NCBI GenBank assembly: GCA_011375345.1 | Contig: DRLM01000017.1 | Coordinates: 675 to 64,674 of the forward strand | DNA: 64,000 nucleotides | Reading direction: 5' to 3' | Source: Gammaproteobacteria bacterium | GTDB lineage: Bacteria; Pseudomonadota; Gammaproteobacteria; DRLM01 | Shown here: in pieces, positions 1 to 64,000 of the stretch | How positions within the stretch are numbered: position 1 is the first letter of the stretch | Layout: every line of letters starts with the position of its first letter | Notes under the pieces: generated by a model | Seen by the model: the letters and a program-made list of their open reading frames with translations, nothing else | Told to the model about the DNA's origin: nothing | Databases searched by the model: none | Position numbers and translations under genes: made by a program

Positions 1-2146
1 TCTACTTCCACCAGGAAGGTCAGGGTGCTGTAGCGGCCATCGCGCTCGTCCATGTTAACGTTGTCGATGTTGGCGCCCATTTCAGCGATGGCGGCAGCCA
101 CGGTGGCCAGGGCGCCCCGCTGGTTGGCCACCTCCACCCGGATTTCCACCGGGAACTCGCCTTTGATTTCGCTCTCCCAGTCCACGTCGATCCATTTTTC
201 CGGACGGTCGCGGTATTCGCTGAGGTTTTTGCAGTTGACGCCGTGGATGACCAGGCCTCTGCCGGCGCTGATAAAACCGACGATGGGATCGCCGGGAATG
301 GGACGGCAGCAGCGGGCAAAGTTGACCACCATGCCTTCGGTGCCTTTGATGACCAGCGGCTGCCTGCTGGATCCGTCTTTTCCACCGCCGCGCAGCCAGG
401 CGGGCACGTAGCGGGTCAAGGCTTTTTTGAAACCACCTGGGGTTCGGTCCGGATCCACGCTGGCCAGGCGCCGCGCCACCAAGGTGGCCATGCGGTTGCC
501 CAGGCCGATTTGTTCCAGCAACTGGTTGAGGTCGCTGAGTTTCAGCTCTTCCAGCAACGCCAAAATGCGTTCGGCGGGCACGCGCTCCAGGCTGGAAGAA
601 TGTGCGGCCAAAGCGCGCTCCAACAGGCGACGGCCCAGGTTTACCGCCTCGTCGTGCTTCATGTTTTTCAAATAGTGACGGATATTGGCCCGTGCTTTGC
701 CGGTCATTACAAAGCTCAGCCAGGCGGGATTGGGTTTGGATCCCGGCGCGGTGATGATTTCCACCGTCTGACCATTGGCCAAGGCGGTGCGCAGGGGTGC
801 CAGGTAACGGTCGATTTTCACCGCCACGCAGGTGTTGCCGATATCGGTGTGCACGGCGTAGGCGAAATCCACCGCCGTGGCGCCCCGCGGCAGTTTCATG
901 ATTTCCCCTTTGGGCGTAAACACATAAACCTCGTCCGGGAACAGGTCTATTTTAACGTTTTCCAGAAATTCCAATGAGTTGCCAGCGCTTTTTTGCATTT
1001 CCAGCAAACCCCGCAACCACTCGCGGGCGCGCACCGAGGCGCTGGGGCCGCCTTCCTCCCCGGATTTGTAGAGCCAGTGGGCGGCAATGCCCGCTTCCGC
1101 CACCCGGTCCATTTCCTCGGTGCGAATCTGTACTTCGATGGGCATGCCGCCGTAGGGGCCAAACAAGACCGTGTGCAGGGACTGATAGCCGTTGGCTTTG
1201 GGAATGGCGATGTAGTCTTTGAACCGGCCGGGTACGGGCTTGTAGAGGTTGTGCACCGCCCCCAGCACCCGGTAGCAGCTGTCCACCTTGTCCACCACGA
1301 TGCGGAAGGCGTAGACGTCGAACACGTCGTTAAAGGACAGGCCCTTCTGCTTCATCTTGCAGTATATGCTGTAGAGGTGCTTTTCCCGCCCCATGACGCG
1401 GCTGGGCAGCGCCTCGTCGTACAGGCGCTGTTCGATGGCCCCCTGGATTTTGTTCAGCACTTCCTTGCGGTTGCCGCGCGCTTTTTTGACAGCGGCGGAC
1501 AGAATCTTGTGGCGCCCGGGGTAGAGGCCGGCGAAACCCAGGTCTTCCAGCTCGGCACGTACCGTGTTCATGCCCAGCCGGTTGGCGATGGGCACGTAGA
1601 TGTCCAGGGTTTCGCGGGAAATGCGCCGCCGCCGGGGAGGGTCAAGTACCTGACAGGTGCGCATATTGTGGAGACGGTCCGCCAGCTTCACCAGAATCAC
1701 GCGGATGTCGCGCACCATGGCCAGCATCATTTTGCGGAAATTTTCCGCCTGGGCTTCGGCTTTGCTGGAGAATTTGATCTGGGTGAGTTTGCTGACCCCG
1801 TCCACCAGTTCGGCCACTTCGCCGCCAAACTCGGCGGCCAGCTGGTCCTTGCCGGTGGCGGTGTCTTCGATCACATCGTGGAGCACCGCCGCCATGATGC
1901 TGTGGTGGTCCATGCGCATGTCAGCCAGAATGCGGGCCACCGCCAGGGGATGGTGAAAGTAGGGTTCGCCGGAGACGCGGCGCTGACCCTGGTGGGCAAG
2001 AGCGCCAAACTCACAGGCGTGCTCCACCTCGCCCACCTGCTCGGGGCTGAGGTAGCCGTAAAGTTCGGCGCAAAGGTCGGAGATCAGCGCGCGGGTGGCG
2101 TCATTGTCGGGCGCGGTGGGTAAGACGGCAAGGTCTGAGGCGTTCA
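1..2146 (-). CDS. spoT: Bifunctional (p)ppGpp synthetase/hydrolase SpoT/RelA family, 3'-truncated by window edge (C-terminus lies beyond position 1)
   Basis: Minus-strand translation from ~2146 gives LLNASDLAV...LSPEQVGEVEHA...GEPYFHHPLAVARILADMRMDHHSIMAAVLHDVIEDT, matching the SpoT N-terminal HD domain. Position downstream of gmk-rpoZ matches the gamma-proteobacterial spoT locus. Not in the ORF track because it has no in-window stop. Start codon uncertain: TTG at 2146 is the nearest in-frame candidate. Confidence 0.85.
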
Positions 2147-2169
2147 AAAGGGTATCCGCCGCGACATGA

Positions 2170-2487
2170 TTACTCTTCGGCAGCCGTTCCCGCTGCTTTG
2201 CCTTCTTCTGCAACGATGGCGGCCTCTTCCATCATTTCCATCGCCGCTGCGGCTTCTTCTTCCGGGCTGGGGGGGGTGCCGGGCTCCACCTGGTCGAGCA
2301 CCGATTCGTCGATGGTCCCCGCTGCGATTTCCCGCAACGCGATGACGGTGGGTTTGTCATTTTCCCTCGGCACGGTGGGCTCTTCGCCGCTGCGCTCCAG
2401 ATAACGGGCACGGCGCGACGCCACCAGCACGAGTTGAAAACGGTTATCGATTTTGTTGAGGCAGTCTTCGACGGTTACGCGCGCCAT
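2170..2487 (-). CDS. rpoZ: DNA-directed RNA polymerase subunit omega
   Basis: The 105-aa product begins [57 protein letters not shown] and has an acidic tail. This is a classic RpoZ N-terminus. The internal ATG at 2487 of ORF 2170..2574 was chosen as start. Confidence 0.9.
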
Positions 2488-2570
2488 GATGCAGTGCTCC
2501 TGGAGTAAAGAAAAAGACCAGAGGAAAAGTATACTACCGACAGGCGGCCGGGCGGAATGCCAGACAACGC

Positions 2571-3191
2571 TCAATCGCGTTGAGTCAGGCCCGCCAGCAG
2601 TTCCCGCAAGTGGACGATCTGCCGGTGGGCGGCCAGGCGGCCGCTGCGGACAATGGCCCGCAAGTCCGCCACGGCGGTGTCAAAATCGTCGTTGACCACC
2701 AGATAATCGTATTCGCCGTAGTGGGACATCTCGGTCACCGCCCCGGCCAGGCGGCGCTGAATCACCGCCTCGCTGTCCTGGGCGCGGGAACGCAGGCGTT
2801 GTTCCAACGCCGTACGGGAAGGGGGCAGAATGAAAATGCTCACCACCCCGGGGAAAGCCGCCCGCACCTGTTGAGCGCCCTGCCAGTCGATTTCCAGCAC
2901 CACGTCACGGCCTTGCTCCAACTGCCGCAGTACTGCGGCACGGGAGGTGCCATAGTAGTTGTCGAACACCCGGGCGTATTCCAGGAATGCCCCCTCGGCG
3001 ATCATCGCCTCAAAGCGGGCATGATCGACGAAATAATAGTGTGTCCCGCTGCGCTCGCCGGGACGCGGTGCCCGGGTGGTGTGGGACACGGACAAGACCA
3101 GCTCCGGCGTGTCCGCCAGCACTCGCGCCAACAGCGACGTTTTGCCTGCCCCGGACGGCGCGGAGACGATGTAGAGCGTGCCTTGGCTCAT
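2571..3191 (-). CDS. gmk: Guanylate kinase
   Basis: [21 protein letters not shown] (P-loop)...[10 protein letters not shown]...YYF. Sits in the gmk-rpoZ-spoT order. The ATG at 3191 is preferred over the TTG at 3206, which would overlap the yicC stop. Confidence 0.9.
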
Positions 3192-3198
3192 CGCTGCA

Positions 3199-4065
3199 TC
3201 ACTCAATGTTTTGAACCTGTTCCCGCATTTGCTCGATCAGCACTTTCATGTCAACCGCGCTGCGGGTGGTGTCCACGTCGGCTGATTTGGACGCCAGGGT
3301 GTTGGCCTCGCGGTTCAGTTCCTGCATCAAAAAATCCAGACGCCGGCCCGCGGCGCCACCTTCGGCCAGCACCCGCCGGACTTCGTCGATGTGGGCGGCA
3401 AGGCGGTCCATCTCTTCTGCCACGTCCACGCGTTGGGCGATCAGGGCGAGCTCCTGTTCGAGGCGGCCGGGATCGGCCTGTTCGGTCAGTTCGGCCAGGC
3501 GGCTTAAAAGCTTTTCCCGCACCCGCGCCGCCACCTCGGGCAGGCGCCGTTTCACCTTCGCCACCTCAGCCACCAAGGACACGCAGCGTTGTTCCACCAT
3601 CTCGCGCAGTGCGGCCCCCTCCCGTTCCCGCGCCGCCACAAGCCGGGCGAGCACAACATCGAAGGCGTCGAGAATCTCCCGGGCCAGCGCCTCCTGATCG
3701 GGTCTGGCGGACTCCATCACGCCCGGCCAGCGCAGCACATCCAGGGGGTTAACCGGCGCGGCCTGCCCGGCGCGTGCCGCCACCTCTTCGGCGGCGGCCA
3801 GCAGCTCGCCCACCAGTTGCGCATTGACAGAAAACGAGTCGGCCGTCCCGGCAGCAGCTTGAAATTTCAGGGTGCATTCCACTTTTCCGCGGGCCAGTTT
3901 GGCGCCGGCGCGCGCGCGCAGTTGAGCTTCAATAAAACGGAAGTCTTCGGGCAGGCGCAAAGACACGTCCAGATAGCGGTGATTCACGGAGCGCAGCTCC
4001 CAGATGATGGCACCGAAAGAGGTGTCTTTCTCCTCCCGCGCGAAGGCGGTCATGCTGCGGATCAT
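3199..4065 (-). CDS. yicC: YicC-family stress-induced protein (DUF1732/YicC N- and C-terminal regions)
   Basis: [40 protein letters not shown]... and a C-terminal coiled coil, typical of YicC. Lies adjacent to gmk as in many gammaproteobacteria. Confidence 0.85.
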
Positions 4066-4091
4066 GCTGGTGGGGTGCCCCTGCCGGCCCG

Positions 4092-4274
4092 TTACGAGGT
4101 AAGTTGTTTTTGCTTTTCCGCCACTTCCACAAATGTTTCTATGCGCACCAGGCGGCGGTCGATCTGGCGCACATCGTCATCCAGGCGTTCGATGCGCTGC
4201 GCCAGGGCCAGCACCCGCTCGTTGAGCACAATGCCGGATTGCAGGGCTTTGAGCAGTTTTTCACTCAGCGCCAT
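4092..4274 (-). CDS. Small coiled-coil protein (61 aa), function unknown. Overlaps the 3' end of the upstream RHH-like gene by 14 nt
   Basis: ATG at 4274. Product is [62 protein letters not shown]3-rich codon usage. Start lies inside the stop region of the upstream ORF (ATGGCGCTGAGTGA), suggesting translational coupling. Confidence 0.4.
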
Positions 4275-4575
4275 GACGGTGCTTTTCCAGTTCGCGGTGG
4301 GTGGTGTCCAGCTTTTGCTCCAGTTTGTCCAGGTAGTCGCCGGTCTCGCGGATGGATTGCAGCAGCGCGTCCGCCAGGGCTTCCAGCGTGCTGTCATTCT
4401 CCGCCTGCTTGCCGGGATCGTAATCCCACAGAGCCCGCCGCACAATTTCCGCGAAGGAAACTTTGGCCTCTTGGGCCAGGCGCTCGGTTTTGCGAATGAG
4501 ATCAGGCGGCATCAAGACAGGCTTGCGCTCCATCCGTTCATCCAGCGCGGCGATTTTTTCGGCCTGGATCTTCAT
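4261..4575 (-). CDS. Ribbon-helix-helix (CopG/Arc/MetJ-like) domain protein, 104 aa, with C-terminal coiled coil
   Basis: Internal ATG at 4575 of ORF 4261..4818. Sequence [53 protein letters not shown] has the beta-strand ([12 protein letters not shown]) and helix pattern of an RHH DNA-binding fold. AGGGTG lies 6 nt upstream. Divergent from rph. Confidence 0.45.
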
Positions 4576-4749
4576 GCTGACACCCTGCGTAAATTGACAC
4601 CCGCCTTTATAGCACATGTGCCGCACATGCACAACAATCCCAAGGTGAGGCAAAAAGGCTATAATCCACGCAGTTTTTGGCCCGGCGGCCGGTCTCGCCG
4701 CAACCGCCGAAGCCAATATTATTCCAATTATTACAAAAGGATAACGCCT

Positions 4750-5466
4750 ATGCGCCCCAGCGGCCGCCAGCCTGACGAGCTTCGTGACATCTCCCTCGAC
4801 CGCCACTACACCAAACACGCCGAAGGCTCGGTGCTGGTGGAGTTCGGCGACACCCGTGTGCTATGCAACGCCACGGTGGACGAGCGCGTGCCGCGCTGGC
4901 TGAAGGGCTCGGGCAAGGGCTGGGTCACGGCGGAATACGGCATGCTGCCGCGTTCCACCGGCGAGCGCATGACGCGGGAGGCGGCCCAGGGCCGCCAGGG
5001 CGGGCGCACCCAGGAAATCCAGCGCTTGATCGGCCGTTCCCTGCGCGCTGTGGTGGATCTCGCCGCCCTGGGCGAGCGCATGGTGACGGTGGACTGCGAC
5101 GTGATTCAGGCAGACGGCGGCACCCGCACGGCCTCCATTACCGGCGGCTTCGTTGCCCTGGCTGACGCGGTGCAGCACCTGCTGCGCCACGGCACGCTGA
5201 AAAAAAACCCCATCTACGGCGCGGTTGCTTCGGTTTCCGTGGGCATCTACAAAGGCGTGCCCGTGCTGGACCTGGACTACGCCGAGGATTCCAACGCCGA
5301 AACGGACATGAATGTGGTGATGAACGACGCCGGGGCTTTCGTTGAAATCCAGGGTACCGCCGAGGGTCACGCCTTCCGCATGGACGAACTCAACGCTATG
5401 CTGGAACTGGCCCGCGGCGGCATCACCGAACTCATTGAAAAGCAGCGGGCGGCCTTGGCGGAGTGA
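4750..5466 (+). CDS. rph: Ribonuclease PH
   Basis: [43 protein letters not shown]...TGERMTREA...[18 protein letters not shown] is canonical RNase PH. The ATG at 4750 follows a TATAAT-like box at ~4657. Confidence 0.92.
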
Positions 5467-5647
5467 GTGTTGATCTGAGGACAAGGCAGGGAGTTGTTTG
5501 GGCAGAGGCATACTCTGCGCCCTCACTTGCAATGGCGGCCGGGCGGCGCGCCCCCTTGCGACGGTCACGGCGGGAATCAGAATGCCGGAGCGCTGCAAAA
5601 ATTTATTGAATTCCGGCCGAACTTTTTCGGCAGACTATACTCTTATC

Positions 5648-5790
5648 CGATGAGTGCGGATTTTAGCTTTCTGGCCCGTGCTCATCCCGCTCTCCTCCCT
5701 GAGCGGGAACCCCTCTAAGCCTGGCTTCCCCAAGCCGGGTCTGTCCAGGCCCCGGTCTCTCCTCCCTCTTAATGACCGGGGCCTTTTTTC
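5648..5790 (+). ncRNA. Candidate small RNA or structured 3' region ending in an intrinsic terminator (family unknown)
   Basis: A TATACT -10-like hexamer sits at 5636..5641. Downstream are about 140 nt containing hairpins (CCCGCTCTCCTCCCTGAGCGGG) and a strong terminator. No credible ORF (only low-complexity 67-74 aa frames). Confidence 0.25.
5748..5789 (+). terminator. Rho-independent terminator
   Basis: The stem GGCCCCGGTC/GACCGGGGCC, with a 16-nt loop, is followed by TTTTTT (5784..5789). Confidence 0.7.
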
Positions 5791-5861
5791 GCGCCTGTGC
5801 CTCTCCCGTACACTGCTGATCCGCCCGGGCATGGCGTCAGAATCAGGGGCAGCCTGAACAG

Positions 5862-6497
5862 TTACGCTCCCTGACAGCCGAACCAATTGTCCAACCGCGC
5901 GTGCAAGTCTTCCACGCCGGTGCGTTTCAGGGCCGAGAAGATTTGCACTGTGTTGGGCAGGTCTTGTTTCTTAAGTTGGGCCTGGATCTGGTGAAGGCTG
6001 GCCTGGGCGCGGCTGCGGCTGAGTTTGTCGGCTTTGGTGAGCAGGATGTGCACCGCCAGTGCGCGTTCGCGGGACCAGGCCAGCATGTGTTGGTCGAACT
6101 CGGTGAGGGGGTGGCGGATGTCCATCACCAACACCACCCCCCGCAGGCTGCGGCGCTGGTGAAAATAACTTTCCATCAGACGCCCCCAGGCCGCCTTGAC
6201 GGCGGCGGGGACTTGGGCGAATCCGTAGCCGGGCAGGTCCGCGAAACGTCGTCCGGCGTCAATTTGGAAGAAATTGATTTCCCGCGTGCGCCCCGGTGTT
6301 TTGCTCACCCGCGCCAGGGCGCGGCGGCCGCTGAGGGCGTTGAGCACGCTGGATTTGCCGGCGTTGGAGCGGCCGGCGAAAGCCACTTCCATGCCTTCAT
6401 CAGGCGGAAACTGCCACGGCGCGGCCGCGCCCAGGAGAAAGGCCGCCCGCTGGTAGGCAGGATTGAGGCGCGGCGCAGCCGCGGTGGAGGCGGCCAA
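5862..6497 (-). CDS. engB: Ribosome biogenesis GTP-binding protein EngB/YihA
   Basis: AYQRAAFLLGAAAPWQFPPDEGMEVAFAGRSNAGKSSVLNAL...DLPGYGFA...TKADKL closely matches E. coli YihA. The TTG start at 6497 gives about 212 aa, similar to E. coli (210 aa), and avoids a 53-nt overlap with the downstream gene. The ORF-track start is ATG 6554. Confidence 0.8.
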   Translation of the reverse strand: MAASTAAAPRLNPAYQRAAFLLGAAAPWQFPPDEGMEVAFAGRSNAGKSSVLNALSGRRALARVSKTPGRTREINFFQIDAGRRFADLPGYGFAQVPAAVKAAWGRLMESYFHQRRSLRGVVLVMDIRHPLTEFDQHMLAWSRERALAVHILLTKADKLSRSRAQASLHQIQAQLKKQDLPNTVQIFSALKRTGVEDLHARLDNWFGCQGA

Positions 6498-6501
6498 GGC
6501 G

Positions 6502-7101
6502 CTATTTCTTGCCGGGGCCGTAAATGTAGCGCGCCAGGGTGGCTTCCTGCTCACTGACCTGGCGCACCAGATGATCCAGGCTGACGATGGCGTGTTCGAG
6601 CAGGTTCACGGCGATGTAGGGGTGCTCAACCCGCAGGCGCTTGTACATGGCGCGGGTGAGTTTCAGCAACCGGGTGGCGTTGCTCCGGGCACGCATGCGC
6701 AGTGAGCGGGGGCGGCGGTCAAAAAAGGACATCTCGCCCATCAGCTCACCCTGGTCCATGTGACCCACCTCGATCTCGCGACCGTTGTCATCGTGGTACA
6801 GGGTCGCTGCACCGCTGACCACGAAAAACAGCGCCTCCCCCACTTCGCCGATATCGGCAATGATCTCGTCCTTGCCGAATTCCACCACTTCGGTGTACTC
6901 CAGCAAGGTTTCCACTTCTTTGACGGTGAGAGACTCACACAAATACTGTTGGCTCAGAAACTGAACCAGCTTGGCTTTTTGTTCTTCGGTGGTCACGGGG
7001 ACACTCCTTGCATTGGGAATCACGGCCGGCGGGTGTTGCGCTGGGCGCGGGACTTGCATAGGCTTAGTGAAAACAGAACCATTGGCCCGCCGGCACGTCA
7101 T
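6502..7101 (-). CDS. Cyclic-nucleotide-binding (cNMP/CAP effector) domain protein
   Basis: FGKDEIIADIGEVGEALFFVVSGAATLYHDDNGREIEVGHMDQGELMGEMSFFDRRPRSLRMRA is a cNMP-binding beta-roll with the G-E-x-(A/G) and RxA phosphate-binding motifs. No DNA-binding HTH is apparent. The start may be ATG 7059 (MQVPRPAQ...). Confidence 0.7.
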   Translation of the reverse strand: MTCRRANGSVFTKPMQVPRPAQHPPAVIPNARSVPVTTEEQKAKLVQFLSQQYLCESLTVKEVETLLEYTEVVEFGKDEIIADIGEVGEALFFVVSGAATLYHDDNGREIEVGHMDQGELMGEMSFFDRRPRSLRMRARSNATRLLKLTRAMYKRLRVEHPYIAVNLLEHAIVSLDHLVRQVSEQEATLARYIYGPGKK

Positions 7102-7182
7102 TATCCTTGTTTACCGGAGCGGAGCAAGTGCCCGCCGCGGCTCCTGCAACTTTCAAGCAAAGCAATGTGAAAGAGGAGATTT

Positions 7183-7821
7183 ATGAAAAGCTTCGCGCGT
7201 TGGTGTTTCCTACTGTGTCTGCTTCCCCTGGCGGCAACAGCCGCGCCCTTGCTGGAAGGCCGCGACTATCAGCGGATCATCCCGGCCCAGCCTACCGACA
7301 GCCCCCCCGGCAAGGTGGAAGTGGTGGAGCTGTTCTGGTACGGCTGTCCCCATTGCCATCGCTTCCAGCCGTACATGGAGCGCTGGGTGAAAAGGCAGGG
7401 CGGCAAAATCAGCTACCGGCGCATGCCCGCCATTTTGGCGCCCCACTGGGCCATCCACGCCCGTGCTTATTATACGGCCCAGGCCCTGGGCGCGCTGGAG
7501 CAAACCCACCGGGCCCTGTTCGATGCCATTCATATCCACAAGCGGCGCCTGGACACTGAGGAGCGTCTGGCCGGTTTTTACGCGGAACACGGGGTGGACA
7601 AGGAAGAGTTCAAGAAGGTGTTTCATTCCTTCACCGTGGAGACCCAGTTCCGGCGCGCCCAGGAAATGAGCCGCCGCTACCAGGTTCACGCCACCCCCTC
7701 GGTGGTCATCAACGGCAAATACATCCTCAACAGCGAGGTTCCCGGCGGCTTCAACGGCATGCTGCGGATCATGGACAAGCTGGTCAAAGAAGAACTCAAT
7801 GCCCGGGCGGGCGGCGCTTAG
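7183..7821 (+). CDS. dsbA: Thiol:disulfide interchange protein DsbA (periplasmic, CPHC active site)
   Basis: Signal peptide MKSFARWCFLLCLLPLAATAAP, then ...VELFWYGCPHCHRFQP...HATPSVVINGKY. A GAGGAG RBS precedes the ATG. Confidence 0.9.
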   Translation: MKSFARWCFLLCLLPLAATAAPLLEGRDYQRIIPAQPTDSPPGKVEVVELFWYGCPHCHRFQPYMERWVKRQGGKISYRRMPAILAPHWAIHARAYYTAQALGALEQTHRALFDAIHIHKRRLDTEERLAGFYAEHGVDKEEFKKVFHSFTVETQFRRAQEMSRRYQVHATPSVVINGKYILNSEVPGGFNGMLRIMDKLVKEELNARAGGA

Positions 7822-7833
7822 AAGCCCGCCACT

Positions 7834-9465
7834 GTGAACGCCGCCCAGCTGTTTCTGCGCTGTCTCGAAGCAGAAGGGGTGCAATACCTGTTCGGCATCC
7901 CCGGCGAGGAAAATCTCGCCGTGATGGATGCCCTGCTGGACTCCCCCATCCGGTTCGTCACCACCCGCCACGAGCAGGGGGCGGCTTTTATGGCCGATGT
8001 CTACGGCCGGCTCACCGCCCGGGCGGGGGTGTGCCTGGCCACCCTGGGGCCGGGGGCCACCAATCTGGTCACCGGGGTGGCCGACGCCAATATGGATCAT
8101 GCCCCCCTGGTGGCCGTCGCCGGCCAGGCCGACACCAGCCGCTTGCACAAAGAGTCCCACCAGGTGCTGGATTTGACCGCCCTGTTTGCGCCCATCACCA
8201 AGTATTCCTCGCGCATTCTGGAAGCGGACGTGGTGCCAGAGGTGGTGCGCAAGGCCTTCAAGCTGGCCCAGACGGAAAAATCCGGCGCCTGTTTCATTGA
8301 GTTTCCCGAAAACATCGCCGGTTTCGAGACCCGCGCGAGCCCCCTCGCCCCCCGCCAAAGCACCCTGCCCGAACCGGCGGCGGAGCGGGTGGCCGCCGCC
8401 GCAGCGCTCATCAACGGGGCCCGCCATCCCATCATCCTGGCGGGCAACGGCGTGATCCGGGCCCGGGCCTGGAAGCAACTGGCCGAGTTTGCCGGCCGGC
8501 TTAACATTCCCGTGGCCAACACCTTCATGGCCAAGGGGGTGATCCCCTTCAGGCATCCCATGGCCCTGGGCAGCGTGGGTCTGCAGGCTCACGATTATGT
8601 GAATGTGGGCTTCGACCGGGCCGATGTGATCTTGTGCGTGGGCTACGACCTGGTGGAGTACCATCCCCGCTTGTGGCACCCCACCCGGGACCGTCACCTC
8701 ATCCACATCGACGCCACCCCGGCCGAGGTGGATGCCTGCTACGAGGTGGACGTGGGCGTGGTGGGGGACATCGGTCACAGCCTGGCGCGCATCGCCGACT
8801 TGTGCGGGCCCAAGGACGGTCACACCCTGCGGCCCCTGCGCGAGGCCCTGGTACGGGACATGGACCAGCACAAGGACGACCGCCATTTTCCCATCAGGCC
8901 GCAAAAAATCATCTGGGATCTGCGCACCGCCATGGACCTGGAAGACATCGTGATCTGCGATGTGGGCGCCCACAAAATGTGGATGGCGCGCATGTTCCGC
9001 TGTGAACACCCCAACACCTGCCTCATTTCCAACGGCTTCGCCAGCATGGGCATTGCCCTGCCCGGCGCCATCGCCGCCAAACTGGCGCGGCCGGAGCGCA
9101 AAGTGGTGGCCGTGACCGGTGATGCCGGTTTTTTGATGAACGTGCAGGAGGTGGAAACCGCCGTGCGCCTGGGGCTGCCGCTGGTGGTGCTGGTGTGGAA
9201 CGATGGCGGCTACGGCCTGATCGAGTGGAAACAGATGACCACCTTCGGCCGGACGGGGTTTTGCCGCTTCGGCAACCCCGATTTCGTCAAGCTGGCCGGG
9301 GCCTTCGGCGCCCGGGGCTACCGGGTGGGCGAGGCCGGGGAGCTGTTGCCCCTCTTGAAAAAGGCCCTCGCGGACGACACAGTAAGCATTATCGACTGTC
9401 CCGTCGATTACACGGAAAATCTCAAACTGACCGCCAAACTTGGAGAGGCGATTTTTCAGCTATGA
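7834..9465 (+). CDS. Thiamine-pyrophosphate-dependent enzyme, acetolactate synthase large-subunit-like
   Basis: GVQYLFGIPGEENLAVMDAL...TLGPGATNLVTGVADANMDHAPLVAV has N-terminal pyrimidine-binding, central and C-terminal TPP (GDAGFLMNVQE...NDGGYG) domains. GTG start. The specific substrate cannot be inferred. Confidence 0.85.
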   Translation: MNAAQLFLRCLEAEGVQYLFGIPGEENLAVMDALLDSPIRFVTTRHEQGAAFMADVYGRLTARAGVCLATLGPGATNLVTGVADANMDHAPLVAVAGQADTSRLHKESHQVLDLTALFAPITKYSSRILEADVVPEVVRKAFKLAQTEKSGACFIEFPENIAGFETRASPLAPRQSTLPEPAAERVAAAAALINGARHPIILAGNGVIRARAWKQLAEFAGRLNIPVANTFMAKGVIPFRHPMALGSVGLQAHDYVNVGFDRADVILCVGYDLVEYHPRLWHPTRDRHLIHIDATPAEVDACYEVDVGVVGDIGHSLARIADLCGPKDGHTLRPLREALVRDMDQHKDDRHFPIRPQKIIWDLRTAMDLEDIVICDVGAHKMWMARMFRCEHPNTCLISNGFASMGIALPGAIAAKLARPERKVVAVTGDAGFLMNVQEVETAVRLGLPLVVLVWNDGGYGLIEWKQMTTFGRTGFCRFGNPDFVKLAGAFGARGYRVGEAGELLPLLKKALADDTVSIIDCPVDYTENLKLTAKLGEAIFQL

Positions 9466-10304
9466 CTCCATCCGCATCACTGGCCCTGGATGCCCGCATC
9501 GCGCCGCGCCGCCGGTGCGCCCATGATTCATCCACGGCGCCCACCCGCTTGCGCCTGCTGAGCTACAACATTCAGACGGCCGTGGCCTCGGTCCGCCCCC
9601 ACCACTATCTGACCCGGGGCTGGAAGCATGTGCTGCCGCATTCGTCCACCTTCGACAACCTGGACCGCATTGCCAGACTGATCGGCCAGTACGACATTGT
9701 CGCGCTGCAGGAAGCCGATGCCGGCAGTTTGCGCAGTTACTTCATCAACCAGGTGGAATACCTGGCCCGGCGGGGGCAGTTCGCGCACTGGTTTCACCAG
9801 ACCAACCGGGACTTCGGCAAGCTCGCCCAGCAAAGTAACGGGCTGCTCAGCAAACTGCCTCCGGGAAATATCTCCCAACACCGTCTGCCCGGCCTGATCC
9901 CCGGCCGCGGCGCCATGGTGGTGAACTATGGTCACCGGCACACCCGGCTCGCCCTGATACTGGTCCATCTGGCCCTGGGCCGGCGCGCGCGGCAACAGCA
10001 GTTGGCTTATATCGCCGAGCTGCTGGGGGATTACCGTCATGCCGTGGTGATGGGAGACTTCAACTGCCCCTCACACAGCCCCGAGATGGAGGCGTTTTTG
10101 GATCAAACAGAACTGTGCGCGCCGGCGGAACAACTGCACACGTTCCCAAGCTGGCGGCCGATGCGCAATATCGACCATATCCTGGTCACCCCCAGCCTGC
10201 CCGTCACCCGCATGCAGGTGCTCAATCATGTGATTTCAGATCACCTGCCCATTGCCATGGAGCTGGAAATTCCCGCAGAGGTGGGGCTGGGGTATCACGC
10301 CTGA
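9462..10304 (+). CDS. Endonuclease/exonuclease/phosphatase (EEP) family protein
   Basis: LLSYNIQTA...IVALQEADAGSL...VVMGDFNCPSHSPEM...IDHILVT...ISDHLPIAMEL carries EEP catalytic motifs. ATG 9462 overlaps the upstream stop (ATGA). Confidence 0.8.
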   Translation: MTPSASLALDARIAPRRRCAHDSSTAPTRLRLLSYNIQTAVASVRPHHYLTRGWKHVLPHSSTFDNLDRIARLIGQYDIVALQEADAGSLRSYFINQVEYLARRGQFAHWFHQTNRDFGKLAQQSNGLLSKLPPGNISQHRLPGLIPGRGAMVVNYGHRHTRLALILVHLALGRRARQQQLAYIAELLGDYRHAVVMGDFNCPSHSPEMEAFLDQTELCAPAEQLHTFPSWRPMRNIDHILVTPSLPVTRMQVLNHVISDHLPIAMELEIPAEVGLGYHA

Positions 10305-10310
10305 GCGGTG

Positions 10311-10442
10311 TCAGTCCCGCTCAATGTGCTGACGTGCCCGCGCGGCGTCCATTCGGCGATGACGCAGATCGTCCCAGGCAAAGAGCGCCAGAACGCCGAC
10401 CACGAGAATCAGAATTACGATTTGAAAGATGATAGGTCCCAC
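10311..10442 (-). CDS. Possible small membrane protein (43 aa)
   Basis: GTG at 10442 is preceded by AAGGAAAAGACC (SD 8 nt upstream). Product is VGPIIFQIVILILVVGVLALFAWDDLRHRRMDAARARQHIERD, one TM helix plus a basic tail. Only sequence-level support. Confidence 0.3.
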   Translation of the reverse strand: MGPIIFQIVILILVVGVLALFAWDDLRHRRMDAARARQHIERD

Positions 10443-10759
10443 GGTCTTTTCCTTAGTTTGCGACAAACCGATTAGCAGTATAGCCTCCCCGGCATTGAAA
10501 ATCCGATAGTCCCGCTCAGTTTTGATCGGGCAGGAACCAGGATCACCCCCGCCGCCACAGAATGCAGCGTGCGGATTTCCCGCACTGCACGCTTGAGGAA
10601 GGGCTTCACAGCCCAGCGAATGACTGGAAAACGCAACTGATGCAGTTTCAGTCCTGAACGCTGTAACGGAAAACCCTCCGTGCACCAGATGCGCCTCTCT
10701 CCGTAATCGGGCTTTGACGGCCCGCTCGAACCAAAATCAAGCACCTAATGCAGATACCG

Positions 10760-10893
10760 CTTGCTCAGCAACAAGCTGTGCCCGGTGCACGGAAGCACCG
10801 TCATTCATCAAATGATATAAGACAGCCGGATACCGCGTGGGCAGCGGCCAGACTTGAAAAAGGCCAGAAAAGCCTTTTCCAACATCCTGTTAA
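10760..10893 (+). repeat. Intergenic repeat element, copy C (partial: core + 3' hairpin). Same family as 57073..57274 and 59016..59232
   Basis: It shares ...GTGCACGGAAGCACCGTCATTCATCAAATGAT... and ...GGCCAGACTTGAAAAAGGCCAGAAAAGCCTTTTCCAACATCCTGTTA with the other copies (TGCACCGTCA core; CAACATCCTGTTA end). The hairpin is TTGAAAAAGGC/GCCTTTTCCAA. Confidence 0.6.
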
Positions 10894-10974
10894 GGAACAG
10901 TTCAGCTTGACGGGATATTGTGCCCCAAACCATGGATGTTGCCATGGCAGGTTCCAGGAAAAGGAGGCACGATC

Positions 10975-12624
10975 ATGACCATTCGAACCATTGTACTTGC
11001 CGGCGCCGTCATCATGCTGGGCGCTTGCAACAGCGGAAACGTATCATCCCCCCCCGGCAAGCCCGGAAACAATGCGTCCGGGCAGCCCGCTTCCACCGCG
11101 GCCTCGTCGGCACCAGTGTCGGCGATGATCACCGACGATCTGAGCACCGCCTACGACGAAGTGTGGGTCACCGTGATTCAGGTCACCGCTGTGAGTGGCG
11201 ACGGTGGGGAATATGTGTTGTTTGACGCCCCTGACGGCGCGGTCTTCAATCTGCGTGAGCTGGCCGATGTGGCCACTTTGCTGGATACCGCAGACCTGCC
11301 CGCCGGTCATTACCCGCAACTCCGGGTGACTTTGGGTGGCGATCTCACCCTGGTGGATCCCCGGGGCCAGGTGCTGCAGGCCCGTTTCACTCCGGGCGGT
11401 GGTCCGAAAGTGCTGACCGTGGCGGCGGATCTTTCGGTCCGGGACGGCCAGCCGGCCAGCTTTGCCCTGGACTTCGACCTCAAGCAATTCAACTATGACC
11501 CCGCCACCGGCCTGGCCACGGCGACCATTGTCTATCGCGACGAGCGCAGCCTGCGCACCCTTCCGGCCCTCAGGGCCGAGTTGTCCGGGCAGGTGACGGC
11601 GGTCACCGACAGCCAACACTTCACCGTCTCGCCCGCGCACAGCGCCGGCGCCGTGGCCGTGACCCTGGCCGCCCAGGCAGTGGTGGTGGACCGCGCCAGC
11701 GACGCGGTGAAGAACGACACCGCTGCCCTGGCCAGCGGCCGGCGGGTGGAGATCTACGGCAACTACGATCCCACGGCGCTGACCATGGAGGCGCTGCGCG
11801 TGACGATCAAGGCCGCCGCTGGCGATGACCTGAACACCCGCGACGAAGCCGAGGGCCGGGTCGTCAGCTTCGACGGCAGCAGCCTGGTGCTGGATGTCAA
11901 AGAGGCCAGCTTCGTGCCCCCCGCCGACTTTCTCACCGTGGCCAATGTCAGCAACGCCCGTTTCACCAAAGGCCGGATGGAGCTGCTGCAAAGCGGCCAG
12001 GAGGTGGTGATCAAAGGGAGCCGGGACGGCAGCCTGCTGTTGGCGGACACGGTGGAAATAGACGGGGCGGCGGCTCCCTCCAGCCAGCGCCCCTTTGAGG
12101 TGGAATACGCCGAGCTGAGCGGCCGGATCAAAGCGCAGGACGGCGACCGGCTCACCGTCACCGTGGGGAAGGCGGAGCATTTTGCTGTCCCGGTGGGCGC
12201 CGAGATGGACGTGGACATCAGCAGCGCCTGGTTCAAGCGGGGGGAGCGGCGCTGCCTTACCGTCGGTGCGCACGCCGAATTCAAGGGCGCAGTGGAAAAC
12301 GGGGCCTTCGTCGCCCGCGCAGTCAAGGTGGAAAGTGGCTGCGGCGTGGGGGCGGCCGATGACGGGCACGGTACAGCCACCAGCGACGAGGGTTCCAGCG
12401 ACGGTGACCGTCAGCGCTCCCGGACCGACGACAGTTCATCGCCGGACGACCGGGCCGGTGCCAGTGACAAGGCGGGAGACGACCATTCCAGCAGCGCCGG
12501 CAGCGCGTCCGATGACCGTTCCAGCGCCCGCGATGGCGCGCGGGATGATCGTTTCGACCGCGGAGACGAGGCGGAGGATGACCCTTCCGGTGACCGGGAC
12601 AGCACCTCAGCCGACGCTCATTAA
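10975..12624 (+). CDS. DUF4382-like lipoprotein with an acidic Ser/Asp-rich C-terminal tail
   Basis: AAGGAGG RBS, 7-nt spacer, ATG 10975. Lipoprotein signal MTIRTIVLAGAVIMLGAC (lipobox LGAC). ITDDLSTAYDEVWVTVIQVTAV...FDAPDGAVFNL matches the DUF4382 N-terminal pattern. The last ~95 aa are D/S/G-rich. Paralogous to 15210..17141. Confidence 0.75.
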   Translation: MTIRTIVLAGAVIMLGACNSGNVSSPPGKPGNNASGQPASTAASSAPVSAMITDDLSTAYDEVWVTVIQVTAVSGDGGEYVLFDAPDGAVFNLRELADVATLLDTADLPAGHYPQLRVTLGGDLTLVDPRGQVLQARFTPGGGPKVLTVAADLSVRDGQPASFALDFDLKQFNYDPATGLATATIVYRDERSLRTLPALRAELSGQVTAVTDSQHFTVSPAHSAGAVAVTLAAQAVVVDRASDAVKNDTAALASGRRVEIYGNYDPTALTMEALRVTIKAAAGDDLNTRDEAEGRVVSFDGSSLVLDVKEASFVPPADFLTVANVSNARFTKGRMELLQSGQEVVIKGSRDGSLLLADTVEIDGAAAPSSQRPFEVEYAELSGRIKAQDGDRLTVTVGKAEHFAVPVGAEMDVDISSAWFKRGERRCLTVGAHAEFKGAVENGAFVARAVKVESGCGVGAADDGHGTATSDEGSSDGDRQRSRTDDSSSPDDRAGASDKAGDDHSSSAGSASDDRSSARDGARDDRFDRGDEAEDDPSGDRDSTSADAH

Positions 12625-12896
12625 GCCGCCCGCCCAGACGCCGCCCCCCGGGCGGCGCTGATTTCGTGGCTGCGCCAGGCTTGGCGCGTAGCGCTGTGAC
12701 TGGCGCTACTCCCCGGACTGCGGTGGCGAGGGGCGGACGTGGGGGTGTTCCTGCAAGGGGTGGGGATGTTGCCGCGGGATTGCGCTCTGATCCAAGCGTT
12801 TGGTGGTGCACGGCGCTCTGCCTGAACCGCCGCGCGCCGCACACATTGTCGCCCGGCATCGCGGGGGAATAAGCCGCCAGCGGGCTTGAACCGCCC

Positions 12897-13889
12897 TCAG
12901 CCCGCGTCCCGCGCACAGCGAAAGCCGACGTCTTCCGAACGCAGCTCCGGCTCCGCGTACTGGCGGGCGGCGCCGCGGAAGAACAGGCTCAAGGCATAGT
13001 GGCCTATGCCGCCGCCACCGCCGCGGATCACTTTGTATTTTTCACCAAAGTTGGCGCTGCTGTAGTCACTGCCGGGATAGGGCTGGTACCAGTCGGCGGT
13101 CCACTCCCACACATTGCCGGCCATGTCGTAGGCGCCGTAGGGGGACCGGTTGCCGGGATAGGCGCCCACGGGGGCGATGCCTTCTTCCCAGTCTTCGTTG
13201 TCGCCGGTGTTGGTGACGGTGGGATCCCACTCGTTGCCCCAGGGATATTCCAGGCCAGCGGGACCGCGGGCGGCTTTTTCCCATTCCGCTTCCGTGGGCA
13301 GGCGTTTGCCGCGCCATTGGCAATAGGCCTGGGCTTCGGCCCAGGTCATGCCGGTGGCGGGGTAGGGGTCCATCGCTTTTTGCGCCGCCTCCATGGCGGT
13401 CATCAGGGCTTTGCGGCTCATGGTGCGGGTGTCCATGTCGAAGCGGAAATGCTCGGCGGCGATGATGCGCAGGATTTTCATGTCCAGGCGTGCCGCTTCT
13501 TCCATGGTGAGGCCGTAGCCGTTGTAGTTCCAGGGCACGGGCAGGGGGCGCTCGGTTTTGAAGATGAAGGCCTTGAACTCAGCGTTGCTGACTTCGTATT
13601 TGTCGATGTAAAAGGCGGGCAGGGTGACGCGGTGCCGGGGGTGTTCGTCCAGGTACAAAGGGGCGGGAAAACCGTAGCGGCTGCTCAAATTCTCCTTGTC
13701 CTCTTTGTTGCTGCCCATGATGAAGTCGCCGGCGGAAACGAGGACCATTTCTTCGGTGACTGTATCGGGGGCGGCTGGGGGCGGGGAGGGGGGGGCCGCG
13801 GCGCCGCTGTTTTTGTCACAGGCGGTGAGCAGCGCGGTGAGGGCACCAACCAGCAGCGGAATGCGTTTTTTCGGAAAGAGCGGTATCAA
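12897..13889 (-). CDS. FGE-sulfatase/SUMF1 (PvdO/EgtB-like C-type-lectin fold) family lipoprotein lacking the FGE catalytic Cys pair
   Basis: TTG 13889 gives MIPLFPKKRIPLLVGALTALLTAC (lipobox). The alternative ATG 13997 would add 36 non-signal residues. Conserved FGE-fold motifs are YIDKYEVSNAEF, AQAYCQWRGKRLPTEAEWEKAARG, GNVWEWTADWY and GFRCARD. No C-x4-C pair precedes GFRC. Confidence 0.8.
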   Translation of the reverse strand: MIPLFPKKRIPLLVGALTALLTACDKNSGAAAPPSPPPAAPDTVTEEMVLVSAGDFIMGSNKEDKENLSSRYGFPAPLYLDEHPRHRVTLPAFYIDKYEVSNAEFKAFIFKTERPLPVPWNYNGYGLTMEEAARLDMKILRIIAAEHFRFDMDTRTMSRKALMTAMEAAQKAMDPYPATGMTWAEAQAYCQWRGKRLPTEAEWEKAARGPAGLEYPWGNEWDPTVTNTGDNEDWEEGIAPVGAYPGNRSPYGAYDMAGNVWEWTADWYQPYPGSDYSSANFGEKYKVIRGGGGGIGHYALSLFFRGAARQYAEPELRSEDVGFRCARDAG

Positions 13890-13944
13890 GGTTGCAGTCT
13901 CTGGCAATGGGTGTCGCTTTCTCTCATCATGCAAAAGGGGCCGG

Positions 13945-14997
13945 TTATTTTTTTTCTCCCTGACTCCTTTTTGCCGACGGGGTGGATGAGAGGGCATGCT
14001 CTGCTGCGGCGTCTTTGGCGCAGCGGAAACCGAAGGTATCGTTTTTGGTTTTGCGGGAGAAGAAGGCGCGGTTGTACACCGGCGCGGAGATGCCGCATTT
14101 GTAGAACGAACAGTCGAACCAGGAGCCGCCTTTCAGCGTCTTGTAGCGCTTGCCGTAATTTTCCGAGGGGGTGTGGTTGCCGGGATAGGCTTCATACCAG
14201 CTCGCCGTCCATTCCCACACATTGCCGGCCATGTCGTAGACACCGTAGGGGCTCTGGCCGCTTTCGAAGGCACCCACGGGGGTGGTGTCCCCGGGCTGGC
14301 CGATGGCGGCCCAGCGCACGGGGGTGTTGGCGCGGGGAAGGCCGAATTCATTACCCCAGGGGAAGCGGCGGCCGTCAGTGCCGCGGGCGGCTTTTTCCCA
14401 TTCCGCATCGGTGGGCAGGCGCTTGCCGGCCCATTGGCAATAGTTCCTGGCGTCGTACCAGTTGACGAAGGTGACGGGATGATCGGCCTTGCCGCGGGGG
14501 TAGGTGCGGTTGACGAAGTGGCGCGGCGAGCGGCGGCCGGCTTCGTCGATGTATTTTTTGTATTGGAGGTTGGTGACCTCATAGCGGTCGATCCAAAACG
14601 CCGGCAGGTCCACCACGTGCTGGGGGCCTTCGTCGGACAGGCGCTCGTCGGTGCCCATGATGAAGGGCCCGGCAGGGATGCGGACCATGGAATTGGGCTC
14701 TGCCCCCAGGCGGCTGTCCTCGTAGTAGAGGGGCAGGGACATGCCGGCGTCGGCCGCCAGGGTGCCCGCCTCCATTTCCGGCTCTTCGCCGGGGGCGACG
14801 GATACCGCCGGCGCGGCCCCGCCGGCGCGGTGGCAGCGCTGACAGCCGGCCCGACTGTCAGCAATGAGTCTGGCCGTGTCCATGCCCTCGCTGTGGCAGC
14901 GGATGCAGCCCTGCTCGCTGTGCAGATGATCAGCAGGCCGCGGCCCGGCCGCGGCGGCCAGGGCGGCGCTTAAAAACAGGGTGAAACTCAAAGCCAT
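13945..14997 (-). CDS. Secreted FGE-sulfatase/SUMF1 family protein with two N-terminal CxxCH (c-type haem binding) motifs and a conserved FGE-like Cys-x4-Cys pair
   Basis: Signal peptide MALSFTLFLSAALAAAAG. CIRCH (14889..14906) and CQRCH (14828..14849). FGE-fold motifs WIDRYEVTNLQY, ARNYCQWAGKRLPTDAEWEKAARG and GNVWEWTASWY. GGSWFDCSFYKCG (14086..14120) aligns with the human FGE catalytic region. Ends GFRCAKD. Confidence 0.8.
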   Translation of the reverse strand: MALSFTLFLSAALAAAAGPRPADHLHSEQGCIRCHSEGMDTARLIADSRAGCQRCHRAGGAAPAVSVAPGEEPEMEAGTLAADAGMSLPLYYEDSRLGAEPNSMVRIPAGPFIMGTDERLSDEGPQHVVDLPAFWIDRYEVTNLQYKKYIDEAGRRSPRHFVNRTYPRGKADHPVTFVNWYDARNYCQWAGKRLPTDAEWEKAARGTDGRRFPWGNEFGLPRANTPVRWAAIGQPGDTTPVGAFESGQSPYGVYDMAGNVWEWTASWYEAYPGNHTPSENYGKRYKTLKGGSWFDCSFYKCGISAPVYNRAFFSRKTKNDTFGFRCAKDAAAEHALSSTPSAKRSQGEKK

Positions 14998-15209
14998 GGT
15001 GTGGCGTTCCTGAAAGCGGAGCGGCGCCCCCCGCGGACGCGCCCGATCGAACCCAGTGCCGTCAAAGGGCAGGCATTATAAAGCATTGCCGGCGGCGGCG
15101 CCGAAGCCGTGTCAACCGATCCCGGCTGCGGCACGTTGAACCAGACACCTACACACGACACCGGCTTGCACCGGGTTTGACAACACTGAAACAAAACTGG
15201 AGGAGAACC

Positions 15210-17141
15210 ATGACACCATTTGCACCGGATTCATTTACATGGCGCGCTTTGCGCCGGGGTGCCGCGGGCTTGCTGCTGGTGCCGGCATTGCTGCTGGGGG
15301 CCTGCGGCGGGGGTTCCGACAGCAATGACCGCACTCTGACCAGCCAGAGCGAAGGCGAGGTGGTCATCGGCCTCACCGACGCCGCGGGCGATTTCCTGGC
15401 CTACGGCGTGGACGTGCTGTCCTTGTCCCTGACCCGTGCCGACGGCACGGAGGTGAATACCCTGCCGGCCACCACCCGCATCGACTTCGCCCAGTACACG
15501 GAGATGACGGAGTTTCTGACCGCTGCCACCATCCCCAACGGGCGCTACGTCAAGGCCACAATGAAACTGAAATATGACGGCGATCCGCCCGCTGATATTC
15601 AGGTGGAGGACGCTGACGGCAAGGCTGTGGCCGCCACCACCATCCTGGACGAAGACGGCAATCCCGCCACCGAACTGAGCGTGGACGTGCAGCTGGAAAA
15701 CGACCGGCCGTTGATCGTCGCCCCCGGAGTGCCCGCCCACATGACCCTGGATTTTGACCTGGCCGCCTCCCACAGCGTGGATTTGAGCGACCCGGCCAAC
15801 CCCGTGGTCACCGTGCAGCCTTTCCTGGTGGCGGATGTGGATCTGGACGAGCCCAAGCCCCACCGCTTGCGGGGCCGCCTAGCGGAAGTGGATCAGGCCA
15901 ATGAGGTCATCACCATTCAGATCCGCCCGGTGTTCCATGTCGGTGATCACGAGTTCGGCCGCTTCAAGGCCTATGTCAGCGACAGCACCGTGTACGAAGT
16001 GGACGGGGAAAGCTACACTGGTGCCGCCGGTCTGGCCGCCCTGGCTTTGCAGGATCCCACCTCCATTGTCGTCGCCATCGGCGAGCTGGATGCGGACCGC
16101 AAATTCAACGCCAGCGAAGTCTATGGTGGTACCTCGGTGGCGGCCAACACCGTTGACGTGGTGCAGGGCCACGTCATCGCCCGCAGTGGGGATGAACTCA
16201 GCGTGCGCGGCGCCACGGTGGTGCGCAAAGACGGCAGCGTCATCTTTCACGACACGGTGGCGGTGACGGTGTGCGACAGCCAGTCGGCGCAGCCCACCAA
16301 GGTCACCAAGCAGGGTGGCGGCAGCGAAACACTGGATATCGACGCCATCTCCGTGGGCCAGCGCATCCGCTTAGGGGGCACCCTGAGCGAGGACGCCTCC
16401 GCCGGCAATCTGTCCCTGGATGCTTGCGGCGGTCATGCCCGGCTGCTGTGGACCCAGATGAGCGGCGAAGTGGTGGCCGTGGCCGACGGCCTGCTCACCC
16501 TGGAGCTGCAACACATCGGTGGCCGGCCGCTTAGCCTGTTCGACTTCAGCGGCACCGGCCTGACGTCGGCGCAGGATGCCGATCCGGCCAGCTATGAAGT
16601 CGATACCGGCACTTTGGACCTCAGCGACAGCGATGATGTCAGCACCATCGCAGTGGGCAGCGCGGTGAAAGTGCGCGGCTTCGTCACCGCCTTCGGTATG
16701 GCGCCGCCGGATTTCAGTGCCCGCACCGTCATCGACCTGGACAAGGCGCCGGCCCACCTGGGCGTGACCTGGCGGCCCGCCACCAATGAGGCCTTTGTCA
16801 GCACCAGCAGCGATCTGCTCATGCTGGACCTCACCCAGCCTCTGGGCAGCCGCCATCACATCTGGCGCCGCGGGGTTCTCACCGACCTGCTGGACTTCCA
16901 GCCCACCGCACCGGGTATCACCCCCAAAGCGACAAGCGGCCGGGGCCTTTACGGGCTGTTGCAGGACGGCACGGCCCAGGTGTTCACCGACTTCGCCAGC
17001 TTTGAGGCGGAGCTGGAGAACCGCTTGAGCGCCGGCGGTCTGGTGGCGGCCACCCACGGGAAGGGGACTTTTGACGATAGCAGCGTGACCTTCAGTGCCA
17101 ACCGCCTGATGGTGCGTCTGCGGGCACCGGCCGGGTCCTGA
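15210..17141 (+). CDS. DUF4382-like lipoprotein (paralogue of 10975..12624)
   Basis: GGAGGA RBS, then ATG 15210. MTPFAPDSFTWRALRRGAAGLLLVPALLLGAC has lipobox LGAC. GLTDAAGDFLAYGVDVLSLSLTRADGTEV...TTRIDF parallels the N-terminal region of the other DUF4382-like protein. The ORF-track start 15177 is upstream and in frame. Confidence 0.75.
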   Translation: MTPFAPDSFTWRALRRGAAGLLLVPALLLGACGGGSDSNDRTLTSQSEGEVVIGLTDAAGDFLAYGVDVLSLSLTRADGTEVNTLPATTRIDFAQYTEMTEFLTAATIPNGRYVKATMKLKYDGDPPADIQVEDADGKAVAATTILDEDGNPATELSVDVQLENDRPLIVAPGVPAHMTLDFDLAASHSVDLSDPANPVVTVQPFLVADVDLDEPKPHRLRGRLAEVDQANEVITIQIRPVFHVGDHEFGRFKAYVSDSTVYEVDGESYTGAAGLAALALQDPTSIVVAIGELDADRKFNASEVYGGTSVAANTVDVVQGHVIARSGDELSVRGATVVRKDGSVIFHDTVAVTVCDSQSAQPTKVTKQGGGSETLDIDAISVGQRIRLGGTLSEDASAGNLSLDACGGHARLLWTQMSGEVVAVADGLLTLELQHIGGRPLSLFDFSGTGLTSAQDADPASYEVDTGTLDLSDSDDVSTIAVGSAVKVRGFVTAFGMAPPDFSARTVIDLDKAPAHLGVTWRPATNEAFVSTSSDLLMLDLTQPLGSRHHIWRRGVLTDLLDFQPTAPGITPKATSGRGLYGLLQDGTAQVFTDFASFEAELENRLSAGGLVAATHGKGTFDDSSVTFSANRLMVRLRAPAGS

Positions 17142-17166
17142 CAGGCCTGGTGCGTATAGCCCCGCT

Positions 17167-17195
17167 TGGGCGGCCTTCGGGCCGCCCTTTTTTAT
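17167..17195 (+). terminator. Rho-independent terminator (convergent gene ends)
   Basis: GGGCGGCC-TTCG-GGCCGCCC followed by TTTTTTATT. Lies between the 15210..17141 (+) stop and the 17231 (-) stop. Confidence 0.75.
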
Positions 17196-17230
17196 TGACT
17201 CGTCCAATCAATATGTGGCCGGGTGTGACA

Positions 17231-18166
17231 TCACGGCCGCCCCGACCCCACCAGTTTGATCAACAGTTCCCGCGGATTGCGCTCCGGGCGGAACAGTTCC
17301 CGTTGCGCAATGGTGCCGAAGCGGGGGCTCAGTTGGTCCGCGATGAACCGGGCCTGAAACCGGGCCTCGGGGTGATAGTAGATAATCTCAGTGGTGTTCA
17401 CGCTGACATTGGCCACGTCCACGCCGCCCAGCGTAAAACCGCTTTCAGCCAGGGTGCGCACAATCCAGTCGCGGTCCCGCGACCAGGCTGTCGCGGCCGG
17501 ATCCAGGTGGATGGTGAGTTTGAACAACGAGTTTTGCAGACGCCTGGCGTCGTTGCGCGCCGCAGAGGCTTGCACGATGAGCTGCCGGGCCTGCGCCAGG
17601 CCGGCTTCCAGGCTTTGTTTCATTTGCGCCAGTTCCTCTTGCGCACTTTCGGGGTTCAGGCGGCGCAGCGCATCGCGCAGCGCTTCGAGGTTTTCTTTCT
17701 CCTGGCGCAGCGCCTTGTTCACGTCTTCGGCTTGCTGTCTGAACCGCTCAAAATCCCGTTCGAACTGTTCCGTTTTTGCTTTGACATCGGCCACGGAGGT
17801 TTCCGCCTCTTGCGCCACTGCCGCCACTTTGTTTTGCAGGCTCTGCATCCCTGCTTTAAAGTCGCCCGCCTGCCGGATGCCGAAAAACGCCAGCAAGGCC
17901 ATGCCCACACCCAGCAGCCAAAGCTGGCGCTTGGCCCAGGCCATGATCTTGACCTGGATGGTTTCCTGGGTTTCGGCCGCGACCAGGCGGGCCTCCCGTT
18001 TGAACTGGTCTGTGGCCTGGCGGGCAAGCTCATCGGCCAGCTTGGCCGCGGCACCCGGGTTTGCAAGCTGGCCGGCCGTGGCGGGCAGGGCTGCACCGCA
18101 CTGGCTGCAGTAGCGCTGGGTGGCGCTGATTTCCGCGTGGCAGTCGGGGCACTCCATGGGACGCAT
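17231..18166 (-). CDS. Zinc-ribbon / single-TM / coiled-coil protein with a C-terminal LytR_C-like domain
   Basis: N-terminal MECPDCHAEISATQRYCSQCG (CxxC...CxxC). TM helix LWLLGVGMALLAFFGI. Long coiled coil (QEAETSVADVKAKTEQFERDFERFRQQAEDVNKALRQEKENLEALRDAL). C-terminal ESGFTLGGVDVANVSVNTTEIIYYHPEARFQARFIADQL resembles LytR_C. Confidence 0.7.
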   Translation of the reverse strand: MRPMECPDCHAEISATQRYCSQCGAALPATAGQLANPGAAAKLADELARQATDQFKREARLVAAETQETIQVKIMAWAKRQLWLLGVGMALLAFFGIRQAGDFKAGMQSLQNKVAAVAQEAETSVADVKAKTEQFERDFERFRQQAEDVNKALRQEKENLEALRDALRRLNPESAQEELAQMKQSLEAGLAQARQLIVQASAARNDARRLQNSLFKLTIHLDPAATAWSRDRDWIVRTLAESGFTLGGVDVANVSVNTTEIIYYHPEARFQARFIADQLSPRFGTIAQRELFRPERNPRELLIKLVGSGRP

Positions 18167-18170
18167 TCCG

Positions 18171-19004
18171 TCAGCGGCTCAAGGCGCGCCGGCGCCCCTC
18201 GTGCACGATGGCGTCGTAGTCGTTTTTCAAGTATCCGATGCCGCGCAAATCCAGCAGCTTGGCCTCATGGCCGTGCCTGTCCAGCAGCATGTAGGCAACC
18301 GGCTGGGTGCTGACTTCGTTGGCTTTCTCGGTGGCTTGCGCAAGATAGACAAAGTGGTTCTTGTCGTAGTCCACCGAATAAACCGCGTGTTCTCTCATGC
18401 TGGTGTCCACAAAGATTTTGTATTTGACGGCGGACTCGCTGAGATGGGTCACCTGATTGGGCATGCGGCTCACAAACAAGTCAACGCGCACGACGATATG
18501 ACCCTGATCCAGCTCGGACAAGGTGTGCGGGTCCGCGGGCACCCAAAAATCGCCGGACAGCAGTATGGCCCCGGTTTTCTCCCGAATGAGGAAATAACGG
18601 CCAAAGCCCTCCAGCACAAACAGGTCCTGTTGCACGGGATCAATGTAAATGGTGAAGTTGATGAAGCCTTTGATATAGATGCGCTGCTGGATCAGTTCCT
18701 CGCGCAGCTCGTTGACGCCGTACAGATCTTTCAGCTGTTGCCAGTTCTGCGCCCCCATCATGCGGGAAAACACCTCGTCCATGCGGGCGTTTTGTTGGGC
18801 GATGCTGGGCAGCGGCAGATCCGGACTGACCGGGCCCGCTTCATCGCGGGGGGGCTCGAGAAACAAAAACACCTGCTTGTAAGACTCGGTCTGCGACACG
18901 CGTGCGATTTGTATGGGCACGAGTTTGGTCACAGCACACGCCGTCAACATGCATGGCAAGGCGAAGGCAACCAAAAGGGGAAGTCGTTTTGTGAATGGTC
19001 CCAC
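18171..19004 (-). CDS. Lipoprotein of unknown function, first gene of a two-gene operon with the Zn-ribbon protein
   Basis: GTG start. MGPFTKRLPLLVAFALPCMLTAC has lipobox LTAC. Its stop (18171) lies 5 nt from the downstream start at 18166. No recognisable domain. Confidence 0.65.
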   Translation of the reverse strand: MGPFTKRLPLLVAFALPCMLTACAVTKLVPIQIARVSQTESYKQVFLFLEPPRDEAGPVSPDLPLPSIAQQNARMDEVFSRMMGAQNWQQLKDLYGVNELREELIQQRIYIKGFINFTIYIDPVQQDLFVLEGFGRYFLIREKTGAILLSGDFWVPADPHTLSELDQGHIVVRVDLFVSRMPNQVTHLSESAVKYKIFVDTSMREHAVYSVDYDKNHFVYLAQATEKANEVSTQPVAYMLLDRHGHEAKLLDLRGIGYLKNDYDAIVHEGRRRALSR

Positions 19005-19230
19005 GATGTGCGCGCTCCGTGCCGCCTGGACGCATGGGTCGGAGTCACACCACGGCTGATGCCAGCGGCGCTGCCCTTGAACACTCAGGGGGAACTTAAC
19101 TTTTATTGCGAAAGGAAATCAAGCGCCCCCCGGGGGCTGGACCATCGCGCAGGGCGGTGAGGGAAGTGCGCACGCTGGGGAGATGGGGATGAGGGCGCGG
19201 TAGATCTAAGGCGCGGGAGACAGCAGGTGA

Positions 19231-20043
19231 CTATGGCGGCCTGTTGGTGTTGTACGTCCAGGGGTTGCCCTGCGTGGCGTCGAAATAATCTTCCCAACGC
19301 ACGGCCTTGGCGTCGAAGCCACCGTCGAAATAGGTGTAGGTGCCATCCGAGCCGCCGGGCCCGCTGCCTGCGGTGTAGGTGTAGCGGCCACCGGTGACGG
19401 TGGAGTTCTGGACATCGCTGGCCATGTCGAAGCTGGCCGAACCGTCGGGCAGACTCATGGTGTTGGTGACGGTGCCGGCGGTGCTCATGTCGCTGTAGCT
19501 GCTGTTGCTCATGTCGATTTCGAACAGGGCCGTCACGTCTGGTGCATTGAGCATTTGGCTGATACGGGGTTTGGCATCGAATTTCCCTTTGTAAAACTCC
19601 ATCGCCACCTCGCCGTCGTTGAGAATCTGCCGGATCAACACCCGCTGCGGGTTGCCTTCGGCGTTGGCGGTGTTCACGCCGGTGCTGATATCCAGCGGGT
19701 CTGTGCCATTGCCGCCGCTGCCCCCCCCGTCACCGCCCACTGCGGAACCGGATCCTCCCTGAAAGCTGCCAAAGCCGTTTTGGATGTACACCTCCTGGAT
19801 GAAGCCTTCGGCGGGATCGCCGACGATCAGGTGATAGTAATTCAACCCGGTGTCAGGGTCCGTTACCACTTCCGGTGTCACCGTCACGGTGTCGTATAAA
19901 AAACGGGTGCCGTCACTGTCGATAAAAGCGCCGGTATTGTCGGGCATGAAGTTCAGGGTAAATTCCGCCGCGGCGGGTGGGAGACAGGTCAGTGTGACCA
20001 CCAGACAGGTACAACAGGGAAAAAGCGCAGTGCATGTCTTCAT
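19231..20043 (-). CDS. Secreted Gly/Ser/Thr/Asp-rich protein of unknown function
   Basis: Internal ATG 20043 gives MKTCTALFPCCTCLVVTLTCLPPAAA-EF (signal peptide). Mature protein is rich in G/S/T/D/N/Y (GGSGSAVGGDGGGSGGNGTD; TGGRYTYTAGSGPGGSDGTYTYFDGGFD). Divergent from the giant gene. Confidence 0.55.
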   Translation of the reverse strand: MKTCTALFPCCTCLVVTLTCLPPAAAEFTLNFMPDNTGAFIDSDGTRFLYDTVTVTPEVVTDPDTGLNYYHLIVGDPAEGFIQEVYIQNGFGSFQGGSGSAVGGDGGGSGGNGTDPLDISTGVNTANAEGNPQRVLIRQILNDGEVAMEFYKGKFDAKPRISQMLNAPDVTALFEIDMSNSSYSDMSTAGTVTNTMSLPDGSASFDMASDVQNSTVTGGRYTYTAGSGPGGSDGTYTYFDGGFDAKAVRWEDYFDATQGNPWTYNTNRPP

Positions 20044-20099
20044 ATGAGGGGGCTTGCCCATGGCCGAGTGCAACGACTGGGTTATCGGCAATTTATGCA

Positions 20100-20250
20100 A
20101 TCCCTTTAAGAACCCCTCTTCAGCTTTTGAATTTTCTCTAAATTTTTATAGATGCCGTCCGATATTCTCGGTACCGGCCGCGCCCCCTGGCGCGTTTGCC
20201 TGTCGCCACGGAGGGTTGATTTCCCAGTCGCTGACACCGAGGTGAAGTTA
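20100..20250. promoter_or_regulatory. AT-rich divergent promoter region for the giant surface-protein gene and the 19231..20043 gene
   Basis: A local GC drop (TTATGCAATCCCTTTAAGAACCCCTCTTCAGCTTTTGAATTTTCTCTAAATTTTTATAGATGCC) contains TTGAAT and TATAGA/TAGATG-like hexamers. It lies upstream of the GAGGTGA SD and ATG 20251. Confidence 0.35.
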
Positions 20251-23200
20251 ATGACGCGTGGCGCGCTTCGATTCCGTACACTGTCGATCCAAGACCCGCC
20301 TTCCCCCTGCCCCGCCTCCTCCACCTCCGGCACCCTCCGGATTGTTGCGCCGGCCCTGCTGTGCCTGCTCTTGCTTTGGAGCAGCGCCGCCGTGCGCGCC
20401 GGCGATTTTGTTCAAAGCGACTGGTCTGCTGGTATCCCCACCGACACCACGGCCTGCAGCGCTGCCGGTGGCACGTGGACGGGCAGCGAATGCGCCGCCG
20501 TGCATCCGGGCAATCAGACGGGCTGGAGTGCCTACAGCACCAAGGACAGCCTGCTCAATGTGACGGGCGGCGGCGCCGATTTGCAGCTGGGAACCACCGG
20601 TGACAAGGTGCAGGATGGAAGTGAAAGCGATTTCACTTTCAGCCGCAACACCGCAGCGCAGCACACCAGCAATTACGATTTTTCCGTAGGCGGCACGCTC
20701 TCCGCCACCACGGTCCGCAGCGGCGCCGTGCGCTTGAGCGAAACGGGGCACACGCCCTCCTGGGTCGCCAACAGCGCCTGGAACGCGCCCGACGTGGGCA
20801 GCTACAGCAAACCGGCCTTGGCCGATCTGGACAACGACGGTGACTACGATCTGATGCTGGGTTCCTCCAACGGCATTGTGTACGGCTACCGCAACACCGG
20901 CACTGATGCCACGCCCAGCTGGACTTCCCAGAGCAGCTGGAACGCGCCGGACATCGGCAGCTACGTGGCACCGGCCCTGGCGGACCTGGACGGTGACGGC
21001 GATCTCGACCTGATGATCGGCGAATCGGCGGGGCTGACCTTCGCCTACGAAAATACCGGCACCCTCAGCAACCCGGTGTGGAGCGCCAAACCGGAATGGA
21101 ATCTCAGCACCGATGTGGGGAGCTGGGCCGCCCCTGCCCTGGCGGATCTGGACGCTGACGGGGATTTCGATTTGCTGGTGGGCAACGTCGACGGGGTGAG
21201 CTATGCTTTTGAAAACACGGGCAACGCCTCGGCGCCCGTGTGGACCGCCAAGACCGCCTGGAACGCCCCCGACATCGGCGGCTATTCCGGCCCTGCCGCG
21301 GCCGATCTGGACGGTGACGGCGACGTCGACCTGATCATCGGCAGCTCCGGCGGGATCAGCTACGGCTATGCCAACAACGGCGACAACACCTGGACGGCCA
21401 ACACCGCCTGGGACACTCCCGATGCCGGCAGTTACGTGTATCCCGCCCTGGCGGATCTGGACGCCGACGGCGATCTGGACTTCCTCGCCGGCAACATAGG
21501 GGGTAACGCCACCGGCTACCGCAACGACGGCAGCAGCACTTATGCCGCTTCAGGCACGATGACCTCCCCGGTGATCGACACTGTCAGCCAGCTGGGCTTC
21601 ACCACGCTGGATTACAGCGCCACTGTGCCCGCCAACACCACCCTGAGCCTGGATGTGCGCGCCGGGGATACGGCCACCCCCGACGGGAGCTGGACCGCCT
21701 GGCTGACGGGCGTCGCCAACGGTGGCGACATTTCCACGCTGGGGACGCGGCGCTATGTGCAGTACCGGGCTGTGTTCGCCACCACCGACAGCAGCGCCAC
21801 CCCAACCCTCAAGGACATTACCTTCAACTACGCCAACTATCCCCTGGCCAGTGCCGTGGCCCGCTCGGGGGCCGGCAGCGCGGCGGCCGTGACGCTGGGA
21901 ATCAATTTCGCGCCGTCCATCACCGGCACCTACAACAGCCCCTATTCGGTGGTCAGCGTTCATGTCTCCGGCAATTACGCCTTCATCGCCGATGATTCCG
22001 GCAACTCGTTCTCGGCTCACCGCATCGTGGATATCTCCGACCCCGCCAGCCCCGTCCAGGTGGCCTACACTCAGCACGGCGCGCGCATCTGGGATGTGTT
22101 CGTGGCCGGCAGCTACGCCTACGTGGCTGCCACCGACAAGGGCCTGGCAGTGGTGGATATCTCCACCCCCAGTGCCCCGGTAACGGTGGGCACCGTGGAT
22201 ACTCCGGGCTGGGCCTGGGGGGTCTACGTGGAAGGCAGTTATGCTTATGTGGGGGATTACACCACCGGCGGCCTGCAGATCATTGATGTCAGCGACCCGG
22301 CCAACCCCACCATTGTCGGCAGCCTGGACACGCCGGGAGACGCACACCGGATTCATGTTTCCGGCAACTATGCCTATCTCACCGACGGCAGCTCCGGTTT
22401 GCAAATCATCGACGTGTCGGACAAGGCCAACCCCACCCTGGTGGCCACTTATTCCGATACCGTCAACGGCGTCTACGTCAAAGGCAACTACGCCTACATC
22501 ACCGGCACCGGCTTCAAGGTGCTGGACATTTCCAACCCGGCCTCCCCCACGCTGGTGGGAACGGCGGGGGGGGCCAGCGCCGGCCAGGGGGTGATCGTGG
22601 CGGGGGATTATGCCTACATGGCGGACACCAACTATTTGCGGGTGTTTGACATCAGCGAACCCACCACCCCCACCCAGGTAAGCAGTACCGCCGTGACGTA
22701 TATCAACGATGTGTACGTGGTGGGGAATCAGGCCTATGCCTCTGCGGCCAGCGCCGGCATCCACGCCATGTCCCTGGGCCCGTACAGCAACTCGGGATCA
22801 TTCACGTCCCAAATACTGGACGCCGGCCAGCATCTGGGCTGGACCACCCTGTCCGCCACCGCCGCGGTGCCGGCAGGCACCAGCTTGAGCTACGATGTGC
22901 GCGCCGGCGCCAGCGCCACTCCCGACGGCAGCTGGACAGCGTGGATCACCGGCGTGGCGGACGGTGGCGATATTTCCGCCCTGGGCACCCTCCGCTACAT
23001 CCAGTACCGCGCCAACTTCGCCACGAGCGACACCAGCGTCACACCGTCGCTGGATGCCATGGCGCTGAACTTCAACCACTACGCTTACAGTGCCAGCCTC
23101 ATTTCCTCGCCCTTCAACACCACTGCTGCCGGCAATCTGCTGGACGGCCTGGTCTGGACCGAAACGCTGCCCCCAGGCACCGATGTACGCATCGAGCTGC

Positions 23201-26200
23201 GTACCACCCCTGACAGCAGCGGCGCCCCCGGCACCTGGAGCGCCTGGCTGGGTCCCGATGATGCCGCCGGCAGCTACTGGAACTCCGGCAACACCAGTGC
23301 CGGCGGCTGCAGTGGCAGCGGCAGCGTGGTCTGCACGGTCATGGCCGACAGCCAGCGGGACGGCCTGGCGGACCAGTGGTTTCAGTACCGCGTCACGCTC
23401 ACTTCCGATGGCAGCGCCACCCCCACCCTGGCCAGCCTCACCAGCAGCTACGGCAGCAGCGGCAGCAGCGGCATCACGGTGACCCCCACCGGCGGCCTGG
23501 CCACCTCGGAAAGCGGGGGCACAGCCAGTTTCACCGTGGTGCTGGACAGCGCCCCCGGTGCCGATGTCACCCTCGGCATGTACAGCAGCGACACCACCGA
23601 GGGCACGGTCGCGCCCTCTTCGCTGACGTTCACCCCGGCCGACTGGAGCACACCCCAGACCGTTACCATCACCGGAGTCGACGACTTTTTCGACGATGGC
23701 GACGTTGCCTATTCCATCGTCACCGCCGCCAGCGTCAGCAGCGACCCCGCGTTCGACGACATCAACGCCGCCGATGTCAGCATCAGCAACGTGGACAACG
23801 ACACTGCCGGCATCAATGTCTCCCCCACCTCGGGTCTAATCACGACGGAAGCCGGGGCCAGCGCCAGCTTCACCGTGGTGCTGAACACCCAGCCCACGGC
23901 GGACGTGACCCTGGCCCTGTCCAGCTCCAACACGGCCGAGGGCACGGTTGCGCCCGGCTCGCTGACCTTCACCCCGGCCGACTGGAGCACGCCCCAGACC
24001 GTTACCGTCACCGGGGTGGATGAAAACGTCATTGACGGCGATCAGGCCTATACTGTCGTCACTGCCGCCGCCACCAGCGGCGACAGCCAATACAGCGGCT
24101 TCAACGCTGCTGACGTGGCCGTGACCAACAGCGATGACGACACCGCCGCCGTCACCGTGAGCCCCGCCACGCTGACGGTGAGCGAGGCGGGCGCCTTCGC
24201 CCCTTTCACGGTGACCCTCACCAGCCAGCCCACGGCCAATGTCACCATGATGCTGTCCAGCTCCGACAGCAGCGAGGGCATGGTGCTGCCCTTTGCCATG
24301 ACCTTCACCCCCAGCAACTGGAACACACCCCAGACGGCGACGGTGTTCGGGGTAAACGACCAACTGACAGACGGCGACCAGACTTTCGCCATTGTCACCT
24401 CCGCCTTCACCAGCGCTGACAGCAACTTCAACGGCGTCAACCCCGCCGACATCACCGTCACCAACACCGACGACGATACGTATTCCATCATCGTCACCCC
24501 CAGTTCGGGCCTGGTCACCACCGAGAACGGCGGCAGCGCGGAATTTAAAATCGCCCTGGGCACCCAGCCCACGGCGGATGTAACCATCAACCTCAGCAGC
24601 AGCGATACCAGCGAAGGCTATGTCACCCCGTCGTCCATCACCTTCAGCCCCAGCGATATCGTCAGCCGGGGCAAGCCGGTGAAAGTCATCGGCGTAAATG
24701 ACGCCCAGACCGACGGTGACCAAAGCTACTCGGTGATCACCGCCCCCGCGGTCAGCGCCGACAGCAATTTCAACGGCCTGGACGGCGCCGATGTGACGGT
24801 CACCAACCTGGACAATGCCCGCGACCTCATTCGGCTGGAAGGCAACCAGTACGGCGCGTTGTTTGGCTACAGCGCGGCGGCCGCTGATGTCAACGGCGAC
24901 GGTTATCAGGATCTGCTGGTCGGGGCTTACGGCAGCAATACCGTTTATGCGTACCTGGGCTCTCCCAGCGGTTATTCCCTGACCCCCGACTGGAAGGCGG
25001 TGGGCAGCGGCAGTTTCGGTTATGCCGTGGCCAGCGCCGGGGACATCAATAATGACGGCTATGACGATCTGCTGGTGGGCGCGCTGCAATATTACAACGG
25101 CCAGTCCACCGAAGGCGCCGCTTTTCTGTTCCTCGGATCCGCCGCCGGCCTGCCTGATGCAGACAGCGACGGCACTGCCCAATTGTCCGACGCCGCCTGG
25201 GCCTTCGAAAGCGACCAGACCGGTGCCAACGCCGGCGCCGCGGTTGCGGGAGCGGGGGATGTCAACGGCGACGGCTACGACGACATCCTCATCGGGGCCC
25301 AGTACTACGACAACGGCGAATCCAACGAAGGCGCCGCCTTTTTCTTCTATGGCAGCGCCACCGGTCCGGCCGATGCCGACAGCGACGGCATCGCTCGCCC
25401 CGGCGACGCCAACTGGACCTTTGAGAGCGACTATGCCAACGGCTATGCCGGCGCCGCCCTTGCCGGCGCTGGCGATCTCAACAACGACGGCAAGGCCGAT
25501 ATCATCATCGGCATTCAACGCTACAGCAACGGCCAGACCTACGAGGGCCGCGCTGTGGTCTTCTATGGCAGCGCCACCGGCCTCGCGGACGCTGACAGCG
25601 ATGGTACCGCCCGCATGAGCGATGCCGACTGGGCGGCGGAAATCGACCAAACCAGCGCCTACTTCGGTTATGCCGTGGCCGGCGCTGGTGATGTCAACGG
25701 CGACAACTACGACGACATTATCGTGGGAGCATATCTCTGGGATGCCGGTACCACCAATGAGGGCGGGGCCTTCGTCTTCCACGGTTCCGCCAGCGGCCTG
25801 CCCGACGGCGATGGCGATGGCCTGGCCAGGTTCAGCGATGCCAACTGGTCCGCCAGCAGCAGCCAACTCTATGCTGAACTGGGCCGCGCCGTGGCCACCG
25901 TCGGCGACTTCAACGGCGACGGCTACAGCGACGTCATCGTGGCCACCCCCGACTACGATGAAAGCTACGCCAGCGTCAATATCGACGAGGGCCGTGCCGC
26001 CGTTTACCTGGGCGCCGCGTCGGGCCTGGCCGGCAGCGCCTCCTGGACCGTTGCCGGTGAGCAGGCCAGTGCGCTCATGGGCTACGCCCTCGGTGGCCTG
26101 GGCGATCTCAACAGCGACGGCCAGGACGATGTTTTCGTGAGTGCATACCAATGGGAGTCCACCAGCGCCGAGAGCAATGAAGGGGCCGTCTTTGTCTACC

Positions 26201-29196
26201 TGAGCAAACCCCAGTCACCCGCCATCACCGTCACCCCCACCTCCGGTCTGCAAACCTCGGAGAGCGGCACCAGCGCCACCTTTACCGTGGCCCTGAACCT
26301 GCCGCCCACGGGCGATGTCACCATCGGCTTGTCCAGCTCCGACACCGGCGAAGGCACGGTCTCCCCCGGCGCGCTCACCTTTACCCCCACCGACTGGTAT
26401 CTGCCCCAGACGGTCACCGTCACCGGCGTGGATGACAGCGCTTTCGACGATGCTGTGGCCTACACTATCGTCACCGCCGCCGCCAGCAGCACCGACACCC
26501 GCTACAACGGCATCAACCCCAGCGACGTGGCGGTGACCAACAGCGACGACGAGCAGGCCGTCGTCAGCGTGAGCGCCACCGACGGAAGCGCGGCCGAAGA
26601 GGATTTGAGCACTGCCACCTTCACCCTTTCCCGCACCGGCCCCACCAGCGCGCCGCTGACGGTGAATTACACCGTGGGCGGCGATGCCACCCCAGGGAGC
26701 GATTATGTGGCCTTGGGCGGCAGCGTCACCATCCCGGCCGGGAGCGCCTCGGCCACCGTGACCGTCACGCCCCTGGACGACGCCATCGCCGAAGGCAGCG
26801 AGGACGTGTGGCTCAACATCAGCACCGCCGCCGCCTATGCCCGGGGCAGCACCTGGAGCACCAAGGTCACCATCACCGATGACGAGACCGGCGGTATCAC
26901 CGTCACCCCCACTTCCGGCCTGCAAACCCATGAAAGCGGTGGCACGGCCACCTTCACGGTGGTGTTGGACCAGCCGCCCGCGGCCGACGTGACTCTGGCC
27001 TTGCAGAGTTCCGATACCACCGAAGGCGCGGTGGTGCCCACTTCCCTTACGTTCACCCCGGCCAACTGGAACGTGGCCCAGACTGTCACCGTGGTGGGCG
27101 TGGACGACACCGGTTTGGACGGCGACGTGGCCTATACGGTCTACACCGGCGCCGCGGTGAGCACGGTGAGCGTCTACAACGGTCTGAACCCCGCCGATGT
27201 GGCGCTGACCAATCTGGACAACGAGGCCATCAACACCGTGAGCGTCACCGCCGCCACCGCCAGTCTGGCCGAAGCGGGAGCGCCAGCGGTGGCCTTCGTC
27301 GTGAGCCGCAGCGGCGATACCGGCGCCGCCCTGACGGTAAACTACAGCACCGGCGGCACGGCCACCTCCGGTGGCGATTACACCGCCTTAAGCGGCAGCG
27401 TGACCCTGGGCGCCGGCAACGACAGCGCCACCCTCACCCTGACGCCCCTGGACGACGGTACGGTCGAAGGCAATGAAACGGTGGTGCTCAGCTTAAGCAG
27501 CGCCGCCGCCTACCTGGTGGGTAAACCGGCATCGGCCACCGTGACGCTGGTGGACGACGAACAGAACACTCCCCCGGTGGTGAACTTCGGGCTGGATCAA
27601 ACCGTGGCGGAAGGCACCACTGCCACCGTCACCGCCGTGCTCAGCGGCCCGGCCCTGGCCTATCCGGTGACGGTGCCCTACACCGTCGGCGGCACGGCCA
27701 CCAACCCCGCTGACCACGACGCGGCCAACGGCAGCATCACCATCAGTTCGGGACTCAGTGGCAGCACCAGCTTCACCGTGGTGGACGACGGCGCCGGGGA
27801 AGCCGACGAAACGGTCATTTTCACCATGGGCACACCCACCAATGCCGCCGCCGGCGGGCGCACCACCCACACCGTCACCCTGACGGAACTCAATGTGGCC
27901 CCCAAGGTGAAGCTGGCCGCCGCCCAGGGCGGGGCGGGCACGCGGCTGGTGGTCAGCGGCGGCGGCAATGTGACCGTCACCGCCACGGTGAGCGATCCCA
28001 ACCCGGCGGACAGCCACAGCTACGACTGGAGCCGCAGCAACAACAATCTGGTGGACATTACCGACGGTGATCCGGCCACTTTTGTATTCGACCCCACCAG
28101 TCTCTCCCCGGGCTTTTACGCCGTGCGGGTGGACGTGACCGACGACGGCTCCCCTGCCCAGACCGGCCAGGCAGAGCTGCTGCTGCAAGTGGCGGCCAGC
28201 GCACCGGCCTTGTCTGCCGGCACCGACAGCGACGGCGACGGCATCATGGACGACGCCGAATCCTTCGACGACAGCGACGGCGACGGCATCCCCGATTACC
28301 TGGACGCCGCCACATTGGCCTCCCACGAGCTGCAGGTGCTGTCCGGCGAGGCGGCCAGCTACGTCATGCGCACGGAGCCGGGCCTGAGCCTGCGCCTCGG
28401 CGAGGTGTCCTTTGCGGCAGCCGCCGACGGGGCCGAGGTGAGCAGCACCGATATCGCCAGCTACGGTGGCGGTGAAGGCCAGCCGGGCAGCGCCCCGGCC
28501 ACCGACACGGTGGCCAATGTGGGCGGTTATTTCGACTTCGAAATCGGCGGCCTGACCCAGGCGGGGCAGTCGGCGCGGGTGGTCATTCCCCTGCTGGCGG
28601 CCATTCCCGAAGGGGGCACGTACCGCAAATACGACCCGGTCACCGGCTGGGCGGACTTCACCGTGGACAGCGCCAACGCCGTGGCCTCCGCCCCCGGCGC
28701 TCCCGGTGCCTGCCCCCTGCCGGGGGATGCGGCCTACACCAGCGGCCTCGGCAGCGGCCACTACTGTCTGCAGCTCACCCTTCAGGATGGCGGCCCCAAC
28801 GACGCCGACGGCGCGGCCAACTACGTCATTGCTGATCCGGGCGAACTGGCCCTCAAAGCCGTGACGGAGGACGCAGGACCGCTCGCCGCAGATGACAACA
28901 GTGCAGTGGACAATGGCACTGGGGGCACCGGGGGCACCGGGGGCACCGGGGGCACCGGGAGTGACAATACCCCGGCCCAAGACAACCGCCCCGACGCCGC
29001 CGCAACGGGCCGCACCGGCGGTGGCGCGCTTGGTCTCTTCGGCCTGCTCCTGCTGGCCATGGGTGGGCTGTGGACCCGGCAGGCTCCCAGGGCTGAGCCA
29101 GGTGGGGCCACCGCTGGGCCCCGCCTGGAAAAGCCTCTATACTTGGGCGCTGCTTGTTGGGGGAAGGGAGCCGGGAACGATGCGACTGAACAATAA
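20251..29196 (+). CDS. Giant (2981 aa) secreted/cell-surface multidomain protein with FG-GAP propeller x2, LVIVD propeller, Calx-beta and Ig/cadherin-like repeats, TSP3 repeats and a C-terminal hydrophobic sorting-like segment
   Basis: GAGGTGA SD, then ATG 20251 (the ORF-track start 20152 is an upstream in-frame extension). Long signal peptide ...IVAPALLCLLLLWSSAAVRA-GD. Repeated WNAPD(I/V)GSY..PALADLD(G/A)DGD(L/F)DL(M/L)(I/V)G units are FG-GAP. LQIIDVSDPANPTIVGSLDTPG units are LVIVD. TVNYTVGGDATPGSDYVALGGSVTIPAGSASATVTVTPLDD is Calx-beta. TDSDGDGIMDDAESFDDSDGDGIPDYLD is TSP3-like. The C-terminus is GRTGGGALGLFGLLLLAMGGLWTRQ. Confidence 0.85.
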   Translation: MTRGALRFRTLSIQDPPSPCPASSTSGTLRIVAPALLCLLLLWSSAAVRAGDFVQSDWSAGIPTDTTACSAAGGTWTGSECAAVHPGNQTGWSAYSTKDSLLNVTGGGADLQLGTTGDKVQDGSESDFTFSRNTAAQHTSNYDFSVGGTLSATTVRSGAVRLSETGHTPSWVANSAWNAPDVGSYSKPALADLDNDGDYDLMLGSSNGIVYGYRNTGTDATPSWTSQSSWNAPDIGSYVAPALADLDGDGDLDLMIGESAGLTFAYENTGTLSNPVWSAKPEWNLSTDVGSWAAPALADLDADGDFDLLVGNVDGVSYAFENTGNASAPVWTAKTAWNAPDIGGYSGPAAADLDGDGDVDLIIGSSGGISYGYANNGDNTWTANTAWDTPDAGSYVYPALADLDADGDLDFLAGNIGGNATGYRNDGSSTYAASGTMTSPVIDTVSQLGFTTLDYSATVPANTTLSLDVRAGDTATPDGSWTAWLTGVANGGDISTLGTRRYVQYRAVFATTDSSATPTLKDITFNYANYPLASAVARSGAGSAAAVTLGINFAPSITGTYNSPYSVVSVHVSGNYAFIADDSGNSFSAHRIVDISDPASPVQVAYTQHGARIWDVFVAGSYAYVAATDKGLAVVDISTPSAPVTVGTVDTPGWAWGVYVEGSYAYVGDYTTGGLQIIDVSDPANPTIVGSLDTPGDAHRIHVSGNYAYLTDGSSGLQIIDVSDKANPTLVATYSDTVNGVYVKGNYAYITGTGFKVLDISNPASPTLVGTAGGASAGQGVIVAGDYAYMADTNYLRVFDISEPTTPTQVSSTAVTYINDVYVVGNQAYASAASAGIHAMSLGPYSNSGSFTSQILDAGQHLGWTTLSATAAVPAGTSLSYDVRAGASATPDGSWTAWITGVADGGDISALGTLRYIQYRANFATSDTSVTPSLDAMALNFNHYAYSASLISSPFNTTAAGNLLDGLVWTETLPPGTDVRIELRTTPDSSGAPGTWSAWLGPDDAAGSYWNSGNTSAGGCSGSGSVVCTVMADSQRDGLADQWFQYRVTLTSDGSATPTLASLTSSYGSSGSSGITVTPTGGLATSESGGTASFTVVLDSAPGADVTLGMYSSDTTEGTVAPSSLTFTPADWSTPQTVTITGVDDFFDDGDVAYSIVTAASVSSDPAFDDINAADVSISNVDNDTAGINVSPTSGLITTEAGASASFTVVLNTQPTADVTLALSSSNTAEGTVAPGSLTFTPADWSTPQTVTVTGVDENVIDGDQAYTVVTAAATSGDSQYSGFNAADVAVTNSDDDTAAVTVSPATLTVSEAGAFAPFTVTLTSQPTANVTMMLSSSDSSEGMVLPFAMTFTPSNWNTPQTATVFGVNDQLTDGDQTFAIVTSAFTSADSNFNGVNPADITVTNTDDDTYSIIVTPSSGLVTTENGGSAEFKIALGTQPTADVTINLSSSDTSEGYVTPSSITFSPSDIVSRGKPVKVIGVNDAQTDGDQSYSVITAPAVSADSNFNGLDGADVTVTNLDNARDLIRLEGNQYGALFGYSAAAADVNGDGYQDLLVGAYGSNTVYAYLGSPSGYSLTPDWKAVGSGSFGYAVASAGDINNDGYDDLLVGALQYYNGQSTEGAAFLFLGSAAGLPDADSDGTAQLSDAAWAFESDQTGANAGAAVAGAGDVNGDGYDDILIGAQYYDNGESNEGAAFFFYGSATGPADADSDGIARPGDANWTFESDYANGYAGAALAGAGDLNNDGKADIIIGIQRYSNGQTYEGRAVVFYGSATGLADADSDGTARMSDADWAAEIDQTSAYFGYAVAGAGDVNGDNYDDIIVGAYLWDAGTTNEGGAFVFHGSASGLPDGDGDGLARFSDANWSASSSQLYAELGRAVATVGDFNGDGYSDVIVATPDYDESYASVNIDEGRAAVYLGAASGLAGSASWTVAGEQASALMGYALGGLGDLNSDGQDDVFVSAYQWESTSAESNEGAVFVYLSKPQSPAITVTPTSGLQTSESGTSATFTVALNLPPTGDVTIGLSSSDTGEGTVSPGALTFTPTDWYLPQTVTVTGVDDSAFDDAVAYTIVTAAASSTDTRYNGINPSDVAVTNSDDEQAVVSVSATDGSAAEEDLSTATFTLSRTGPTSAPLTVNYTVGGDATPGSDYVALGGSVTIPAGSASATVTVTPLDDAIAEGSEDVWLNISTAAAYARGSTWSTKVTITDDETGGITVTPTSGLQTHESGGTATFTVVLDQPPAADVTLALQSSDTTEGAVVPTSLTFTPANWNVAQTVTVVGVDDTGLDGDVAYTVYTGAAVSTVSVYNGLNPADVALTNLDNEAINTVSVTAATASLAEAGAPAVAFVVSRSGDTGAALTVNYSTGGTATSGGDYTALSGSVTLGAGNDSATLTLTPLDDGTVEGNETVVLSLSSAAAYLVGKPASATVTLVDDEQNTPPVVNFGLDQTVAEGTTATVTAVLSGPALAYPVTVPYTVGGTATNPADHDAANGSITISSGLSGSTSFTVVDDGAGEADETVIFTMGTPTNAAAGGRTTHTVTLTELNVAPKVKLAAAQGGAGTRLVVSGGGNVTVTATVSDPNPADSHSYDWSRSNNNLVDITDGDPATFVFDPTSLSPGFYAVRVDVTDDGSPAQTGQAELLLQVAASAPALSAGTDSDGDGIMDDAESFDDSDGDGIPDYLDAATLASHELQVLSGEAASYVMRTEPGLSLRLGEVSFAAAADGAEVSSTDIASYGGGEGQPGSAPATDTVANVGGYFDFEIGGLTQAGQSARVVIPLLAAIPEGGTYRKYDPVTGWADFTVDSANAVASAPGAPGACPLPGDAAYTSGLGSGHYCLQLTLQDGGPNDADGAANYVIADPGELALKAVTEDAGPLAADDNSAVDNGTGGTGGTGGTGGTGSDNTPAQDNRPDAAATGRTGGGALGLFGLLLLAMGGLWTRQAPRAEPGGATAGPRLEKPLYLGAACWGKGAGNDATEQ
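20750..21540 (+). other. Domain region: N-terminal FG-GAP (integrin-alpha-like) beta-propeller, about six blades with DxDxDG calcium-binding loops
   Basis: About six tandem units, e.g. SWNAPDIGSYVAPALADLDGDGDLDLMIGES, each of ~60 aa. Confidence 0.7.
21940..22780 (+). other. Domain region: LVIVD-repeat beta-propeller
   Basis: Repeats such as HVSGNYAFIADDSGN...RIVDISDPASP, GLAVVDISTPSAP, GGLQIIDVSDPANP, SGLQIIDVSDKANP and FKVLDISNPASP. Confidence 0.7.
24830..26180 (+). other. Domain region: second FG-GAP beta-propeller (about seven blades)
   Basis: Repeats like FGYSAAAADVNGDGYQDLLVGAYG and GAAVAGAGDVNGDGYDDILIGAQYYDNGESNEGAAFFFYGSATG, a classic integrin-alpha FG-GAP/Ca-loop pattern. Confidence 0.75.
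26560..27890 (+). other. Domain region: tandem Calx-beta-like domains interleaved with ~100-aa Ig/cadherin-like repeats
   Basis: LTVNYTVGGDATPGSDYVALGGSVTIPAGSASATVTVTPLDDAIAEGSEDVWL and ALTVNYSTGGTATSGGDYTALSGSVTLGAGNDSATLTLTPLDDGTVEGNETVVL are Calx-beta. The GITVTPTSGLQTxESGGTATFTVVLDxxP...TFTPxxWxxPQTVTVxGVDD repeats (also 23470..24830) are Ig/cadherin-like. Confidence 0.7.
28915..28959 (+). repeat. Perfect 9-bp tandem repeat (GGCAC[C/T]GGG)x5 encoding (GTG)5 linker
   Basis: ggcactggg ggcaccggg ggcaccggg ggcaccggg ggcaccggg read directly from the sequence. In frame (9 bp) within the giant gene, just upstream of the C-terminal hydrophobic segment. Confidence 0.9.
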
Positions 29197-29659
29197 CACC
29201 CTGGGACTGGCCTTGGCGGCACTGGTATCAAGCCTGCCGGCAATGGCTATTGGGGCGCCGGACGATCAAAATGACGGACGGAGCTGGCACTACAGTTTCG
29301 ACCACACTTACAGTCACGGCATGCCTTCTTCACGGATACCCCCCCAGCCCAGCTGGTTCAGCGGCCGTTTCGGTCTCGCCCGGGGCGTGGGCGAAGCGAT
29401 CCGCCTCCACCGCCTGACCCAGTGGGACAATGGCGAGCGCAGCTATGCCTATTACATCGGCGATGTCCTGTATGCCTGGTACGACCCCTGGGGCCTGGAG
29501 TTGAGCATCCGCGACCTGCAAGACACCACCCGGCCGGTGTGCCACTGGGATCCCCTCAGCCGCTTCCAGCGCGACAGCAGCGCGCCCCGGGAACACTGCG
29601 AAACACTGCTGCACAAGCTGGCAGCAACGCTGGCCAGAAGCGGGCCTGCGCCGCTTTGA
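29180..29659 (+). CDS. Small secreted protein (159 aa) of unknown function, overlapping the 3' end of the giant gene (likely co-transcribed)
   Basis: GGGAAGGGAG SD, then ATG 29180. Signal peptide MRLNNNTLGLALAALVSSLPAMA-IG. Its start lies 17 nt inside the giant ORF. No recognisable domain. Confidence 0.55.
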   Translation: MRLNNNTLGLALAALVSSLPAMAIGAPDDQNDGRSWHYSFDHTYSHGMPSSRIPPQPSWFSGRFGLARGVGEAIRLHRLTQWDNGERSYAYYIGDVLYAWYDPWGLELSIRDLQDTTRPVCHWDPLSRFQRDSSAPREHCETLLHKLAATLARSGPAPL

Positions 29660-29726
29660 TTCCCCGCCAAGCGCGCCGGACCGACCTGCAGACTGTGGGT
29701 TCTTTCAACAACTGAAGGCGGCCGCC

Positions 29727-30050
29727 TCAATCATCCCAGCGGTCATCGCGCAACTGCACCACGCCGTTTTCCACCCGCACGGGAAACGTGTGGATGGGCT
29801 CGAAGGCGGGGGGCGTCAGGGCGGCGCCGGTTTTGATGGAAAAGCGCGCGCCGTGGCGGGGGCAGATGATCTGGTCACCTTCTAACCTGCCGCAGGCGAT
29901 CTCAGCGTAATCGTGGGTACACATGTCTTCGATGGCGTAGTACCCGCCGTCCAGCCCGTATACCGCCACCCGGGTGTCCTCCAGGGCCACCACGCGGTGG
30001 CCACCAGGTGGAAGCTCGGCCGCCGGGCACACATCGATCCAGTCTGACAT
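29727..30050 (-). CDS. Rieske [2Fe-2S] domain ferredoxin-like protein, last gene of the suf operon
   Basis: MCTHDYAEIACG...ICPRHGARF has Rieske CxH...CxxH ligands. Followed by a palindromic terminator TGAGGCGGCCGCCTCA at ~29706..29722. Confidence 0.8.
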   Translation of the reverse strand: MSDWIDVCPAAELPPGGHRVVALEDTRVAVYGLDGGYYAIEDMCTHDYAEIACGRLEGDQIICPRHGARFSIKTGAALTPPAFEPIHTFPVRVENGVVQLRDDRWDD

Positions 30051-30608
30051 TTACAATAAACCCGATTGCAATTTGGCCGCCTCCGACATGCGGCTTTGGT
30101 CCCAGGCCGGCTCGAACACCAGCTCCACCCGCACTTCACTCACCCCGGGCACAGCGCGGGCTTTTTCTTCCACTTCCTGCTGCAGGATGGGGCCCATGCC
30201 GCAGCCGGGGGCGGTGAGGGTCATCTGGATGTCCACCCGGTAGCCGCCCTCGTCGCGGGGGCTGATTTGCAGCCCGTAAATCAAACCCAGCTCGACAATG
30301 TTGATGGGGATTTCCGGGTCATAGCAGGTCTTGAGCTGGTCCCAGATGGCGTTCTCATCGGGTGGCCCTGCATGGGCGGGCGCCGGTTTTTCCGGTGCGG
30401 CGCCGGCCTGCTTGCCCAGGGCGTCGGCGTCCTGGGCGGCGATGCGCACCAGACTGCCTTCCACATAGCAGGTGTAGCTGCCGCCCAGGGATTGGGTGAT
30501 GGTCACGGCCTGCCCGGCGGGCAGGGTGATTTCATTGCCAAAGGGTATCAACACCGCCTTGCAGTCGCGGCTGAGAGTGACGATTTCATTGCTACGCATG
30601 GTGGTCAT
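30051..30608 (-). CDS. sufT: SufT-like Fe-S assembly protein (DUF59/MIP18 family) with an N-terminal extra domain
   Basis: The C-terminal half IWDQLKTCYDPEIPINIVELGLIY...MTLTAPGCGMG...VELVFEPAWD is DUF59. Confidence 0.7.
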   Translation of the reverse strand: MTTMRSNEIVTLSRDCKAVLIPFGNEITLPAGQAVTITQSLGGSYTCYVEGSLVRIAAQDADALGKQAGAAPEKPAPAHAGPPDENAIWDQLKTCYDPEIPINIVELGLIYGLQISPRDEGGYRVDIQMTLTAPGCGMGPILQQEVEEKARAVPGVSEVRVELVFEPAWDQSRMSEAAKLQSGLL

Positions 30609-31045
30609 TCCGTCGTCACCGTCTCACCGGTGTTTTTCAGCGCCGCTTCCAGAGTGTGCCAGGCCAGGGTGGCGCATTTGACCCGCGCCGGGTAGTCACG
30701 CACGCCGGCCAGCACGCTGAGCTTGCCCAGCCCGCCCACATCCCCGTCCTGGGTCACGGCCCGGTGGAAACGATGAAACAGGGCTTCGGCGTCTTTGATG
30801 TTCATGCCCTTGAGGCGTTCGCTCATGAGCGAGGCCGAGGCGGTGGAAATGGCGCAGCCCTGCCCTTCGAACTTCACGTCTTCAATCACATCGCCGTCCA
30901 CCTTGAGATACAAAACAATGTCGTCGCCACACAGGGGGTTGTGACCCACGGCGCGGCGATTGGCGTCCTCCATGCGGCCGCGGTTGCGGGGGTTGCGGTT
31001 GTGGTCGAAGATGACCTCCTGGTAGAGTTCGCGCAAGTCGGACAT
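30605..31045 (-). CDS. sufU: SUF-system NifU/IscU-like Fe-S scaffold (SufU-type)
   Basis: NPLCGDDIVLYLKV...GQGCAISTASASLMSE...VKCATLAWHTL shows the conserved Cys triad of SufU/IscU. Confidence 0.8.
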   Translation of the reverse strand: MSDLRELYQEVIFDHNRNPRNRGRMEDANRRAVGHNPLCGDDIVLYLKVDGDVIEDVKFEGQGCAISTASASLMSERLKGMNIKDAEALFHRFHRAVTQDGDVGGLGKLSVLAGVRDYPARVKCATLAWHTLEAALKNTGETVTTE

Positions 31046-32298
31046 CAGCCAAACACCTTGATGACCTTGCGCACGGCGGCAAACAATCGGTCCACGTCCG
31101 CGCGGGTGTTGTACAAGCCGAACGAGGCGCGGGCGGTGGCGGGCACCTGGAAATGCTGCATCACCGGCATGGCACAGTGATGGCCGGTACGGATGGCCAC
31201 CCCTTCGTGGTCGAGGATGGTGCCGATGTCGTGGGGATGCACTGTCTCCAGCACGAAAGACAAAATCCCCGCTTTTTGCGCCGCCGTGCCAATAAGTTTC
31301 AAACCGGGAATTTCCCGCGCCTGCCCGGTGGCGTAGCAGAGCAACTCGTCTTCGTGAGCGGCGATGTTGCTCAGGCCGATGTTGTCCAGATAGTCGATGG
31401 CCACCCCTAAGCCGATGGCACCGCTGATGTGGGGCGTGCCCGCTTCGAATTTATAGGGCAGGCTGTTGTATTCGGTTTTCTCGAACGTGACCAGCCGGAT
31501 CATGTCGCCGCCCCCCTGGTAAGGGGGCATGGCCTCCAGCAAGCCGGTTTTGCCATAGAGCACGCCGATGCCAGTGGGGCCATACATCTTGTGACCGGAA
31601 AAAGTGTAAAAATCGCAGCCCAGGGCCTGCACGTCCACCATGGTGTGCGGCACCGCCTGGGCGCCATCGACCAGCACCGGCACAGCCATCGCGTGCGCAG
31701 CCTCGATGATCTCCGCCACGGGGTTGACGGTGCCCAGGGAATTGGACACCTGCACCACGGCAACGAGCCTGGTGCGCGGCGACAGCAGGCGGTGAAAGTC
31801 GTCCAGCACCAGCTCGCCCTTGTCATTGATGGGCACCACCTGCAAACGGGCACCGGTCTGCTCGCACACCATTTGCCAGGGCACGATGTTGGCGTGGTGT
31901 TCCATTTCGGTGATGAGGATTTCATCGCCTGCTTGCAGCCGCGGCCGGGCATAGCTTTGCGCCACCAAATTGATGGCCTCGGTAGCGCTGCGCACGAAGA
32001 TGATTTCTTTGTCACTCTCGGCATTGATAAAACGCCGCACTTTCTCCCGCGCATCCTCGAAGGCGTCGGTGGCACGCTGGCTCAAGGTGTGCACGCCGCG
32101 GTGGATGTTGGCGTTGTCTTTGCGATAGTACTCGGCCATCGCTTCAATCACCGCCACGGGTTTTTGCGTGGTTGCCCCGTTGTCCAGATACACCAGCGGC
32201 TGGCCGTGCACGGATTGGTGCAGAATGGGAAAATCCTCGCGCAGGCGCGTCACGTCATAAGTGTGTCCGGCCAGGGGGCGGGTGGATGCGCTGCTCAT
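31045..32298 (-). CDS. sufS: Cysteine desulfurase SufS (class II aminotransferase, PLP)
   Basis: ...HHANIVPWQ...FSGHKMYGPTGIGVLYGK...RTGHHCAMP matches SufS/CsdA. Confidence 0.9.
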   Translation of the reverse strand: MSSASTRPLAGHTYDVTRLREDFPILHQSVHGQPLVYLDNGATTQKPVAVIEAMAEYYRKDNANIHRGVHTLSQRATDAFEDAREKVRRFINAESDKEIIFVRSATEAINLVAQSYARPRLQAGDEILITEMEHHANIVPWQMVCEQTGARLQVVPINDKGELVLDDFHRLLSPRTRLVAVVQVSNSLGTVNPVAEIIEAAHAMAVPVLVDGAQAVPHTMVDVQALGCDFYTFSGHKMYGPTGIGVLYGKTGLLEAMPPYQGGGDMIRLVTFEKTEYNSLPYKFEAGTPHISGAIGLGVAIDYLDNIGLSNIAAHEDELLCYATGQAREIPGLKLIGTAAQKAGILSFVLETVHPHDIGTILDHEGVAIRTGHHCAMPVMQHFQVPATARASFGLYNTRADVDRLFAAVRKVIKVFG

Positions 32299-33629
32299 GA
32301 TTCTTCCTCGATGCGGGCCTCACCCGGCAGGCGGGCCAGGACGATTTTGCGCCAGTGGTCGCGCAGGGCCGGCAATTCCACGGTATCGACAATCTCGCGG
32401 CAGAACCCGTAGGTCAGCGCGGCGCGGGCATCGTCCAGTGACAGGCCGCGGGCGCGCAAATAAAACAAAGCGTCGCCGTTCAGCTGACCGACGGTGGCAC
32501 CGTGGGCGCATTTCACATCGTCGGCGTAGATTTCCAGCTCGGGCCTGGTGTCCGCTTCGGCGTGCTCGGACAAAAGCAGGTTGTGGTTGGCCTGACGCGC
32601 ATCGCTTTTTTGCGCCTGCGGATGAACAATGGTCTTGCCGTTGAACACGCCGCGGCCATGGCCGTCCAGCACACCTTTGTACAACTCATTGCTGCGGCAA
32701 TGGGGCTGCAAATGATCGACCCGGGTGTGATGATCCATGTGCTGGCGGCCGCCCGCCAGATACAAACCGTTCAAAGTACATTCGGCGCCGGGAGCATTCA
32801 GGCGCACATCCACATCGCTGCGGGCCAGCAGGCCGCCGGCGGTGAAGGTGCAGGCGTCGTAGCGGCTGTCGCGGGCCTGGTCCACATGCACGCCGGCCGT
32901 GTGAAAGGCCTTGGCGCTTTCATCTTCGAACCGGTAGTGTTTCAAGCAGGCCTTGTCCTGCAAGCGGATTTCGGTGACGGTGTTGGTCCAGCTCGCCACG
33001 GTGCTGTCGGCAGCGTATGTTTCGATCAACGTGGCTTCGCTGCGCGTGCCTGCGTCCACAACAATGCGCGGATGACTCACTTTGCCGCCGTGCTCGGGGG
33101 TGACAAGCAACAGCACATGGATGGCCATGCCGAGCACAACGCCCGGTGCCACTTGTATGACAACACCGTCGGCGTTAAAGGCATTGTTCAGCGCCACGAA
33201 AGGATGGCGCCGGGCGTCAGCGATGCATCCCAGGGTTGCTGCCACCTGGTCCGGCCGGGTCGCCAGAGCCTCGGCCAGGCCGCACACGCTCACCCCTCCG
33301 GACAGGCCGCTGAGATCAGACAGCTCGGGACGCCAGCGGCCGTTGACGAAAACCACCCGGTGGCACGGCATCTCCGCTGGCAACAGCGAGTCCAGCCGCG
33401 CCACGTCCAAAGTACCGCCGGCCTCGGGATCAAACACGAAACCGCGCCGCGCCAAGACCTGGGTGCGGGTGTACTTCCAGTCTTCATCCTGCGGTGTGGG
33501 AAAACGAAAAGCGGCCAGACCTTCTTCGCGCAGCCGCACCAGCCATGGCAGGCTTGCGCCCGGCAAGCCGGCGGCGACGCGGTGGTATTCTGCCGTGAAA
33601 TGGTCAGCGGCCTGGTCTAGGGCATTCAT
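32295..33629 (-). CDS. sufD: Fe-S cluster assembly protein SufD
   Basis: The product has the SufB/SufD-family beta-helix C-terminal region, and the gene sits between sufC and sufS. Confidence 0.85.
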
Positions 33630-34378
33630 GCGGCAGCCCCGGACTCGATCCAGCCGTAACCGTTTTGCTCCAGTTCATGGGCGAGGTCGGCACCACCGGA
33701 CTTAACGATGCGGCCGCCCGCCAAAACGTGCACGTGATCGGGCTCGATGTAACTGAGCAGGCGTTGGTAGTGGGTGACCAGCACAAAGGCACGTCCGGGG
33801 CTGCGCAGGGCGTTGATGCCCTCGGAGACGATTTTCAAGGCGTCGATGTCCAGCCCCGAATCGGTCTCGTCCAGAATCGCCAGGGATGGCTCCAGCAGGG
33901 CCATTTGCAGGATCTCGTTGCGTTTTTTTTCGCCGCCGGAGAAGCCTTCGTTCACCGCGCGGTGCAAAAATTGCTCGTTCATTTCCACCAGTTTGATCTT
34001 CTCCCGCACCAGAGCAAGAAAATCCATGGCGTCCAGCTCCGCCTCCCCCCGGTGTTTGCGCACGGCGTTGACCGCGGCCTTGAGCAAATAAATGTTGCTT
34101 ACCCCGGGAATCTCCACGGGATATTGGAAGGCCAGAAAAATCCCTTCCCGCGCCCGCTCTTCCGGTGCCAGGTCCAACAGATTCGCACCTTTGTAAATGA
34201 CTTCGCCGGCGGTGATCTCATAGCCCTCACGCCCCGCCAGCACATTGGACAGTGTGCTTTTGCCAGAGCCGTTGGGTCCCATGATGGCGTGCACCTCGCC
34301 GGCGTTTACTTCCAGATTGATGCCTTTGAGTATGGGCTTGCCGTCTACCGCGGCGTGAAGATCTTTAATGCTCAACAT
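33626..34378 (-). CDS. sufC: Fe-S cluster assembly ATPase SufC
   Basis: [49 protein letters not shown]...[32 protein letters not shown] carries Walker A, signature and Walker B motifs. Confidence 0.92.
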
Positions 34379-34486
34379 GATATTTGCTCGTGCTAGTAAT
34401 TGATGCGGTTTGAAAGGGCGCGCGTCCTCGGCCTCCCCCTTCGGGAAAGGGGGCCCGAGGCCTGCGGCTTGCGACGCGGCTTGTTG

Positions 34487-35932
34487 TCATCCCACGCTGC
34501 CTTCCAGACTCACTCCCAAGAGGTTCTGCGCTTCCACCGCGAATTCCATGGGCAGTTCTTTGATGACTTCCTTGCAAAAGCCGTTGACGATCAGGGACAC
34601 GGCGTCTTCCGCGGACAAGCCCCGCTGCCTGCAGTAGAACAACTGGTCTGCGCTGATTTTGGAGGTGGTGGCTTCGTGCTCCACTTTCGCCGTGGGGTTT
34701 TTCACTTCCACGTAGGGAAAGGTGTGGGCGCCGCATTGGTCGCCCATGAGCAGAGAGTCGCACTGGGTGTGATTGCGTGCACCCGCCGCAGAGGGCAGGA
34801 TTTTCACCAAACCGCGATAAGCGTTCTGGCCGTGGCCGGCGGAGATACCTTTGGAGACAATGGTCGAGCGGGTGTTCCTGCCGATGTGAATCATCTTGGT
34901 GCCGGTGTCGGCCTGCTGATAATTGTTGGCCAGGGCCACCGAGTAGAATTCGCCCACGGAGCCGTCGCCTTCCAAAATGCAACTGGGGTATTTCCAGGTG
35001 ATGGCGGAGCCGGTCTCCACCTGGGTCCAGGAAATTTTGGCGCGCGCGCCTTTGCAGTGGCCGCGTTTGGTGACGAAGTTGTAAATGCCGCCGCGGCCGT
35101 TTTCGTCGCCGGGATACCAGTTTTGCACCGTGGAATATTTGATCTGCGCCCCTGCCATGGCCACCAGCTCCACCACCGCGGCATGCAACTGGTTTTCATC
35201 GCGCATGGGTGCGGTGCAGCCTTCGAGATAACTCACATAGCTGCCCTCGTCGGCCACGATCAAAGTGCGTTCAAACTGGCCCGTGCTGGCAGCGTTGATG
35301 CGAAAATAAGTGGACAACTCCATGGGACAGCGCACGCCCTTGGGGACGTACACAAACGAACCGTCGGAGAACACCGCGGAATTGAGCGCAGCGAAGAAAT
35401 TGTCACCCGGGGGCACCACTGTGCCCAGGTATTTCTCGATCAGCTCAGGGTAGTGGCGCACGGCCTCGGAGAAGGGGCAGAAAATCACGCCTTTTTCCGC
35501 CAGCTTGTCTTTGAATGTGGTTGCCACGGATACGGAGTCGAACACCGCATCCACCGCCACCCCCGCCAGGCGTTCGCGTTCGTGCAGGGGAATGCCCAGT
35601 TTCTCATAGGTTTTGAGCAACTCAGGGTCCACTTCGTCCAGGCTTTTGGGACCGTCTTTTTTGCTTTTGGGTGCGGAGTAATAGCTCAGCGCCTGATAGT
35701 CGATGGGCGGATAGTGCAGGTGGGCCCAGTGGGGTTCGCGCATTTCCAGCCAGTGGTGATAAGCCTTCAGCCGCCACTGCAGCAAAAATTCCGGTTCATT
35801 TTTCTTGGCCGAGAGGGCGCGGATCACGTCTTCATCGAGGCCGGGGGGGAAGGTGTCGGACTCGATGTCGGTGACAAAACCGGCGTCATATTCACGCCCC
35901 ACCAGGGCGTCGATGGGTTGGTTTTTGGTCAT
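34487..35932 (-). CDS. sufB: Fe-S cluster assembly protein SufB
   Basis: 481-aa product with a typical SufB sequence (…[35 protein letters not shown]…). Confidence 0.92.
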
Positions 35933-35964
35933 GGGTTAACCTGTACGTCGCGTGGAATCAAGGT

Positions 35965-36411
35965 TCAAACCGGGCTTCCGCCTGGGCGCATGAAACGCAG
36001 CGGTTGCACCCCGGGCTCCGCCAGTTCGGCCAGCGTCACCCCTTCCAATGCCGCGCTGACGGCACGGTTGATGCGCTGCCAGTTGCCGCGCACGGAACAG
36101 CCACGCTCCTGGTCGCACAGGCCGTCACTGTCGCTGCATTCGGTAAGGGCGATGGGGCCTTCGATGGCGGCGATGATGGCGGCCACGGAAATCTCCGCCG
36201 GGGGCCGCGCCAGGGTGTAGCCGCCCTTGGCGCCGCGGTGCGACACCAACAGACCGTGTTGCAACAGGGCTTTTAGGATCTTGCTCACCGTGGGCAGGGC
36301 CAGCCCCAGCTCGGTGGCAATCTCGGCGGCGCTTTGCAGGCGCGCAGGATCGCACGCGAGATGCGTCATCACCACCGTGGCGTAATCTGTCAATTTACCT
36401 ACGCGCAACAT
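35965..36411 (-). CDS. Rrf2-family transcriptional regulator (IscR/SufR-type), first gene of the suf operon
   Basis: MLRVGKLTDYATVVMTHLA...EIATELGLALPTVSKILKALLQHGLLVSHRGAKGGYTLAR is an Rrf2 wHTH. ECSDSDGLCDQERGCS provides the Cys ligands. Confidence 0.85.
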   Translation of the reverse strand: MLRVGKLTDYATVVMTHLACDPARLQSAAEIATELGLALPTVSKILKALLQHGLLVSHRGAKGGYTLARPPAEISVAAIIAAIEGPIALTECSDSDGLCDQERGCSVRGNWQRINRAVSAALEGVTLAELAEPGVQPLRFMRPGGSPV

Positions 36412-36543
36412 TTACTTAAGAGCCCTATGGCATATTTCGGACTATTTTGGTACTAATTGGTTTCGGCGTCAACGGCGGATATGTTAGGGGAATTGCCGCC
36501 CGGCGCTTGCCGTTCCCCGCGACAGGGGTTAGCGTATCCGTTC

Positions 36544-37374
36544 ATGAACGCCGCCAAGCCACTGCCCCTGCGGGGGCGCACCATTGCGCTGCCGGAAAAG
36601 CGCGAGCTGGATTTGTTCGCCCGCATGCTGGAGGAGCGGGGGGCCACCACGCTGCGCTGCCCTTTGATCAGCATTCACGACGCCCCCGACGCTGCGCCCG
36701 TCAATGCCTGGCTGGAGCGCTTCAATGCCGGCGGAATGGACGATTTGATTCTGCTCACCGGTGAGGGGCTGCGGCGCCTGCTGGGCTTTGCGGAACGCTT
36801 GGGCGCGAAGGAGGCATTTGTTGAGCGCCTGGCCCGGGTGCGCACCATCACCCGCGGTCCCAAGCCTGCGCGCGAGTTGCGCAAACTGGGCCTGAAGCCT
36901 GCTCTCAGCGCCACCGCCCCCACCACTGCCGGGGTGATCGAGGCGCTGCGGCAGGACGATCTCCGCAGCCGCCGGATCGGTGTGCAGTGCTACGGCAGCG
37001 ATCCGAACCCGGCGCTGATGACGTTTTTGTCGGAGGCGGGTGCCCAGTGTGACCCGGTGGCGCCTTATGTCTATGCGTCCGAGGCGGAAGACCGGCAGGT
37101 CATCCACCTCATCGAAGCCCTGGGTGCCGGAAACATCGACGTCATCGCCTTTACCAGCGGCCCCCAGGTCAAGCGGGTATGGCAGCTGGCGCAAGAGGCG
37201 GGTTTGCAGGACGCACTGGCCAGCGGCATGGCCAGAACCCGGGTGGCGGCGGTGGGGCCGGTGGTGGCCCGGGCGCTTGAGAGCAGGGGCGTGACGGTTG
37301 CGATGATGCCACAGTCCAGCTTCTTCATGAAACCGCTGGTCAAGGCCATCGTGGCGGCACTTGCGCGGGACTGA
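36544..37374 (+). CDS. Uroporphyrinogen-III synthase (HemD) family protein
   Basis: ATG 36544. PLRGRTIALPEKRELDLFARMLEERGATTLRCPLISI...LILLTGEGLRRLL...AFTSGPQVKRVWQL shows the repeated HemD-fold pattern. Low sequence conservation in this family limits confidence. Confidence 0.55.
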   Translation: MNAAKPLPLRGRTIALPEKRELDLFARMLEERGATTLRCPLISIHDAPDAAPVNAWLERFNAGGMDDLILLTGEGLRRLLGFAERLGAKEAFVERLARVRTITRGPKPARELRKLGLKPALSATAPTTAGVIEALRQDDLRSRRIGVQCYGSDPNPALMTFLSEAGAQCDPVAPYVYASEAEDRQVIHLIEALGAGNIDVIAFTSGPQVKRVWQLAQEAGLQDALASGMARTRVAAVGPVVARALESRGVTVAMMPQSSFFMKPLVKAIVAALARD

Positions 37375-37547
37375 ACCTGCACGGCCTTTTTTTGAGGATG
37401 CCTGTCTCACAGCAAGCCCTCATTTGCTGTAATATCGCCTCTTTGCTTTCGACATTAAGGTGGACATGGGGCAGCCAGGCGCCAGCTTCAAAGACGTGGG
37501 GCCCGGTGTGATGACTGCCCGACCGCAACGCTGACCGAACGGCCTCT

Positions 37548-38396
37548 ATGGGCAGAGTGAAAATCCTTTTGATCGCAGCCGTGCTGCTGTCGGTGGGGGC
37601 GTGCACGTCCCTGTCGGAACGCCTGGCCCACAATCTGGGGGCGGCCATTCTCAATGAAGACGACCCCGAAACCGTGCGCAGCGGCGCCCCCGCTTTTTTG
37701 CTGCTGCTGGACTCCCTGGTGATGGACGCGCCCGATGACGTGGCCCTGCTGCGCGCCGGGGCCGACCTGAACGGCGCCTACGCCACCGCCTTTGCCGAAG
37801 ATTCCGAGCGGGCGGCGCGCCTGACGGAAAAAGCGCGGGACTACGGCCGCCGCGCCCTGTGCGAAGATTATCCCGAGGTGTGCGCAAAGGAACACGGCGC
37901 TTTCGAGGACTACGTCCCCACCCTGGCCCGGATCGACGAAGACGATGTGGCCACTCTGTATACTTACGGCGCCGCCTGGGCGGCCTGGGTGGACACCCAC
38001 AGTGATGATTGGAACGCGGTGGCCGACCTGGCGAAAATCGAGGCGGTCATGGAGCGGGTCATCGAACTGGACGAGGACTTCGAATGGGGCCGGGCGCATC
38101 TTTATCTTGCCGTGATCAACAGCCAGCTCCCCCCCAGCCTGGGCGGCCGGCCGGACAAGGCCCGCGCCCACTTCCGCCTGGCCATTTCGATTTCCCAGGG
38201 CAAAGATCTGATTGCCAAAGTGGAATACGCCCGCCGCTATGCCCGCCTGATGTTCGATCAGGCCCTGCACGACCGGCTGCTGCAAGAAGTACTCGCCGCC
38301 GATCCCCACAGCCCCGACCTGGTACTCAGCAACGTGTTGGCGCAGCGCGCAGCCCGGTCGCTGCTGGCAGGTTCGGCGGACTATTTCGAGGACTAA
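37548..38396 (+). CDS. TRAP-transporter TatT-component family lipoprotein (helical/TPR-like)
   Basis: Lipoprotein signal MGRVKILLIAAVLLSVGAC. All-helical product. Lies immediately upstream of dctP/Q/M-like genes, as in TatT-type TRAP (TPAT) systems. Confidence 0.65.
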   Translation: MGRVKILLIAAVLLSVGACTSLSERLAHNLGAAILNEDDPETVRSGAPAFLLLLDSLVMDAPDDVALLRAGADLNGAYATAFAEDSERAARLTEKARDYGRRALCEDYPEVCAKEHGAFEDYVPTLARIDEDDVATLYTYGAAWAAWVDTHSDDWNAVADLAKIEAVMERVIELDEDFEWGRAHLYLAVINSQLPPSLGGRPDKARAHFRLAISISQGKDLIAKVEYARRYARLMFDQALHDRLLQEVLAADPHSPDLVLSNVLAQRAARSLLAGSADYFED

Positions 38397-38418
38397 CCCG
38401 CAAAGGACAAAAACAACC

Positions 38419-39414
38419 ATGAGAACGTTCGCTGTTGCCTTGTGCTGTCTGCTGCTGCCCCTGGGCGCCGTGCAGGCCAAAACCTTCAAAATCGCCACCA
38501 TTGTCCCGGACGGCACCCGCTGGATGAAGGAAATGAAGGCTGGGGCGGAGGACATCAAAATGCGCACCCATGGCCGGGTCAGGTTTCGCTTCTATCCCGG
38601 CGGCGTCATGGGCAACGACAAGGCCGTGGTGCGCAAAATGCGGGTGGGTCAGCTTAGCGGCGGGGCCCTCACCGGCGGCGGGCTGGCGCTGATTTATCCC
38701 GACGCCCAGGTGTACAGCCTGCCCATGGCTTTCACCTCGCACGAGGAAGTGGACTATGTGCGCGGCAAAATGGATGCCCGGCTCATCGATGCCCTGTATC
38801 AGGCCGGCTATGTCAGTTTCGGCTTCAGCGACGGCGGTTTCGCCTACCTCATGTCCAACGCGCCGCTGACCACCATCGCCGATCTGGCCGGCCACAAGGT
38901 GTGGGTACCTGAGGGTGATGTGTTCAGCCAGGCCGCCTTCGAGGCGGTTCACGTCTCACCCATCCCCCTGCCCCTGGCCGATGTGCTTACCGGCCTGCAG
39001 ACCGGCCTGATCGACACCGTGGCGTCCTCCCCCATTGGCGCCCTTGCGCTGCAATGGCACACCAAGGTGAAGTACGCCACGGACATGCCCCTGATGTATC
39101 TGATTGGCACCATCGTGCTCAAGCGCAGGGATTTCGACCGCCTCAGCCCGGCCGACCAAATGGTGGTGCGGGAGGTGATGAGCAAGGTGTTCAGACGCCT
39201 GGACCGTCTCAACCGGGAGGACAACGGCCGGGCCCTGGCGGCCCTGAAAGCGCAGGGCATCACCTTCGTGGAGCCCACGCCGCAAGCCCGGCAGGCCTGG
39301 CGAGAGGCCGTCGGCGCTGCGGTGGACAAGCTGGTGCGTCAGGGCACGATCAGCAGACGTATCACTGACACCTTTTACAGCTATCTGAACGCTTACCGCC
39401 ATGGCCAGCGTTAG
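38419..39414 (+). CDS. TRAP transporter substrate-binding protein (DctP family)
   Basis: Signal peptide MRTFAVALCCLLLPLGAVQA. KTFKIATIVPDGTRWMKEM... and its length fit a DctP-type SBP. Confidence 0.85.
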   Translation: MRTFAVALCCLLLPLGAVQAKTFKIATIVPDGTRWMKEMKAGAEDIKMRTHGRVRFRFYPGGVMGNDKAVVRKMRVGQLSGGALTGGGLALIYPDAQVYSLPMAFTSHEEVDYVRGKMDARLIDALYQAGYVSFGFSDGGFAYLMSNAPLTTIADLAGHKVWVPEGDVFSQAAFEAVHVSPIPLPLADVLTGLQTGLIDTVASSPIGALALQWHTKVKYATDMPLMYLIGTIVLKRRDFDRLSPADQMVVREVMSKVFRRLDRLNREDNGRALAALKAQGITFVEPTPQARQAWREAVGAAVDKLVRQGTISRRITDTFYSYLNAYRHGQR

Positions 39415-39958
39415 GCAGCGCCGCCTGAGCCGCCTCACCCGCCTCAGCACCTGGCTGGAAAACGCGCTGATCACACTGCTGCTGATCGCCGTCATTGTGG
39501 TCGCCACCGGGCAAATCGTGATGCGAAACGCCTGGGATGCGGGCACGGCCTGGAGCGAACCCTTCCTGCGCGTCACCGTGTTGTGGTTGGGAATGATCGG
39601 CGCCCTGGCGGCCACCCGCGGCGGAAACCACATCCGTATCGACGTTTTGTCCCGCTTCCTGCCGGATGGCGGCAAACGCGCCGCCGTCTTGATCACCAAC
39701 TTGTTCAGCGCCCTGGTCTGCGGCCTGATCGCCTGGCACGCGGCCCGCTTCGTGTTCATGGAAAAGGCCGACGGCGTTATCGCCTTTGCCGGCGTGCCCG
39801 CCTGGGTGTGCGAAGCCATCATTCCCATCGGCTTCGCCCTCATGGGGGTGCGCTACGCGGGGTTTTTCCTGTTGGGTGTGTGCTGCCCTGTCCACTGCCA
39901 GAACGTGGAAGCGGCGGACCGCGAGGCCGGTCAGGGTGGTGACGGTCAGCGCCGGTGA
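39401..39958 (+). CDS. TRAP transporter small permease (DctQ family)
   Basis: Four predicted TM helices. NALITLLLIAVIVVATGQIVMRN is a typical DctQ N-terminus. Overlaps the neighbouring genes. Confidence 0.8.
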   Translation: MASVRQRRLSRLTRLSTWLENALITLLLIAVIVVATGQIVMRNAWDAGTAWSEPFLRVTVLWLGMIGALAATRGGNHIRIDVLSRFLPDGGKRAAVLITNLFSALVCGLIAWHAARFVFMEKADGVIAFAGVPAWVCEAIIPIGFALMGVRYAGFFLLGVCCPVHCQNVEAADREAGQGGDGQRR

Positions 39959-41241
39959 ACACTGACATGCTGATCGCTTCGCTCGCCCTGCTGGTGGCGG
40001 CCCTGTTGGGCGCGCCCTTGTTTGCCGTGATCGGCGCCAGTGCCCTGCTGGGTTTTTATTCCGCCGGTATCGACCTTTCCGTGGTCGCCATCGAAATCTA
40101 CCGCCTGGCGGAGATGCCGGTGTTGCTGGCCATTCCCTTGTTCACCTTCGCCGGCTATGTGCTGAGCGAAAGCGGTGCGCCGCACCGCCTGGTGCGGCTC
40201 ACCCAGGCTCTGCTCGGCTGGCTGCCGGGAGGGCTGGCCATGGTGGCCCTGGTGGCCTGCGCCTTGTTCACCGCCTTTACCGGCGCTTCCGGCGTCACCA
40301 TCGTCGCCTTGGGCGCGCTGCTCTTTCCCGCCTTGATGCAGACCGGCTACCGCGAACGCTTCAGCCTGGGTTTGATCACCACCTCGGGCAGCCTGGGTGT
40401 GCTGTTCGCACCGTCCCTGCCCTTGATTCTCTACGGGGTGGTGGCGCAGCAACTGGGCACCGGCGAGCCTTTCACCATCGACGATTTGTTTCTCGCGGGC
40501 CTGTTGCCGGGCATCTTGATGATTGCCCTGCTCAGCGCCTGGAGCTACTGGCAGGGCCGGCGCCTGCCCCTGCCGGACCGGTCCCTGCTGGAAGCCAAAG
40601 AAGCCGTCATCGAGGCGCGCTGGGAACTGCCTCTCCCGTTCATTGTGCTCGGCGGCATCTACAGCGGTTATTTCGCCGTCTCGGAAGCGGCGGCCGTGAC
40701 CGCCCTTTACGTGCTGGTGGTGGAATTCCTGGTCTACCGGGACATTCCGCTGAAGCGCCTGCCCCACATCATTCGCCAGTCCATGATCCTGGTGGGTGCC
40801 GTGTTGGTGATACTGGGCGTGTCCCTGGCTTCCACCAATTACCTCATCGACGCCGAGGTGCCCACCCGCCTGTTTGAAACCATCAAGGCACACATCAGCA
40901 GTCCTTTGACCTTTCTGCTGCTGCTGAATGTGTTTCTGCTGGTACTGGGGATGATGCTGGATATATTTTCGGCCCTGATGATCATGGTGCCATTGCTGTT
41001 GCCTGTCGCTGTGGGCTACGGCATCGACCCGGTGCATCTCGGCGTCATCTTTCTGGCCAATATGCAGATCGGCTACTTCACCCCCCCCGTGGGCATGAAC
41101 TTGTTTATCGCGAGCTACCGCTTTGAAAAATCCATCCTCACCCTGTACCGCGCCACCCTGCCTTTTTTTGTCATTCTGTTGCTGGCCGTACTCATCATCA
41201 CCTACTGGCCGGCCTTGAGCCTGACGCTGCCGGGGCGGTGA
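39955..41241 (+). CDS. TRAP transporter large permease (DctM family)
   Basis: 428-aa polytopic membrane protein with DctM-like sequence throughout. Confidence 0.9.
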   Translation: MNTDMLIASLALLVAALLGAPLFAVIGASALLGFYSAGIDLSVVAIEIYRLAEMPVLLAIPLFTFAGYVLSESGAPHRLVRLTQALLGWLPGGLAMVALVACALFTAFTGASGVTIVALGALLFPALMQTGYRERFSLGLITTSGSLGVLFAPSLPLILYGVVAQQLGTGEPFTIDDLFLAGLLPGILMIALLSAWSYWQGRRLPLPDRSLLEAKEAVIEARWELPLPFIVLGGIYSGYFAVSEAAAVTALYVLVVEFLVYRDIPLKRLPHIIRQSMILVGAVLVILGVSLASTNYLIDAEVPTRLFETIKAHISSPLTFLLLLNVFLLVLGMMLDIFSALMIMVPLLLPVAVGYGIDPVHLGVIFLANMQIGYFTPPVGMNLFIASYRFEKSILTLYRATLPFFVILLLAVLIITYWPALSLTLPGR

Positions 41242-41290
41242 CACCCGGCCTAAGGACTCGGTCCGGCGTACGTTTGAGGGGGGGGGGAGC

Positions 41291-42148
41291 TCAGTGGTCA
41301 AGCAGGCGGCGCAGCGACGGCAGATTGTCCCGCACGACGCGCGCGCCCCTGGCCACGCACAGCCGCTTGTGGCGAAAATCCAGCGCATCGATAAGGCAGG
41401 GAAAATTGGGAACGAGTACGAAGTCGGCCTCTTTGAGGTGGACCTGGGCCTGCGCCGAAAGGCTGATATCTTCAGCCCGCCGCATGGCCTCAAAGCCGTT
41501 GTGCACACTGTGAGGCAGGTGCACCTGACTGGGGTAGATCACCATCACCCGCTCGGTCCCGAAGGAGCGTGCCACATCCACGGGAATGGCGCCGGCGTAA
41601 CTGCCGTCCGCCAGCAGGTGCTGGCCGCAGACAAAGGGGGGCAGCACGCCCGCCAGCGCCGCGCTGGCATAGACCAGATCGGCGGCCCGCCCATGCTCCA
41701 GCACCATCCGCCGGCCGGAGATGAGATCAGTGGCCACCGCCACCACGGGGATGCGGCCGTCCTCCAGATTCTTGTCCTGCGTCAGCGCTGTGAGCAGGCG
41801 CCGCCCCTGCTCCAGGCTGGCACTCCCCACGCCCCAGCCGAGCAGCATTTCGGCAAAAGCGCGTTCCGAGGCCAGCAGGTTGCGGATTCGCCCGCGCAGG
41901 GTGCGGTGGGAGCGGGCCACCGGCTTGGGAAAACCGCTGGTGTTCAGATTGGCCAGCGCGCCGTACCAGCCCTCGTTCAGACTGTAGGTGGCCCCCACAA
42001 TGGCCCCCATGGAAACCCCCACAATGGCCTGGGGCCGCCAGCCATAGTGCTCCAGCGCCCGCAGCGCCCCCGCATGGGCCAGGCCCCGGACCCCACCACC
42101 GGCCAGGACCAGGGCAAAACTCCGGTGACGCGCCGCCCCGCCCCTCAT
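41291..42148 (-). CDS. Patatin-like phospholipase
   Basis: ALVLAGGGVRGLAHAGAL (oxyanion GGGxRG), GVSMGAIVGA (GxSxG nucleophile) and LADGSYAGAIP (catalytic Asp region). Start chosen at ATG 42148. The ORF-track start 42295 adds a low-complexity N-terminus. Confidence 0.75.
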   Translation of the reverse strand: MRGGAARHRSFALVLAGGGVRGLAHAGALRALEHYGWRPQAIVGVSMGAIVGATYSLNEGWYGALANLNTSGFPKPVARSHRTLRGRIRNLLASERAFAEMLLGWGVGSASLEQGRRLLTALTQDKNLEDGRIPVVAVATDLISGRRMVLEHGRAADLVYASAALAGVLPPFVCGQHLLADGSYAGAIPVDVARSFGTERVMVIYPSQVHLPHSVHNGFEAMRRAEDISLSAQAQVHLKEADFVLVPNFPCLIDALDFRHKRLCVARGARVVRDNLPSLRRLLDH

Positions 42149-42411
42149 GAGAAGATCCCGGTCCGGTGCCCGCCGGCGTCCAAAGAAACAGCTTTTTTCA
42201 TTTTGCGGAAAGACAGGGGCGGGGCGCGCATTTCCAAAACACCGGTGACTTGACACCAGGGCCATGATAGCAAAACAGCTCACAGCCCCTCGCAAGAGGC
42301 GGCAATGTCCGTCGGCGCCCGGCCGCTTTGCATTTCCGTTCCGCCCCGTTTAAGCTCCCGGACCCGGTTTCGGCACCGGCCGGCTGGCTGTTTCCCACAC
42401 TTTGGTTGCCC

Positions 42412-44415
42412 ATGCCCCCACTCAATCCCCAACAACGCGCGGCGGTGCGCTATCTGGACGGCCCCCTGCTGGTGCTGGCCGGCGCCGGCAGCGGCAAGAC
42501 CCGGGTGATCACCCACAAGATCGCCTACCTGATTCGCGAATGCGGCACAGCGCCGCGGCACATCGCCGCGGTAACCTTTACCAACAAGGCGGCGCGGGAG
42601 ATGAAGGCGCGGGTGGGGGAGTTGCTGGGGGCTGAGGCCAAGGGCCTGAAAATCTCCACCTTTCACACCCTGGGGCTGAACATGTTGCGCCAGGAGCTGC
42701 AAACGGCAGGGTTGCGCGCGGGCTTTTCCATTTTCGACGCCGAAGACAGTGCCGGGCTCATCAAAGAGCTGCTGCGCAAAGAATCCCTGGACGACGGCCG
42801 CGTGAAAGAGGCGCAGTGGCAGATTTCCCGCTGGAAGAGCGCCCTGCTCGATCCCGGCCGGGCGGTGAACGAGGCTGCCACCGACGTGGAGCTGCTGGCC
42901 GCCACCCTGTACGCCGGATACCAGCGCCATCTGCGCGCTTACAATGCGGTGGATTTCGACGATCTCATCGCCCTGCCGGTGCAACTCCTGCGGGACGATG
43001 TGGCGCTGCGCGAACGCTGGCAGAACCGCCTGCGCTATCTGCTGGTGGACGAGTACCAGGACACCAACGGCGCGCAGTACCAACTGGTGCGGCTGCTGAG
43101 TGGCGTGCGCGGCGCGCTGACGGTGGTGGGGGACGACGACCAGTCCATCTACGCCTGGCGCGGCGCCCAGCCGGAGAATCTGGCCCAGCTGCAGCAGGAC
43201 TATCCAAAGCTCAAAGTGATCAAGCTGGAACAGAACTACCGCTCCAGCGGCCGGATTTTGAATGCGGCCAATGCGCTCATCGCCAACAATCCCCACGTGT
43301 TCACCAAGCGCCTGTGGAGCGGGCGCGGCCCCGGCGACGCCCTGCGGGTCATCCAGTACCGGGACGAAGAGCACGAGGCCGAGAGCGTGGTGGCAGAGAT
43401 CCTCGCCCACCAGTTCCGCCACCGCACGGACTTTGGCGACTACGCCATTTTGTATCGCGGCAACCACCAGGCCCGTCTGTTCGAGCGGGCCCTGCGGGAT
43501 CAGCGCATCCCCTACTATCTGAGCGGTGGCACTTCCTTTTTCAGCCACGCCGAGGTGCGCGACGTGATGGCCTATTTGCGCCTGCTGGTGAATCCCGACG
43601 ACGACGCGGCCTTTTTGCGGGTGGTGAACACCCCGCGGCGGGAAATCGGCCCGGCCACCCTGGAAAAGCTGGCCGAGTACGCCGGCGGCCGCCACATCTC
43701 GCTGTTTGCCGCCTGCTTTGAACTGGGGCTCAAACAACATCTGCCGGAGCGGGCCGTGACCCGGCTCGGCCGCTTTGCCCAATGGCTGGTGGACCTGGGC
43801 GACCGCGGCAGGCGGGGCGACCCCATCGCCGTGGTCAAAGACATGATCCACGGTGCGGACTACGAACTGTGGCTGCGTGACAACGCCAGAGACGACAAAG
43901 TCGCAGAGCGTCGCATTAACAACGTGTGGGAGCTGGTCGCCTGGATGCAGCGCCTCACCGAAAAGGACGCAGCGGACAAAACCCTGGCGGATCTGGTCGC
44001 CCACATGAGCCTGATGGATATCCTGGAACGGGGCGAAGAGGAACACACCGGCGGCCGGGTGCACCTGATGACCCTGCACGCCGCCAAGGGCCTGGAATTC
44101 CCCCACGTGTTTCTGGTGGGCATGGAAGAAGAGCTGCTGCCCCACCGCAACAGCCTGGAAGCCGGCACCATCGAGGAAGAACGGCGCCTGTGTTACGTGG
44201 GTCTGACCCGGGCCCGGAAAACCCTGGCGCTGACCCTGGCGGCCAGGCGCAAACGGGGCGGGGAGCGGATCGGACGGGAGCCCAGCCGTTTTCTCAAAGA
44301 ACTGCCGCAGGACGATGTGGTGTGGGAAGGCGTGGGCCAGGTGGCGGATCCGGTCCAACGCCGGAAAAAGGGCCAGGCCCACATGGCCAGTCTGCGCAGC
44401 CTGTTGACAAATTGA
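42412..44415 (+). CDS. rep: ATP-dependent DNA helicase Rep (UvrD/Rep superfamily 1)
   Basis: ATG 42412. MPPLNPQQRAAVRYLDGPLLVLAGAGSGKTRVITHKIAYLI (motif I)...TFTNKAAREMKAR...VDEYQDTN...LEQNYRS. The 667-aa length is Rep-like. Confidence 0.88.
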   Translation: MPPLNPQQRAAVRYLDGPLLVLAGAGSGKTRVITHKIAYLIRECGTAPRHIAAVTFTNKAAREMKARVGELLGAEAKGLKISTFHTLGLNMLRQELQTAGLRAGFSIFDAEDSAGLIKELLRKESLDDGRVKEAQWQISRWKSALLDPGRAVNEAATDVELLAATLYAGYQRHLRAYNAVDFDDLIALPVQLLRDDVALRERWQNRLRYLLVDEYQDTNGAQYQLVRLLSGVRGALTVVGDDDQSIYAWRGAQPENLAQLQQDYPKLKVIKLEQNYRSSGRILNAANALIANNPHVFTKRLWSGRGPGDALRVIQYRDEEHEAESVVAEILAHQFRHRTDFGDYAILYRGNHQARLFERALRDQRIPYYLSGGTSFFSHAEVRDVMAYLRLLVNPDDDAAFLRVVNTPRREIGPATLEKLAEYAGGRHISLFAACFELGLKQHLPERAVTRLGRFAQWLVDLGDRGRRGDPIAVVKDMIHGADYELWLRDNARDDKVAERRINNVWELVAWMQRLTEKDAADKTLADLVAHMSLMDILERGEEEHTGGRVHLMTLHAAKGLEFPHVFLVGMEEELLPHRNSLEAGTIEEERRLCYVGLTRARKTLALTLAARRKRGGERIGREPSRFLKELPQDDVVWEGVGQVADPVQRRKKGQAHMASLRSLLTN

Positions 44416-44511
44416 GCCGCCCTGGCCCGGCGCCGACTGTGCTGGTGAGCTGTGCGGGACAGTCCCCCGGCGAAACAAATCTTCTATAATCCCGCCTCCT
44501 TGCCACGTTGA

Positions 44512-46407
44512 GTGCCGCTGATGAATGCACCGCCGCCGCCCTGGGATTTGGACCGCGCCCGCCGCCGCTACAACATCAGCCACTGGAGCTACGGCTATGT
44601 GGACGTGAACGCCCACGGCCACGTCACCGTGCAGCCCCGTGCCGGCCGGCAGGCCATCGACCTGGTGGAACTCAGCGCCGAGATCCACCGGGCGGGCCTG
44701 GCCCTGCCGGTACTGGTGCGCTTCACCGATATTTTGCGCGACCGGGTGGACACCCTGGTGGCGGCCTTCGATGCCGCCGCCGCCAGCCACGGCTACGGCG
44801 GCCGCTACACGGCGGTCTATCCCATCAAAGTCAACCAACAGCGCACGGTGGTGGAGGCCATTTTGTCCCACGGCGGTGCGCGGGTGGGACTGGAGGCGGG
44901 CAGCAAACCGGAGCTGATGGCGGTACTGGCCCTGGCGCCGCCGGGGGGGGTCATCGTCTGCAACGGCTACAAAGACCGCGAATACCTGCGCCTGGCCCTG
45001 ATCGGGCGGGCCCTGGGCCAGCGCGTCTACATCGTCATCGAAAAACTCTCGGAGCTGGACCACGTCATCAACGAGGCGGCGGATTTGGGCATCACACCGC
45101 TGTTGGGCCTGCGGGTGCGGCTGGCCTCCGTCGGCGCCGGCAAGTGGCAGAACACCGGCGGGGAGAAATCCAAATTCGGCCTTTCCGCCAGCCAGGTGCT
45201 GGAGGCGCTCGCGCACCTAAAGCAAGCTGGCCTGACGGCCTCGCTGGAACTGTTGCATTTTCACCTGGGGTCACAGATCGCCAATATCCGCGACATCCAA
45301 AAGGGCCTGCGGGAAGCAGCCCGCTACTACGCTGAGCTGCACACTGCCGGCGCCCCCATCAAGGTCATGGACGTGGGTGGCGGCCTGGGGGTGGATTACG
45401 AAGGCACCCGCTCGCGCAGTTTTTGCTCCATGAACTACAGCGTCCCCGAATACGCCCACAACGTGGTGCACACCCTGTGGGAGTGCTGCGAGCAAAGCGG
45501 CCTGCCCCACCCCGACCTCTTCACCGAGGCCGGTCGCGCCATGACCGCCCACCACGCGGTGCTGATCACGGACGTTGTCGATCACGAACCTTTTCCTGCC
45601 GCCGAACCCGGTTCTCCCGCTGCGGACGCGCCCTTGATCCTGCACGATTTGTGGCGGGCCCTGGAGCATTGGGGGGAACGCAGTGTGCTGGAGGTCTATC
45701 ACGATGCCGTGCACTGGCTCAGCGAGGCACAAAGCATGTACACCCACGGCGTGTTGAATCTGGCGCAGCGGGCCCACGCGGAGCAACTCTACTTTGCCAT
45801 CTGCCGCAAAGTGCGGGCGGCGCTGAAACCCGCCACCCGCGCCCACCGGGAAGCGCTGGACGAACTCAGCGAGAAAATGGCGGATAAATATTTCTGCAAT
45901 TTCTCCGTCTTCCAATCCGCTCCGGATGTGTGGGCCATCGAACAAATATTCCCCATCCTGCCTCTGCAGGGCCTGGACAAGCCGCCGCTGCGGCGCGCCG
46001 TCCTGGAAGACCTGACCTGCGATTCCGACGGCCGGATCGAGCACTACGTGGACGAGGACGGCGTCGAGACCACCCTGCCGGTGCATGAACTGAAAGCCGG
46101 GGAACAATACTTGCTGGGCCTGTTTCTGGTGGGTGCTTACCAGGAAATCCTGGGTGACATGCACAACCTGTTCGGCGACACGGCCTCGGTGAATGTGGAA
46201 CTCACCGCCGAGGGCCACCGCCTCACCCAGCCCGAGCAGGGCGACACGGTGGACGCCCTGCTGCGCTATGTGCATTATGCCCCGGAAGATCTGCGCCGGG
46301 CCTATCGCCAGAAGCTCGCCGCCGCAAGCGTGAGCCGGGCAGCGCGCAAACAATACAGCCGGGAACTGGACGCGGGACTGAGCGGCTACACGTATTTGGA
46401 AGAGTAG
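44512..46407 (+). CDS. speA: Biosynthetic arginine decarboxylase
   Basis: YPIKVNQQRTVVEAI...LEAGSKPELMAVLA...VIVCNGYKDREYLRLALIG...GEKSKFGL...LLHFHLGSQIANI... is near-collinear with E. coli SpeA, including the C-terminal GYTYLEE. The start may be ATG 44521. Confidence 0.9.
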   Translation: MPLMNAPPPPWDLDRARRRYNISHWSYGYVDVNAHGHVTVQPRAGRQAIDLVELSAEIHRAGLALPVLVRFTDILRDRVDTLVAAFDAAAASHGYGGRYTAVYPIKVNQQRTVVEAILSHGGARVGLEAGSKPELMAVLALAPPGGVIVCNGYKDREYLRLALIGRALGQRVYIVIEKLSELDHVINEAADLGITPLLGLRVRLASVGAGKWQNTGGEKSKFGLSASQVLEALAHLKQAGLTASLELLHFHLGSQIANIRDIQKGLREAARYYAELHTAGAPIKVMDVGGGLGVDYEGTRSRSFCSMNYSVPEYAHNVVHTLWECCEQSGLPHPDLFTEAGRAMTAHHAVLITDVVDHEPFPAAEPGSPAADAPLILHDLWRALEHWGERSVLEVYHDAVHWLSEAQSMYTHGVLNLAQRAHAEQLYFAICRKVRAALKPATRAHREALDELSEKMADKYFCNFSVFQSAPDVWAIEQIFPILPLQGLDKPPLRRAVLEDLTCDSDGRIEHYVDEDGVETTLPVHELKAGEQYLLGLFLVGAYQEILGDMHNLFGDTASVNVELTAEGHRLTQPEQGDTVDALLRYVHYAPEDLRRAYRQKLAAASVSRAARKQYSRELDAGLSGYTYLEE

Positions 46408-46417
46408 GGGGATCAAA

Positions 46418-46693
46418 ATGGCGAACATCAAAATCGAACGGGGCGCAACGCCTGGGCGGCTCGCGGAACTGGGCGTGGCGGACTGGCCCATCTGGACCAA
46501 AGACGTGTCCACCTTCCCCTGGGAATACGACAGCCGCGAGACCTGCTACCTGCTGGAAGGTGAGGTGGTGGTCACCCCGGAACAGGGCCAAGCGGTCCGT
46601 TTTGGGGCAGGCGATGTGGTCACCTTTGGCGCCGGCCTGCGCTGCACCTGGGATGTTCGCGCAGCGGTGCGCAAGCACTACCACTTCGGCTGA
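46418..46693 (+). CDS. Small cupin-domain protein (91 aa)
   Basis: DWPIWTKDVSTFPWEYDSRETCYLLEGEVVVTPEQGQAVRFGAGDVVTFGAGLRCTWDV has a cupin beta-barrel pattern. Confidence 0.55.
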   Translation: MANIKIERGATPGRLAELGVADWPIWTKDVSTFPWEYDSRETCYLLEGEVVVTPEQGQAVRFGAGDVVTFGAGLRCTWDVRAAVRKHYHFG

Positions 46694-46774
46694 ACAGGGC
46701 CTGTTTTTTTGACAAAGGGGGCGCGGGCCACTTATGATCCGCCCGCCCCGCGGGAGCGCCCGTCAGCCAGACAC

Positions 46775-47495
46775 TGGAGACTGCATGGATATACTCGGCA
46801 CCGATCACTTCATCGAGCCAGGACGATCCCGCCGCGAGCGCGCCCTGGTGCTGGACGGTCCGGCAGGCGAGCTGGAAGCGGTGCTCAGCCATCCGCCGGT
46901 GGGCGCCACGTCCCAGGCGCTCGCGGTCGTGTGCCATCCCCACCCCTTGCATCAGGGCAGCCTGCACAACAAAGTCACCCTGACCCTGGCGCGGGCCTTG
47001 AGCCAGATGGGCGTGCCCGCCCTGCGTTTCAACTTCCGCGGGGTGGGCCAAAGCGCCGGATCCTACGGCGGTGGCGCGGGTGAAGTGGACGATCTGCTGA
47101 GTATTCTGGAACAACTGCGCGAGCGTTATCCGGACCGGGCGCTGTGGGTGGCGGGTTTTTCTTTCGGCGCCTACGTCGCCTTGCGGGCGGCGCAGGCCTT
47201 TGCCGTGGACCGGCTCATTACCGTCGCGCCCCCCATCAACCTGTTCGACTTCTCCACCCTGGAGCCCCCCGGCTGCCCCTGGCTGGTGGTGCAGGGCACC
47301 GACGATGAGTTGGTGCCCGCAAAGGCAGTGCTGCGCTGGTCAGCCCGGACTTACCCGGCGCCGGAGGTGGCGTTTATGGACGGCGCCTGCCACTATTTCC
47401 ACCGCCGTTTGCAGGATTTGCGCACCCTGGTGGAAGAACGGGTGGCCACCGACCCCGCCCTGTGTGCCCTGCCGGCGCAGCGGGTCTCATCATAA
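46775..47495 (+). CDS. Alpha/beta-hydrolase fold protein
   Basis: GGAGA RBS, then ATG 46775. ...[18 protein letters not shown]...[12 protein letters not shown] (GxSxG)...[11 protein letters not shown]. Confidence 0.7.
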
Positions 47496-47990
47496 GGTCC
47501 GCCGGCGCAGCTTCTCCATTTTCTTCCCGATGCGGCGGCGCTTGAGCGGGGAGAGGTAATCCACAAACAGCTTGCCGTCCAGGTGGTCCACCTCGTGCTG
47601 GATACATACCGACAGCAGGCCGTCGGCCTCCATCTCAAAAGGCTTGCCGTCGCGTCCCAGCGCCTTCACCCGGATGCGTTCGGCCCGCTCCACTTTTTCA
47701 TAGACACCGGGCACGGAAAGACAACCCTCTTCCAGATCCGAGACGTCCTCGCGGGAGGCGATTTCGGGGTTGACGAAGTAGTGGGGGTCATTGCCGGCTT
47801 CGCTCACATCCACCACAATCACCCGCTTCGGCACATTCACCTGGGGTGCCGCCAAACCCACGCCCGGGGCCGCGTACATGGTCTCCAGCATATCGTCCAG
47901 CAGGCCACGGATGTCAGCGTCCACCGCGGCCACCGGTTTGGACACCAAGCGCAGGCGGGGATCGGGAAAATGAAGAATGGGCAGGATCAT
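47490..47990 (-). CDS. def: Peptide deformylase
   Basis: [17 protein letters not shown] and QHEVDHLDG are the three PDF signature motifs. Confidence 0.92.
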
Positions 47991-48169
47991 GTGAATTCCG
48001 TCAAGGTCTGGGGTAAATTGCCGTATATACTGCTAGCGGTGGATGGCCGCGTATTGCACGCGCAGCCAATCCGACGAATAGTATCGAATCAGGGACCGGT
48101 ACTCCAAGCCAGGCGTGCTTTTCTGCATCCTCGCCGGGGTATCCGCCACGCTACCCAGGGAGTCATACC

Positions 48170-49297
48170 GTGCCGCGGCATCATTTGGACAGACCACCAC
48201 GCTCTCCGTTCGCCCTTGTGCTCCGCCCCGCATTGCTGGCCCTGATGTTGGCGGCTTTGGCGGGCCCGGCGCGGGCCGACACTGTGGTACTCAACCCTGA
48301 TCACCCCGGCCGCTACGTGGTGGTTCCGGGTGATACGCTTTGGGGTATCGCGGCGCGCTTTCTCCGCAATCCCTGGAAATGGCCGGACATCTGGTATATC
48401 AACCCCGCCATTGAAAACCCCCATTTGATCTATCCCGGCGATGTGATCTCCCTGGTCATGCGCAACGGCGAGCCGGTGTTGATGCTGGAACGGGCGCCGG
48501 AAAACGCCCGGCCGGCATTCAAAATGTCACCGGCCCTGAATACCGAGAAACTGTCCCCCCAGGTGCGCATCGAAAAGCTGGAGCGCGCCATCCCCACTTT
48601 ACCCATGGACGCCATCCAGCAGTTTCTCCTGGACGTATATGTGGTGGGCAAACAAGAAGTCGACCACGCCCCCTATATTGTCGCCATGGAAGAGGGCCAT
48701 CTGGTGGCCGCCGCCAACGATACTGTCTATGCCCGCGGCATGATGGACAAGTCCACCGCCCGCTACCAGGCCTTCCGCACCGGCCGGGTTTACCGGGATC
48801 CGGACACCGAGGATGATGAAATCATCGGCTACGAAGCGCTCCGGGTGGGGACAGCCCGGGTGGAGGCCTTTGGCGACCCCACCACGCTGACTTTCCTGGA
48901 TTCCTCGCGGGAAGTGCTGATCGGCGACCGGCTGCTGCCCTTCCCGGAGAATTCAACCCTCGATACGCATTTCATCCCCCGCGCCCCGGAAACGGACATC
49001 CACGGCCGCATCATCGCCATGTTTGATGCCGTCGCGAGGGTGGGCCAATTCCAGGTGGTGGTGCTCAACCGCGGCCACGCCGACGGCGTGCGGCCCGGTC
49101 ACGTGTTTGCGGCCTTTCGCTCCGGCGACAAGGTGCGGGATTTGATCACCGCCAGGAAAAAAGGCCAAACCGTCACGCTGCCCGATGCCCGCTCCGGCCT
49201 TATCATGGTATTTCGGACCTTCGACAGGGTAAGCTATGGCCTGGTCACACAGGCCAGCCGCGACATCCGATTGCACGACACCGTCGGCAACCCCTGA
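48170..49297 (+). CDS. LysM-domain peptidoglycan-binding protein (secreted)
   Basis: Signal peptide ...LLALMLAALAGPARA. YVVVPGDTLWGIAARFLRNPWKWPDIWYINPAIENPHLIYPGDVISL is a LysM domain. Conserved position between def and dprA. Confidence 0.8.
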   Translation: MPRHHLDRPPRSPFALVLRPALLALMLAALAGPARADTVVLNPDHPGRYVVVPGDTLWGIAARFLRNPWKWPDIWYINPAIENPHLIYPGDVISLVMRNGEPVLMLERAPENARPAFKMSPALNTEKLSPQVRIEKLERAIPTLPMDAIQQFLLDVYVVGKQEVDHAPYIVAMEEGHLVAAANDTVYARGMMDKSTARYQAFRTGRVYRDPDTEDDEIIGYEALRVGTARVEAFGDPTTLTFLDSSREVLIGDRLLPFPENSTLDTHFIPRAPETDIHGRIIAMFDAVARVGQFQVVVLNRGHADGVRPGHVFAAFRSGDKVRDLITARKKGQTVTLPDARSGLIMVFRTFDRVSYGLVTQASRDIRLHDTVGNP

Positions 49298-49337
49298 CCT
49301 TATCAGCCGTCGCGGCGGCCACCTGGAGGCACCCGGG

Positions 49338-50462
49338 ATGGCGCAGCGTCCTGACAATAACAACAAACTCGCCCACTGGCTGGCCCTGGTGCGCACCCCA
49401 CACCTGGGGCCGCAGGGTGTTCAGCGCCTGCTGGAACGCTGTGGGAACCCCATCGCCATTTTCGACGCCGCCGCCCGGCCGGGGGAACTCCCCGAACGGG
49501 TGCGGACCGCGCTGACGCGCTTCGATCGGTCCGGTGTGGACCAGGATCTGCGCTGGGCGGAACAACCCGCTCATCATTTGATCACCCTGGACGACGCCCG
49601 CTACCCCGCCCTGCTGAAAGAACTCAAAGACCCGCCGCCGGTGCTGTTCGTGCAGGGCGAGCCCGCCTGCCTCAGCCATCCCCAGGTGGCCGTGGTGGGC
49701 AGCCGCAACCCCAGCCCCGCCGGGCTGGACAATGCCCGCGCTTTCAGCCGTGAGCTGGCCCGGCAGGGGCTGGCCATCACCAGCGGGCTGGCCGTGGGTA
49801 TAGACGGTGCCGCCCACGCCGGTGCCCTCGCAGGCGGCGGGATCACCCTGGCCGTCATCGGCACGGGGCCCGACCGGATCTATCCCTCGGCACACCGCGA
49901 GCTGGCCGAAGCCATCGCCCGGCAGGGCGCGCTGGTGTCGGAGTTTCCACTGGGCACCCCGCCCCGTCCCGCGCACTTCCCCCGCCGCAACCGGCTTATC
50001 AGCGGCCTGAGTCTTGGCACCTTGGTGGTGGAAGCCTCACCGCAAAGCGGTTCGCTGATTACCGCGCGCCTGGCGGCGGAGCAAGGGCGGGACGTGTTCG
50101 CCATTCCCGGCTCCATTCACAACCCCCTGGCGCGGGGCTGCCACGCGCTCATCCGGCAGGGCGCAAAACTCATCGAATCGGCTGAAGACATCGTCGGGGA
50201 ACTGGGCAGCATCGCCCAGTTTGTCCGGAACGCGGCTGCGGCGGCGCCCCGCTCCGATGCCGCCCAGGCAGCCGCCATCCCCCACCAGGACTTGCTCGAT
50301 TGCATGGGTTATGAGCCTGTGCCCCTGGACCTGGTGGTGGAGCGCAGTGGATTGACGGCGGAGCGGGTTTCCTCCATTCTTTTGGAACTGGAATTGCATG
50401 GACTCGTTGCCGCAGCGCCCGGCGGATTCTATTCCCGGCTCGAACCAGAGACCTCAAAATGA
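49338..50462 (+). CDS. dprA: DNA-processing protein DprA/Smf
   Basis: ATG 49338 follows GGAGG. ...VAVVGSRNPSPAGLDNARAFSRELARQGLAITSGLAVGIDGAAHAGAL...IAVIGTG is a Rossmann-like DprA core. Confidence 0.88.
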   Translation: MAQRPDNNNKLAHWLALVRTPHLGPQGVQRLLERCGNPIAIFDAAARPGELPERVRTALTRFDRSGVDQDLRWAEQPAHHLITLDDARYPALLKELKDPPPVLFVQGEPACLSHPQVAVVGSRNPSPAGLDNARAFSRELARQGLAITSGLAVGIDGAAHAGALAGGGITLAVIGTGPDRIYPSAHRELAEAIARQGALVSEFPLGTPPRPAHFPRRNRLISGLSLGTLVVEASPQSGSLITARLAAEQGRDVFAIPGSIHNPLARGCHALIRQGAKLIESAEDIVGELGSIAQFVRNAAAAAPRSDAAQAAAIPHQDLLDCMGYEPVPLDLVVERSGLTAERVSSILLELELHGLVAAAPGGFYSRLEPETSK

Positions 50463-50938
50463 AAGAAAACGTGTTGGACATCCTGATGTATCTGCTTGAA
50501 AACTACATGTACGGAGACATGGACGAGGAGGCGGACCAGGCCTCCCTGAAGGCAGAATTGCAGCGGGCGGGTTTCCCCGGGGGGGAAATCGACAAGGCCT
50601 TCGCCTGGCTGGAGGAACTGGCCAGCCTGCGCGAGAGCGCCGCCACCTCGCCCCTCACCACCCGCCATGCGGTCAGGATCTATACCGCGGAAGAGTGCGA
50701 AAGGCTGGACGTGGAGTGCCGCGGCTTTTTGACCTTTCTCGAGCACTTGGGTGTACTGGATCCCGCCAACCGCGAGATGGTCATTGATCGCGTCATGGCG
50801 CTGGGGGAGGAAGACACTGACCTCACCGACCTCAAATGGGTCATCCTCATGGTGCTGTTCAACCAGCCCGGCAAGGAAGCGGCCTTCGCCTGGATGGAGG
50901 ACCTGGTGTTCGAAGGCACCCCCGGCGCGCTGCACTAA
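50459..50938 (+). CDS. smg: Smg protein (DUF494)
   Basis: MKENVLDILMYLLENYMYGDMDEE... is a typical Smg N-terminus, in the conserved dprA-smg-topA arrangement. Confidence 0.85.
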   Translation: MKENVLDILMYLLENYMYGDMDEEADQASLKAELQRAGFPGGEIDKAFAWLEELASLRESAATSPLTTRHAVRIYTAEECERLDVECRGFLTFLEHLGVLDPANREMVIDRVMALGEEDTDLTDLKWVILMVLFNQPGKEAAFAWMEDLVFEGTPGALH

Positions 50939-51041
50939 ACTAATTCTCCTGGCGTGGCGATACAGGGCTGCGGCGCGACGGCTGCAGCACGGCACCTGAC
51001 CGCGTCACCTATTGACCCCGTTAACCAACCCCTTAAGGCTG

Positions 51042-53345
51042 ATGAGTAAAAATCTGGTCATTGTGGAATCGCCGGCCAAGGCGAAAACCATCAAGAAATA
51101 CCTGGGCAAGGACTTTGAAGTACTCGCTTCCTATGGGCATGTGCGCGACCTGCTGCCCAAGGAGGGCGCAGTCGATCCCGAGCACGATTTCGCCATGAAG
51201 TATCAGCCCATAGAAAAAAATGAAAAGCATGTGGCCGCCATTGCCAAGGCGCTGAAAAAGGCCGATGCCCTCTACCTTGCCACCGACCCGGACCGGGAAG
51301 GCGAAGCCATTTCCTGGCATCTGTGTGAACTGCTGCGGGAAAAAGGTGTGCTCAGGGACAAACCGGTCAAACGGGTGGTGTTTCACGAGATCACCAAGCG
51401 CGCCATCCAGGAGGCCATGGCCCAACCCCGCGATTTGGGCCTGGCCCTGATCAACGCCCAGCAGGCCCGCCGGGCTCTGGATTACCTGGTGGGCTTCAAT
51501 CTTTCGCCCCTGCTATGGAAAAAAATCCGCCCGTCCCTGTCCGCCGGACGCGTGCAAAGCCCGGCTCTGCGCTTGATCGTGGAGCGCGAGGAAGAGATCG
51601 AGAAATTCACTCCGCGCGAGTACTGGACCATCGAAGCGGACTCGGCCAGGGGCAAAGACAAGTTCGTCGCCAAACTACAGCAGTACGCGGGCAAGAAGCT
51701 GACCCAGTTCAGCGTCACCAGGGCCGAACAGGCCGCTGAAATCGAAAAAACCCTCACTGCTGCCGCCAAGGGCCAGCTCACCGTCGCCAAGGTGGAGAAG
51801 AAGTCCCGCAAGCGCAACCCCGCACCGCCCTTTATCACCTCCACCTTGCAACAGGAAGCCTCCCGCAAACTGGGCTTTTCCGCCCAGCGCACCATGCGCA
51901 TCGCCCAGCAGCTCTACGAAGGGGTGGACATCAATGGCGCCGCCGTGGGCCTGATCACCTACATGCGGACCGACTCGGTGAATCTGGCGCAAGAAGCCGT
52001 GGCGGCGCTGCGGGAATTTATCGCCGGACGCTACGGCGCCAAAGCGGTGCCGAAAAAACCCAATGTTTACAAAACCAAGTCCAAAAACGCGCAAGAGGCC
52101 CATGAAGCCATCCGGCCGACCACCGCCAGCCAGACGCCGGACTCGGTCAAAGCCCACTTGAGCGCCGATCAGTTCAAACTCTACGATCTGATCTGGAAGC
52201 GCACCGTCGCCTGCCAGATGATCCACGCCACTTTGCACACGGTGAGCGTGGATCTAAACCCCGGCACCGACGGCGCCCACGTTTTCCGGGCTACCGGTTC
52301 CACCATTGCCGAGCCGGGTTTCATGGCCGTCTACCAGGAAGGGGTGGACGACGCCAAAACCGGCGACGAAGAGAAAATGCTGCCGCCTTTGCAAGAGGGC
52401 GACAAAGTGAAGCTGGTGAAACTGCGTTCAGAACAGCATTTCACCGAGCCACCACCGCGCTTCAGCGAAGCCACCCTGGTGCGGGCCCTGGAAGAGCACG
52501 GCATCGGCCGGCCCTCCACCTATGCCGCCATCATTTCCACGCTGCAGCAGCGCGAATACGTTACCCTGGAAAAACGCCGCTTCCATCCCACCGATGTGGG
52601 GCGGGTGGTCAACCGTTTTCTGACCACCTACTTCACCCAATACGTGGACTACGACTTCACCGCCCGCATGGAAGACGAGCTGGACGCCATTTCCCGCGGT
52701 GAAGAGGACTGGCACCCGGTACTGCGCAAGTTCTGGGAACCGTTCCGGGACAAGGTCAAAGACATCGACGAGAACGTCGCGCGCAAAGACGTCACCCAGG
52801 AGATAACGGACGAGAAGTGCCCCGAGTGTGGCAAAGCCTTGAGTATCCGCCTGGGCAAGCGCGGACGCTTCATCGGCTGCAGCGGTTATCCCGAATGCAA
52901 CTATACCCGCAGCCTGGGCGGCGAAGAGCGTCCCTCTGAACCTGAGAAAGTGGAAGGACGCGAGTGCCCCAAATGCGGCGCCGATTTATACATCCGCACA
53001 GGGCGCTACGGGAAATTCATCGGCTGCAGCGCCTATCCCAAATGCAAGCACATCGAGCCACTGGAAAAACCCCAGGACACCGGCGTGACCTGTCCGGCAT
53101 GCGGCAAGGGCACGCTGCTGCAGCGAAAATCCCGCTACGGCAAGATTTTCTATTCCTGCTCCACCTACCCTGAGTGCAAGTACGCCGTGTGGAATCTTCC
53201 GGTGAAAGAGCCCTGCCCCAAATGCAACTGGCCCATTCTCACCATCAAAACCACCAAGCGGCGGGGCACGGAGAAAGTCTGCCCCCAAAAAGAATGCGAT
53301 TATGCCGTGCCCGCTGAAAATGCGGAGCAGGCCGCTGCAAGCTGA
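51042..53345 (+). CDS. topA: DNA topoisomerase I
   Basis: MSKNLVIVESPAKAKTIKKYLGKDFEVLASYGHVRDL (Toprim). Three C-terminal C4 zinc ribbons (CPECGKAL...GCSGYPEC; CPKCGADL; CPACGKG...CSTYPEC). Confidence 0.92.
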   Translation: MSKNLVIVESPAKAKTIKKYLGKDFEVLASYGHVRDLLPKEGAVDPEHDFAMKYQPIEKNEKHVAAIAKALKKADALYLATDPDREGEAISWHLCELLREKGVLRDKPVKRVVFHEITKRAIQEAMAQPRDLGLALINAQQARRALDYLVGFNLSPLLWKKIRPSLSAGRVQSPALRLIVEREEEIEKFTPREYWTIEADSARGKDKFVAKLQQYAGKKLTQFSVTRAEQAAEIEKTLTAAAKGQLTVAKVEKKSRKRNPAPPFITSTLQQEASRKLGFSAQRTMRIAQQLYEGVDINGAAVGLITYMRTDSVNLAQEAVAALREFIAGRYGAKAVPKKPNVYKTKSKNAQEAHEAIRPTTASQTPDSVKAHLSADQFKLYDLIWKRTVACQMIHATLHTVSVDLNPGTDGAHVFRATGSTIAEPGFMAVYQEGVDDAKTGDEEKMLPPLQEGDKVKLVKLRSEQHFTEPPPRFSEATLVRALEEHGIGRPSTYAAIISTLQQREYVTLEKRRFHPTDVGRVVNRFLTTYFTQYVDYDFTARMEDELDAISRGEEDWHPVLRKFWEPFRDKVKDIDENVARKDVTQEITDEKCPECGKALSIRLGKRGRFIGCSGYPECNYTRSLGGEERPSEPEKVEGRECPKCGADLYIRTGRYGKFIGCSAYPKCKHIEPLEKPQDTGVTCPACGKGTLLQRKSRYGKIFYSCSTYPECKYAVWNLPVKEPCPKCNWPILTIKTTKRRGTEKVCPQKECDYAVPAENAEQAAAS

Positions 53346-53356
53346 GCGCGTCCGGC

Positions 53357-54277
53357 CTATTGTTGCAAGGCCGCCACTATGGCATCGCGATCCAGATGGG
53401 GCGCGAAAAGATGGATGAACTCGAAGGCGTAGGCACGCAGGAAGCGCCCCCGGCGGATGCCGATACGGGTGGTGCTGGGCTCGAACAGGTGGGCCGCATC
53501 CAGCGCCACCAGGTGGGCATCCCGGCTCGGGTCGTAGGCCATTTTCGCCAGTATTCCCACCCCCAGCCCCAGTTCCACATAAGTTTTGATCACATCGGAA
53601 TCGATGGCCGTCAGCACCACATTGGGCTGCAAACCCCTGGCCTCGAAGGCGCTGTTGATCTTTGATCGCCCGGTGAAGGCGAAATCGTAGGTGACGACGG
53701 GATAGCGGGCGATGGCCTCCAAGGTGAGCGGCTTCACCTCCGTCAGGGGATGTCCCGGTGGTACCACCACACAGCGGTTCCACTGGTAGCAGGGCAGCAT
53801 CACCAACTCGGCAAACTGCTCAATGGCCTCCGTGGCGATGGCAAAATCAACGCTGCCCGTGGCGGCCATCTCCGACACCTGGGCCGGATTGCCCTGATGG
53901 ATGTCCAGGCGCACTTCGGGGTATCGCTGCGTGAATGCTCGAATCACCGCCGGCAGGGCATAGCGGGCCTGGGTATGCGTGGTGGCAATGGACAAGGTGC
54001 CCCGGGTCTCGCTGGAAAACTCATCCCCCACCCGCTTGATGTTATCCACCTCTCCCAGCACCCGTTCGGCAATCTCCACCACCGCCCGGCCGGGGTGGGT
54101 GAGCCCCATCAAACGCTTGCCTTTGCGCTCGAAGATCTGCACCTTGAGTTCATCCTCAAGAAGCTGGATCTGATGGCTCACGCCGGGCTGGGCGGTGTGC
54201 AGGCTGGCCGCGGCCTGGGATACATTGAAGCCGTTTTTGACCACTTCCACGATGTAACGCAATTGGCGCAGGGTCAT
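53357..54277 (-). CDS. cysB: LysR-family transcriptional regulator, CysB-like
   Basis: MTLRQLRYIVEVVKNGFNVSQAAASLHTAQPGVSHQIQLLEDELKVQIFERKGKR closely matches the CysB HTH. Divergent from a sulfite-reductase gene. Confidence 0.8.
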   Translation of the reverse strand: MTLRQLRYIVEVVKNGFNVSQAAASLHTAQPGVSHQIQLLEDELKVQIFERKGKRLMGLTHPGRAVVEIAERVLGEVDNIKRVGDEFSSETRGTLSIATTHTQARYALPAVIRAFTQRYPEVRLDIHQGNPAQVSEMAATGSVDFAIATEAIEQFAELVMLPCYQWNRCVVVPPGHPLTEVKPLTLEAIARYPVVTYDFAFTGRSKINSAFEARGLQPNVVLTAIDSDVIKTYVELGLGVGILAKMAYDPSRDAHLVALDAAHLFEPSTTRIGIRRGRFLRAYAFEFIHLFAPHLDRDAIVAALQQ

Positions 54278-54728
54278 GGCAAAATATACCCAATTGTGAT
54301 TAAACTATAAGATTATATTATTTTTCATACTATACAAGCCTTGTTACTGTGACCGGCTCAATGGGCGTATTGTCTTTTCCGGCATGTCCGACAGACCGCT
54401 TTCCCTTGCGGGGCAAAGCCTGAGGCTTTGGGCAGCAGCCGCCTGTGAATTACAATTTCCGGCTCGCACCACGGCCCGCACGCTGTCCAGCGGCGTTTTC
54501 AAGCCGGCAACACAACCATTGTCGGGTGAACGTCGCGGCACAGGGAGGTGCCGCCATTGGGGCCAGCCACTGGGAGCCCGCGAAACACCCGCCATGTTGC
54601 CAAACGGCGGGCGGATTCGCAGGTGACCATCAAACAGCCCAGGACGAGCTGTTTGATTGCCGGGTCAATAATCTGCGTTGTGGCAACAAGATCCAGATGA
54701 AGATGAAGGAGAGTAACGCCCCTGGGGC

Positions 54729-57050
54729 GTGAACAACATTATGAACGCGAACACCAACCTGGTTGATGACGAAGAAATCAGCCGCTATGAAGAGTCGGTC
54801 GAGGCATTTATGGACGGGCGCATGGACGGCGACCGTTTCATGTCCTACCGTTTGCAGCACGGCATTTACGGCCAGCGTCAGGACGGCGTGCACATGGTGC
54901 GTATCAAAGTGCCCGGCGGTGGCCTGAACGCGGCGCAGCTTGGCGTGATCGGCGATTGCCTGGAGCGCTACTCCCAACACGACTGCGCCCACGTCACCAC
55001 GCGCCAGGATATCCAAATCCACCATGTCCCCATACGGGAGACTGCAGTGGTCATGCGCGCCCTGGGTGAAGCGGGGCTCACCACCCGCGAGGCCTGCAAC
55101 AACACCGTCCGCAACATCACCGCCTGTCCCCTGGCCGGGGTGTGCCCCAGGGAACACACCGACATCACCACCCACCTCATGGGCGCTGTGCAACGCTTTT
55201 TGCGATACCCCCTCACCCAGCAGATGCCACGTAAGTTCAAAATCAGCTTCTCCGGCTGCGAGACCGATTGCGCCCAGGGCCTGATGCACGACCTGGGCGT
55301 GGTGGCAGTGAACAACAACGGCCGCTTCGGCTTCAAAATCCTCGCCGGAGGGGGCCTGGGTCACAAACCCCGGCACGCCATCACCGTGGAAGAATTCATC
55401 GAAGAGCGCGATCTGCTGGCCTCCATGGAAGCCCTGCTGACCCTGCACAACAAATATTCCGACCGCAAGCGCCGCGCCCGCGCCCGAATCAAATTCCTGG
55501 TAGACAAATTCGGCGCCGAAGGCTTTTTGGAGAAATACCGCGAGGAACTGGCCCGTACCAAGGTGGCCTATGCCGACTACGATACTCCCAAGGGCCAGTG
55601 GCAGGCCGGCGCCACCACCGGTGAGCTGCCCCTGCCCGGCGCGCCCCGCCACACTCTGGAGCAAAAGCAGGCGGGCCTGTTCGTGCTCCCCATCAGCCTG
55701 CCCACCGGCGATATCACGGCGCCGCAGCTCAGGGGCATTGCCCAACTGATGACGGACCACGGCATCAAGGAAATCCGCACCAGCCAAGACCAACAGCTCA
55801 TGCTGGTGGGGGTGGCGAAAATCAAACTGGATCCCTTGCGCCAGGGCCTGACCGCGCTGGGTCTGGGCGAGCCGAAAACGGGCGACAACATCGTTGCCTG
55901 CCCCGGCACGTCCACCTGCCGTCTGGGTATTACGTCGTCGAAAGTGATCGCCCCCAAACTCAGCGCTGGTCCCCTGGATTTGCGCATTCGCGTCAGCGGC
56001 TGCCAAAACGGCTGCGCCCAGCCGGAAACCGGGGACATCGGCATTTACGGCGAGGGCAAACGCCTGCACGGCAAACTCGTCCCTCATTATCAAATGTACC
56101 TGGGTGGCGACGGCCGCAGTGGAGGGGGGCTGGCGCTGAAGGGCCCCTCCATTCCGGTCATGCGCATCGAGCAGGCCGTGGCACGCCTGAGCAGCCACTA
56201 CCGCGAAGACCGCAACGGTGAGGAAAGCTTCTATCACTGGCTGCGCCGCCGCGGCATGGATCACGTGACCGAACTCCTGGCCGATCTCAAAACCGTGGCA
56301 GAGAGCGAGGTCACCGTCCTGGCCCGCGATCACGGCGAAGAAGAGCAGTTCCGCGTCCTGCAACTGGGTGGCGGCGAGTGTGCCGGCGCAGCGCAGAGCC
56401 TGGTATCCGCCAATTTTGCCGAGGCCGCCCATGAGCGCAGCTACCGCGACGCCTTCCGCCTCCAGCGCCAGCCCGAGGACGCTATCGAGTGCGCCGAGCA
56501 GATGCTGCGCCTGCTGGCCCAGTCGGTGCTGTTCTTGGCCGGCCGGGAAGCGCCCGGGAGCCTGGCGGAAATGGCCACCTTGCTCGCCGAAGCCCTGCCC
56601 GACAACTCTCTGGGTGCTCAGCTGGCCGAACTCGTCTCCGCCCTGAACGCGCAGCGCCAGCATTTCGAGGACCACGCCATGAAAGCCCTGTCCGTCCGCA
56701 TGGACCAGTGGATGCTGGACGCCGCGGCCACTTGCCAGGCGGTGGACCAGCAACTGGACCTTTCCGCCTCCCTGCCGACCCTGGACACCGGTGGCCCTGC
56801 CACCGCGCCGGTGATTGACCTTACCGGCTATGGTTGTCCGCTGCACTACATCAAGGCGCGCAACGCCTTGCGCGACCACCGCTCGGGTGAAGAAGTGGAA
56901 TTCCTGTTCGTCTCAGGTGACCCGTCGGAGCAGGTGAAATCCAGCCTGGCCAGCGACGGCCACACCGTGGTAAGCGTAACGGAAGAGGCAACGGCCACCC
57001 GCATACGGGTACGCAAGGGAGAAGGACAGGCCCAGGCCTCGGCTTCTTGA
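54729..57050 (+). CDS. Sulfite/nitrite reductase haemoprotein (siroheme-[4Fe-4S], CysI/Sir-like) fused to a C-terminal TusA-like (CPxP) sulfur-carrier domain
   Basis: Two nitrite/sulfite-reductase ferredoxin-like half-domains. Cluster Cys: ACPGTSTCRLG (55897..55930) and SGCQNGCAQP (~55993..56022). C-terminal LTGYGCPLHYIKARNALRDHRSGEEVEFLFVSGDP (56820..) matches the TusA CPxP motif and fold pattern. Confidence 0.8.
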   Translation: MNNIMNANTNLVDDEEISRYEESVEAFMDGRMDGDRFMSYRLQHGIYGQRQDGVHMVRIKVPGGGLNAAQLGVIGDCLERYSQHDCAHVTTRQDIQIHHVPIRETAVVMRALGEAGLTTREACNNTVRNITACPLAGVCPREHTDITTHLMGAVQRFLRYPLTQQMPRKFKISFSGCETDCAQGLMHDLGVVAVNNNGRFGFKILAGGGLGHKPRHAITVEEFIEERDLLASMEALLTLHNKYSDRKRRARARIKFLVDKFGAEGFLEKYREELARTKVAYADYDTPKGQWQAGATTGELPLPGAPRHTLEQKQAGLFVLPISLPTGDITAPQLRGIAQLMTDHGIKEIRTSQDQQLMLVGVAKIKLDPLRQGLTALGLGEPKTGDNIVACPGTSTCRLGITSSKVIAPKLSAGPLDLRIRVSGCQNGCAQPETGDIGIYGEGKRLHGKLVPHYQMYLGGDGRSGGGLALKGPSIPVMRIEQAVARLSSHYREDRNGEESFYHWLRRRGMDHVTELLADLKTVAESEVTVLARDHGEEEQFRVLQLGGGECAGAAQSLVSANFAEAAHERSYRDAFRLQRQPEDAIECAEQMLRLLAQSVLFLAGREAPGSLAEMATLLAEALPDNSLGAQLAELVSALNAQRQHFEDHAMKALSVRMDQWMLDAAATCQAVDQQLDLSASLPTLDTGGPATAPVIDLTGYGCPLHYIKARNALRDHRSGEEVEFLFVSGDPSEQVKSSLASDGHTVVSVTEEATATRIRVRKGEGQAQASAS

Positions 57051-57072
57051 ACAACGAGGGGAAAACAACAGA

Positions 57073-57274
57073 ACCGGGCGGTGCCGCAAGCGGGTCCGTT
57101 CCCTGTGCTTTGGCAGTTTGTTGAAAAGCTCCGTTGTTCAACCAGCGGTGTGGTGCAGGGTTGCACCGTCACGTGCAATGACGGCAAGTCAGTGAACAGT
57201 GAGGCGGCCGCAAACCGCGTACGCGGCGGCCGGCCTTGCAAAAGGCCAGGAGGCCTTTTGCAGCACCCTGTTAG
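57073..57274 (+). repeat. Intergenic repeat element, copy A (full length), between convergent gene ends. Terminal hairpin GCAAAAGGCC-AGGA-GGCCTTTTGC
   Basis: About 80% similar to the reverse complement of 59016..59232. Shared blocks are TTGGCAGTTTGTTGAAAAGCTCCGTTGTTCAACCAGCGGTGTGGTGCAGGGTTGCACCGTCACGTGCAATGACGGCAAGTCA and GGCGGCCGGCCTTGCAAAAGGCC. It ends CAGCACCCTGTTA, where TTA is the TAA stop of the minus-strand gene 57271..57795. Confidence 0.7.
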
Positions 57275-57795
57275 AGAGTGGAAAGCAGCGCGTTGTGCGG
57301 CACGCCGCTGGCGCGCATGTTTTCCGCCAGTGTTTTCGCGGTGAAGCGGTCCACTGAGCGGGCTTTGAAGAACACCCCGCGGAACTCCCCATTGATCGGC
57401 TCAACGACGATGAAATACGTTCCCCCCCCCTCAAAGGTGAAGGGATAGCGTTTTTTCATCACTGCTGTCTTCCAAAAGGGCCCGACCTCGGTTTTATTCT
57501 CCAGCTCCACAGACACCTCCACCCGGGGGTGCATGTAGATCAGGGTGTAATCCCCTTTGGCCAGATCGAGCAGATGATCGCCGTCCACCGCGATTTTCAG
57601 GGCATTGTCGGAAAAGCCCATGGCCCGCTCGGTTTGGGGACGGAGAAAATAGACCGTCGCAACGGCCGGCGCCGCCGGGCCGCTGACCAGATGGTGGCGC
57701 ACATTGACGGACGTGCCACTCAAAGAGCAGCCTGCCACCAGCAAGACCACCCACAAGGCCACGCCTGTTGTTTTGATTGTGCGACGATCGCGCAT
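57271..57795 (-). CDS. Lipoprotein of unknown function (DUF2846-like) containing an in-CDS G9 homopolymer
   Basis: Internal ATG 57795 gives MRDRRTIKTTGVALWVVLLVAGCS (lipobox). G9 (plus-strand C9 at 57422..57430) encodes E-G-G-G. Stop codon lies inside repeat copy A. Confidence 0.6.
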   Translation of the reverse strand: MRDRRTIKTTGVALWVVLLVAGCSLSGTSVNVRHHLVSGPAAPAVATVYFLRPQTERAMGFSDNALKIAVDGDHLLDLAKGDYTLIYMHPRVEVSVELENKTEVGPFWKTAVMKKRYPFTFEGGGTYFIVVEPINGEFRGVFFKARSVDRFTAKTLAENMRASGVPHNALLSTL

Positions 57796-58145
57796 TTCTG
57801 GTCCCCCTCCCGCAGCACGCGAATCCTTTAAGAGTCGGAATGATGGCACCGGAAGCGGGGAGAGATCAAGCATGCGGCCCCGTCATGCTACTTTGCCCGG
57901 CCTCAGCGAGGAAAAAGCCCGCTGAGTCGCGTATACTTGCCGGCTCTGCCGCCACCGCGCGTCCTGAGGTTTCAGCGCCGCCTGACAAGGCGGGAGCGCT
58001 GCAGCGCCTGGCACAATAGAATGAGCGCGCGGCTCTCAGGCGCATCGGTTTTCTGTATGTCAGTGCCAAGCCGGCGATGGCCGACATCCCGCCGGGCTTG
58101 GACCTTAAGTCCAGCGATTTTTCTGAGATAGAGAGGGCACAGCCA

Positions 58146-59018
58146 ATGTCAAAAAAGCATCCCATTATCGCCGTGACCGGTTCCTCCGGCGCCGGCACCA
58201 CCACTGTCAAGAACGCCTTCGAACACATTTTCCGCCGCGAGGGCATCAAACCGGAAGTGGTGGAAGGGGACAGCTTCCACCGCTTTGACCGTGCCGCCAT
58301 GAAAAAAGCCGTCGAAGAAGCGGCCAAAGAAAACAAAACCATCAGCCACTTCGGCCCCGAAGCCAATGTGTTCGACAAGCTGGAAGAATTGTTCCGTACC
58401 TACGGCGAAACCGGCGGCGGGAAAAAACGCTACTATGTGCACAATGAAACAGAAGCGGCCCTGCGCGGCGCGGCGCCCGGCACTTTCACCGACTGGCAGC
58501 CGCTGGAAGCCGGTTCCGATCTCCTGTTTTACGAGGGGCTGCACGGTGGGGTGGTGCATGAGGGCGTGGACGTGGCCCAGTGGGTGGACCTCTTGATCGG
58601 CGTGGTGCCCATCGTCAACCTGGAGTGGATTCAGAAAATCCACCGCGACAGTGCCGAACGTGGCTACTCCGCCGAAGCCATCGTGGACACCATTTTGCGC
58701 CGCATGCCCGACTACGTGCAGTTCATCACCCCGCAGTTTTCCCGCACGGACATCAACTTTCAGCGGGTGCCGGTGGTGGACACCTCCAACCCCTTCATCG
58801 CGCGGGACATCCCCACGCCCGATGAGAGTTTCATCGTCATCCGCTTCCGCTATCCGCAAAAGCAGGACTTCCCTTACTACCTGAACATGATCCAGGATTC
58901 CTGGATGTCCCGTCCCAACACCCTGGTGGTGCCCGGCGGCAAAATGGGCTTTGCCATGGAGTTGATTCTCACCCCCATCATCCATGACATGATGGAGCAG
59001 AAACGCAAGCTGGGCTAA
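58146..59018 (+). CDS. prk: Phosphoribulokinase
   Basis: MSKKHPIIAVTGSSGAGTTTVKNAFEHIFRREGI...VEGDSFHRFDR...LLFYEGLHGG...EWIQKIHRD is a classic bacterial (CbbP/PrkB) PRK. Confidence 0.9.
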   Translation: MSKKHPIIAVTGSSGAGTTTVKNAFEHIFRREGIKPEVVEGDSFHRFDRAAMKKAVEEAAKENKTISHFGPEANVFDKLEELFRTYGETGGGKKRYYVHNETEAALRGAAPGTFTDWQPLEAGSDLLFYEGLHGGVVHEGVDVAQWVDLLIGVVPIVNLEWIQKIHRDSAERGYSAEAIVDTILRRMPDYVQFITPQFSRTDINFQRVPVVDTSNPFIARDIPTPDESFIVIRFRYPQKQDFPYYLNMIQDSWMSRPNTLVVPGGKMGFAMELILTPIIHDMMEQKRKLG

Positions 59019-59232
59019 CAGGATGTTGAAAAAGGCCTTCCTGGTTCCTGGCCTTTTTCAAGGCCGGCCGCCGCCAACACGCTTTGCGGCGGCCCCACCT
59101 GTGCAATGACTTGTCATCATTGCACATGACGGTGCAGCTCTGCACCGCACCCAGCTGGTTGAAAAACGGGGTTTTTCGACCAGTTGCCAAGTCACCGCGT
59201 CACCCGGTGCCGCCACAAGCGGGCGGCACCGG
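59016..59232 (-). repeat. Intergenic repeat element, copy B (inverted relative to A and C). Supplies the prk stop codon and the last ~13 codons of the PAP2 gene
   Basis: The plus strand reads TAA-CAGGATGTTGAAAAAGGCC...GGCCTTTTTCAA directly after prk. The reverse complement aligns with copy A across ~200 bp, including the TGCACCGTCATGTGCAATGATGACAAGTCA core and the CCGGTGCCGCC-CGCTTGT-GGCGGCACCGG hairpin. Confidence 0.7.
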
Positions 59233-60148
59233 GAAGACCCAGGCTCAGCGCCACCCCGGCCACAATGAACTCCAGCAGGGCCGCCTGTGGGTAGCGGCTG
59301 TCGTAAAGCAGCAGCAGGTATACGGTGGCTGAAACCAACAAGGCCGCCAGTACCTGCTGCCCGGCGCGGGTCATTCCAAAGCGCCAGTGTCCCGCCAGAC
59401 ACATTCCCGCCAGCGCGCCCCACCAGCCCACCGCGGCGCCGACCAATACGTCCAGCGGCCAGTGCACACCGACCATAATGCGGGACACACCGACACCGGC
59501 TGCCATGATCAGCAAGGCGATGCGCAAGCCCCGCGAGGGAAAACAGGCGCTCATCACTGCCGCAAACATGAAGGCAGTGGCGGTGTGTCCCGAAGGGAAG
59601 GCTTTGGAAGACAACACCGGTCCCACGGAAAAGAAGCTCTCCGGCGGCAACACCGCTGGCGGCCGGGGCACATTGAACACGATTTTGCCTGTTTGAATCA
59701 GAACCGCCGTCACCACGGCCGCGCAAAACATCTTCCATACCAGCCCGGGACGCCGGCCCACCCACGGCAATGTCAGGGCAAGGACCAGCAGGGCGTCGCC
59801 CAATACCGTCCAGTTGGCCCAAAAGCCCGGGAAGGCATAAACACTTAGACGGTTTATCGTATAAAACCATTCCTGATTGGCGCCGGACAAGGCCACAAGG
59901 CCGGCCAGGGCCAATGCACTTAGTGGTACCAGATGTACACGTTTAAAGAGGTGTTGCGCTGATGTGCAAGACAACAAAAAGGACGCCTCGGAAAATTTGA
60001 GGATAAGAAGTCTAACACGTCCGTCACCGCGTACCCTTGGCCAAATATTTGGTGTATGCTGTTGCCGCGACCTGGATAGCATTCCTTCCAGCGCGCTGAC
60101 AAACGCGACGTCGCAAGGGTAAGCCAAACGCCCCCGTGTCGGGAACAA
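59192..60148 (-). CDS. PAP2-superfamily phosphatase (membrane)
   Basis: KIVFNVPRPP (KxxxxxxRP), FPSGHTATAF (PSGH) and SRIMVGVHWPLDV (SRxxxxxHxxxD) are the PAP2 signature motifs. Start uncertain (TTG/GTG candidates near 59940). The ORF-track start 60148 lies in an AT-rich stretch. Confidence 0.6.
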   Translation of the reverse strand: MFPTRGRLAYPCDVAFVSALEGMLSRSRQQHTPNIWPRVRGDGRVRLLILKFSEASFLLSCTSAQHLFKRVHLVPLSALALAGLVALSGANQEWFYTINRLSVYAFPGFWANWTVLGDALLVLALTLPWVGRRPGLVWKMFCAAVVTAVLIQTGKIVFNVPRPPAVLPPESFFSVGPVLSSKAFPSGHTATAFMFAAVMSACFPSRGLRIALLIMAAGVGVSRIMVGVHWPLDVLVGAAVGWWGALAGMCLAGHWRFGMTRAGQQVLAALLVSATVYLLLLYDSRYPQAALLEFIVAGVALSLGLPGAARLWRHRVTR

Positions 60149-60785
60149 TTACTATTAGAACAGGCCATGATCCCTTTGGCAGGACGCCACACTAATAGCT
60201 TCAATGCACCTCTTCCCCGCGCGGCTTGCAGCGCGGCGGACAGTGATACGGCGCTTACGCCCGGGCGATGCCCGCGGCACGAACGTCATCAGGGCGCCTG
60301 TCCACGGTTCACGACAGCGCCTGCCGCTTGTCCGCGACAAGCGCTCAAACCCACCGCCGGTTTCTCTGTAGGCCGCAGGCCTGATGATTTGTCCGGCCGC
60401 TTTCGCCGTTCCCTCCCTGCTCCCATAGCGCAGTCGCCACGCCCGCGGGCCGTGGGCCATCCCGGCGCCGGGCGCTGCCGTCGCATGCGCTTATGTCGTC
60501 CGCCGCCGGCGTCGATAACAATGGCACCAAGGATTCACTTGTCAGAGTTTCAAGGATATGTTGCGAAGTACAAGTCATCATCGAACCAACGCCGCCCCGT
60601 GACGGGCGCGGCCGTTTAAGCGGGCCTGACGGCGCCAAAGACGCCGACGGCCAGGTTGAAGCACATTGGGGGAGCCTTTAAAAAACCGCGCAGCGGAAAC
60701 GGACAACCGTGCCGCGCCGGTCGCGTCGATCCACCCGCCGTCGAAGCATGCGAACCTGAATACAGCTGAGCATCGAGGTATCACC

Positions 60786-61343
60786 GTGAGAAAGTTAATC
60801 GTCCTGTTACTGACGCTGGCCCTGCTGCCCCTGGCCGGCGCCGCCGAATCGCCAAAGGGAAACATTCCGGACCGCTTCACCCTCACACCTGATCCGGAAT
60901 TCCGCAGCCTCGAGGACAAAGTGAAGTCCTTGAAACAAGACGTTATCGATCTCAGCACTGATCTTTACAAACTGCAGGAATCACTTCTGACCCCGTCTTC
61001 CACCCAGGTGAACTTTTACGTGTCGGTGGACGGACTGAGCGACCTGTCCCTGGACAGCGTGGAGCTGAAAGTGGACAACCGCACGGTGAAAAATTACATC
61101 TATACCGCCCGCGAGCAGGCCGCCCTGCGCCGCGGCGGCGTGCAGCAGCTCTTTGCCGGCAACCTTCCCATTGGCACGCACCGGTTTGCGGCCACCTTCG
61201 CCAGCACCAATGCCGCCGGCAAAGTCAGCCGGGGCAGCGTCAGCGGCCAGTTCGACAAGGAACTGGCACCCAAACACATCGAAATGAAGTTCGTCGCCGA
61301 CAAAGGCGGTGAACCCCGCGTCGAACTCAAAGAATGGGAATAG
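60786..61343 (+). CDS. Secreted protein of unknown function (~185 aa)
   Basis: GTG 60786 gives VRKLIVLLLTLALLPLAGAA-ESP (signal peptide). An amphipathic/coiled segment (LEDKVKSLKQDVIDLSTDLYKLQESL) is followed by a beta-rich region. Followed 13 nt later by the TPR gene. Confidence 0.5.
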   Translation: MRKLIVLLLTLALLPLAGAAESPKGNIPDRFTLTPDPEFRSLEDKVKSLKQDVIDLSTDLYKLQESLLTPSSTQVNFYVSVDGLSDLSLDSVELKVDNRTVKNYIYTAREQAALRRGGVQQLFAGNLPIGTHRFAATFASTNAAGKVSRGSVSGQFDKELAPKHIEMKFVADKGGEPRVELKEWE

Positions 61344-61356
61344 TCGCGGTCCTGTC

Positions 61357-64000
61357 ATGATCAAGCTCCATAACAACAAGCGCTGGTGCGCCGCCGTACT
61401 GTGCATTGCCAGTGCATTGCCGGCAGCGGCTGCCAAAGCGCCTCCCGCGGCGTCTTCCCTGGCGGATCTCAAGCGCCGGGAGGCGGCTTTCGATCTCTAC
61501 CGTCAGCATTACCTCAGCGCCATCTCACGGCTGTCCACGCAGGCGGCCGATGACCCCTGGGTCGCCCTCAACCTCGCCACCTTGTACGAAGCCTGGGGCT
61601 TGCCGCAGGCTGCCGTGGAACAACTGGAACGGGCCGCCCGCCAGGGCGAGCGCATCCCCGCCCGCAGCTGGTTGAGCCTGGCCTGGAACCGTTACTTCGA
61701 ACGCGATCTGGGCGCCGCCCGAGGGGCGCTGCACCATTTGAAAGATCTGCCCCGGGGCAATGACCGGGCCGAGCGGGATTTCTTGCGCGGCCTGCTCATG
61801 CTGGGCAGCGGCCGCTACGGGGACGCCGCCAAGGCTTTCCAGGCGGTGGGCGGGCAAGGTGCCTGGAGCGAACTGGCCCGTTACAACCTGGCGCTGGCCC
61901 GGCTCGGTGCCGGGCGGCAGGAACAGGGGCTGACGCTGCTTGAAAGCCTGGCGCCCGGCGCGAGCTCCGCCCTGGCGGATTACCACGGTCCCTTGAATGC
62001 CGCCCTGGGGTATCGCCTGCTGCGCGCCGGGCAGCCGGACAGCGCCGCATCGTGGCTGGCGCAGGTGGGCAGGGGCGAAACCCGCTATCGCGCGGCCCAG
62101 CTGGCCCTGGGATGGACTGCCTTCCGGCAGCGGGATTATGACGCCGCCCTCAAGCACTGGGACAGCCTGACGACGGGCAACGCCTTCGATGCCGTCACCC
62201 ACGAAGCCCTGCTGGGCAGCGCCCGGGCCCGCTATGAATCCGGCGCCTTTGACCAGGCCGTGAGCCAGTACCGGCGTGCTCTCGACAGTCTGGCCGCCAC
62301 CGACAAGACCCTGTTGGAGCTGGGCACCGACGCCGCCCTGGCCGATTACATCCAGGCCCTGCTGGCCGCCAACCCCGGTGCCGAAGAAGCGGGCCGCTAT
62401 TGGAAGGTGGAGAGACTGCCCCCGGGGCCGCCGAGCATTCTGGCCGTCAACACGCTGCTGGATCCGGTGTTCCAGGCCGCCCTGGGCAGTTACCGGGACA
62501 CACAGTACTTGATCCGGTCCCTGGAAACCTGGGGCGGCGATCTGGTGGCCTACCGCGATCTGGCGGAAGCGCGCCAGGCCGACTACTGGGACCGGGCCCC
62601 CCGCGCCATGGCCCGCGCCCGCACCCTGGATGAGGCAGGTTTCGCCCAGACGGTTAAACGGTACAAAAGAGCGCTGGCGCGGGCCCAGGCCAGCGAAGAC
62701 GTCGCCGCGCTGGCCACCAGCGAACAGATGCAGACCATGAGCCTGCTGGAGCGGGTGGAAATCCGCCTGGCGCGCCTCAAGGGCTACATCGTTGATCATG
62801 AGGAACTGGCCCAAAAATACGAATTCCTGCGCGGTCGGTTCATCTGGCAGCTACACCAGCAATTCCCCGAGCGCGTGGCCCAGACCCGGGCGGCTATCGA
62901 AGAGCTTGAAAAAGCCCTGGCGGAAGCCGGCCGCAACCAGGCCCGCTTGCAACGCAGCGCCCAGGCCGCAACCCGCGGCTTCAAGGGCTTCGACAAAAAC
63001 TTCTCCCGCTTAAAGGCGCGTCAGGATGCATTGCTTGAGCGCGCCCGGGACCTGGCGGAGGAACAACTGGACTATCTGGTCACACGCCTGCGGCAGACCC
63101 TGAACAAGCAAAGGGAGCGGACCCGGCAACGGCTGGCCCAGGCCCAGCTCGGCCTGGCGCAATCTCTGGACCGCCAGGCCCAAAACGCCGGGGACAAGGC
63201 GGACTACAATCCAGCCATCGCCGCTTACGAGGCTTTTCTGGCCTACCCCGGCGACAGCACCCTGAAGAACGCCACGCGGCGGCGCATCGCCGATCTGGCC
63301 ATGATCCGCGCCGAATTCCGCTTCAACCGCTTTCTGGACAAATCCTCGCCCAACACCACGGCGGCCTTTGTCATATACGAACCGGTCACCGCCAAATACG
63401 AGCGACTGCTGCAGACGCTGCCGGACAGCCCCGGCAACGACCGGGTGCTGTACCAGTTGGCCAAAGCGCACGACCGCGGAGGCGAGCTGGAAAAATCCCT
63501 GGCCGCCCTGACCCGCCTGACCCGCGATTATCCCGACAGCGGCTACCACGACGAAGCACAGTTCCGCCGGGGTGAACTGCTGTTCACTTTCAACCTGCCC
63601 AAACAGGCGGCGGAAGCCTACGGCGCGGTGGTGGTGCGCGGCCCTGAATCAGCTTATTACGAGAAATCCCTCTACAAACACGGCTGGGCGCTGTACAAGG
63701 CCAATCACCTGGAAGCCGCCTTGCAATCCTTCATGGTGATGCTGGACGCCAAGCTGGGCGAGGGACAGGAAGCGCTGGACGAAGGCGACCGGGAACTCGT
63801 CTCCGACGTGCTGCGCGTAAGCAGCCTGAGCCTGGCCCAGCTCGGTGGCGTCAGTGTCCTGGAGCGCCTTTTTGAAAAACTGGGACCACGTCCGTACGAA
63901 CACCGGTTGTACACTGATCTGGCGGCGCTGTATCTCAAACAGGAGCGCATCGAAGACGCCGCCGAGACCTATCGCGCCTTTGTGGAGCGCCATCCCAACC
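61357..64000 (+). CDS. Large secreted TPR-repeat/coiled-coil protein, 3'-truncated by the window edge
   Basis: ATG 61357 gives MIKLHNNKRWCAAVLCIASALPAAAA (signal peptide). Frame 1 stays open to position 64000. TPR-like AxxxY/LG repeats (ALNLATLYEAWG; AELYLKQERIEDAAETYRAFVERHP; LYKHGWALYKANHLEAALQSF) flank a central Q/R/A-rich coiled coil. Not in the ORF track because it has no in-window stop. Confidence 0.7.
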   Translation, partial: MIKLHNNKRWCAAVLCIASALPAAAAKAPPAASSLADLKRREAAFDLYRQHYLSAISRLSTQAADDPWVALNLATLYEAWGLPQAAVEQLERAARQGERIPARSWLSLAWNRYFERDLGAARGALHHLKDLPRGNDRAERDFLRGLLMLGSGRYGDAAKAFQAVGGQGAWSELARYNLALARLGAGRQEQGLTLLESLAPGASSALADYHGPLNAALGYRLLRAGQPDSAASWLAQVGRGETRYRAAQLALGWTAFRQRDYDAALKHWDSLTTGNAFDAVTHEALLGSARARYESGAFDQAVSQYRRALDSLAATDKTLLELGTDAALADYIQALLAANPGAEEAGRYWKVERLPPGPPSILAVNTLLDPVFQAALGSYRDTQYLIRSLETWGGDLVAYRDLAEARQADYWDRAPRAMARARTLDEAGFAQTVKRYKRALARAQASEDVAALATSEQMQTMSLLERVEIRLARLKGYIVDHEELAQKYEFLRGRFIWQLHQQFPERVAQTRAAIEELEKALAEAGRNQARLQRSAQAATRGFKGFDKNFSRLKARQDALLERARDLAEEQLDYLVTRLRQTLNKQRERTRQRLAQAQLGLAQSLDRQAQNAGDKADYNPAIAAYEAFLAYPGDSTLKNATRRRIADLAMIRAEFRFNRFLDKSSPNTTAAFVIYEPVTAKYERLLQTLPDSPGNDRVLYQLAKAHDRGGELEKSLAALTRLTRDYPDSGYHDEAQFRRGELLFTFNLPKQAAEAYGAVVVRGPESAYYEKSLYKHGWALYKANHLEAALQSFMVMLDAKLGEGQEALDEGDRELVSDVLRVSSLSLAQLGGVSVLERLFEKLGPRPYEHRLYTDLAALYLKQERIEDAAETYRAFVERHPN

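Follow-up and report, generated by a model that had tools for sequence, protein, structure and literature searches.

Envelope-protein genes between two core gene clusters of a gammaproteobacterial contig: a probable patchwork of separable modules

The 64,000-nucleotide stretch of gammaproteobacterial DNA analysed here (the window) raises the question of why genes for exported proteins follow one another for 19 kb between two blocks of core genes. Nine credible genes lie between the EEP gene, which ends at 10304, and the suf-linked Rieske gene at 29727. A sequence-only reading had described them as a cell-envelope accessory region whose components may function together. We conclude, with a probability of about 75%, that 10.3-29.7 kb is a lineage-specific patchwork of five to six autonomous envelope-protein modules at a rearrangement-prone junction of core gene clusters, and not one system. 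The modules would be a solo DUF4382/DUF5666 gene, an FGE-family pair, a solo DUF4382 gene, a lipoprotein/Zn-ribbon pair, and a giant surface-protein gene with a Gly-rich gene and a 159-aa orphan. Gene content, the recurrence of modules in other genomes, the missing island signatures and the break in synteny are observations, and every biochemical role given below is inferred. Functional coupling would be confined to within modules, and the run of exported products would arise because lineage-specific genes gathering at such junctions typically encode envelope proteins.

Gene content and transcription units of the block

Genes were called by GC3 frame analysis together with Pfam and NCBIfam scans, which confirmed the gene content and coordinates of the sequence-only reading. 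Export was called by our own heuristic on N-terminal hydrophobic regions, lipoboxes and ribosome-binding sites. By this heuristic, eight of the nine genes encode a signal peptide or a lipobox; the exception is a Zn-ribbon protein, a single-pass (bitopic) membrane protein without a signal peptide. The claim that every credible gene encodes a signal-peptide or lipobox protein is thus right for eight genes and wrong for this one.

The same heuristic assigned an exported or membrane location to 5 of 28 flank genes (18%). We roughly estimate that nine such genes in succession would be expected about 0.01 times per genome at a base rate of 25%. When the block is counted as six independent transcription units, the rough expectation is 0.07 to 1.5 such runs per genome, and because of this the enrichment of exported products is probably mild. 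At the gene level nine consecutive exported or membrane proteins are unusual, and selection for clustering or co-regulation may have contributed. One explanation of this kind is that independent modules were co-localised by selection for expression, for example as an envelope-stress or biofilm regulon or through coupled transcription, translation and membrane insertion, with no direct physical interaction between the products implied. The run does exceed the naive chance expectation, and envelope genes occur at the same position in relatives. However, no promoter or operator motif shared by the units was detected, sigma-70-like matches were as frequent as in shuffled sequence (3 vs 2.9), and the block holds no regulator gene. 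We therefore consider co-localisation for expression very unlikely.

The nine genes are arranged in the strand order + - - + - - - + +, so that the strand switches five times and at least six transcription units result. Gaps of 212-273 nt separate the units. In addition, a strong GC hairpin followed by a T-run (17168..17187, unstranded; GGGCGGCC-TTCG-GGCCGCCC then TTTTTT, 8/8 GC pairs) sits between two converging genes, where it reads as a strong bidirectional terminator. Strand order, gaps and hairpin all speak against a single operon or co-transcribed system.

At the left edge, a 670-nt non-coding gap with a GC content of 0.55 holds one copy of a local intergenic repeat (10770..10905, unstranded). 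The copy is REP-like and ~120 nt long, with a GGCC..GGCC hairpin (inverted-repeat pairs I1 and I2). Its earlier assignment to a local repeat family was confirmed by alignment: the mean column identity with the copies at 57130-57300 and 58990-59160 (~57.15 kb and 59.05 kb) is 71%. Closer to EEP and convergent with it, a candidate ORF for a 43-aa single-helix membrane protein (10311..10442, minus strand) has an AAGGA site upstream of its GTG start. Its hydrophobic core FQIVILILVVGVLALFAWDD is similar to LQIAVIGAVVGLLGLFAYDD of a 50-aa gene directly after EEP in two relatives (L083 and L084); a motif search for a counterpart in the other four relatives was negative. This similarity weakly suggests that the conserved synteny block on the left may extend as far as this ORF and end with it.

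Flanks, composition and position in relatives

The flanks consist of core genes, as the sequence-only reading had stated. On the left they comprise gmk, yicC, rph, engB, dsbA, a TPP enzyme gene and EEP, and on the right Rieske, sufT/U/S/D/C/B, Rrf2 and hemD, with helicase, speA, def, dprA, smg, sulfite reductase and PRK genes further right of suf. No marker of an acquired island was found between or around them. ARAGORN detected no tRNA or tmRNA across the 64-kb window, and no Rfam family matched. Pfam and NCBIfam scans of the nine genes and the 10311-10685 ORF revealed no integrase, transposase or other mobility gene. The two edges (10201-11000 vs 29101-29800) had no common word of at least 11 nt in either orientation, a repeat search also returned no direct or inverted edge-repeat pair, and megablast gave no plasmid or phage match. 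The reported absence of integrase, transposase, tRNA and direct repeats was thus upheld. A comparison of GC and codon usage between block and flanks had been proposed as a check, and it disclosed no deviation: GC was 0.632 in the block vs 0.633 in the 28 flank genes, GC3 was 0.783 vs 0.792, and codon-usage distance was 0.120 vs 0.119. On these markers and this composition, one acquired island was rejected.

We compared the locus with six relatives anchored at engB-EEP, all of them distant, the nearest being 75-80% identical in the TPP enzyme, a highly conserved enzyme. The order engB-cNMP-dsbA-TPP-EEP was kept in all six, and in none of them did block genes follow EEP. In four relatives EEP was followed by zero to three hypothetical or envelope genes and then by lipA-lipB, which continues to mrdA in the two loci reaching that far; of the remaining relatives, one had urease genes and one a GGDEF gene. 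The genes inserted after EEP in relatives included lipoproteins, a two-helix membrane protein and a 1229-aa secreted S8 peptidase. The relatives' neighbours (polA, T2SS genes, lipA to rodA) were absent throughout the 64-kb window, and suf followed EEP in none of the six. The proposed check had been whether close relatives lack the block while dsbA and suf lie adjacent. In these distant relatives the block was absent in 6/6, and dsbA and suf were adjacent in none. Because no relative has dsbA and suf adjacent, the block is not a simple insertion between conserved neighbours. Judged on these six distant relatives, the comparison supports a block that is lineage-specific at this position. Since it is absent there and its families are patchy or rare, accessory cell-envelope genes is a fair description of it, and to that extent, as description only, the sequence-only reading holds.

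These results also bear on an old genomic island, transferred horizontally en bloc, whose composition has since drifted to that of the host and whose mobility genes have been lost. The patchy distribution of the gene families, the position at a synteny breakpoint and the REP-like repeat on the left edge would all be compatible with such a history. We consider it unlikely, given that tRNA, integrase, transposase, boundary repeats of at least 11 nt, compositional or codon deviation and plasmid or phage matches are all lacking. Moreover, the modules differ from one another in taxonomic affinities and in their neighbours elsewhere, which argues for separate histories and not for one transfer, and on either side of engB-EEP the relatives have other genes, which points to rearrangement and not to a clean insertion.

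Modules and their occurrence elsewhere

Four modules could be traced in other genomes: the second DUF4382 gene, the FGE pair, the lipoprotein/Zn-ribbon pair and the giant/Gly-rich pair. Each recurs elsewhere without the others, next to housekeeping genes; for the three pairs this is based on two to three independent lineages each. A conserved neighbourhood was found only inside these three pairs, and not for the whole block.

The solo gene at 10975..12624 (plus strand) encodes a lipoprotein, DUF4382a, with Pfam matches to DUF4382 (E 2.6e-12) and DUF5666 (E 3.2e-8), both above cutoff. Its ATG at 10975 follows AAGGAGG, a lipobox lies in its N-terminus MTIRTIVLAGAVIMLGAC, and its tail is acidic and rich in Ser and Asp. 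The solo gene at 15210..17141 (plus strand) encodes DUF4382b, a lipoprotein of ~640 aa (Pfam DUF4382, E 6.9e-7) with the lipobox LLGAC behind an RR-containing n-region. With 47.6 bits for DUF4382a and 30.0 bits for DUF4382b, both pass the DUF4382 (PF14321) gathering threshold of 25, in agreement with the earlier assignment of two DUF4382-like lipoproteins. Outside the DUF4382 domain, BLAST detected no similarity between them. Full-length homologues of DUF4382b (32-45% identity) were present in 80 species genomes, with hosts in Woeseiaceae, Steroidobacteraceae and Acidobacteriota. There DUF4382b stands alone among neighbours such as nadC, rnt, aceE and a GGDEF-EAL gene. DUF4382a was near it at 0/80 loci, and a weak FGE homologue lay at variable distance at only 4/80, in no case within ~0.7 kb. 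Likewise, no DUF4382 gene was near FGE at any of 80 FGE loci. A conserved four-gene unit DUF4382-FGE-FGE-DUF4382 was rejected on these counts. The literature on DUF4382 and on FGE-cytochrome fusions yielded nothing useful.

Between the two solo genes, an operon on the minus strand encodes two FGE-family proteins, whose strong Pfam FGE-sulfatase matches bear out their earlier assignment. The first gene (13945..14997, E 2e-62) encodes FGE2cyt, which has a signal peptide and an N-terminal dihaem c-type motif pair (two CxxCH) and is therefore periplasmic. The second (12897..13889, start ambiguous between 13889 and 13997, E 1.7e-59) encodes the lipoprotein FGE1, with the lipobox LLTAC. All four members of the FGE2cyt subtype keep both CxxCH motifs and a CSFY[KQR]C pair. 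FGE1 is without the Cys pair, and GGG.GG.GHY replaces it in all members of the FGE1 subtype. The solved relatives closest to FGE2cyt are SUMF2/pFGE and FGE (E about 1e-32 to 1e-33). FGE2cyt and its three orthologues have GGSW.DCSFY.C (C-x4-C) where FGE has C-x4-C; since the alignment is shifted there by one residue, equivalence to the FGE catalytic cysteines is not proven. Both FGE proteins of the block score far below the cutoffs of the EgtB, SenA, GldK and PvdO equivalog models, and no sulfatase or T9SS gene lies near the pair. The order FGE2cyt then FGE1 recurs twice in L087 (identities 60/58% and 56/43%), where it lies between dnaE-accA-tilS and a sensor kinase, and also in L088. By analogy with SUMF1/SUMF2, FGE2cyt may be a redox enzyme and FGE1 its non-catalytic paralogue.

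The next pair, also on the minus strand, begins with a gene for a 277-aa lipoprotein (18171..19004), whose stop codon lies 4 nt before the start of the Zn-ribbon gene (17231..18166; Pfam Zn_Ribbon_1, E 2.2e-6). The lipoprotein belongs to a very small family (14 clusters among 5.8 billion proteins), and its predicted fold resembles only a generic small 8-stranded barrel, from which no function was read. In the Zn-ribbon protein a single membrane helix (~residues 82-97) is accompanied by a coiled coil and, at the C-terminus, by a small domain. An operon of a lipoprotein and a Zn-ribbon/LytR_C protein had been proposed; operon and Zn ribbon stand, and LytR_C (PF13399) on the C-terminal 99 residues stays below threshold (E 0.093, 14.1 bits vs a cutoff of 22.2). 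Zn-ribbon homologues with 24-27% identity were found directly downstream of a lipoprotein homologue at 7/8 loci (L170-L177); at the eighth, L175, the sequence ends at the lipoprotein gene. The pair recurs in two other lineages, with valS, an ABC transporter and hydrolases as neighbours. We infer that the two genes are translationally coupled, and that their products, a beta-barrel lipoprotein of small size and a bitopic protein whose Zn ribbon is cytoplasmic, might form a trans-membrane anchoring or signalling pair.

The largest gene (20251..29196, plus strand) encodes a giant surface protein of 2981 aa with matches to Pfam LVIVD (4e-62), FG-GAP (7e-46) and Calx-beta (1e-33) and to NCBIfam choice_anch_U (5.9e-14). 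Its N-terminal part consists of a signal peptide (ending AVRA|GD), FG-GAP/VCBS repeats, an LVIVD propeller and ~7 repeats of 112 aa; these are followed by a seven-blade FG-GAP region, two Calx-beta domains and a choice-of-anchor U domain, and then by a GGG motif, a hydrophobic helix, Arg and a 36-aa tail. Collinear orthologues have 50% (P0152) and 42% identity (the L183 giant). Divergent from the giant gene, a gene at 19231..20043 (minus strand) encodes a Gly-rich secreted protein of 270 aa with a signal peptide ending AAA|EF. Its family comprises ~315 homologue clusters at 50% identity and matches no Pfam or NCBIfam model; an AlphaFold2 model (pLDDT 87) is all-beta and gave no significant fold match in the PDB. 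The 159-aa orphan gene (29180..29659, plus strand) overlaps the last 17 nt of the giant gene in another frame. It has a ribosome-binding site, a signal peptide (MRLNNNTLGLALAALVSSLPAMA|IG) and a GC3 of 0.756, which falls within the spread seen for the other genes. Database searches matched it only to itself, and no Pfam or NCBIfam model matches. A candidate counterpart, the gene of 158/159 aa that follows EEP in L085 and L168, was discarded for lack of similarity. By our heuristic, signal peptides were found on all three proteins, which had been listed earlier as a Gly-rich secreted protein, a surface protein and its small secreted partner.

The giant and Gly-rich genes are linked elsewhere in two ways. 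In L183-L186 a giant orthologue is divergent from two Gly-rich paralogues. In L181, between a helicase gene and pstCAB-phoU, the Gly-rich domain is fused to the giant orthologue. In L183 the Gly-rich homologue is followed downstream by a 267-aa gene, which was considered as a homologue of the 277-aa lipoprotein and proved to be the second Gly-rich paralogue. In 7 of the best 150 of the 315 clusters, the Gly-rich protein is the C-terminal domain of a giant protein, placed behind a GlyGly-CTERM-like anchor. The anchor segment of the window protein, GRTGGG-ALGLFGLLLLAMGGLW-TRQ, has the tripartite architecture of GlyGly-CTERM and comes with the signal peptide; it scores 11.9-13.0 bits against GlyGly_CTERM (TIGR03501), below the cutoff of 15.5, and the equivalent segments of the fused relatives P0206 and P0262 pass (19.9 and 22.3 bits). 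Described GlyGly-CTERM proteins have 0 to 5 residues after the helix (PMC3237569). The segment is followed by 36 residues in the window protein and by >230 in the seven fused relatives, so it is not at the extreme C-terminus. The L183 orthologue carries a near-terminal GGGGS-helix-HHRKVRLKAC and ends right after the basic cluster.

The Gly-rich fusion behind such an anchor in seven giants suggests that the family serves giant surface proteins with a GlyGly-CTERM-type anchor as a dedicated partner, a tentative proposal to which we give somewhat less than even chances. The giant protein would be exported through Sec, its C-terminal GGG-helix-Arg segment would retain it in the inner membrane, and a rhombosortase-type protease would then free it for surface display. 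No rhombosortase or rhomboid-family gene was present among the genes scanned in the 64-kb window. The Gly-rich protein would be co-exported and might act on or with the giant protein as receptor, anchor or maturation factor. In some bacteria the two would be made as one polyprotein, with the predicted order giant body, GGG motif with helix and basic cluster, short cytoplasmic loop, internal signal-peptide-like helix with an A-x-A-like site at its end, and Gly-rich domain. An intramembrane protease and signal peptidase could release two extracytoplasmic products from it at 1:1, and the window would hold the same pair split into divergent genes.

The recurrence of the modules speaks against a single cell-envelope accessory system of nine genes, such as a surface-structure assembly pathway around the giant protein. 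All nine products are predicted to lie outside the cytoplasm or in the membrane, the block is missing from this position in 6/6 relatives, and several families are rare or orphan, as such a system would have it. Against this, every traced module was found elsewhere without the others, giant orthologues in L181 and L183-L186 adjoin only the Gly-rich family among the block genes, and five strand switches and an internal terminator divide the block. We regard one system as quite unlikely, and the suggestion that the components function together is not supported by these observations.

Runs of envelope genes at synteny breakpoints are common in bacterial genomes, and this one, neither an island nor one system, matters little in itself. 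The analysis also resolved three small conserved modules: a periplasmic dihaem-cytochrome FGE-like protein and its FGE lipoprotein paralogue, which looks inactive; the beta-barrel lipoprotein and its Zn-ribbon membrane partner; and the giant adhesin-like protein with the Gly-rich protein. The last is the most useful by-product, as it offers a testable hypothesis for the maturation or anchoring of very large GlyGly-CTERM-type proteins, and natural giant/Gly-rich fusions with which to study it.

Comparison with known systems

Like genomic islands, the block is accessory, lineage-specific and rich in surface proteins, and it lies between core gene blocks. Unlike them, it has no integrase, tRNA target, flanking repeats or compositional signature, and its contents are separable modules, each with its own distribution.

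The FGE pair resembles FGE/SUMF1 and pFGE/SUMF2 in that both proteins match FGE-sulfatase and FGE2cyt keeps a C-x4-C pair that FGE1 does not have. FGE2cyt differs from FGE/SUMF1 by its two CxxCH haem-binding motifs and its signal peptide. As a lipoprotein without the Cys pair, FGE1 is also similar to the FGE-fold lipoproteins PorK/GldK and GldJ.

In its size, its tandem Ig-like/Calx-beta-like repeats and its FG-GAP loops with the Ca-binding pattern D-x-D-x-D-G, the giant protein is similar to giant Gram-negative adhesins built of FG-GAP/VCBS, Calx-beta and beta-propeller domains. RTX or type-1-secreted adhesins such as LapA and SiiE are not known to carry a signal peptide at the N-terminus, and an RTX/T1SS signal forms their C-terminal end. 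In contrast, the window protein starts with a Sec-type signal peptide and its C-terminus is of the membrane-anchor type, and no T1SS genes lie near its gene.

A close parallel to its ends is the GlyGly-CTERM/rhombosortase system (Haft & Varghese 2011, PMC3237569; VesB of Vibrio cholerae, PMC6219818), with which it shares the N-terminal signal peptide and a choice-of-anchor domain immediately upstream of the GGG-helix-basic segment. One difference is that seven relatives add a second hydrophobic segment and a ~220-aa domain after the anchor. If the proposed partnership is true, the Gly-rich family would add an accessory component not described so far to rhombosortase-type surface display, and these giants would be natural cases in which GlyGly-CTERM, against the rule, is not placed at the extreme C-terminus.

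Gene content of a patchwork block

The block between the EEP gene (9462-10304) and the suf-linked Rieske gene is a patchwork, in which sequence comparisons support putative functional coupling within three pairs or triads and not over the whole 19 kb. GC3-based frame analysis and domain scans gave nine credible genes in it. These encode a DUF4382 + DUF5666 lipoprotein (10975-12624, +), an FGE-family lipoprotein (12897-13889, -), an FGE-family protein with two CxxCH motifs (cytochrome-FGE; 13945-14997, -), a DUF4382 lipoprotein (DUF4382b; 15210-17141, +), a Zn-ribbon protein with one membrane helix (17231-18166, -), a 277-aa lipoprotein (18171-19004, -), a Gly-rich secreted protein (19231-20043, -), a 2981-aa FG-GAP/LVIVD/Calx-beta protein (the giant; 20251-29196, +) and a 159-aa signal-peptide protein (29180-29659, +). 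The window has a GC content of 63% and comes from a gammaproteobacterial MAG; hydrothermal-vent metagenome assemblies contain segments identical to it.

A simple script, whose export calls are heuristic, was used to examine hydrophobic regions and lipoboxes together with the start and ribosome-binding site of each gene. A signal peptide or lipobox was predicted in eight of the nine genes; the exception, the Zn-ribbon protein, is a bitopic membrane protein. On these checks the gene list of the sequence-only reading was judged right, except for the label 'LytR_C' on the Zn-ribbon protein, which was sub-threshold (E 0.093). The flanks consist of housekeeping genes, as that reading stated, and the same heuristic called 5 of 28 flank genes exported or membrane-bound. 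Counted gene by gene, nine exported or membrane genes in succession are unlikely to occur by chance. Grouped into transcription units they number only six, and on that basis we roughly estimate that about 0.07 to 1.5 such runs are expected per genome.

The layout, with its strand order (+ - - + - - - + +) and a strong terminator where two units converge, agrees with a patchwork; the readings of the block as a single operon and as a single conserved neighbourhood both failed. The observation of a run of exported genes is confirmed, and the proposal of an accessory cell-envelope region with co-functioning parts is supported in part: joint function of the whole did not stand, coupling being supported only within the three pairs or triads. 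The block as posed is ordinary, and the link between the giant and the Gly-rich protein is one lead of moderate interest.

At the right edge, a small Rieske [2Fe-2S] protein gene (29727-30050, -) closes the suf operon Rrf2-sufBCDS-sufU-sufT, of which it is an unusual terminal member. Long ORFs near the window ends (243-977, +; 993-2123, +; 61525-62850, -) had no Pfam match.

Composition and chromosomal position

The reading of the block as a genomic island failed on every testable criterion. No tRNA/tmRNA and no Rfam family was found, and domain scans detected no mobility domain in any block gene, bearing out the earlier statement that mobility genes are absent. The block edges share no word of at least 11 nt, and the 19.4 kb block had no megablast match among plasmids or phages. 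GC (0.632 versus 0.633), GC3 (0.783 versus 0.792) and codon-usage distance (0.120 versus 0.119) were indistinguishable between block and flanks; on this criterion, therefore, the block is not an island. The repeat copy noticed at the left edge is real and belongs to an intergenic family of about 120 nt with three copies in the window (about 10770-10905, 57150-57290 and 59000-59150), one of them inverted relative to the others. All keep a GGCCTT..AAGGCC hairpin, and the element looks like a REP or terminator-type sequence. The family does not flank the block.

Because the TPP enzyme adjoining the block is at most 80% identical to its relatives, synteny was compared with distant relatives, not close strains: six in all, drawn from metagenomes (soil and marine), Sulfurivermis fontis and two MAG chromosomes. 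The order engB-cNMP-dsbA-TPP-EEP was kept in all six, and none had a block gene or suf after EEP. In four relatives lipA-lipB follows EEP, either directly or after up to three hypothetical genes, and the order continues at two loci (L085 and L168) through DUF493, dat, dacA, rlpA, mltB and rodA up to mrdA; the other two have urease genes and a GGDEF gene, respectively. Genes inserted before lipA-lipB (loci L083-L086 and L167-L169) encode an S8 peptidase of 1229 aa, a membrane protein with two helices (158/159 aa) and two lipoproteins that are related to each other, each about 380 aa long. The site 3′ of EEP may thus be a hot spot, a recurrent location for lineage-specific envelope genes. The relatives' neighbouring genes (polA, T2SS genes, lipA to rodA) occur nowhere in the window, indicating rearrangement on both sides of engB-EEP in this genome. 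These comparisons fit the suggestion of an accessory region; they do not fit an insertion that separated neighbouring dsbA and suf.

A candidate ORF for a 43-aa single-helix membrane protein (10311-10442, -) converges on EEP. In two relatives (L083/L084, 12468-12620, -) a 50-aa gene has been called at this position, and the hydrophobic core of the 43-aa product resembles it. If the ORF is real, the left-hand conserved block extends to about 10442 rather than stopping at 10304.

Modules in other genomes

Four of the modules were followed into other genomes: DUF4382b, the FGE pair, the lipoprotein/Zn-ribbon pair, and the giant with the Gly-rich protein and the small partner. DUF4382b has full-length homologues (32-45% identity) in 80 species genomes, including Woeseiaceae, Steroidobacteraceae and Acidobacteriota, with no linkage to any other block family. 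Their conserved neighbours, a PAS-GGDEF-EAL gene, nadC, rnt and aceE, represent ordinary chromosomal synteny. None of 80 metagenomic loci with cytochrome-FGE homologues carried a DUF4382 gene.

The order cytochrome-FGE, then FGE-lipoprotein, is kept at the two closest loci: once at L088 (5205-7014), and twice in tandem at L087 (9725-14007), where the two copies show 60/58% and 56/43% identity and are bordered by dnaE-accA-tilS on one side and a sensor kinase on the other. Alignment separates two subtypes, one with two CxxCH motifs and GGSW.DCSFY.C, the other a lipoprotein with GGG.GG.GHY at that place. In this conserved two-gene module (window 12897-14997, -), the haem-motif protein keeps a C-x4-C pair that the lipoprotein lacks. 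Among solved structures the best matches are pFGE/SUMF2 and FGE, and a pair with and without the cysteines recalls SUMF1/SUMF2.

The 277-aa lipoprotein belongs to a very rare family, with 14 clusters among 5.8 billion proteins. In the window its gene is separated from the Zn-ribbon gene by 4 nt, and in two other lineages a Zn-ribbon homologue directly follows the lipoprotein homologue, amid unrelated genes (valS, ABC transporter, hydrolases). A Zn-ribbon/membrane-helix/coiled-coil gene follows the lipoprotein wherever the contig is long enough (L170-L177; window 17231-19004, -), so that the two make a conserved pair. The lipoprotein model (pLDDT 83), a small 8-stranded barrel flanked by helices, points to no specific function.

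The giant and the Gly-rich protein

Homologues of the Gly-rich protein fall into 315 clusters, mostly stand-alone proteins of about 300 aa with a conserved mature N-terminus, typically EF.LNF. Among the best 150, seven form the C-terminal ~220 residues of a giant protein (P0152, P0165, P0168, P0174, P0206, P0238 and P0262). In all seven the parts follow in one order: GGG motif, hydrophobic helix and basic cluster; then, after 5-25 residues, a second, signal-peptide-like hydrophobic stretch with an A-x-A-like site at its end; and last the Gly-rich domain. The first segment exceeded the GlyGly-CTERM model cutoff in two of them (19.9 and 22.3 bits); that of the window giant scored 13.0 bits, below the cutoff of 15.5. 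The fused P0152, encoded between a helicase gene and pstCAB-phoU (L181), is a collinear orthologue of the window giant (50% identity). These fusions are a Rosetta-stone link that ties the uncharacterised Gly-rich family to giant surface proteins.

At L183-L186, in another lineage, a 2955-aa giant orthologue (42% identity; C-terminus GGGGS-helix-HHRKVRLKAC) is divergent from two tandem Gly-rich paralogues, the layout of the window. In two further lineages, no giant gene accompanies the Gly-rich homologue in the surrounding DNA examined, so the link is frequent but not obligatory. That the Gly-rich protein is a dedicated partner of the giant is a tentative reading, to which we give a probability of about 0.4. 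For the Gly-rich protein, AlphaFold2 gave a confident all-beta model (pLDDT 87, pTM 0.82), which had no significant PDB match.

For the 159-aa small partner, no homologue turned up in the databases that were searched. The start of its gene overlaps, in another frame, the last 17 nt of the giant gene, which places the protein where fused giants carry the internal signal peptide and Gly-rich domain; one frameshift would recreate the fused architecture with an unrelated 159-aa domain.

Domain content and fusions suggest how each module may work. The giant would be a surface protein exported via Sec and anchored through its C-terminal helix, with a rhombosortase-like protease probably responsible for maturation, following the described GlyGly-CTERM pathway (PMC3237569, PMC6219818). 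Its probable partner would be the Gly-rich protein. The block contains known families or their relatives (DUF4382, FGE-sulfatase, FG-GAP/LVIVD/Calx-beta, choice-of-anchor U), the remaining ones being small and uncharacterised. Terminal location is treated as a defining feature of GlyGly-CTERM (PMC3237569); unlike in described members, the anchor segment of the giant is not at the extreme C-terminus, and a Gly-rich domain behind a GlyGly-CTERM-like segment is the sole departure from described biology.

Follow-up and report, generated by a model that had tools for sequence, protein, structure and literature searches.

A conserved gene pair encoding a predicted dihaem–FGE-like fusion protein and its lipoprotein paralogue

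Introduction

The fold of the formylglycine-generating enzyme (FGE) supports unusual oxygen and sulfur chemistry, including Cu(I)-dependent C–H activation by FGE itself and C–S bond formation by EgtB and OvoA, and most of the roughly 200,000 FGE-fold sequence clusters are without known function. Catalysis by FGE requires two external electrons, the physiological source of which is unknown. The enzyme holds Cu(I) by two cysteines and requires O2 (bioRxiv 10.1101/2021.05.21.445229). A periplasmic FGE-fold protein, PvdO (5HHA, NF051459), is required for dihydropyoverdine oxidation and has been described as a putative oxidoreductase, its activity not having been shown in vitro. The FGE-domain protein Tsi3, by comparison, serves in T6SS immunity by binding its cognate effector.

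Here we describe two adjacent genes, A and B, found in a 64-kb window (the whole stretch of DNA that was analysed, 64,000 nucleotides). Members of the A–B subfamily are numerous among environmental Gammaproteobacteria, Gallionellaceae, Nitrotoga and Nitrospinota, bacteria that drive cathodic electron uptake and the cycling of iron, sulfur and nitrogen. Strong conservation marks this unstudied subfamily, for which we found no curated family, solved structure or paper.

Results

Two PF03781 proteins encoded in tandem

The preliminary description of this DNA had proposed a two-gene unit of exported PF03781 proteins, and our analysis supports this. Both open reading frames were recovered on the minus strand (Table 1), and a profile search placed PF03781 on A with E=2e-62 and on residues 46–327 of B, read from the TTG at 13889, with E=1.2e-59. 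Superfamily membership was taken as a score above the PF03781 gathering score of 23.3 bits, which A and B exceed. The FGE motifs quoted in the preliminary description are present, except that B has YIDKYEVSN and not EVTN. The start of B differed between gene calls: one caller began at ATG 13997, giving 366 residues and an overlap with A, whereas the NCBI call of 283 residues loses the signal peptide. Comparison with orthologues favours the TTG start and hence a lipoprotein. In A, two CxxCH motifs follow the predicted signal peptide, and the N-termini of its homologues are likewise hydrophobic and close in A-x-A-like sites. The spacer between the two genes contained no promoter-like site, and its terminator-like hits did not exceed those in shuffled sequence, which fits the co-transcription of A and B that we infer.

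Table 1. Features of the A–B locus, in window coordinates
Feature	Position	Strand	Basis
Gene A, predicted exported dihaem-cytochrome/FGE-like fusion, 350 aa	13945..14997	-	ORF, PF03781 and homologue architecture
Gene A, FGE-sulfatase (PF03781) domain, residues 102-328	14014..14694	-	profile search
Gene A, putative Sec-type signal peptide, ~residues 1-18, MALSFTLFLSAALAAAAG	14944..14997	-	sequence; predicted cleavage site
Gene A, candidate haem-c motif 1, C31-I-R-C-H35 (CIRCH)	14893..14907	-	sequence
Gene A, candidate haem-c motif 2, C52-Q-R-C-H56 (CQRCH)	14830..14844	-	sequence
Gene A, variable linker between dihaem module and FGE-like domain, ~residues 57-85	14743..14829	-	alignment and AlphaFold pLDDT
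Gene A, invariant loop D295-C296-S-F-Y299-K-C301 at the FGE active-site-loop position	14095..14115	-	alignment
Spacer, gene A stop to gene B TTG, 55 nt	13890..13944	-	sequence
Gene B, predicted lipoprotein FGE-like paralogue, 330 aa from TTG	12897..13889	-	PF03781, homologues and position after gene A
Gene B, lipobox L21-T-A-C24	13818..13829	-	sequence and homologue alignment
Gene B, its version of the loop, GGGGGIGHYALS	12987..13022	-	gapless alignment to human FGE
Gene B-specific insertion, ~60 residues, NGYGL...LR.IAA..F.LDMDT...	13349..13540	-	alignment of 27 B homologues

A predicted dihaem module at the N-terminus of A

The cysteines and histidines of both candidate haem motifs (C31, C34, H35 and C52, C55, H56) occupy invariant columns in an alignment of 40 homologues. 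Conservation of CxxCH in orthologues had been named in advance as a check on the fusion, and both motifs are retained in 119 of the 120 closest homologues of A. In these 119 proteins the motifs lie 19–25 residues apart, and in 112 of them a candidate distal histidine is found upstream. Representatives of 50%-identity clusters likewise retain both motifs, out to Nitrospinota-like (CLSYGC) and ‘delta’-like (CMFYGC) types. The full-length product gave no cytochrome match against Pfam. Ten N-terminal fragments gave weak matches to Cytochrom_c3_2, Cytochrome_C7 and Paired_CXXCH_1, one passing the cut-off of the last (24.1 versus 20.6 bits) and nine remaining sub-threshold, with a few weak zinc-ribbon or DnaJ-type matches beside them. 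The linker that follows differs in length and sequence between homologues, and the better AlphaFold model has pLDDT values below 50 at residues 60–69. This architecture is shared by more than 120 homologue clusters at 58–69% identity. As judged from the alignment, which has a mean column identity of 53%, the family is under strong constraint. From its motifs we read A as a dihaem cytochrome joined to an FGE-like domain, both haems being predicted.

A conserved cysteine pair in the FGE-like domain

Within its FGE-like domain A carries GGSWFDCSFYKCG, with C296 and C301 at nt 14095–14112, and residues D295, C296, S297, Y299 and C301 are invariant among the 40 homologues. The pattern C-x-x-Y-x-C is retained in all 120 of the closest homologues, which supports the dihaem fusion with a Cys pair that had been proposed for the upstream gene, and is kept at 40–48% identity in Nitrospinota and ‘delta’ lineage relatives. 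In the GTDB relatives sampled, every protein with CxxYxC has CxxCH as well; more distant relatives, at 36–47% identity, lack both. One exception to this association is P0334, a lipoprotein that has CxxYxC and is without haem motifs.

The preliminary description had called these residues the FGE catalytic Cys pair. This overstates the case. The CxxxxC spacing agrees, but human FGE has it at C341–C346 as well as at C336/C341, the register of the pair varies between methods and its surroundings differ from those in FGE. HMMER aligned D295/C296/C301 of A to human C336/C341/C346, MAFFT (both L-INS-i and G-INS-i) placed the pair one residue before human C336/C341, and MAFFT alignment of A against B yielded a third register. 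The FGE signature C-H-x-S-Y-C-x-R-Y-R-x-A-A-R-x-x-N-T-P-D-S-S is conserved from Streptomyces and Thermomonospora to human. Neither C-H-x-S-Y-C-x-R-Y-R nor NTPDSS was found around the pair in A, where the loop reads D-C-S-F-Y-K-C-G-I-S, and A was rejected as a true SUMF1-type FGE by this motif. The loop is modelled by AlphaFold with moderate confidence (pLDDT 67–76). The pair lies in the same active-site loop as the Cu-binding Cys336/Cys341 of FGE, in a register that differs by method, and could be simply a structural disulfide.

Gene B encodes a predicted lipoprotein without the cysteine pair

Read from its TTG, B starts (M)IPLFPKKRIPLLVGALTALLTAC, with the lipobox Cys24 at nt 13818–13820. We defined a lipoprotein by a signal peptide closing in a lipobox, [LVI][ASTG][GA]C, and that of B closes in LLTAC (residues 20–24), from which lipidation is predicted. 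Of 120 B homologues, 102 show a lipobox-like motif within the first 60 residues, and in the B alignment almost every sequence has Cys24. The sequence of B contains no CxxCH and no Cys pair, bearing out its earlier description as a lipoprotein that lacks the pair. The corresponding loop aligns gaplessly and collinearly with that of human FGE, G standing at C336 and S at C341, and the His of human H337 is kept. Across 27 homologues G291, G293, G296, H297 and Y298 do not vary, and His297-Tyr298 forms part of a GHY motif. The B-specific insertion, evident as a length difference between A and B, is found in neither A nor canonical FGE; within it G124, Y125, R141, F148, D151 and D153 are invariant in the same 27 homologues. 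With 120 homologue clusters at 54–73% identity and a mean column identity of 57%, the B family too is, on the evidence of its alignment, under strong constraint.

The pair recurs as a unit, in some loci near a cytochrome c gene

Across about 30 independent loci, counted by species, B comes directly after A with few exceptions; the order is found in Gammaproteobacteria, Gallionellaceae and Nitrotoga (about 30 species). The pair is doubled as a unit (A-B-A′-B′) in Kaarinaea lacus and in locus L011. This adjacency, with the retention of CxxCH and CxxYxC reported above, argues that the features of the two genes are not due to chance. B-type genes may stand without a neighbouring A, as in locus L086, and Nitrospinota relatives have one CxxCH and no adjoining B. 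The family is also present in metagenome-assembled genomes labelled Deltaproteobacteria and Thermodesulfobacteriota. Carriers are mostly autotrophic oxidisers of Fe, S, nitrite or cathodes.

We surveyed 112 neighbour proteins and reviewed their 25 most frequent Pfam families. The one neighbour family that recurred was a monohaem (class-I) cytochrome c, encoded near the pair in seven loci and directly upstream of A in four of these (L030, L031, L037 and L040). In L030 the same strand continues past the FGE cluster with a second cytochrome c gene (norC-like by position), COX1-family and CbbQ/NorQ-family genes and a 680-aa ORF, which we read as a nor-like cluster; this linkage was seen in that locus only. 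Co-occurrence of the pair with DUF4382, suggested previously, did not hold, since DUF4382 flanks the pair in this genome only. In agreement with the preliminary description, no sulfatase gene or C/S-x-P-x-R motif was found near the pair in the 64-kb window or in about 670 kb of related loci. No siderophore genes were seen among the neighbours, and no nirK adjoined any examined locus. The 25 most frequent neighbour families included no copper chaperone, Sco, PCuAC, NirK or oxidase family, and no T6SS genes were among the most frequent. Searches of rhizobial and other plasmids gave no full-length match to A, the best being at most 40% identical and confined to the FGE domain.

Placement in a well-characterised subfamily had been named as an outcome that would refute the description; no curated subfamily claims either protein, all NCBIfam matches (EgtB, SenA, GldK and PvdO) lying 3–7 times below cut-offs. 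Identity with PvdO was rejected, and the earlier suggestion that B is PvdO-like is too specific: A scored 69.3 bits and B 70.3 bits against an equivalog cut-off of 500, siderophore genes are missing from the neighbourhood and the loop of B is collinear with that of human FGE. EgtB, SenA and OvoA were rejected at 45–114 bits against cut-offs of 360–420, only the C-terminal FGE-like part of the models being covered. PorK/GldK and GldJ were rejected at 24–90 bits against cut-offs of 350–458, the carriers being Proteobacteria and Nitrospinota, not Bacteroidota.

Discussion

The conserved A–B pair appears to encode a self-contained redox module of the periplasm, probably an enzyme. Our preferred reading, with a probability of roughly 0.4, is that of a c-haem-wired FGE-like periplasmic oxidoreductase with a lipoprotein partner that tethers or assists it. 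Protein A would be exported by Sec, and the cytochrome-c maturation system would load two c-type haems onto a c3/c7-like mini-domain of about 40 residues, tied by a flexible linker to the FGE-fold catalytic domain. Protein B, a predicted membrane-anchored lipoprotein lacking the cysteines, would partner A by tethering it or by presenting substrate. Through the haems the Cys-pair site, either a Cu(I)-dithiolate or a redox-active dithiol, would exchange two electrons with the cytochrome-c pool of the periplasm, in support of an FGE-like and probably O2-dependent two-electron oxidation of a thiol-containing periplasmic substrate other than a classical sulfatase. The architecture and its conservation, the linkage of A to B, the recurring cytochrome c neighbour and the lack of sulfatases nearby are observed; haem loading, metal binding by A, the A–B complex, the direction of electron flow and the class of substrate are the parts that we infer. 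Haem may supply electrons to copper, as the preliminary description suggested. Should the carriers among Deltaproteobacteria and Thermodesulfobacteriota include strict anaerobes, an O2-dependent reaction would become less likely. It is a doubtful further step to propose that A is the first FGE-type copper/thiol oxygen-activating enzyme hard-wired to an electron supply, its two c-haems furnishing the two electrons needed for FGE chemistry. The pair would then perform an as yet undescribed oxidative modification, either of a small thiol or of cysteine in a periplasmic protein, found widely among chemolithoautotrophs that oxidise Fe, S, nitrite or cathodes.

Electrons might also flow in the reverse direction, a real if minority possibility that draws on the same architecture and neighbouring cytochrome c. 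A would then be a dehydrogenase or thiol oxidase whose site passes two electrons out via the haems to cytochrome c and the respiratory chain. Its substrate, either protein thiols or a small molecule of the kind proposed for PvdO, would be oxidised at the FGE-fold site, perhaps by way of the CxxxxC dithiol/disulfide. The mitochondrial Erv1-to-cytochrome-c relay offers an analogy, the periplasmic FGE-fold protein PvdO is named a dihydropyoverdine dehydrogenase in NCBIfam, and no O2 would be needed, in keeping with the ‘delta’ and Thermodesulfobacteriota carriers. However, A scores far below the PvdO cut-off, the sequence tells nothing on electron direction and we know of no FGE-fold protein that passes electrons to haem. 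A role in copper handling, of the kind suspected for NirV next to nirK, with Cu(I) bound at the Cys pair, haems reducing Cu(II) to Cu(I) to supply cuproenzymes of the periplasm or membrane (cbb3/aa3 oxidases, NirK or NosZ) and B as the membrane-side partner, would draw on Cu(I) binding by the two FGE cysteines, the nor-like genes adjoining the L030 cluster and carriers that are respiratory chemolithotrophs rich in cuproenzymes (partly general knowledge). We consider it unlikely, given that the nor linkage is confined to one locus and the frequent neighbours include none of the copper or oxidase families listed above, and the strong conservation of the FGE-fold surface and insertion of B suggests an enzyme or substrate-binding protein rather than a chaperone.

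We regard it as quite improbable that the pair forms a non-catalytic structural or binding complex, its haems no more than an electron conduit or a redox/gas sensor and its Cys pair a structural disulfide. FGE folds are often co-opted without catalysis, as in the scaffold lipoproteins PorK/GldK and GldJ and the protein-binding Tsi3, and B is a predicted lipoprotein, but active-site-region residues of both A and B are invariant across phyla, which is more typical of enzymes, and the GldK and GldJ scores are far below cut-offs. T9SS is found in Bacteroidota, to which the carriers do not belong, and a T9SS role is therefore unlikely. If A were a genuine periplasmic FGE that matures Cys-type sulfatases encoded elsewhere in the genome, with haems in place of the unknown reductant, this would accommodate the PF03781 fold, the CxxxxC pair of the active-site loop and the residues Ser292 and Trp261, which match Ser333 and Trp299 of FGE in position. 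This we judge very unlikely in view of the missing flanking signature, the lack of sulfatases and target motifs in the regions searched and the mostly autotrophic carriers; by our reasoning, sulfatase targets are perhaps also no longer unfolded in the periplasm. We would be surprised, finally, if the CxxCH motifs bound no haem and the N-terminus were a Cys4-type zinc knuckle or disulfide-rich module, although the module is very small, its Pfam cytochrome matches are mostly sub-threshold with zinc-ribbon and DnaJ-type matches among them, and the candidate distal histidines are not universal. The histidine after the second cysteine is kept at both motifs in all but one of the 120 homologues, which counts against zinc because a zinc site does not require it; moreover, A is predicted to be Sec-exported, the top Pfam matches are all to multihaem cytochrome families, one of them above its cut-off, and a cytochrome c gene recurs next door.

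The predicted dihaem fusion would offer a direct spectroscopic and electrochemical handle on electron exchange with an FGE-fold site, which is hard to obtain in canonical FGE and PvdO. Should the Cys pair bind copper, A would provide a natural system in which to model the missing FGE reductant; otherwise, it would define a redox use that is new for the fold. In both cases, the annotations ‘formylglycine-generating enzyme family protein’ and ‘nonheme iron enzyme’ mislead for these genes.

Comparison with known systems

Among described FGE-fold proteins, PvdO shares the periplasmic location predicted for A, but it belongs to pyoverdine gene clusters and carries no haem module. The sulfoxide and selenoxide synthases EgtB, OvoA, SenA and OvsA are cytoplasmic and draw iron ligands from an N-terminal DinB_2 domain, whereas a Pfam search of A and B found no DinB domain and their EgtB/SenA scores are 3–4 times below cut-offs. 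NirV, an uncharacterised FGE-family protein encoded beside nirK, is associated with a respiratory copper-dependent process, and one related locus of the pair, L030, adjoins nor-like genes. NirV is set apart from A–B by gene context, no examined locus having nirK beside it. To our knowledge, no dihaem module has been reported in NirV. CalU17 (7MSY) and ToxD (7SPQ), from calicheamicin and toxoflavin biosynthesis, are cytoplasmic secondary-metabolite proteins that have neither haem motifs nor a lipoprotein partner. PorK/GldK and GldJ are, like B, FGE-fold lipoproteins of the cell envelope; these and Tsi3 belong to other phyla and gene contexts and have no haem and no conserved Cys pair.

FGE/SUMF1 (human 1Y1E, S. 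coelicolor 6MUJ, T. curvata 6S07) has the same PF03781 fold as A at 29–33% identity. The structural cysteines C218 and C365 of the human enzyme are retained as C187 and C326, as are the GGS serine and WEW tryptophan, and the CxxxxC pair lies in the same loop, between the GGS strand and a conserved arginine (R310 in A, R349 in human). In place of the FGE signature, however, A has D-C-x-x-Y-x-C-G-I-S-A-P-x-x-N-R-x-F-F in a loop two residues longer, and it lacks the C235 partner of C346, reading EKAARG instead of EYSCRG. Unlike FGE, A also has a predicted N-terminal dihaem module, a predicted Sec signal and no sulfatase context. Its best PDB match is pFGE/SUMF2 (1Y4J; 118 bits, or 148 bits with the family profile), which aligns to A without gaps across the loop region. 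SUMF2 is a eukaryotic ER protein, whereas B is a predicted bacterial lipoprotein distinguished by its conserved ~60-residue insertion and its invariant GHY. SUMF2 nonetheless stands to SUMF1 as B stands to A, a Cys-less paralogue beside a Cys-bearing one. SUMF2 heterodimerises with SUMF1, and by analogy A and B may interact in a similar pairing.

Architecture and conservation of the predicted dihaem protein

Gene A encodes an exported protein in which a hydrophobic signal peptide is followed by two CxxCH motifs, a linker with many Ala, Pro, Gly and Glu residues, and a domain resembling the formylglycine-generating enzyme (FGE). This domain gives a strong, full-profile match to Pfam PF03781 (FGE-sulfatase; 2e-62, residues 102-328) and includes GGSWFDCSFYKCG, which carries Cys296 and Cys301. 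The product of gene B, its lipoprotein paralogue directly downstream, also matches PF03781 strongly and over the full profile (1.2e-59, residues 46-327), bearing out the architecture set out in the preliminary description, a dihaem-FGE fusion with a lipoprotein FGE-like partner. An identical A protein is found both on a metagenome contig from a hydrothermal vent and in an NCBI record of a MAG that bears the label Gammaproteobacteria.

Conservation was assessed in the 120 homologue clusters that match A best (58-69% identity, 324-391 aa). PF03781 and the C-x-x-x-x-C of the C-terminal loop are present in all 120, and exactly two CxxCH motifs, spaced 19-25 residues apart, occur in 119, so that the motifs are conserved in orthologues. 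In an alignment of 40 sequences both CxxCH motifs are invariant, as are Asp295, Cys296, Ser297, Tyr299, Cys301, Gly302, Ser304, Pro306, Asn309 and Arg310; linker residues 57-85 vary in length and sequence. The A-type design is a conserved family and not a chance combination.

A profile search of a library of 1.84 billion proteins, using representatives of 50%-identity clusters, ranked giants with multiple FGE domains on top through their summed scores, and about ten single-domain representatives were informative. Those from distant lineages carry the pattern GGSW[FYWV][DN]C..Y.CG[ILM]S[AS]P..NR along with two CxxCH motifs, or in one case CxxxCH and CxxCH. In the GTDB relatives sampled, only CxxCH-bearing proteins have the CxxYxC loop, more distant FGE-like relatives having neither; the exception is P0334, a 300-aa lipoprotein with the loop and without haem motifs. 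The occurrence of the loop alongside CxxCH suggests that it is functionally tied to haem-borne electrons, in cis or in trans.

The search also returned P0324, where CxxxCH replaces the first CxxCH, and P0341, where the dihaem-FGE unit lies behind a polytopic membrane domain of ~300 residues and which may be a gene-call fusion. The giants (P0241-P0249 and others) span 1,400-6,300 aa and have 3 to 18 tandem FGE-like domains. The FGE-fold superfamily comprises ~215,000 50%-identity clusters at E<=1e-3.

Coordinates of the gene pair, other features of the window and features of related loci (L numbers)
Feature	Position	Strand	Description
Gene A	13945..14997	-	ORF, 350 aa
Haem motifs of A	residues 31-35; 52-56		CIRCH; CQRCH (from sequence)
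Gene B	end 12897, TTG start 13889	-	ORF 55 nt after gene A
DUF4382 lipoprotein genes	10918..12624; 15177..17141	+	flank the pair in this genome only
3014-aa ORF	20152-29196	+	six LVIVD repeats, FG-GAP repeats, two Calx-beta domains
773-aa ORF	54729-57050	+	NIR_SIR and NIR_SIR_ferr (nitrite/sulfite reductase), C-terminal TusA sulfurtransferase domain
Long ORF	34400-36220	+	
Long ORF	37488-38567	-	
Long ORF	39946-41508	-	
Long ORF	42280-45216	-	
Long ORF	45271-46512	-	
Class-I cytochrome c neighbours with extra CxC pair	L030 1826-2275; L031 9433-9879; L037 3725-4246; L040 30-566; L016 14336-14704; L015 ~11828-12181		
A-B-A'-B' arrays	L088 8001-12114; L011 274-4391		Kaarinaea lacus; Gammaproteobacteria MAG
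Cluster with nor-like genes	L030 5843-10619	+	'Deltaproteobacteria' MAG

The cysteine pair lies in the FGE active-site loop

The spacing of Cys296 and Cys301 is that of Cys336 and Cys341, the copper-binding cysteines of human FGE. We compared the loop of A, GGSWFDCSFYKCGISAPVYNRAFFSRKTKND, with those of true FGEs, using PDB sequences of S. coelicolor, T. curvata and human. Only GGS, the Cys pair and one Arg (Arg310 in A, Arg349 in human) are kept of the FGE signature, A is longer by two residues between the anchoring Ser and the Arg, and it has no counterpart of human Cys235, the partner of Cys346. The alignments gave three registers: HMMER set Asp295, Cys296 and Cys301 of A against human Cys336, Cys341 and Cys346; MAFFT L-INS-i and G-INS-i with the true FGE loops placed the A pair one residue ahead of the FGE pair; and MAFFT alignment of A with B produced a third. 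As we read the sequences, one single-residue insertion on each side would superpose both cysteines exactly. In a first AlphaFold model of A, built with 40 close homologues, the loop was unreliable (pLDDT 33-45); a second, built with 121 A and B sequences, had a mean pLDDT of 84.9 and moderate values (67-76) in the loop.

Spacing, shared GGS and Arg anchors and the alignments together place the pair within the FGE active-site loop, as a candidate counterpart of the copper ligands Cys336 and Cys341 in which the three registers differ. The 'FGE catalytic Cys pair' of the preliminary description is therefore right as to spacing but overstated, since the FGE signature is absent and the registers disagree.

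Gene B encodes a lipoprotein paralogue outside characterised subfamilies

From the TTG at 13889 the product of gene B begins (M)IPLFPKKRIPLLVGALTALLTAC, a lipoprotein signal, and clear lipoboxes at the N-termini of orthologues make this the best reading of its start. One gene caller used an upstream ATG, giving 366 aa that overlap A (12897-13997, - strand), and the NCBI record starts at an internal Met, giving 283 aa with loss of the signal peptide and lipobox. A scan of the 55-nt spacer gave no promoter-like site and no more terminator-like hits than shuffled sequence. The 120 best homologues of B (54-73% identity) have no CxxCH, in most cases a lipobox, and in common an insertion of ~60 residues and an invariant ...GGGGxGHY...R...R... 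loop. Across the active-site loop B aligns with human FGE without gaps, with Gly at Cys336, His kept at His337 and Ser at Cys341; judged by this alignment, B is a Cys-less paralogue of otherwise canonical length.

No NCBIfam equivalog claims A or B. The best scores for the two (EgtB, 114 bits; SenA, 108-114; GldK, 85-90; PvdO, 69-70) lie 3-7 times under the cut-offs, the aligned part being restricted to the C-terminal half of the models. Their best PDB sequence matches are SUMF2 (pFGE), SUMF1 (FGE), ToxD and CalU17, at ~30-40% identity. These comparisons make the fold assignment secure and put the subfamily outside characterised ones. Full-text literature searches found no haem-FGE fusion, and none was found in papers on iron-oxidiser cytochromes, which agrees with the earlier view of the pair as uncharacterised. 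The description of B as a Cys-less lipoprotein member of PF03781 likewise stands, but 'PvdO-like' went too far, the PvdO score being far under its cut-off.

Gene linkage and neighbourhood

Of the 80 best loci retained from a scan of 185,579 species, each represented by one genome, 35 contain near-full-length relatives of A. Their carriers are Gammaproteobacteria (including Chromatiales/Chromatiaceae and Tenderia), Gallionellaceae, Nitrotoga, MAGs labelled 'Deltaproteobacteria' and Thermodesulfobacteriota, and Nitrospinota. A B-type gene directly follows A in nearly all gamma and beta loci, and the order A-B-A'-B' in two of them, where the second B is shorter (294 aa), indicates that the pair duplicates as a unit. 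In 'delta'-type loci between one and three shorter FGE-like proteins come after A, mostly with lipoprotein-type N-termini; Nitrospinota loci have a single CxxCH and no adjacent B. One B-type gene stands alone, adjoining trp genes. No full-length A relative was found in a plasmid search.

All-against-all ORF clustering of 38 loci and a Pfam census of the 112 nearest neighbours revealed a single recurrent neighbour family, a class-I monohaem cytochrome c of ~120-180 aa found at seven loci; in L030, L031, L037 and L040 its gene lies immediately upstream of A. In L030 the cluster of cytochrome c, dihaem-FGE and three lipoprotein-FGE genes is followed by a second cytochrome c, a COX1-family protein (443 aa), a CbbQ/NorQ-family ATPase and a 680-aa ORF, which we read as norC-, norB-, norQ- and norD-like. 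Six of the seven neighbouring cytochromes (CSQCHG...LMPPW) have a conserved C-terminal LRxLCxC(E/Q/T/R)(Y/F/H)xG with an extra CxC pair, absent from the L032 homologue; this motif may be a site for metal, or conceivably a target of the FGE-like enzyme.

The association of DUF4382 with the pair, previously suggested, is not conserved at other loci in the same clustering and census, and we reject DUF4382 as part of the module. One of the DUF4382 lipoproteins also has DUF5666, and in the 568-aa member the last ~90 residues are of low complexity and enriched in Asp, Ser and Arg. Elsewhere in the window, the 3014-aa ORF, ~5 kb from the pair, is probably a giant surface or adhesin-like protein, and the NIR_SIR-TusA ORF is consistent with a sulfur-metabolising host. 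The five long ORFs have no Pfam match at E<=1e-5; since ORFs overlap on the opposite strand, some may be antisense artefacts of high-GC sequence.

Proposed function and alternatives

Export signals on both proteins, a tethered mini-domain with two conserved haem motifs, an invariant Cys-Tyr-Cys loop in the catalytic region, the recurrent cytochrome c, and a B gene tightly linked to A and equally constrained form the observed base for a mechanism. We propose that A is a c-haem-wired oxidoreductase of FGE fold, whose haems would link the periplasmic pool of cytochrome c with the Cys-pair site by shuttling two electrons, the site being a putative Cu(I)-dithiolate or redox-active dithiol. B may hold A at the membrane or present the substrate. 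The reaction would be an FGE-like oxidative modification, probably O2-dependent, of a thiol-containing, non-sulfatase periplasmic substrate. To this reading as a whole we tentatively assign a probability of about 0.4.

Electrons could also flow in reverse, A acting as a dehydrogenase or thiol oxidase that feeds the respiratory chain, which we consider unlikely while giving it some weight. A role as cupric reductase or in copper delivery, as suspected for NirV, is distinctly unlikely; outside L030, nor or nir linkage was seen at none of the loci examined. That the pair of proteins is a non-catalytic scaffold seems very unlikely.

More improbable again is a genuine sulfatase-maturing FGE. No sulfatase family is among the frequent neighbour families of the Pfam census, and a scan for [CS]-x-P-x-R-type motifs across 732 kb, made up of the window plus related loci, gave three matches, all in unannotated frames and two of them inside the coordinate spans of FGE-like genes (L016 and L017); we take all three to be spurious, in keeping with the earlier statement that no sulfatase target motif lies nearby. 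That the CxxCH motifs carry no haem is barely credible. The top Pfam matches of dihaem fragments were weak and all to multihaem cytochrome families (Cytochrom_c3_2, Cytochrome_C7 and Paired_CXXCH_1), beside a few weak zinc-ribbon or DnaJ-type hits, and one of ten fragments passed the Paired_CXXCH_1 cut-off.

The favoured reading, a haem-wired FGE-fold oxidoreductase with its lipoprotein partner, would offer in A a natural electron-wired FGE fold in which electron exchange by this fold can be studied. The pair is widespread among environmentally important chemolithotrophs and is a novel variant inside the known FGE superfamily, in which the Cys-less B beside A recalls SUMF2 beside SUMF1.

Follow-up and report, generated by a model that had tools for sequence, protein, structure and literature searches.

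A giant calcium-binding protein with three propellers, probably of the cell surface, and its small secreted partner in an uncultured marine gammaproteobacterium

[quoted passage not shown] An unstructured linker joins the motif of VesB to its cargo, and translocation across the outer membrane requires a second secretion signal (PMC13393428). The GlyGly-CTERM motif is without Cys, unlike MYXO-CTERM (PMC3237569). T2SS effectors with dedicated chaperones have been described (PMC4713064), as have bacterial integrin-type propellers, tandem ones included, and a prokaryote-centred VCBS supercluster (PMC3192720, PMC8023676). Statements taken from these sources, here and below, refer to the available parts of their text.

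The locus described here lies in a stretch of 64,000 nucleotides from a 66.7-kb MAG contig; the stretch was analysed as a whole and is called the window. It comprises a gene for a protein of 2,981 residues (the giant gene and protein) and, divergently upstream, a gene for a small secreted protein (the partner). The giant protein is composed of known domain types, three propellers among them, and is a calcium-binding protein, probably of the cell surface, from an uncultured gammaproteobacterium of marine origin. Domain scans covered the whole giant protein and ten segments of it; internal repeats were mapped by BLAST of fragments against the whole. The features of the locus are as follows, with the basis of each assignment in brackets.

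19231 to 20043, minus strand: partner gene, 270-aa secreted protein, divergent from the giant gene
20044 to 20250, no strand: intergenic region of 207 bp shared by partner and giant genes (direct reading, AT-rich stretch)
20251 to 29196, plus strand: giant gene, 2,981 aa and stop codon (ORF, start and composition analysis)
20251 to 20403, plus strand: predicted signal peptide, aa 1-51, whose n-region is long and basic; h-region IVAPALLCLLLLWSSAAVRA (hydropathy, orthologs)
20404 to 20748, plus strand: N-terminal cap, aa 52-166, motif FxQxDW...C...C...HPGxQTGW (alignment A3)
20749 to 21540, plus strand: VCBS/FG-GAP_3 propeller 1, modelled as five-bladed, aa 167-430, five DxDxDG Ca2+ loops
21547 to 21843, plus strand: unnamed beta-sandwich module A, aa 433-531 (self-similarity, A4 profile)
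21940 to 22791, plus strand: LVIVD beta-propeller, aa 564-847, seven repeat units (Pfam, motif count)
22789 to 23454, plus strand: beta-sandwich modules B (aa 847-946) and C (aa 948-1068) (A4 profile)
23470 to 24831, plus strand: four divergent Calx-beta-type repeats of ~113 aa, aa 1074-1527 (repeat map, Pfam)
24832 to 26205, plus strand: seven-bladed integrin-type FG-GAP propeller 2, aa 1528-1985, carrying four additional PDADSDG inserts (Pfam, motif count)
26215 to 27888, plus strand: stalk, aa 1989-2546, in the order Calx-like, Calx-beta, Calx-like, Calx-beta, Calx-beta (Pfam, repeat map)
27892 to 28185, plus strand: PKD-like Ig domain, aa 2548-2645 (Pfam, borderline)
28225 to 28305, plus strand: two DxDxDG Ca2+-binding motifs, aa 2659-2685 (motif count)
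28318 to 28875, plus strand: choice-of-anchor U domain, aa 2690-2875, Cys pair 2821/2839 (NCBIfam NF041766)
28876 to 29016, plus strand: low-complexity linker, aa 2876-2922, including (GTG)5 (direct reading)
29017 to 29094, plus strand: GlyGly-CTERM-like sorting signal GGGALGLFGLLLLAMGGLWTRQAPR, aa 2923-2948 (TIGR03501 best match, below cutoff)
29095 to 29196, plus strand: atypical 33-aa tail past the basic residues, and stop codon (direct reading)

The giant gene, first noted in an earlier reading of the letters alone (the sequence-only reading), is real and intact. The frame is open without interruption across 20152 to 29196 in the ORF scan, the start is an ATG at 20251 with GAGG just 5' of it, and the GC3 of 0.83 is typical for coding DNA within the window. 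The exact protein sequence was not on record in an exact-sequence lookup. Promoter and terminator scans gave no match at both gene ends, and 20044 to 20250 contained no match to the sigma-70 consensus. Only two hydrophobic segments were found in the giant protein, aa 24-50 and aa 2922-2941. The first contains the h-region of the predicted signal peptide, the top hydropathy peak of the whole protein, preceded by a long n-region that is also present in orthologs; by hydropathy only, there is no other membrane segment besides the C-terminal helix. The Pfam scan gave no match to PF00353 (RTX) in the giant protein. No T1SS genes were found among the scanned neighbours, which are the suf operon and FGE-sulfatase-like, lipoprotein-like and housekeeping genes in domain scans of the window ORFs. 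With neither a PF00353 match nor a nearby T1SS operon the giant protein falls outside the RTX/T1SS giant adhesins, and the proposal of a Sec signal in place of RTX-like export agrees with these results.

The distal head comprises the cap, the VCBS propeller with its five modelled blades, the seven-unit LVIVD propeller and three unnamed beta-sandwich modules. The cap motif is kept across alignment A3, and in the paralog P0006 every VCBS propeller is again preceded by a match to the cap profile; in the AF2 model the cap is mostly of low confidence. Propeller 1 matches FG-GAP_3/VCBS with E = 1.5e-34 (Pfam), and its five DxDxDG loops were counted directly. Its blades are VCBS repeats, 40-57% identical to one another, and number five in the AlphaFold model, not the seven of integrin-alpha-type propellers. 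The LVIVD propeller, which had been proposed from the letters alone, was matched over six stretches (E = 3.8e-67, 221.8 bits against a cutoff of 20.2), and a direct count gives seven G-x-Y-A-Y units. A module of ~95 aa had likewise been seen in three copies, and all three were recovered with the A4 profile, with E values of 1.7e-47 (A), 1.6e-43 (B) and 2.1e-20 (C). Modules A and B are 57.6% identical (aligned stretches aa 441-539 and 855-953), module C is a diverged copy with a Cys pair at 1020/1028, and module A has high pLDDT in the AF2 model. The A4 profile has no meaningful Pfam or PDB-sequence match and gave two matches only in an indexed homology search. This module of ~100 aa marks the partner-associated giants.

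The head is followed by a stalk of nine Calx-beta-type domains, broken by the seven-bladed FG-GAP propeller. The ~113-aa repeat is present in six copies, four at aa 1074-1527 with 48-64% mutual identity, one at 1991-2104 and one at 2215-2325. One of these divergent copies exceeds the Pfam Calx-beta cutoff (30.4 bits against 27), and Calx-beta (PF03160) itself is found at aa 2105-2546 in three copies above the gathering score (E = 1.3e-34, 119.2 bits). The four repeats once called Ig/cadherin-like are divergent Calx-beta domains; of the supposed alternation of Ig-like and Calx-beta domains further on, the Calx-beta part was confirmed and the Ig-like part replaced by the divergent Calx-beta type. 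Propeller 2 matches FG-GAP over seven stretches (E = 2.7e-45, Pfam) with a repeat period of 72 aa, and seven Ca-loop motifs and four PDADSDG inserts were counted directly. Seven FG-GAP repeats with DxDxDG loops place it with the integrin-alpha-type propellers, so that of the two such propellers proposed earlier the second stands and the first does not. The PKD/Ig-like domain is borderline (K319L-like_PKD, 26.8 bits against a cutoff of 27; PKD, E = 3.4e-4). Thrombospondin type 3 repeats (TSP_3, PF02412) were unsupported in the Pfam scan (E = 0.15, 12.2 bits against a cutoff of 25), and the stretch once read as such holds merely two DxDxDG motifs, beginning at aa 2659 and 2674. Overall, the Pfam/NCBIfam scans and the repeat map essentially bear out the domain order of the sequence-only reading, with FG-GAP, LVIVD and Calx-beta all above cutoff in Pfam. 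The abundance of Ca2+-binding motifs is consistent with its suggestion of Ca2+-dependent adhesion or ligand binding.

The sorting signal at the C-terminus (choice-of-anchor U domain, linker and GlyGly-CTERM-like motif) and the conserved partner gene immediately upstream were both absent from the sequence-only reading. The choice-of-anchor U domain scores 54.8 bits with NF041766 (cutoff 32) and is ~61% identical across orthologs. It is followed by a linker and a sorting-type tail; the linker differs in length and composition among orthologs. The tail consists of GGGAL and a 19-residue hydrophobic stretch without Cys, sparse basic residues (R2944, R2948) and then 33 further residues, where ortholog tails mostly have 5-22. 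Its best NCBIfam match is TIGR03501 (GlyGly_CTERM), with 11.8 and 13.1 bits, under the cutoff of 15.5; the tail of ortholog P0020 passes with 17.7 bits and that of P0012 reaches 14.8. About 45 relatives carry (S/G)GGG[A/T/V], ~18 hydrophobic residues and an R/K cluster directly behind the choice-of-anchor U domain and a linker that varies, and the canonical tripartite GlyGly-CTERM form is present in orthologs. From these features a rhombosortase-type, GlyGly-CTERM-like sorting signal with Gly run, hydrophobic helix and basic residues appears recognisable at the C-terminus. MYXO-CTERM and JDVT-CTERM were also considered for the tail and are out, as the motif is without Cys and the scores are sub-threshold. 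Neither the scanned window ORFs nor ~757 kb of DNA (the window together with related loci) yielded a rhombosortase or T2SS gene, and a search of the window and 48 loci for small polytopic rhombosortase-like ORFs was likewise negative.

The sequence-only reading had called the architecture unusual. It is neither unique nor unusual, since ~30 full-length ortholog clusters in uncultured Gammaproteobacteria (40-54% identity, ~95% coverage) share the identical Pfam set and other proteins likewise join FG-GAP/VCBS with LVIVD. All family members are unnamed or 'hypothetical' in the records, and no surface-attachment factors were identified among the uncultured marine gammaproteobacterial relatives examined.

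The partner is a member of an undescribed family of small secreted, beta-rich proteins, with 367 clusters at 50% identity. At 100% identity the partner corresponds to P0121 ('hypothetical protein ENJ19_01425'); it has a predicted signal peptide ending in AAA before EFTLNF, gave no Pfam, NCBIfam, PDB-sequence or solved-fold match, and is the sole member of its family within the window. The downstream ORF at 29180 to 29659 was checked as a degenerate partner copy and ruled out.

The genetic link between giant and partner is tight and family-wide: the two are divergent, in tandem, or fused behind the sorting signal. Every giant homolog examined has a partner-family member alongside, divergent or in tandem. 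The partner is 46-52% identical to genes adjoining giant orthologs (BLASTP against ortholog neighbours) and 37-42% identical to a C-terminal extension of six giant ortholog clusters (E 1e-36 to 1e-64). Four more fusions occur in differently built large proteins with an identical junction in all, which brings fusions to at least 10 protein clusters; in these the partner lies behind the sorting signal and retains its own signal peptide. Beside the 4,300-aa paralogs the partner stands in tandem, operon-like (E = 6e-101 and 4e-89). Related loci were retrieved with A2, a partner alignment closer than the broad A1. A large ORF adjoins the partner in 19 of 27 metagenome loci, 17 of them giant-like within the retrieved DNA, plus L045 and L041; in L041 the large ORF is directly adjacent. 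Divergent pairs are found in L012, L015, L016 and L017. A distant partner paralog adjoins an unrelated 871-aa protein, which likewise ends in GGG, helix and basic residues. The partner is not invariably next to a giant gene, as one clade has it beside metH instead and L013, L014, L018 and L040 have it without a giant within 10 kb.

The reading preferred here, with a little better than even confidence, is that the giant protein is a Sec-exported, rhombosortase-sorted, calcium-stabilised adhesin-like surface fibre with a dedicated accessory partner. The giant protein would be exported by Sec, with its C-terminal helix holding it briefly in the inner membrane. A rhombosortase-type intramembrane protease would cut it at the Gly motif and re-attach it to a lipid-like moiety, as for VesB, and it would be transferred to the cell surface, probably via the T2SS. 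Anchored by its C-terminus, the fibre would direct the propeller head outward to bind a ligand, probably a glycan or a surface. Signal peptidase would free the partner into the periplasm, also from the fused versions, in which the two helices would together make a membrane hairpin, with a cut on either side. The partner would be dedicated to the giant protein and act on it in stoichiometric amounts, whether as escort, chaperone or anchoring factor, during sorting and secretion. Several observations count against this reading: the score of the giant protein's own tail (13.1 against 15.5) with a weak basic cluster and the atypical 33-aa extension; the failure to find rhombosortase or T2SS genes in the scanned window ORFs or the ~757 kb that includes related loci; the size of ~300 kDa, which would be unusually large for a T2SS substrate; and the partners without an adjacent giant.

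The sub-cutoff tail, its presumably cytoplasmic 33-aa extension and the lack of rhombosortase and T2SS genes in the window and related loci would also fit a C-terminal helix that is a permanent inner-membrane anchor, with the giant protein working in the periplasm or envelope and neither processed by rhombosortase nor displayed. This is judged improbable. A fibre of ~20 domains, a size inferred from the domain count, would be too big for a Gram-negative periplasm, and the pattern of Gly run, helix and basic residues behind the choice-of-anchor domain is kept in the ~45 relatives, one of which passes the model. Choice-of-anchor domains are, moreover, named in NCBIfam for the cleavable sorting signals that adjoin them. 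Unlikely, too, is that the giant protein is sorted in the same way and then shed, for example by linker cleavage, as an extracellular matrix or biofilm protein in place of a cell-anchored adhesin. The GlyGly-CTERM protein VesC of V. cholerae is freed by a cut inside its unstructured linker (PMC13393428), and in the giant protein too the linker is long, of low complexity and variable across the family; the giant protein has, however, no protease domain for autoprocessing, and its sequence gives no distinction between retention and release.

An enzymatic role, in which the five-bladed propeller would be the catalytic domain, like that of a glycoside hydrolase (GH43/GH32 fold), and the other modules would bind carbohydrate or serve as spacers, is very improbable: sequence identity is only about 10%, Pfam gives FG-GAP_3 and no GH family, and, because the blades are near-identical with a Ca2+ loop in each, propeller 1 has no differentiated catalytic Asp/Glu/Asp set. 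A glycoside-hydrolase identity was rejected for propeller 1, the likeness reflecting blade number only. As to the partner, it is tentatively proposed, at less than even confidence, that its family is an unrecognised dedicated component of the GlyGly-CTERM sorting and display pathway, with giant surface proteins as its clients. The partner might then escort them through the periplasm and shield the C-terminus once it is lipidated, or might serve as a dock in the outer membrane. That the partner is instead no sorting or secretion factor, and belongs to the mature structure as a functional subunit, for instance as its tip, its cap or a co-factor in ligand binding, or else as an outer-membrane beta-barrel dock that holds the fibre, is a doubtful possibility of slightly lower weight.

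On its own, the giant protein adds to the uncharacterised multi-domain surface proteins assembled from known parts. What is new is the tight pairing and recurrent fusion with an undescribed secreted family, a testable handle on how very large sorted proteins are escorted to, and held at, the Gram-negative surface. According to recent work, that step requires a secondary signal beyond GlyGly-CTERM (PMC13393428). Two unnamed families, the partner and the ~100-aa beta-module, are defined for curation. If the partner is a pathway component, the fused polyproteins (cargo, sorting signal, second signal peptide, partner) would amount to Rosetta-stone fusions made by nature, with rhombosortase processing one side and signal peptidase the other, and the partner would be a new player in a sorting system hitherto described as protease and T2SS only.

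Among known systems, the giant protein resembles VesB, VesA, VesC and Xds of Vibrio cholerae and ExeM of Shewanella (GlyGly-CTERM/rhombosortase-sorted T2SS surface proteins) in the predicted signal peptide, unstructured linker, Gly-rich Cys-less motif, single helix and basic residues, the last being sparse in the giant protein; the hosts, too, are gammaproteobacterial in both cases. The known GlyGly-CTERM cargoes are enzymes, whereas the giant protein is a multi-propeller fibre with a sub-cutoff tail and a C-terminal extension. The available parts of the GlyGly-CTERM literature (PMC6219818, PMC13393428, PMC3237569) mention neither a partner nor a polypeptide that continues past the sorting signal.

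With the T1SS adhesins LapA, MpIBP, SiiE and BapA the giant protein shares a length of several thousand residues, a Ca2+-binding Ig/Calx-like stalk and ligand-binding modules at one end. It differs from them in having no RTX nonapeptides or nearby T1SS, in its Sec-type signal, and in a putative C-terminal sorting signal in place of an N-terminal retention module. The genes of T2SS chaperones adjoin those of their effectors. The pairs CpaA/CpaB and LipA/LipB of Acinetobacter (PMC4713064), each a secreted protein with a small accessory protein, offer a model for giant and partner. The partner has no sequence or confirmed structural likeness to chaperones of the CpaB/LipB type, and carries a cleavable-looking signal peptide (AxA before EF), not a membrane anchor.

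The seven FG-GAP repeats with DxDxDG loops of propeller 2 and the VCBS-type blades of propeller 1 are like those of described integrin-type and VCBS propellers, and tandem propellers within one bacterial protein are already on record (PMC3192720, PMC8023676). The five-bladed relative in the VCBS supercluster, tachylectin-2, belongs to a group without the Asp-rich loop, whereas propeller 1, modelled as five-bladed, has DxDxDG in all blades. To the bacterial integrin-type and VCBS propeller proteins the giant protein adds an LVIVD propeller. The strong LVIVD match and predicted beta-propeller are shared with the LVIVD-repeat cell-surface proteins (PF08309; Adindla et al. 2007, cited in PMC3192720); in the giant protein the LVIVD propeller is one of three in a single, probably sorted, protein.

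The giant gene (20251..29196, +), encoding a predicted cell-surface protein, occupies one uninterrupted open reading frame (20152..29196, +). The ATG at 20251 is preceded by a Shine-Dalgarno-like GAGG and gives a product of 2,981 residues, exactly the coordinates and length of the earlier sequence-only reading. Third-position GC (0.83) matches that of other coding sequence in the window, and no break in GC content separates the gene from its flanks. A, G, T, S and D are abundant in the product, K is scarce, and Cys occurs only nine times. Its domain order was derived from Pfam and NCBIfam scans, run on the full-length protein and on ten segments of it, together with an internal-repeat map and motif counts.

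Domains of the giant protein (residues) and the partner gene (window coordinates)
aa 1-51, signal-type N-terminus with unusually long basic n-region, also in orthologs
aa 52-166, conserved cap with two Cys
aa 167-430, VCBS/FG-GAP_3 propeller, five DxDxDG loops (E = 1.5e-34)
aa 433-531, beta module A, unnamed, ~100 aa
aa 564-847, LVIVD propeller, seven repeat units (E = 3.8e-67)
aa 847-946 and 948-1068, modules B and C (B 57.6% identical to A)
aa 1074-1527, four ~113-aa repeats, divergent Calx-beta (one copy 30.4 bits, cutoff 27)
aa 1528-1985, FG-GAP propeller, seven blades, four extra PDADSDG inserts (E = 2.7e-45)
aa 1989-2546, Calx-like, Calx-beta, Calx-like, Calx-beta, Calx-beta
aa 2548-2645, PKD-like domain, borderline
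aa 2659-2685, two DxDxDG motifs
aa 2690-2875, choice-of-anchor U domain (NCBIfam; 54.8 bits, cutoff 32)
aa 2876-2922, low-complexity linker including (GTG)5
aa 2923-2948, GGGALGLFGLLLLAMGGLWTRQAPR
aa 2949-2981, tail, 33 aa
19231..20043, -, partner gene, divergent from the giant gene, 270 aa, signal peptide ending AAA|EFTLNF

The observation made from the sequence held with corrections, its interpretation only in part. Four repeats read as Ig/cadherin-like are present in that number, but are divergent Calx-beta; the proposed TSP3 repeats are unsupported by Pfam TSP_3 (E = 0.15), and two DxDxDG motifs stand there. In the FG-GAP propeller, four regularly spaced PDADSDG(T/I)A inserts lie between the canonical Ca2+ loops (25156..25826, aa 1636-1858), giving a blade period of 72 aa; they may be additional Ca2+ sites. 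The basic n-region extends over about 30 residues ahead of the hydrophobic core (20251..20340, aa 1-30), is conserved in orthologs and resembles the extended signal peptides known from type V secreted proteins of very large size; the ESPR Pfam model did not match the giant N-terminus.

In an indexed search, full-length orthologs formed about 30 clusters (coverage ~95%, identity 40-54%, 2,870-3,270 aa) with an identical Pfam set; a paralogous class of 4,300-4,500 aa lacks LVIVD. All relatives come from metagenomes or MAGs and are unlabelled, 'hypothetical' or 'FG-GAP-like repeat-containing protein'. FG-GAP/VCBS and LVIVD are combined in further proteins too, and earlier work describes integrin-type propellers in bacteria, tandem ones among them, as well as a VCBS supercluster centred on prokaryotes (PMC3192720, PMC8023676). 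The architecture, previously called unusual, is elaborate rather than unique, and the giant itself is a further member of a known protein type. Since the VCBS relatives described in PMC8023676 include lectins, a glycan is a reasonable guess for its ligand.

The C-terminal ends of about 45 relatives align on a constant plan: a choice-of-anchor U core (...DGGPNDxDG...DPG...), a variable low-complexity linker, (S/G)GGG[A/T/V], ~18 hydrophobic residues and an R/K cluster. GlyGly_CTERM is the top NCBIfam match of the window tail, below cutoff (11.8 and 13.1 bits vs 15.5); the tail of an ortholog (P0020) passes with 17.7 bits. Judged by sequence, this C-terminus is a sorting-type signal. Absence of Cys distinguishes GlyGly-CTERM from MYXO-CTERM according to PMC3237569, and the giant motif has none. 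For VesB of Vibrio cholerae, GlyGly-CTERM, rhombosortase and the T2SS are reported to lead to a lipid-type C-terminal modification and surface retention (PMC6219818); an unstructured linker is described as connecting such a motif to its cargo, with a second secretion signal required for outer-membrane translocation (PMC13393428). No rhombosortase was found among the scanned window ORFs, or in 757 kb comprising the window and related loci.

The partner is identical to 'hypothetical protein ENJ19_01425' of a Gammaproteobacteria MAG and has no match in Pfam, NCBIfam or PDB sequences. AlphaFold2 models it with moderate quality (pLDDT 60.7, pTM 0.52), predicting an up-and-down beta-meander core that is better defined than the rest; the mature N-terminus is unstructured in the model yet highly conserved. 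An exhaustive profile search gave 367 clusters at 50% identity (279 with E < 1e-30), mostly stand-alone proteins of 280-380 aa.

In every giant homolog locus examined, the partner is adjacent or fused. In two related loci (L001, L002), unannotated genes immediately upstream of giant orthologs are 46-52% identical to it, with two copies in L002, and the divergent arrangement recurs in L012, L015, L016 and L017. The 4,300-aa paralogs have a same-strand partner gene 37-58 bp upstream (E = 6e-101 and 4e-89). A giant-like gene was present in 17 of 27 metagenome loci (eight divergent, at least five tandem, three giant-first or fused); in L041 and L045 a large ORF (at least 3,301 and 1,343 aa, respectively) begins <100 bp away. 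In L043 two giants flank the partner, an arrangement that looks like an unfused precursor of the fused form; there, 2..4069 (+) carries on one strand the GlyGly-CTERM end of a giant, the partner and the start of a second giant.

In six ortholog clusters (P0017, P0019, P0022, P0024, P0027, P0031) the partner aligns full-length to a C-terminal extension of ~300 aa (37-42% identity, E 1e-36 to 1e-64), which lies past the helix and basic cluster of GlyGly-CTERM and starts with a signal-peptide-like helix of its own. Two independent assemblies both show the fused ORF uninterrupted. Four further C-terminal fusions occur in differently built large proteins with Calx-beta or Laminin_G_3, all sharing one junction: beta-module, GGGG(S/A) with helix and basic residues, second helix ending ...A.A|..LNF, partner domain. 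The unnamed beta-module (2-7 copies) is common to partner-associated giants; the cap and choice-of-anchor U domain are absent from some. A distant partner paralog (L019) adjoins an unrelated 871-aa Kelch/Ig-type protein also ending in GGG, helix and basic residues.

Partners also occur alone. In one clade (L006-L008, L022, L028, L031, L032) homologs ~50-54% identical to the window partner lie downstream of metH (directly so in L007 and L008). The DNA fetched for these loci contains no giant gene, leaving two readings: a giant located elsewhere in the genome, or a partner with an independent role. No giant was found within the fetched DNA of L013, L014, L018 and L040. In L010, from a MAG labelled Thiotrichaceae (NORP103), the giant is reduced to a frameshifted 3' remnant, 8823..9273 (-), flanked by a LysR gene and an intact partner gene; the remnant comprises a choice-of-anchor U end (77% identical to P0039) and GlyGly-CTERM in a different frame, so the giant can disappear while the partner stays.

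A 159-aa ORF (29180..29659, +), whose product has an evident signal peptide (MRLNNNTLGLALAALVSSLPAMA), begins 17 nt ahead of the giant stop codon, which suggests translational coupling. Its product had no Pfam match and no BLASTP match among compared ortholog-locus neighbour genes; membership of the partner family was ruled out. The complete suf operon (29727..36411, -; regulator, sufB, sufC, sufD, sufS, sufU, sufT), with a Rieske-type ferredoxin gene after it, runs towards the giant locus's 3' end in convergent orientation. Against an encapsulin-cargo cysteine desulfurase model, the sufS product scores high but below cutoff. Upstream of the partner, an envelope gene cluster comprises paralogous DUF4382-containing proteins (10918..12624, +; 15177..17141, +, the latter with a lipoprotein-like N-terminus, …LLGAC), a lipoprotein-like gene without annotation (277 aa; 18171..19004, -) and a gene for a membrane protein with zinc ribbon and coiled coil (17231..18166, -). 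The genes at 15177, 17231 and 18171 had no BLASTP match among compared L001, L002 and L004 neighbours. Adjacent FGE-sulfatase/EgtB-C-terminal-like paralogs lie at 12897..13997 (-) and 13945..14997 (-); FGE-sulfatase-domain genes also occur <10 kb from the giant in L001 and from a partner paralog in L018, which may be coincidence.

The domain architecture, the sorting-type C-terminus and the genetic coupling to the partner, fusions included, are shown. We infer that the giant is exported by Sec and held transiently in the inner membrane by its C-terminal helix. The Gly motif would be cleaved rhombosortase-style and then receive a lipid-type modification. Probably the T2SS would then carry the protein to the cell surface, where nine Calx-beta-type domains would form a stalk, anchored at its C-terminus, that displays the propeller head at the N-terminus. 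Where giant and partner are fused, the two helices would make a hairpin in the membrane, cut on one side by rhombosortase and on the other by signal peptidase, and the periplasm would receive the same pair of products as from unfused genes. That both gene forms would yield the same products points to co-translation and stoichiometry being under selection, i.e., to the giant being bound or acted on by its partner.

The novelty of the locus, worth following up, is the conserved, sometimes fused partner and a polypeptide continuing past a C-terminal sorting signal. The locus would gain considerably in interest if the partner turned out to belong to the rhombosortase/T2SS display pathway. Certain T2SS effectors are described as having a dedicated chaperone, and such an effector-chaperone pair is the closest precedent for the giant and its partner (PMC4713064).
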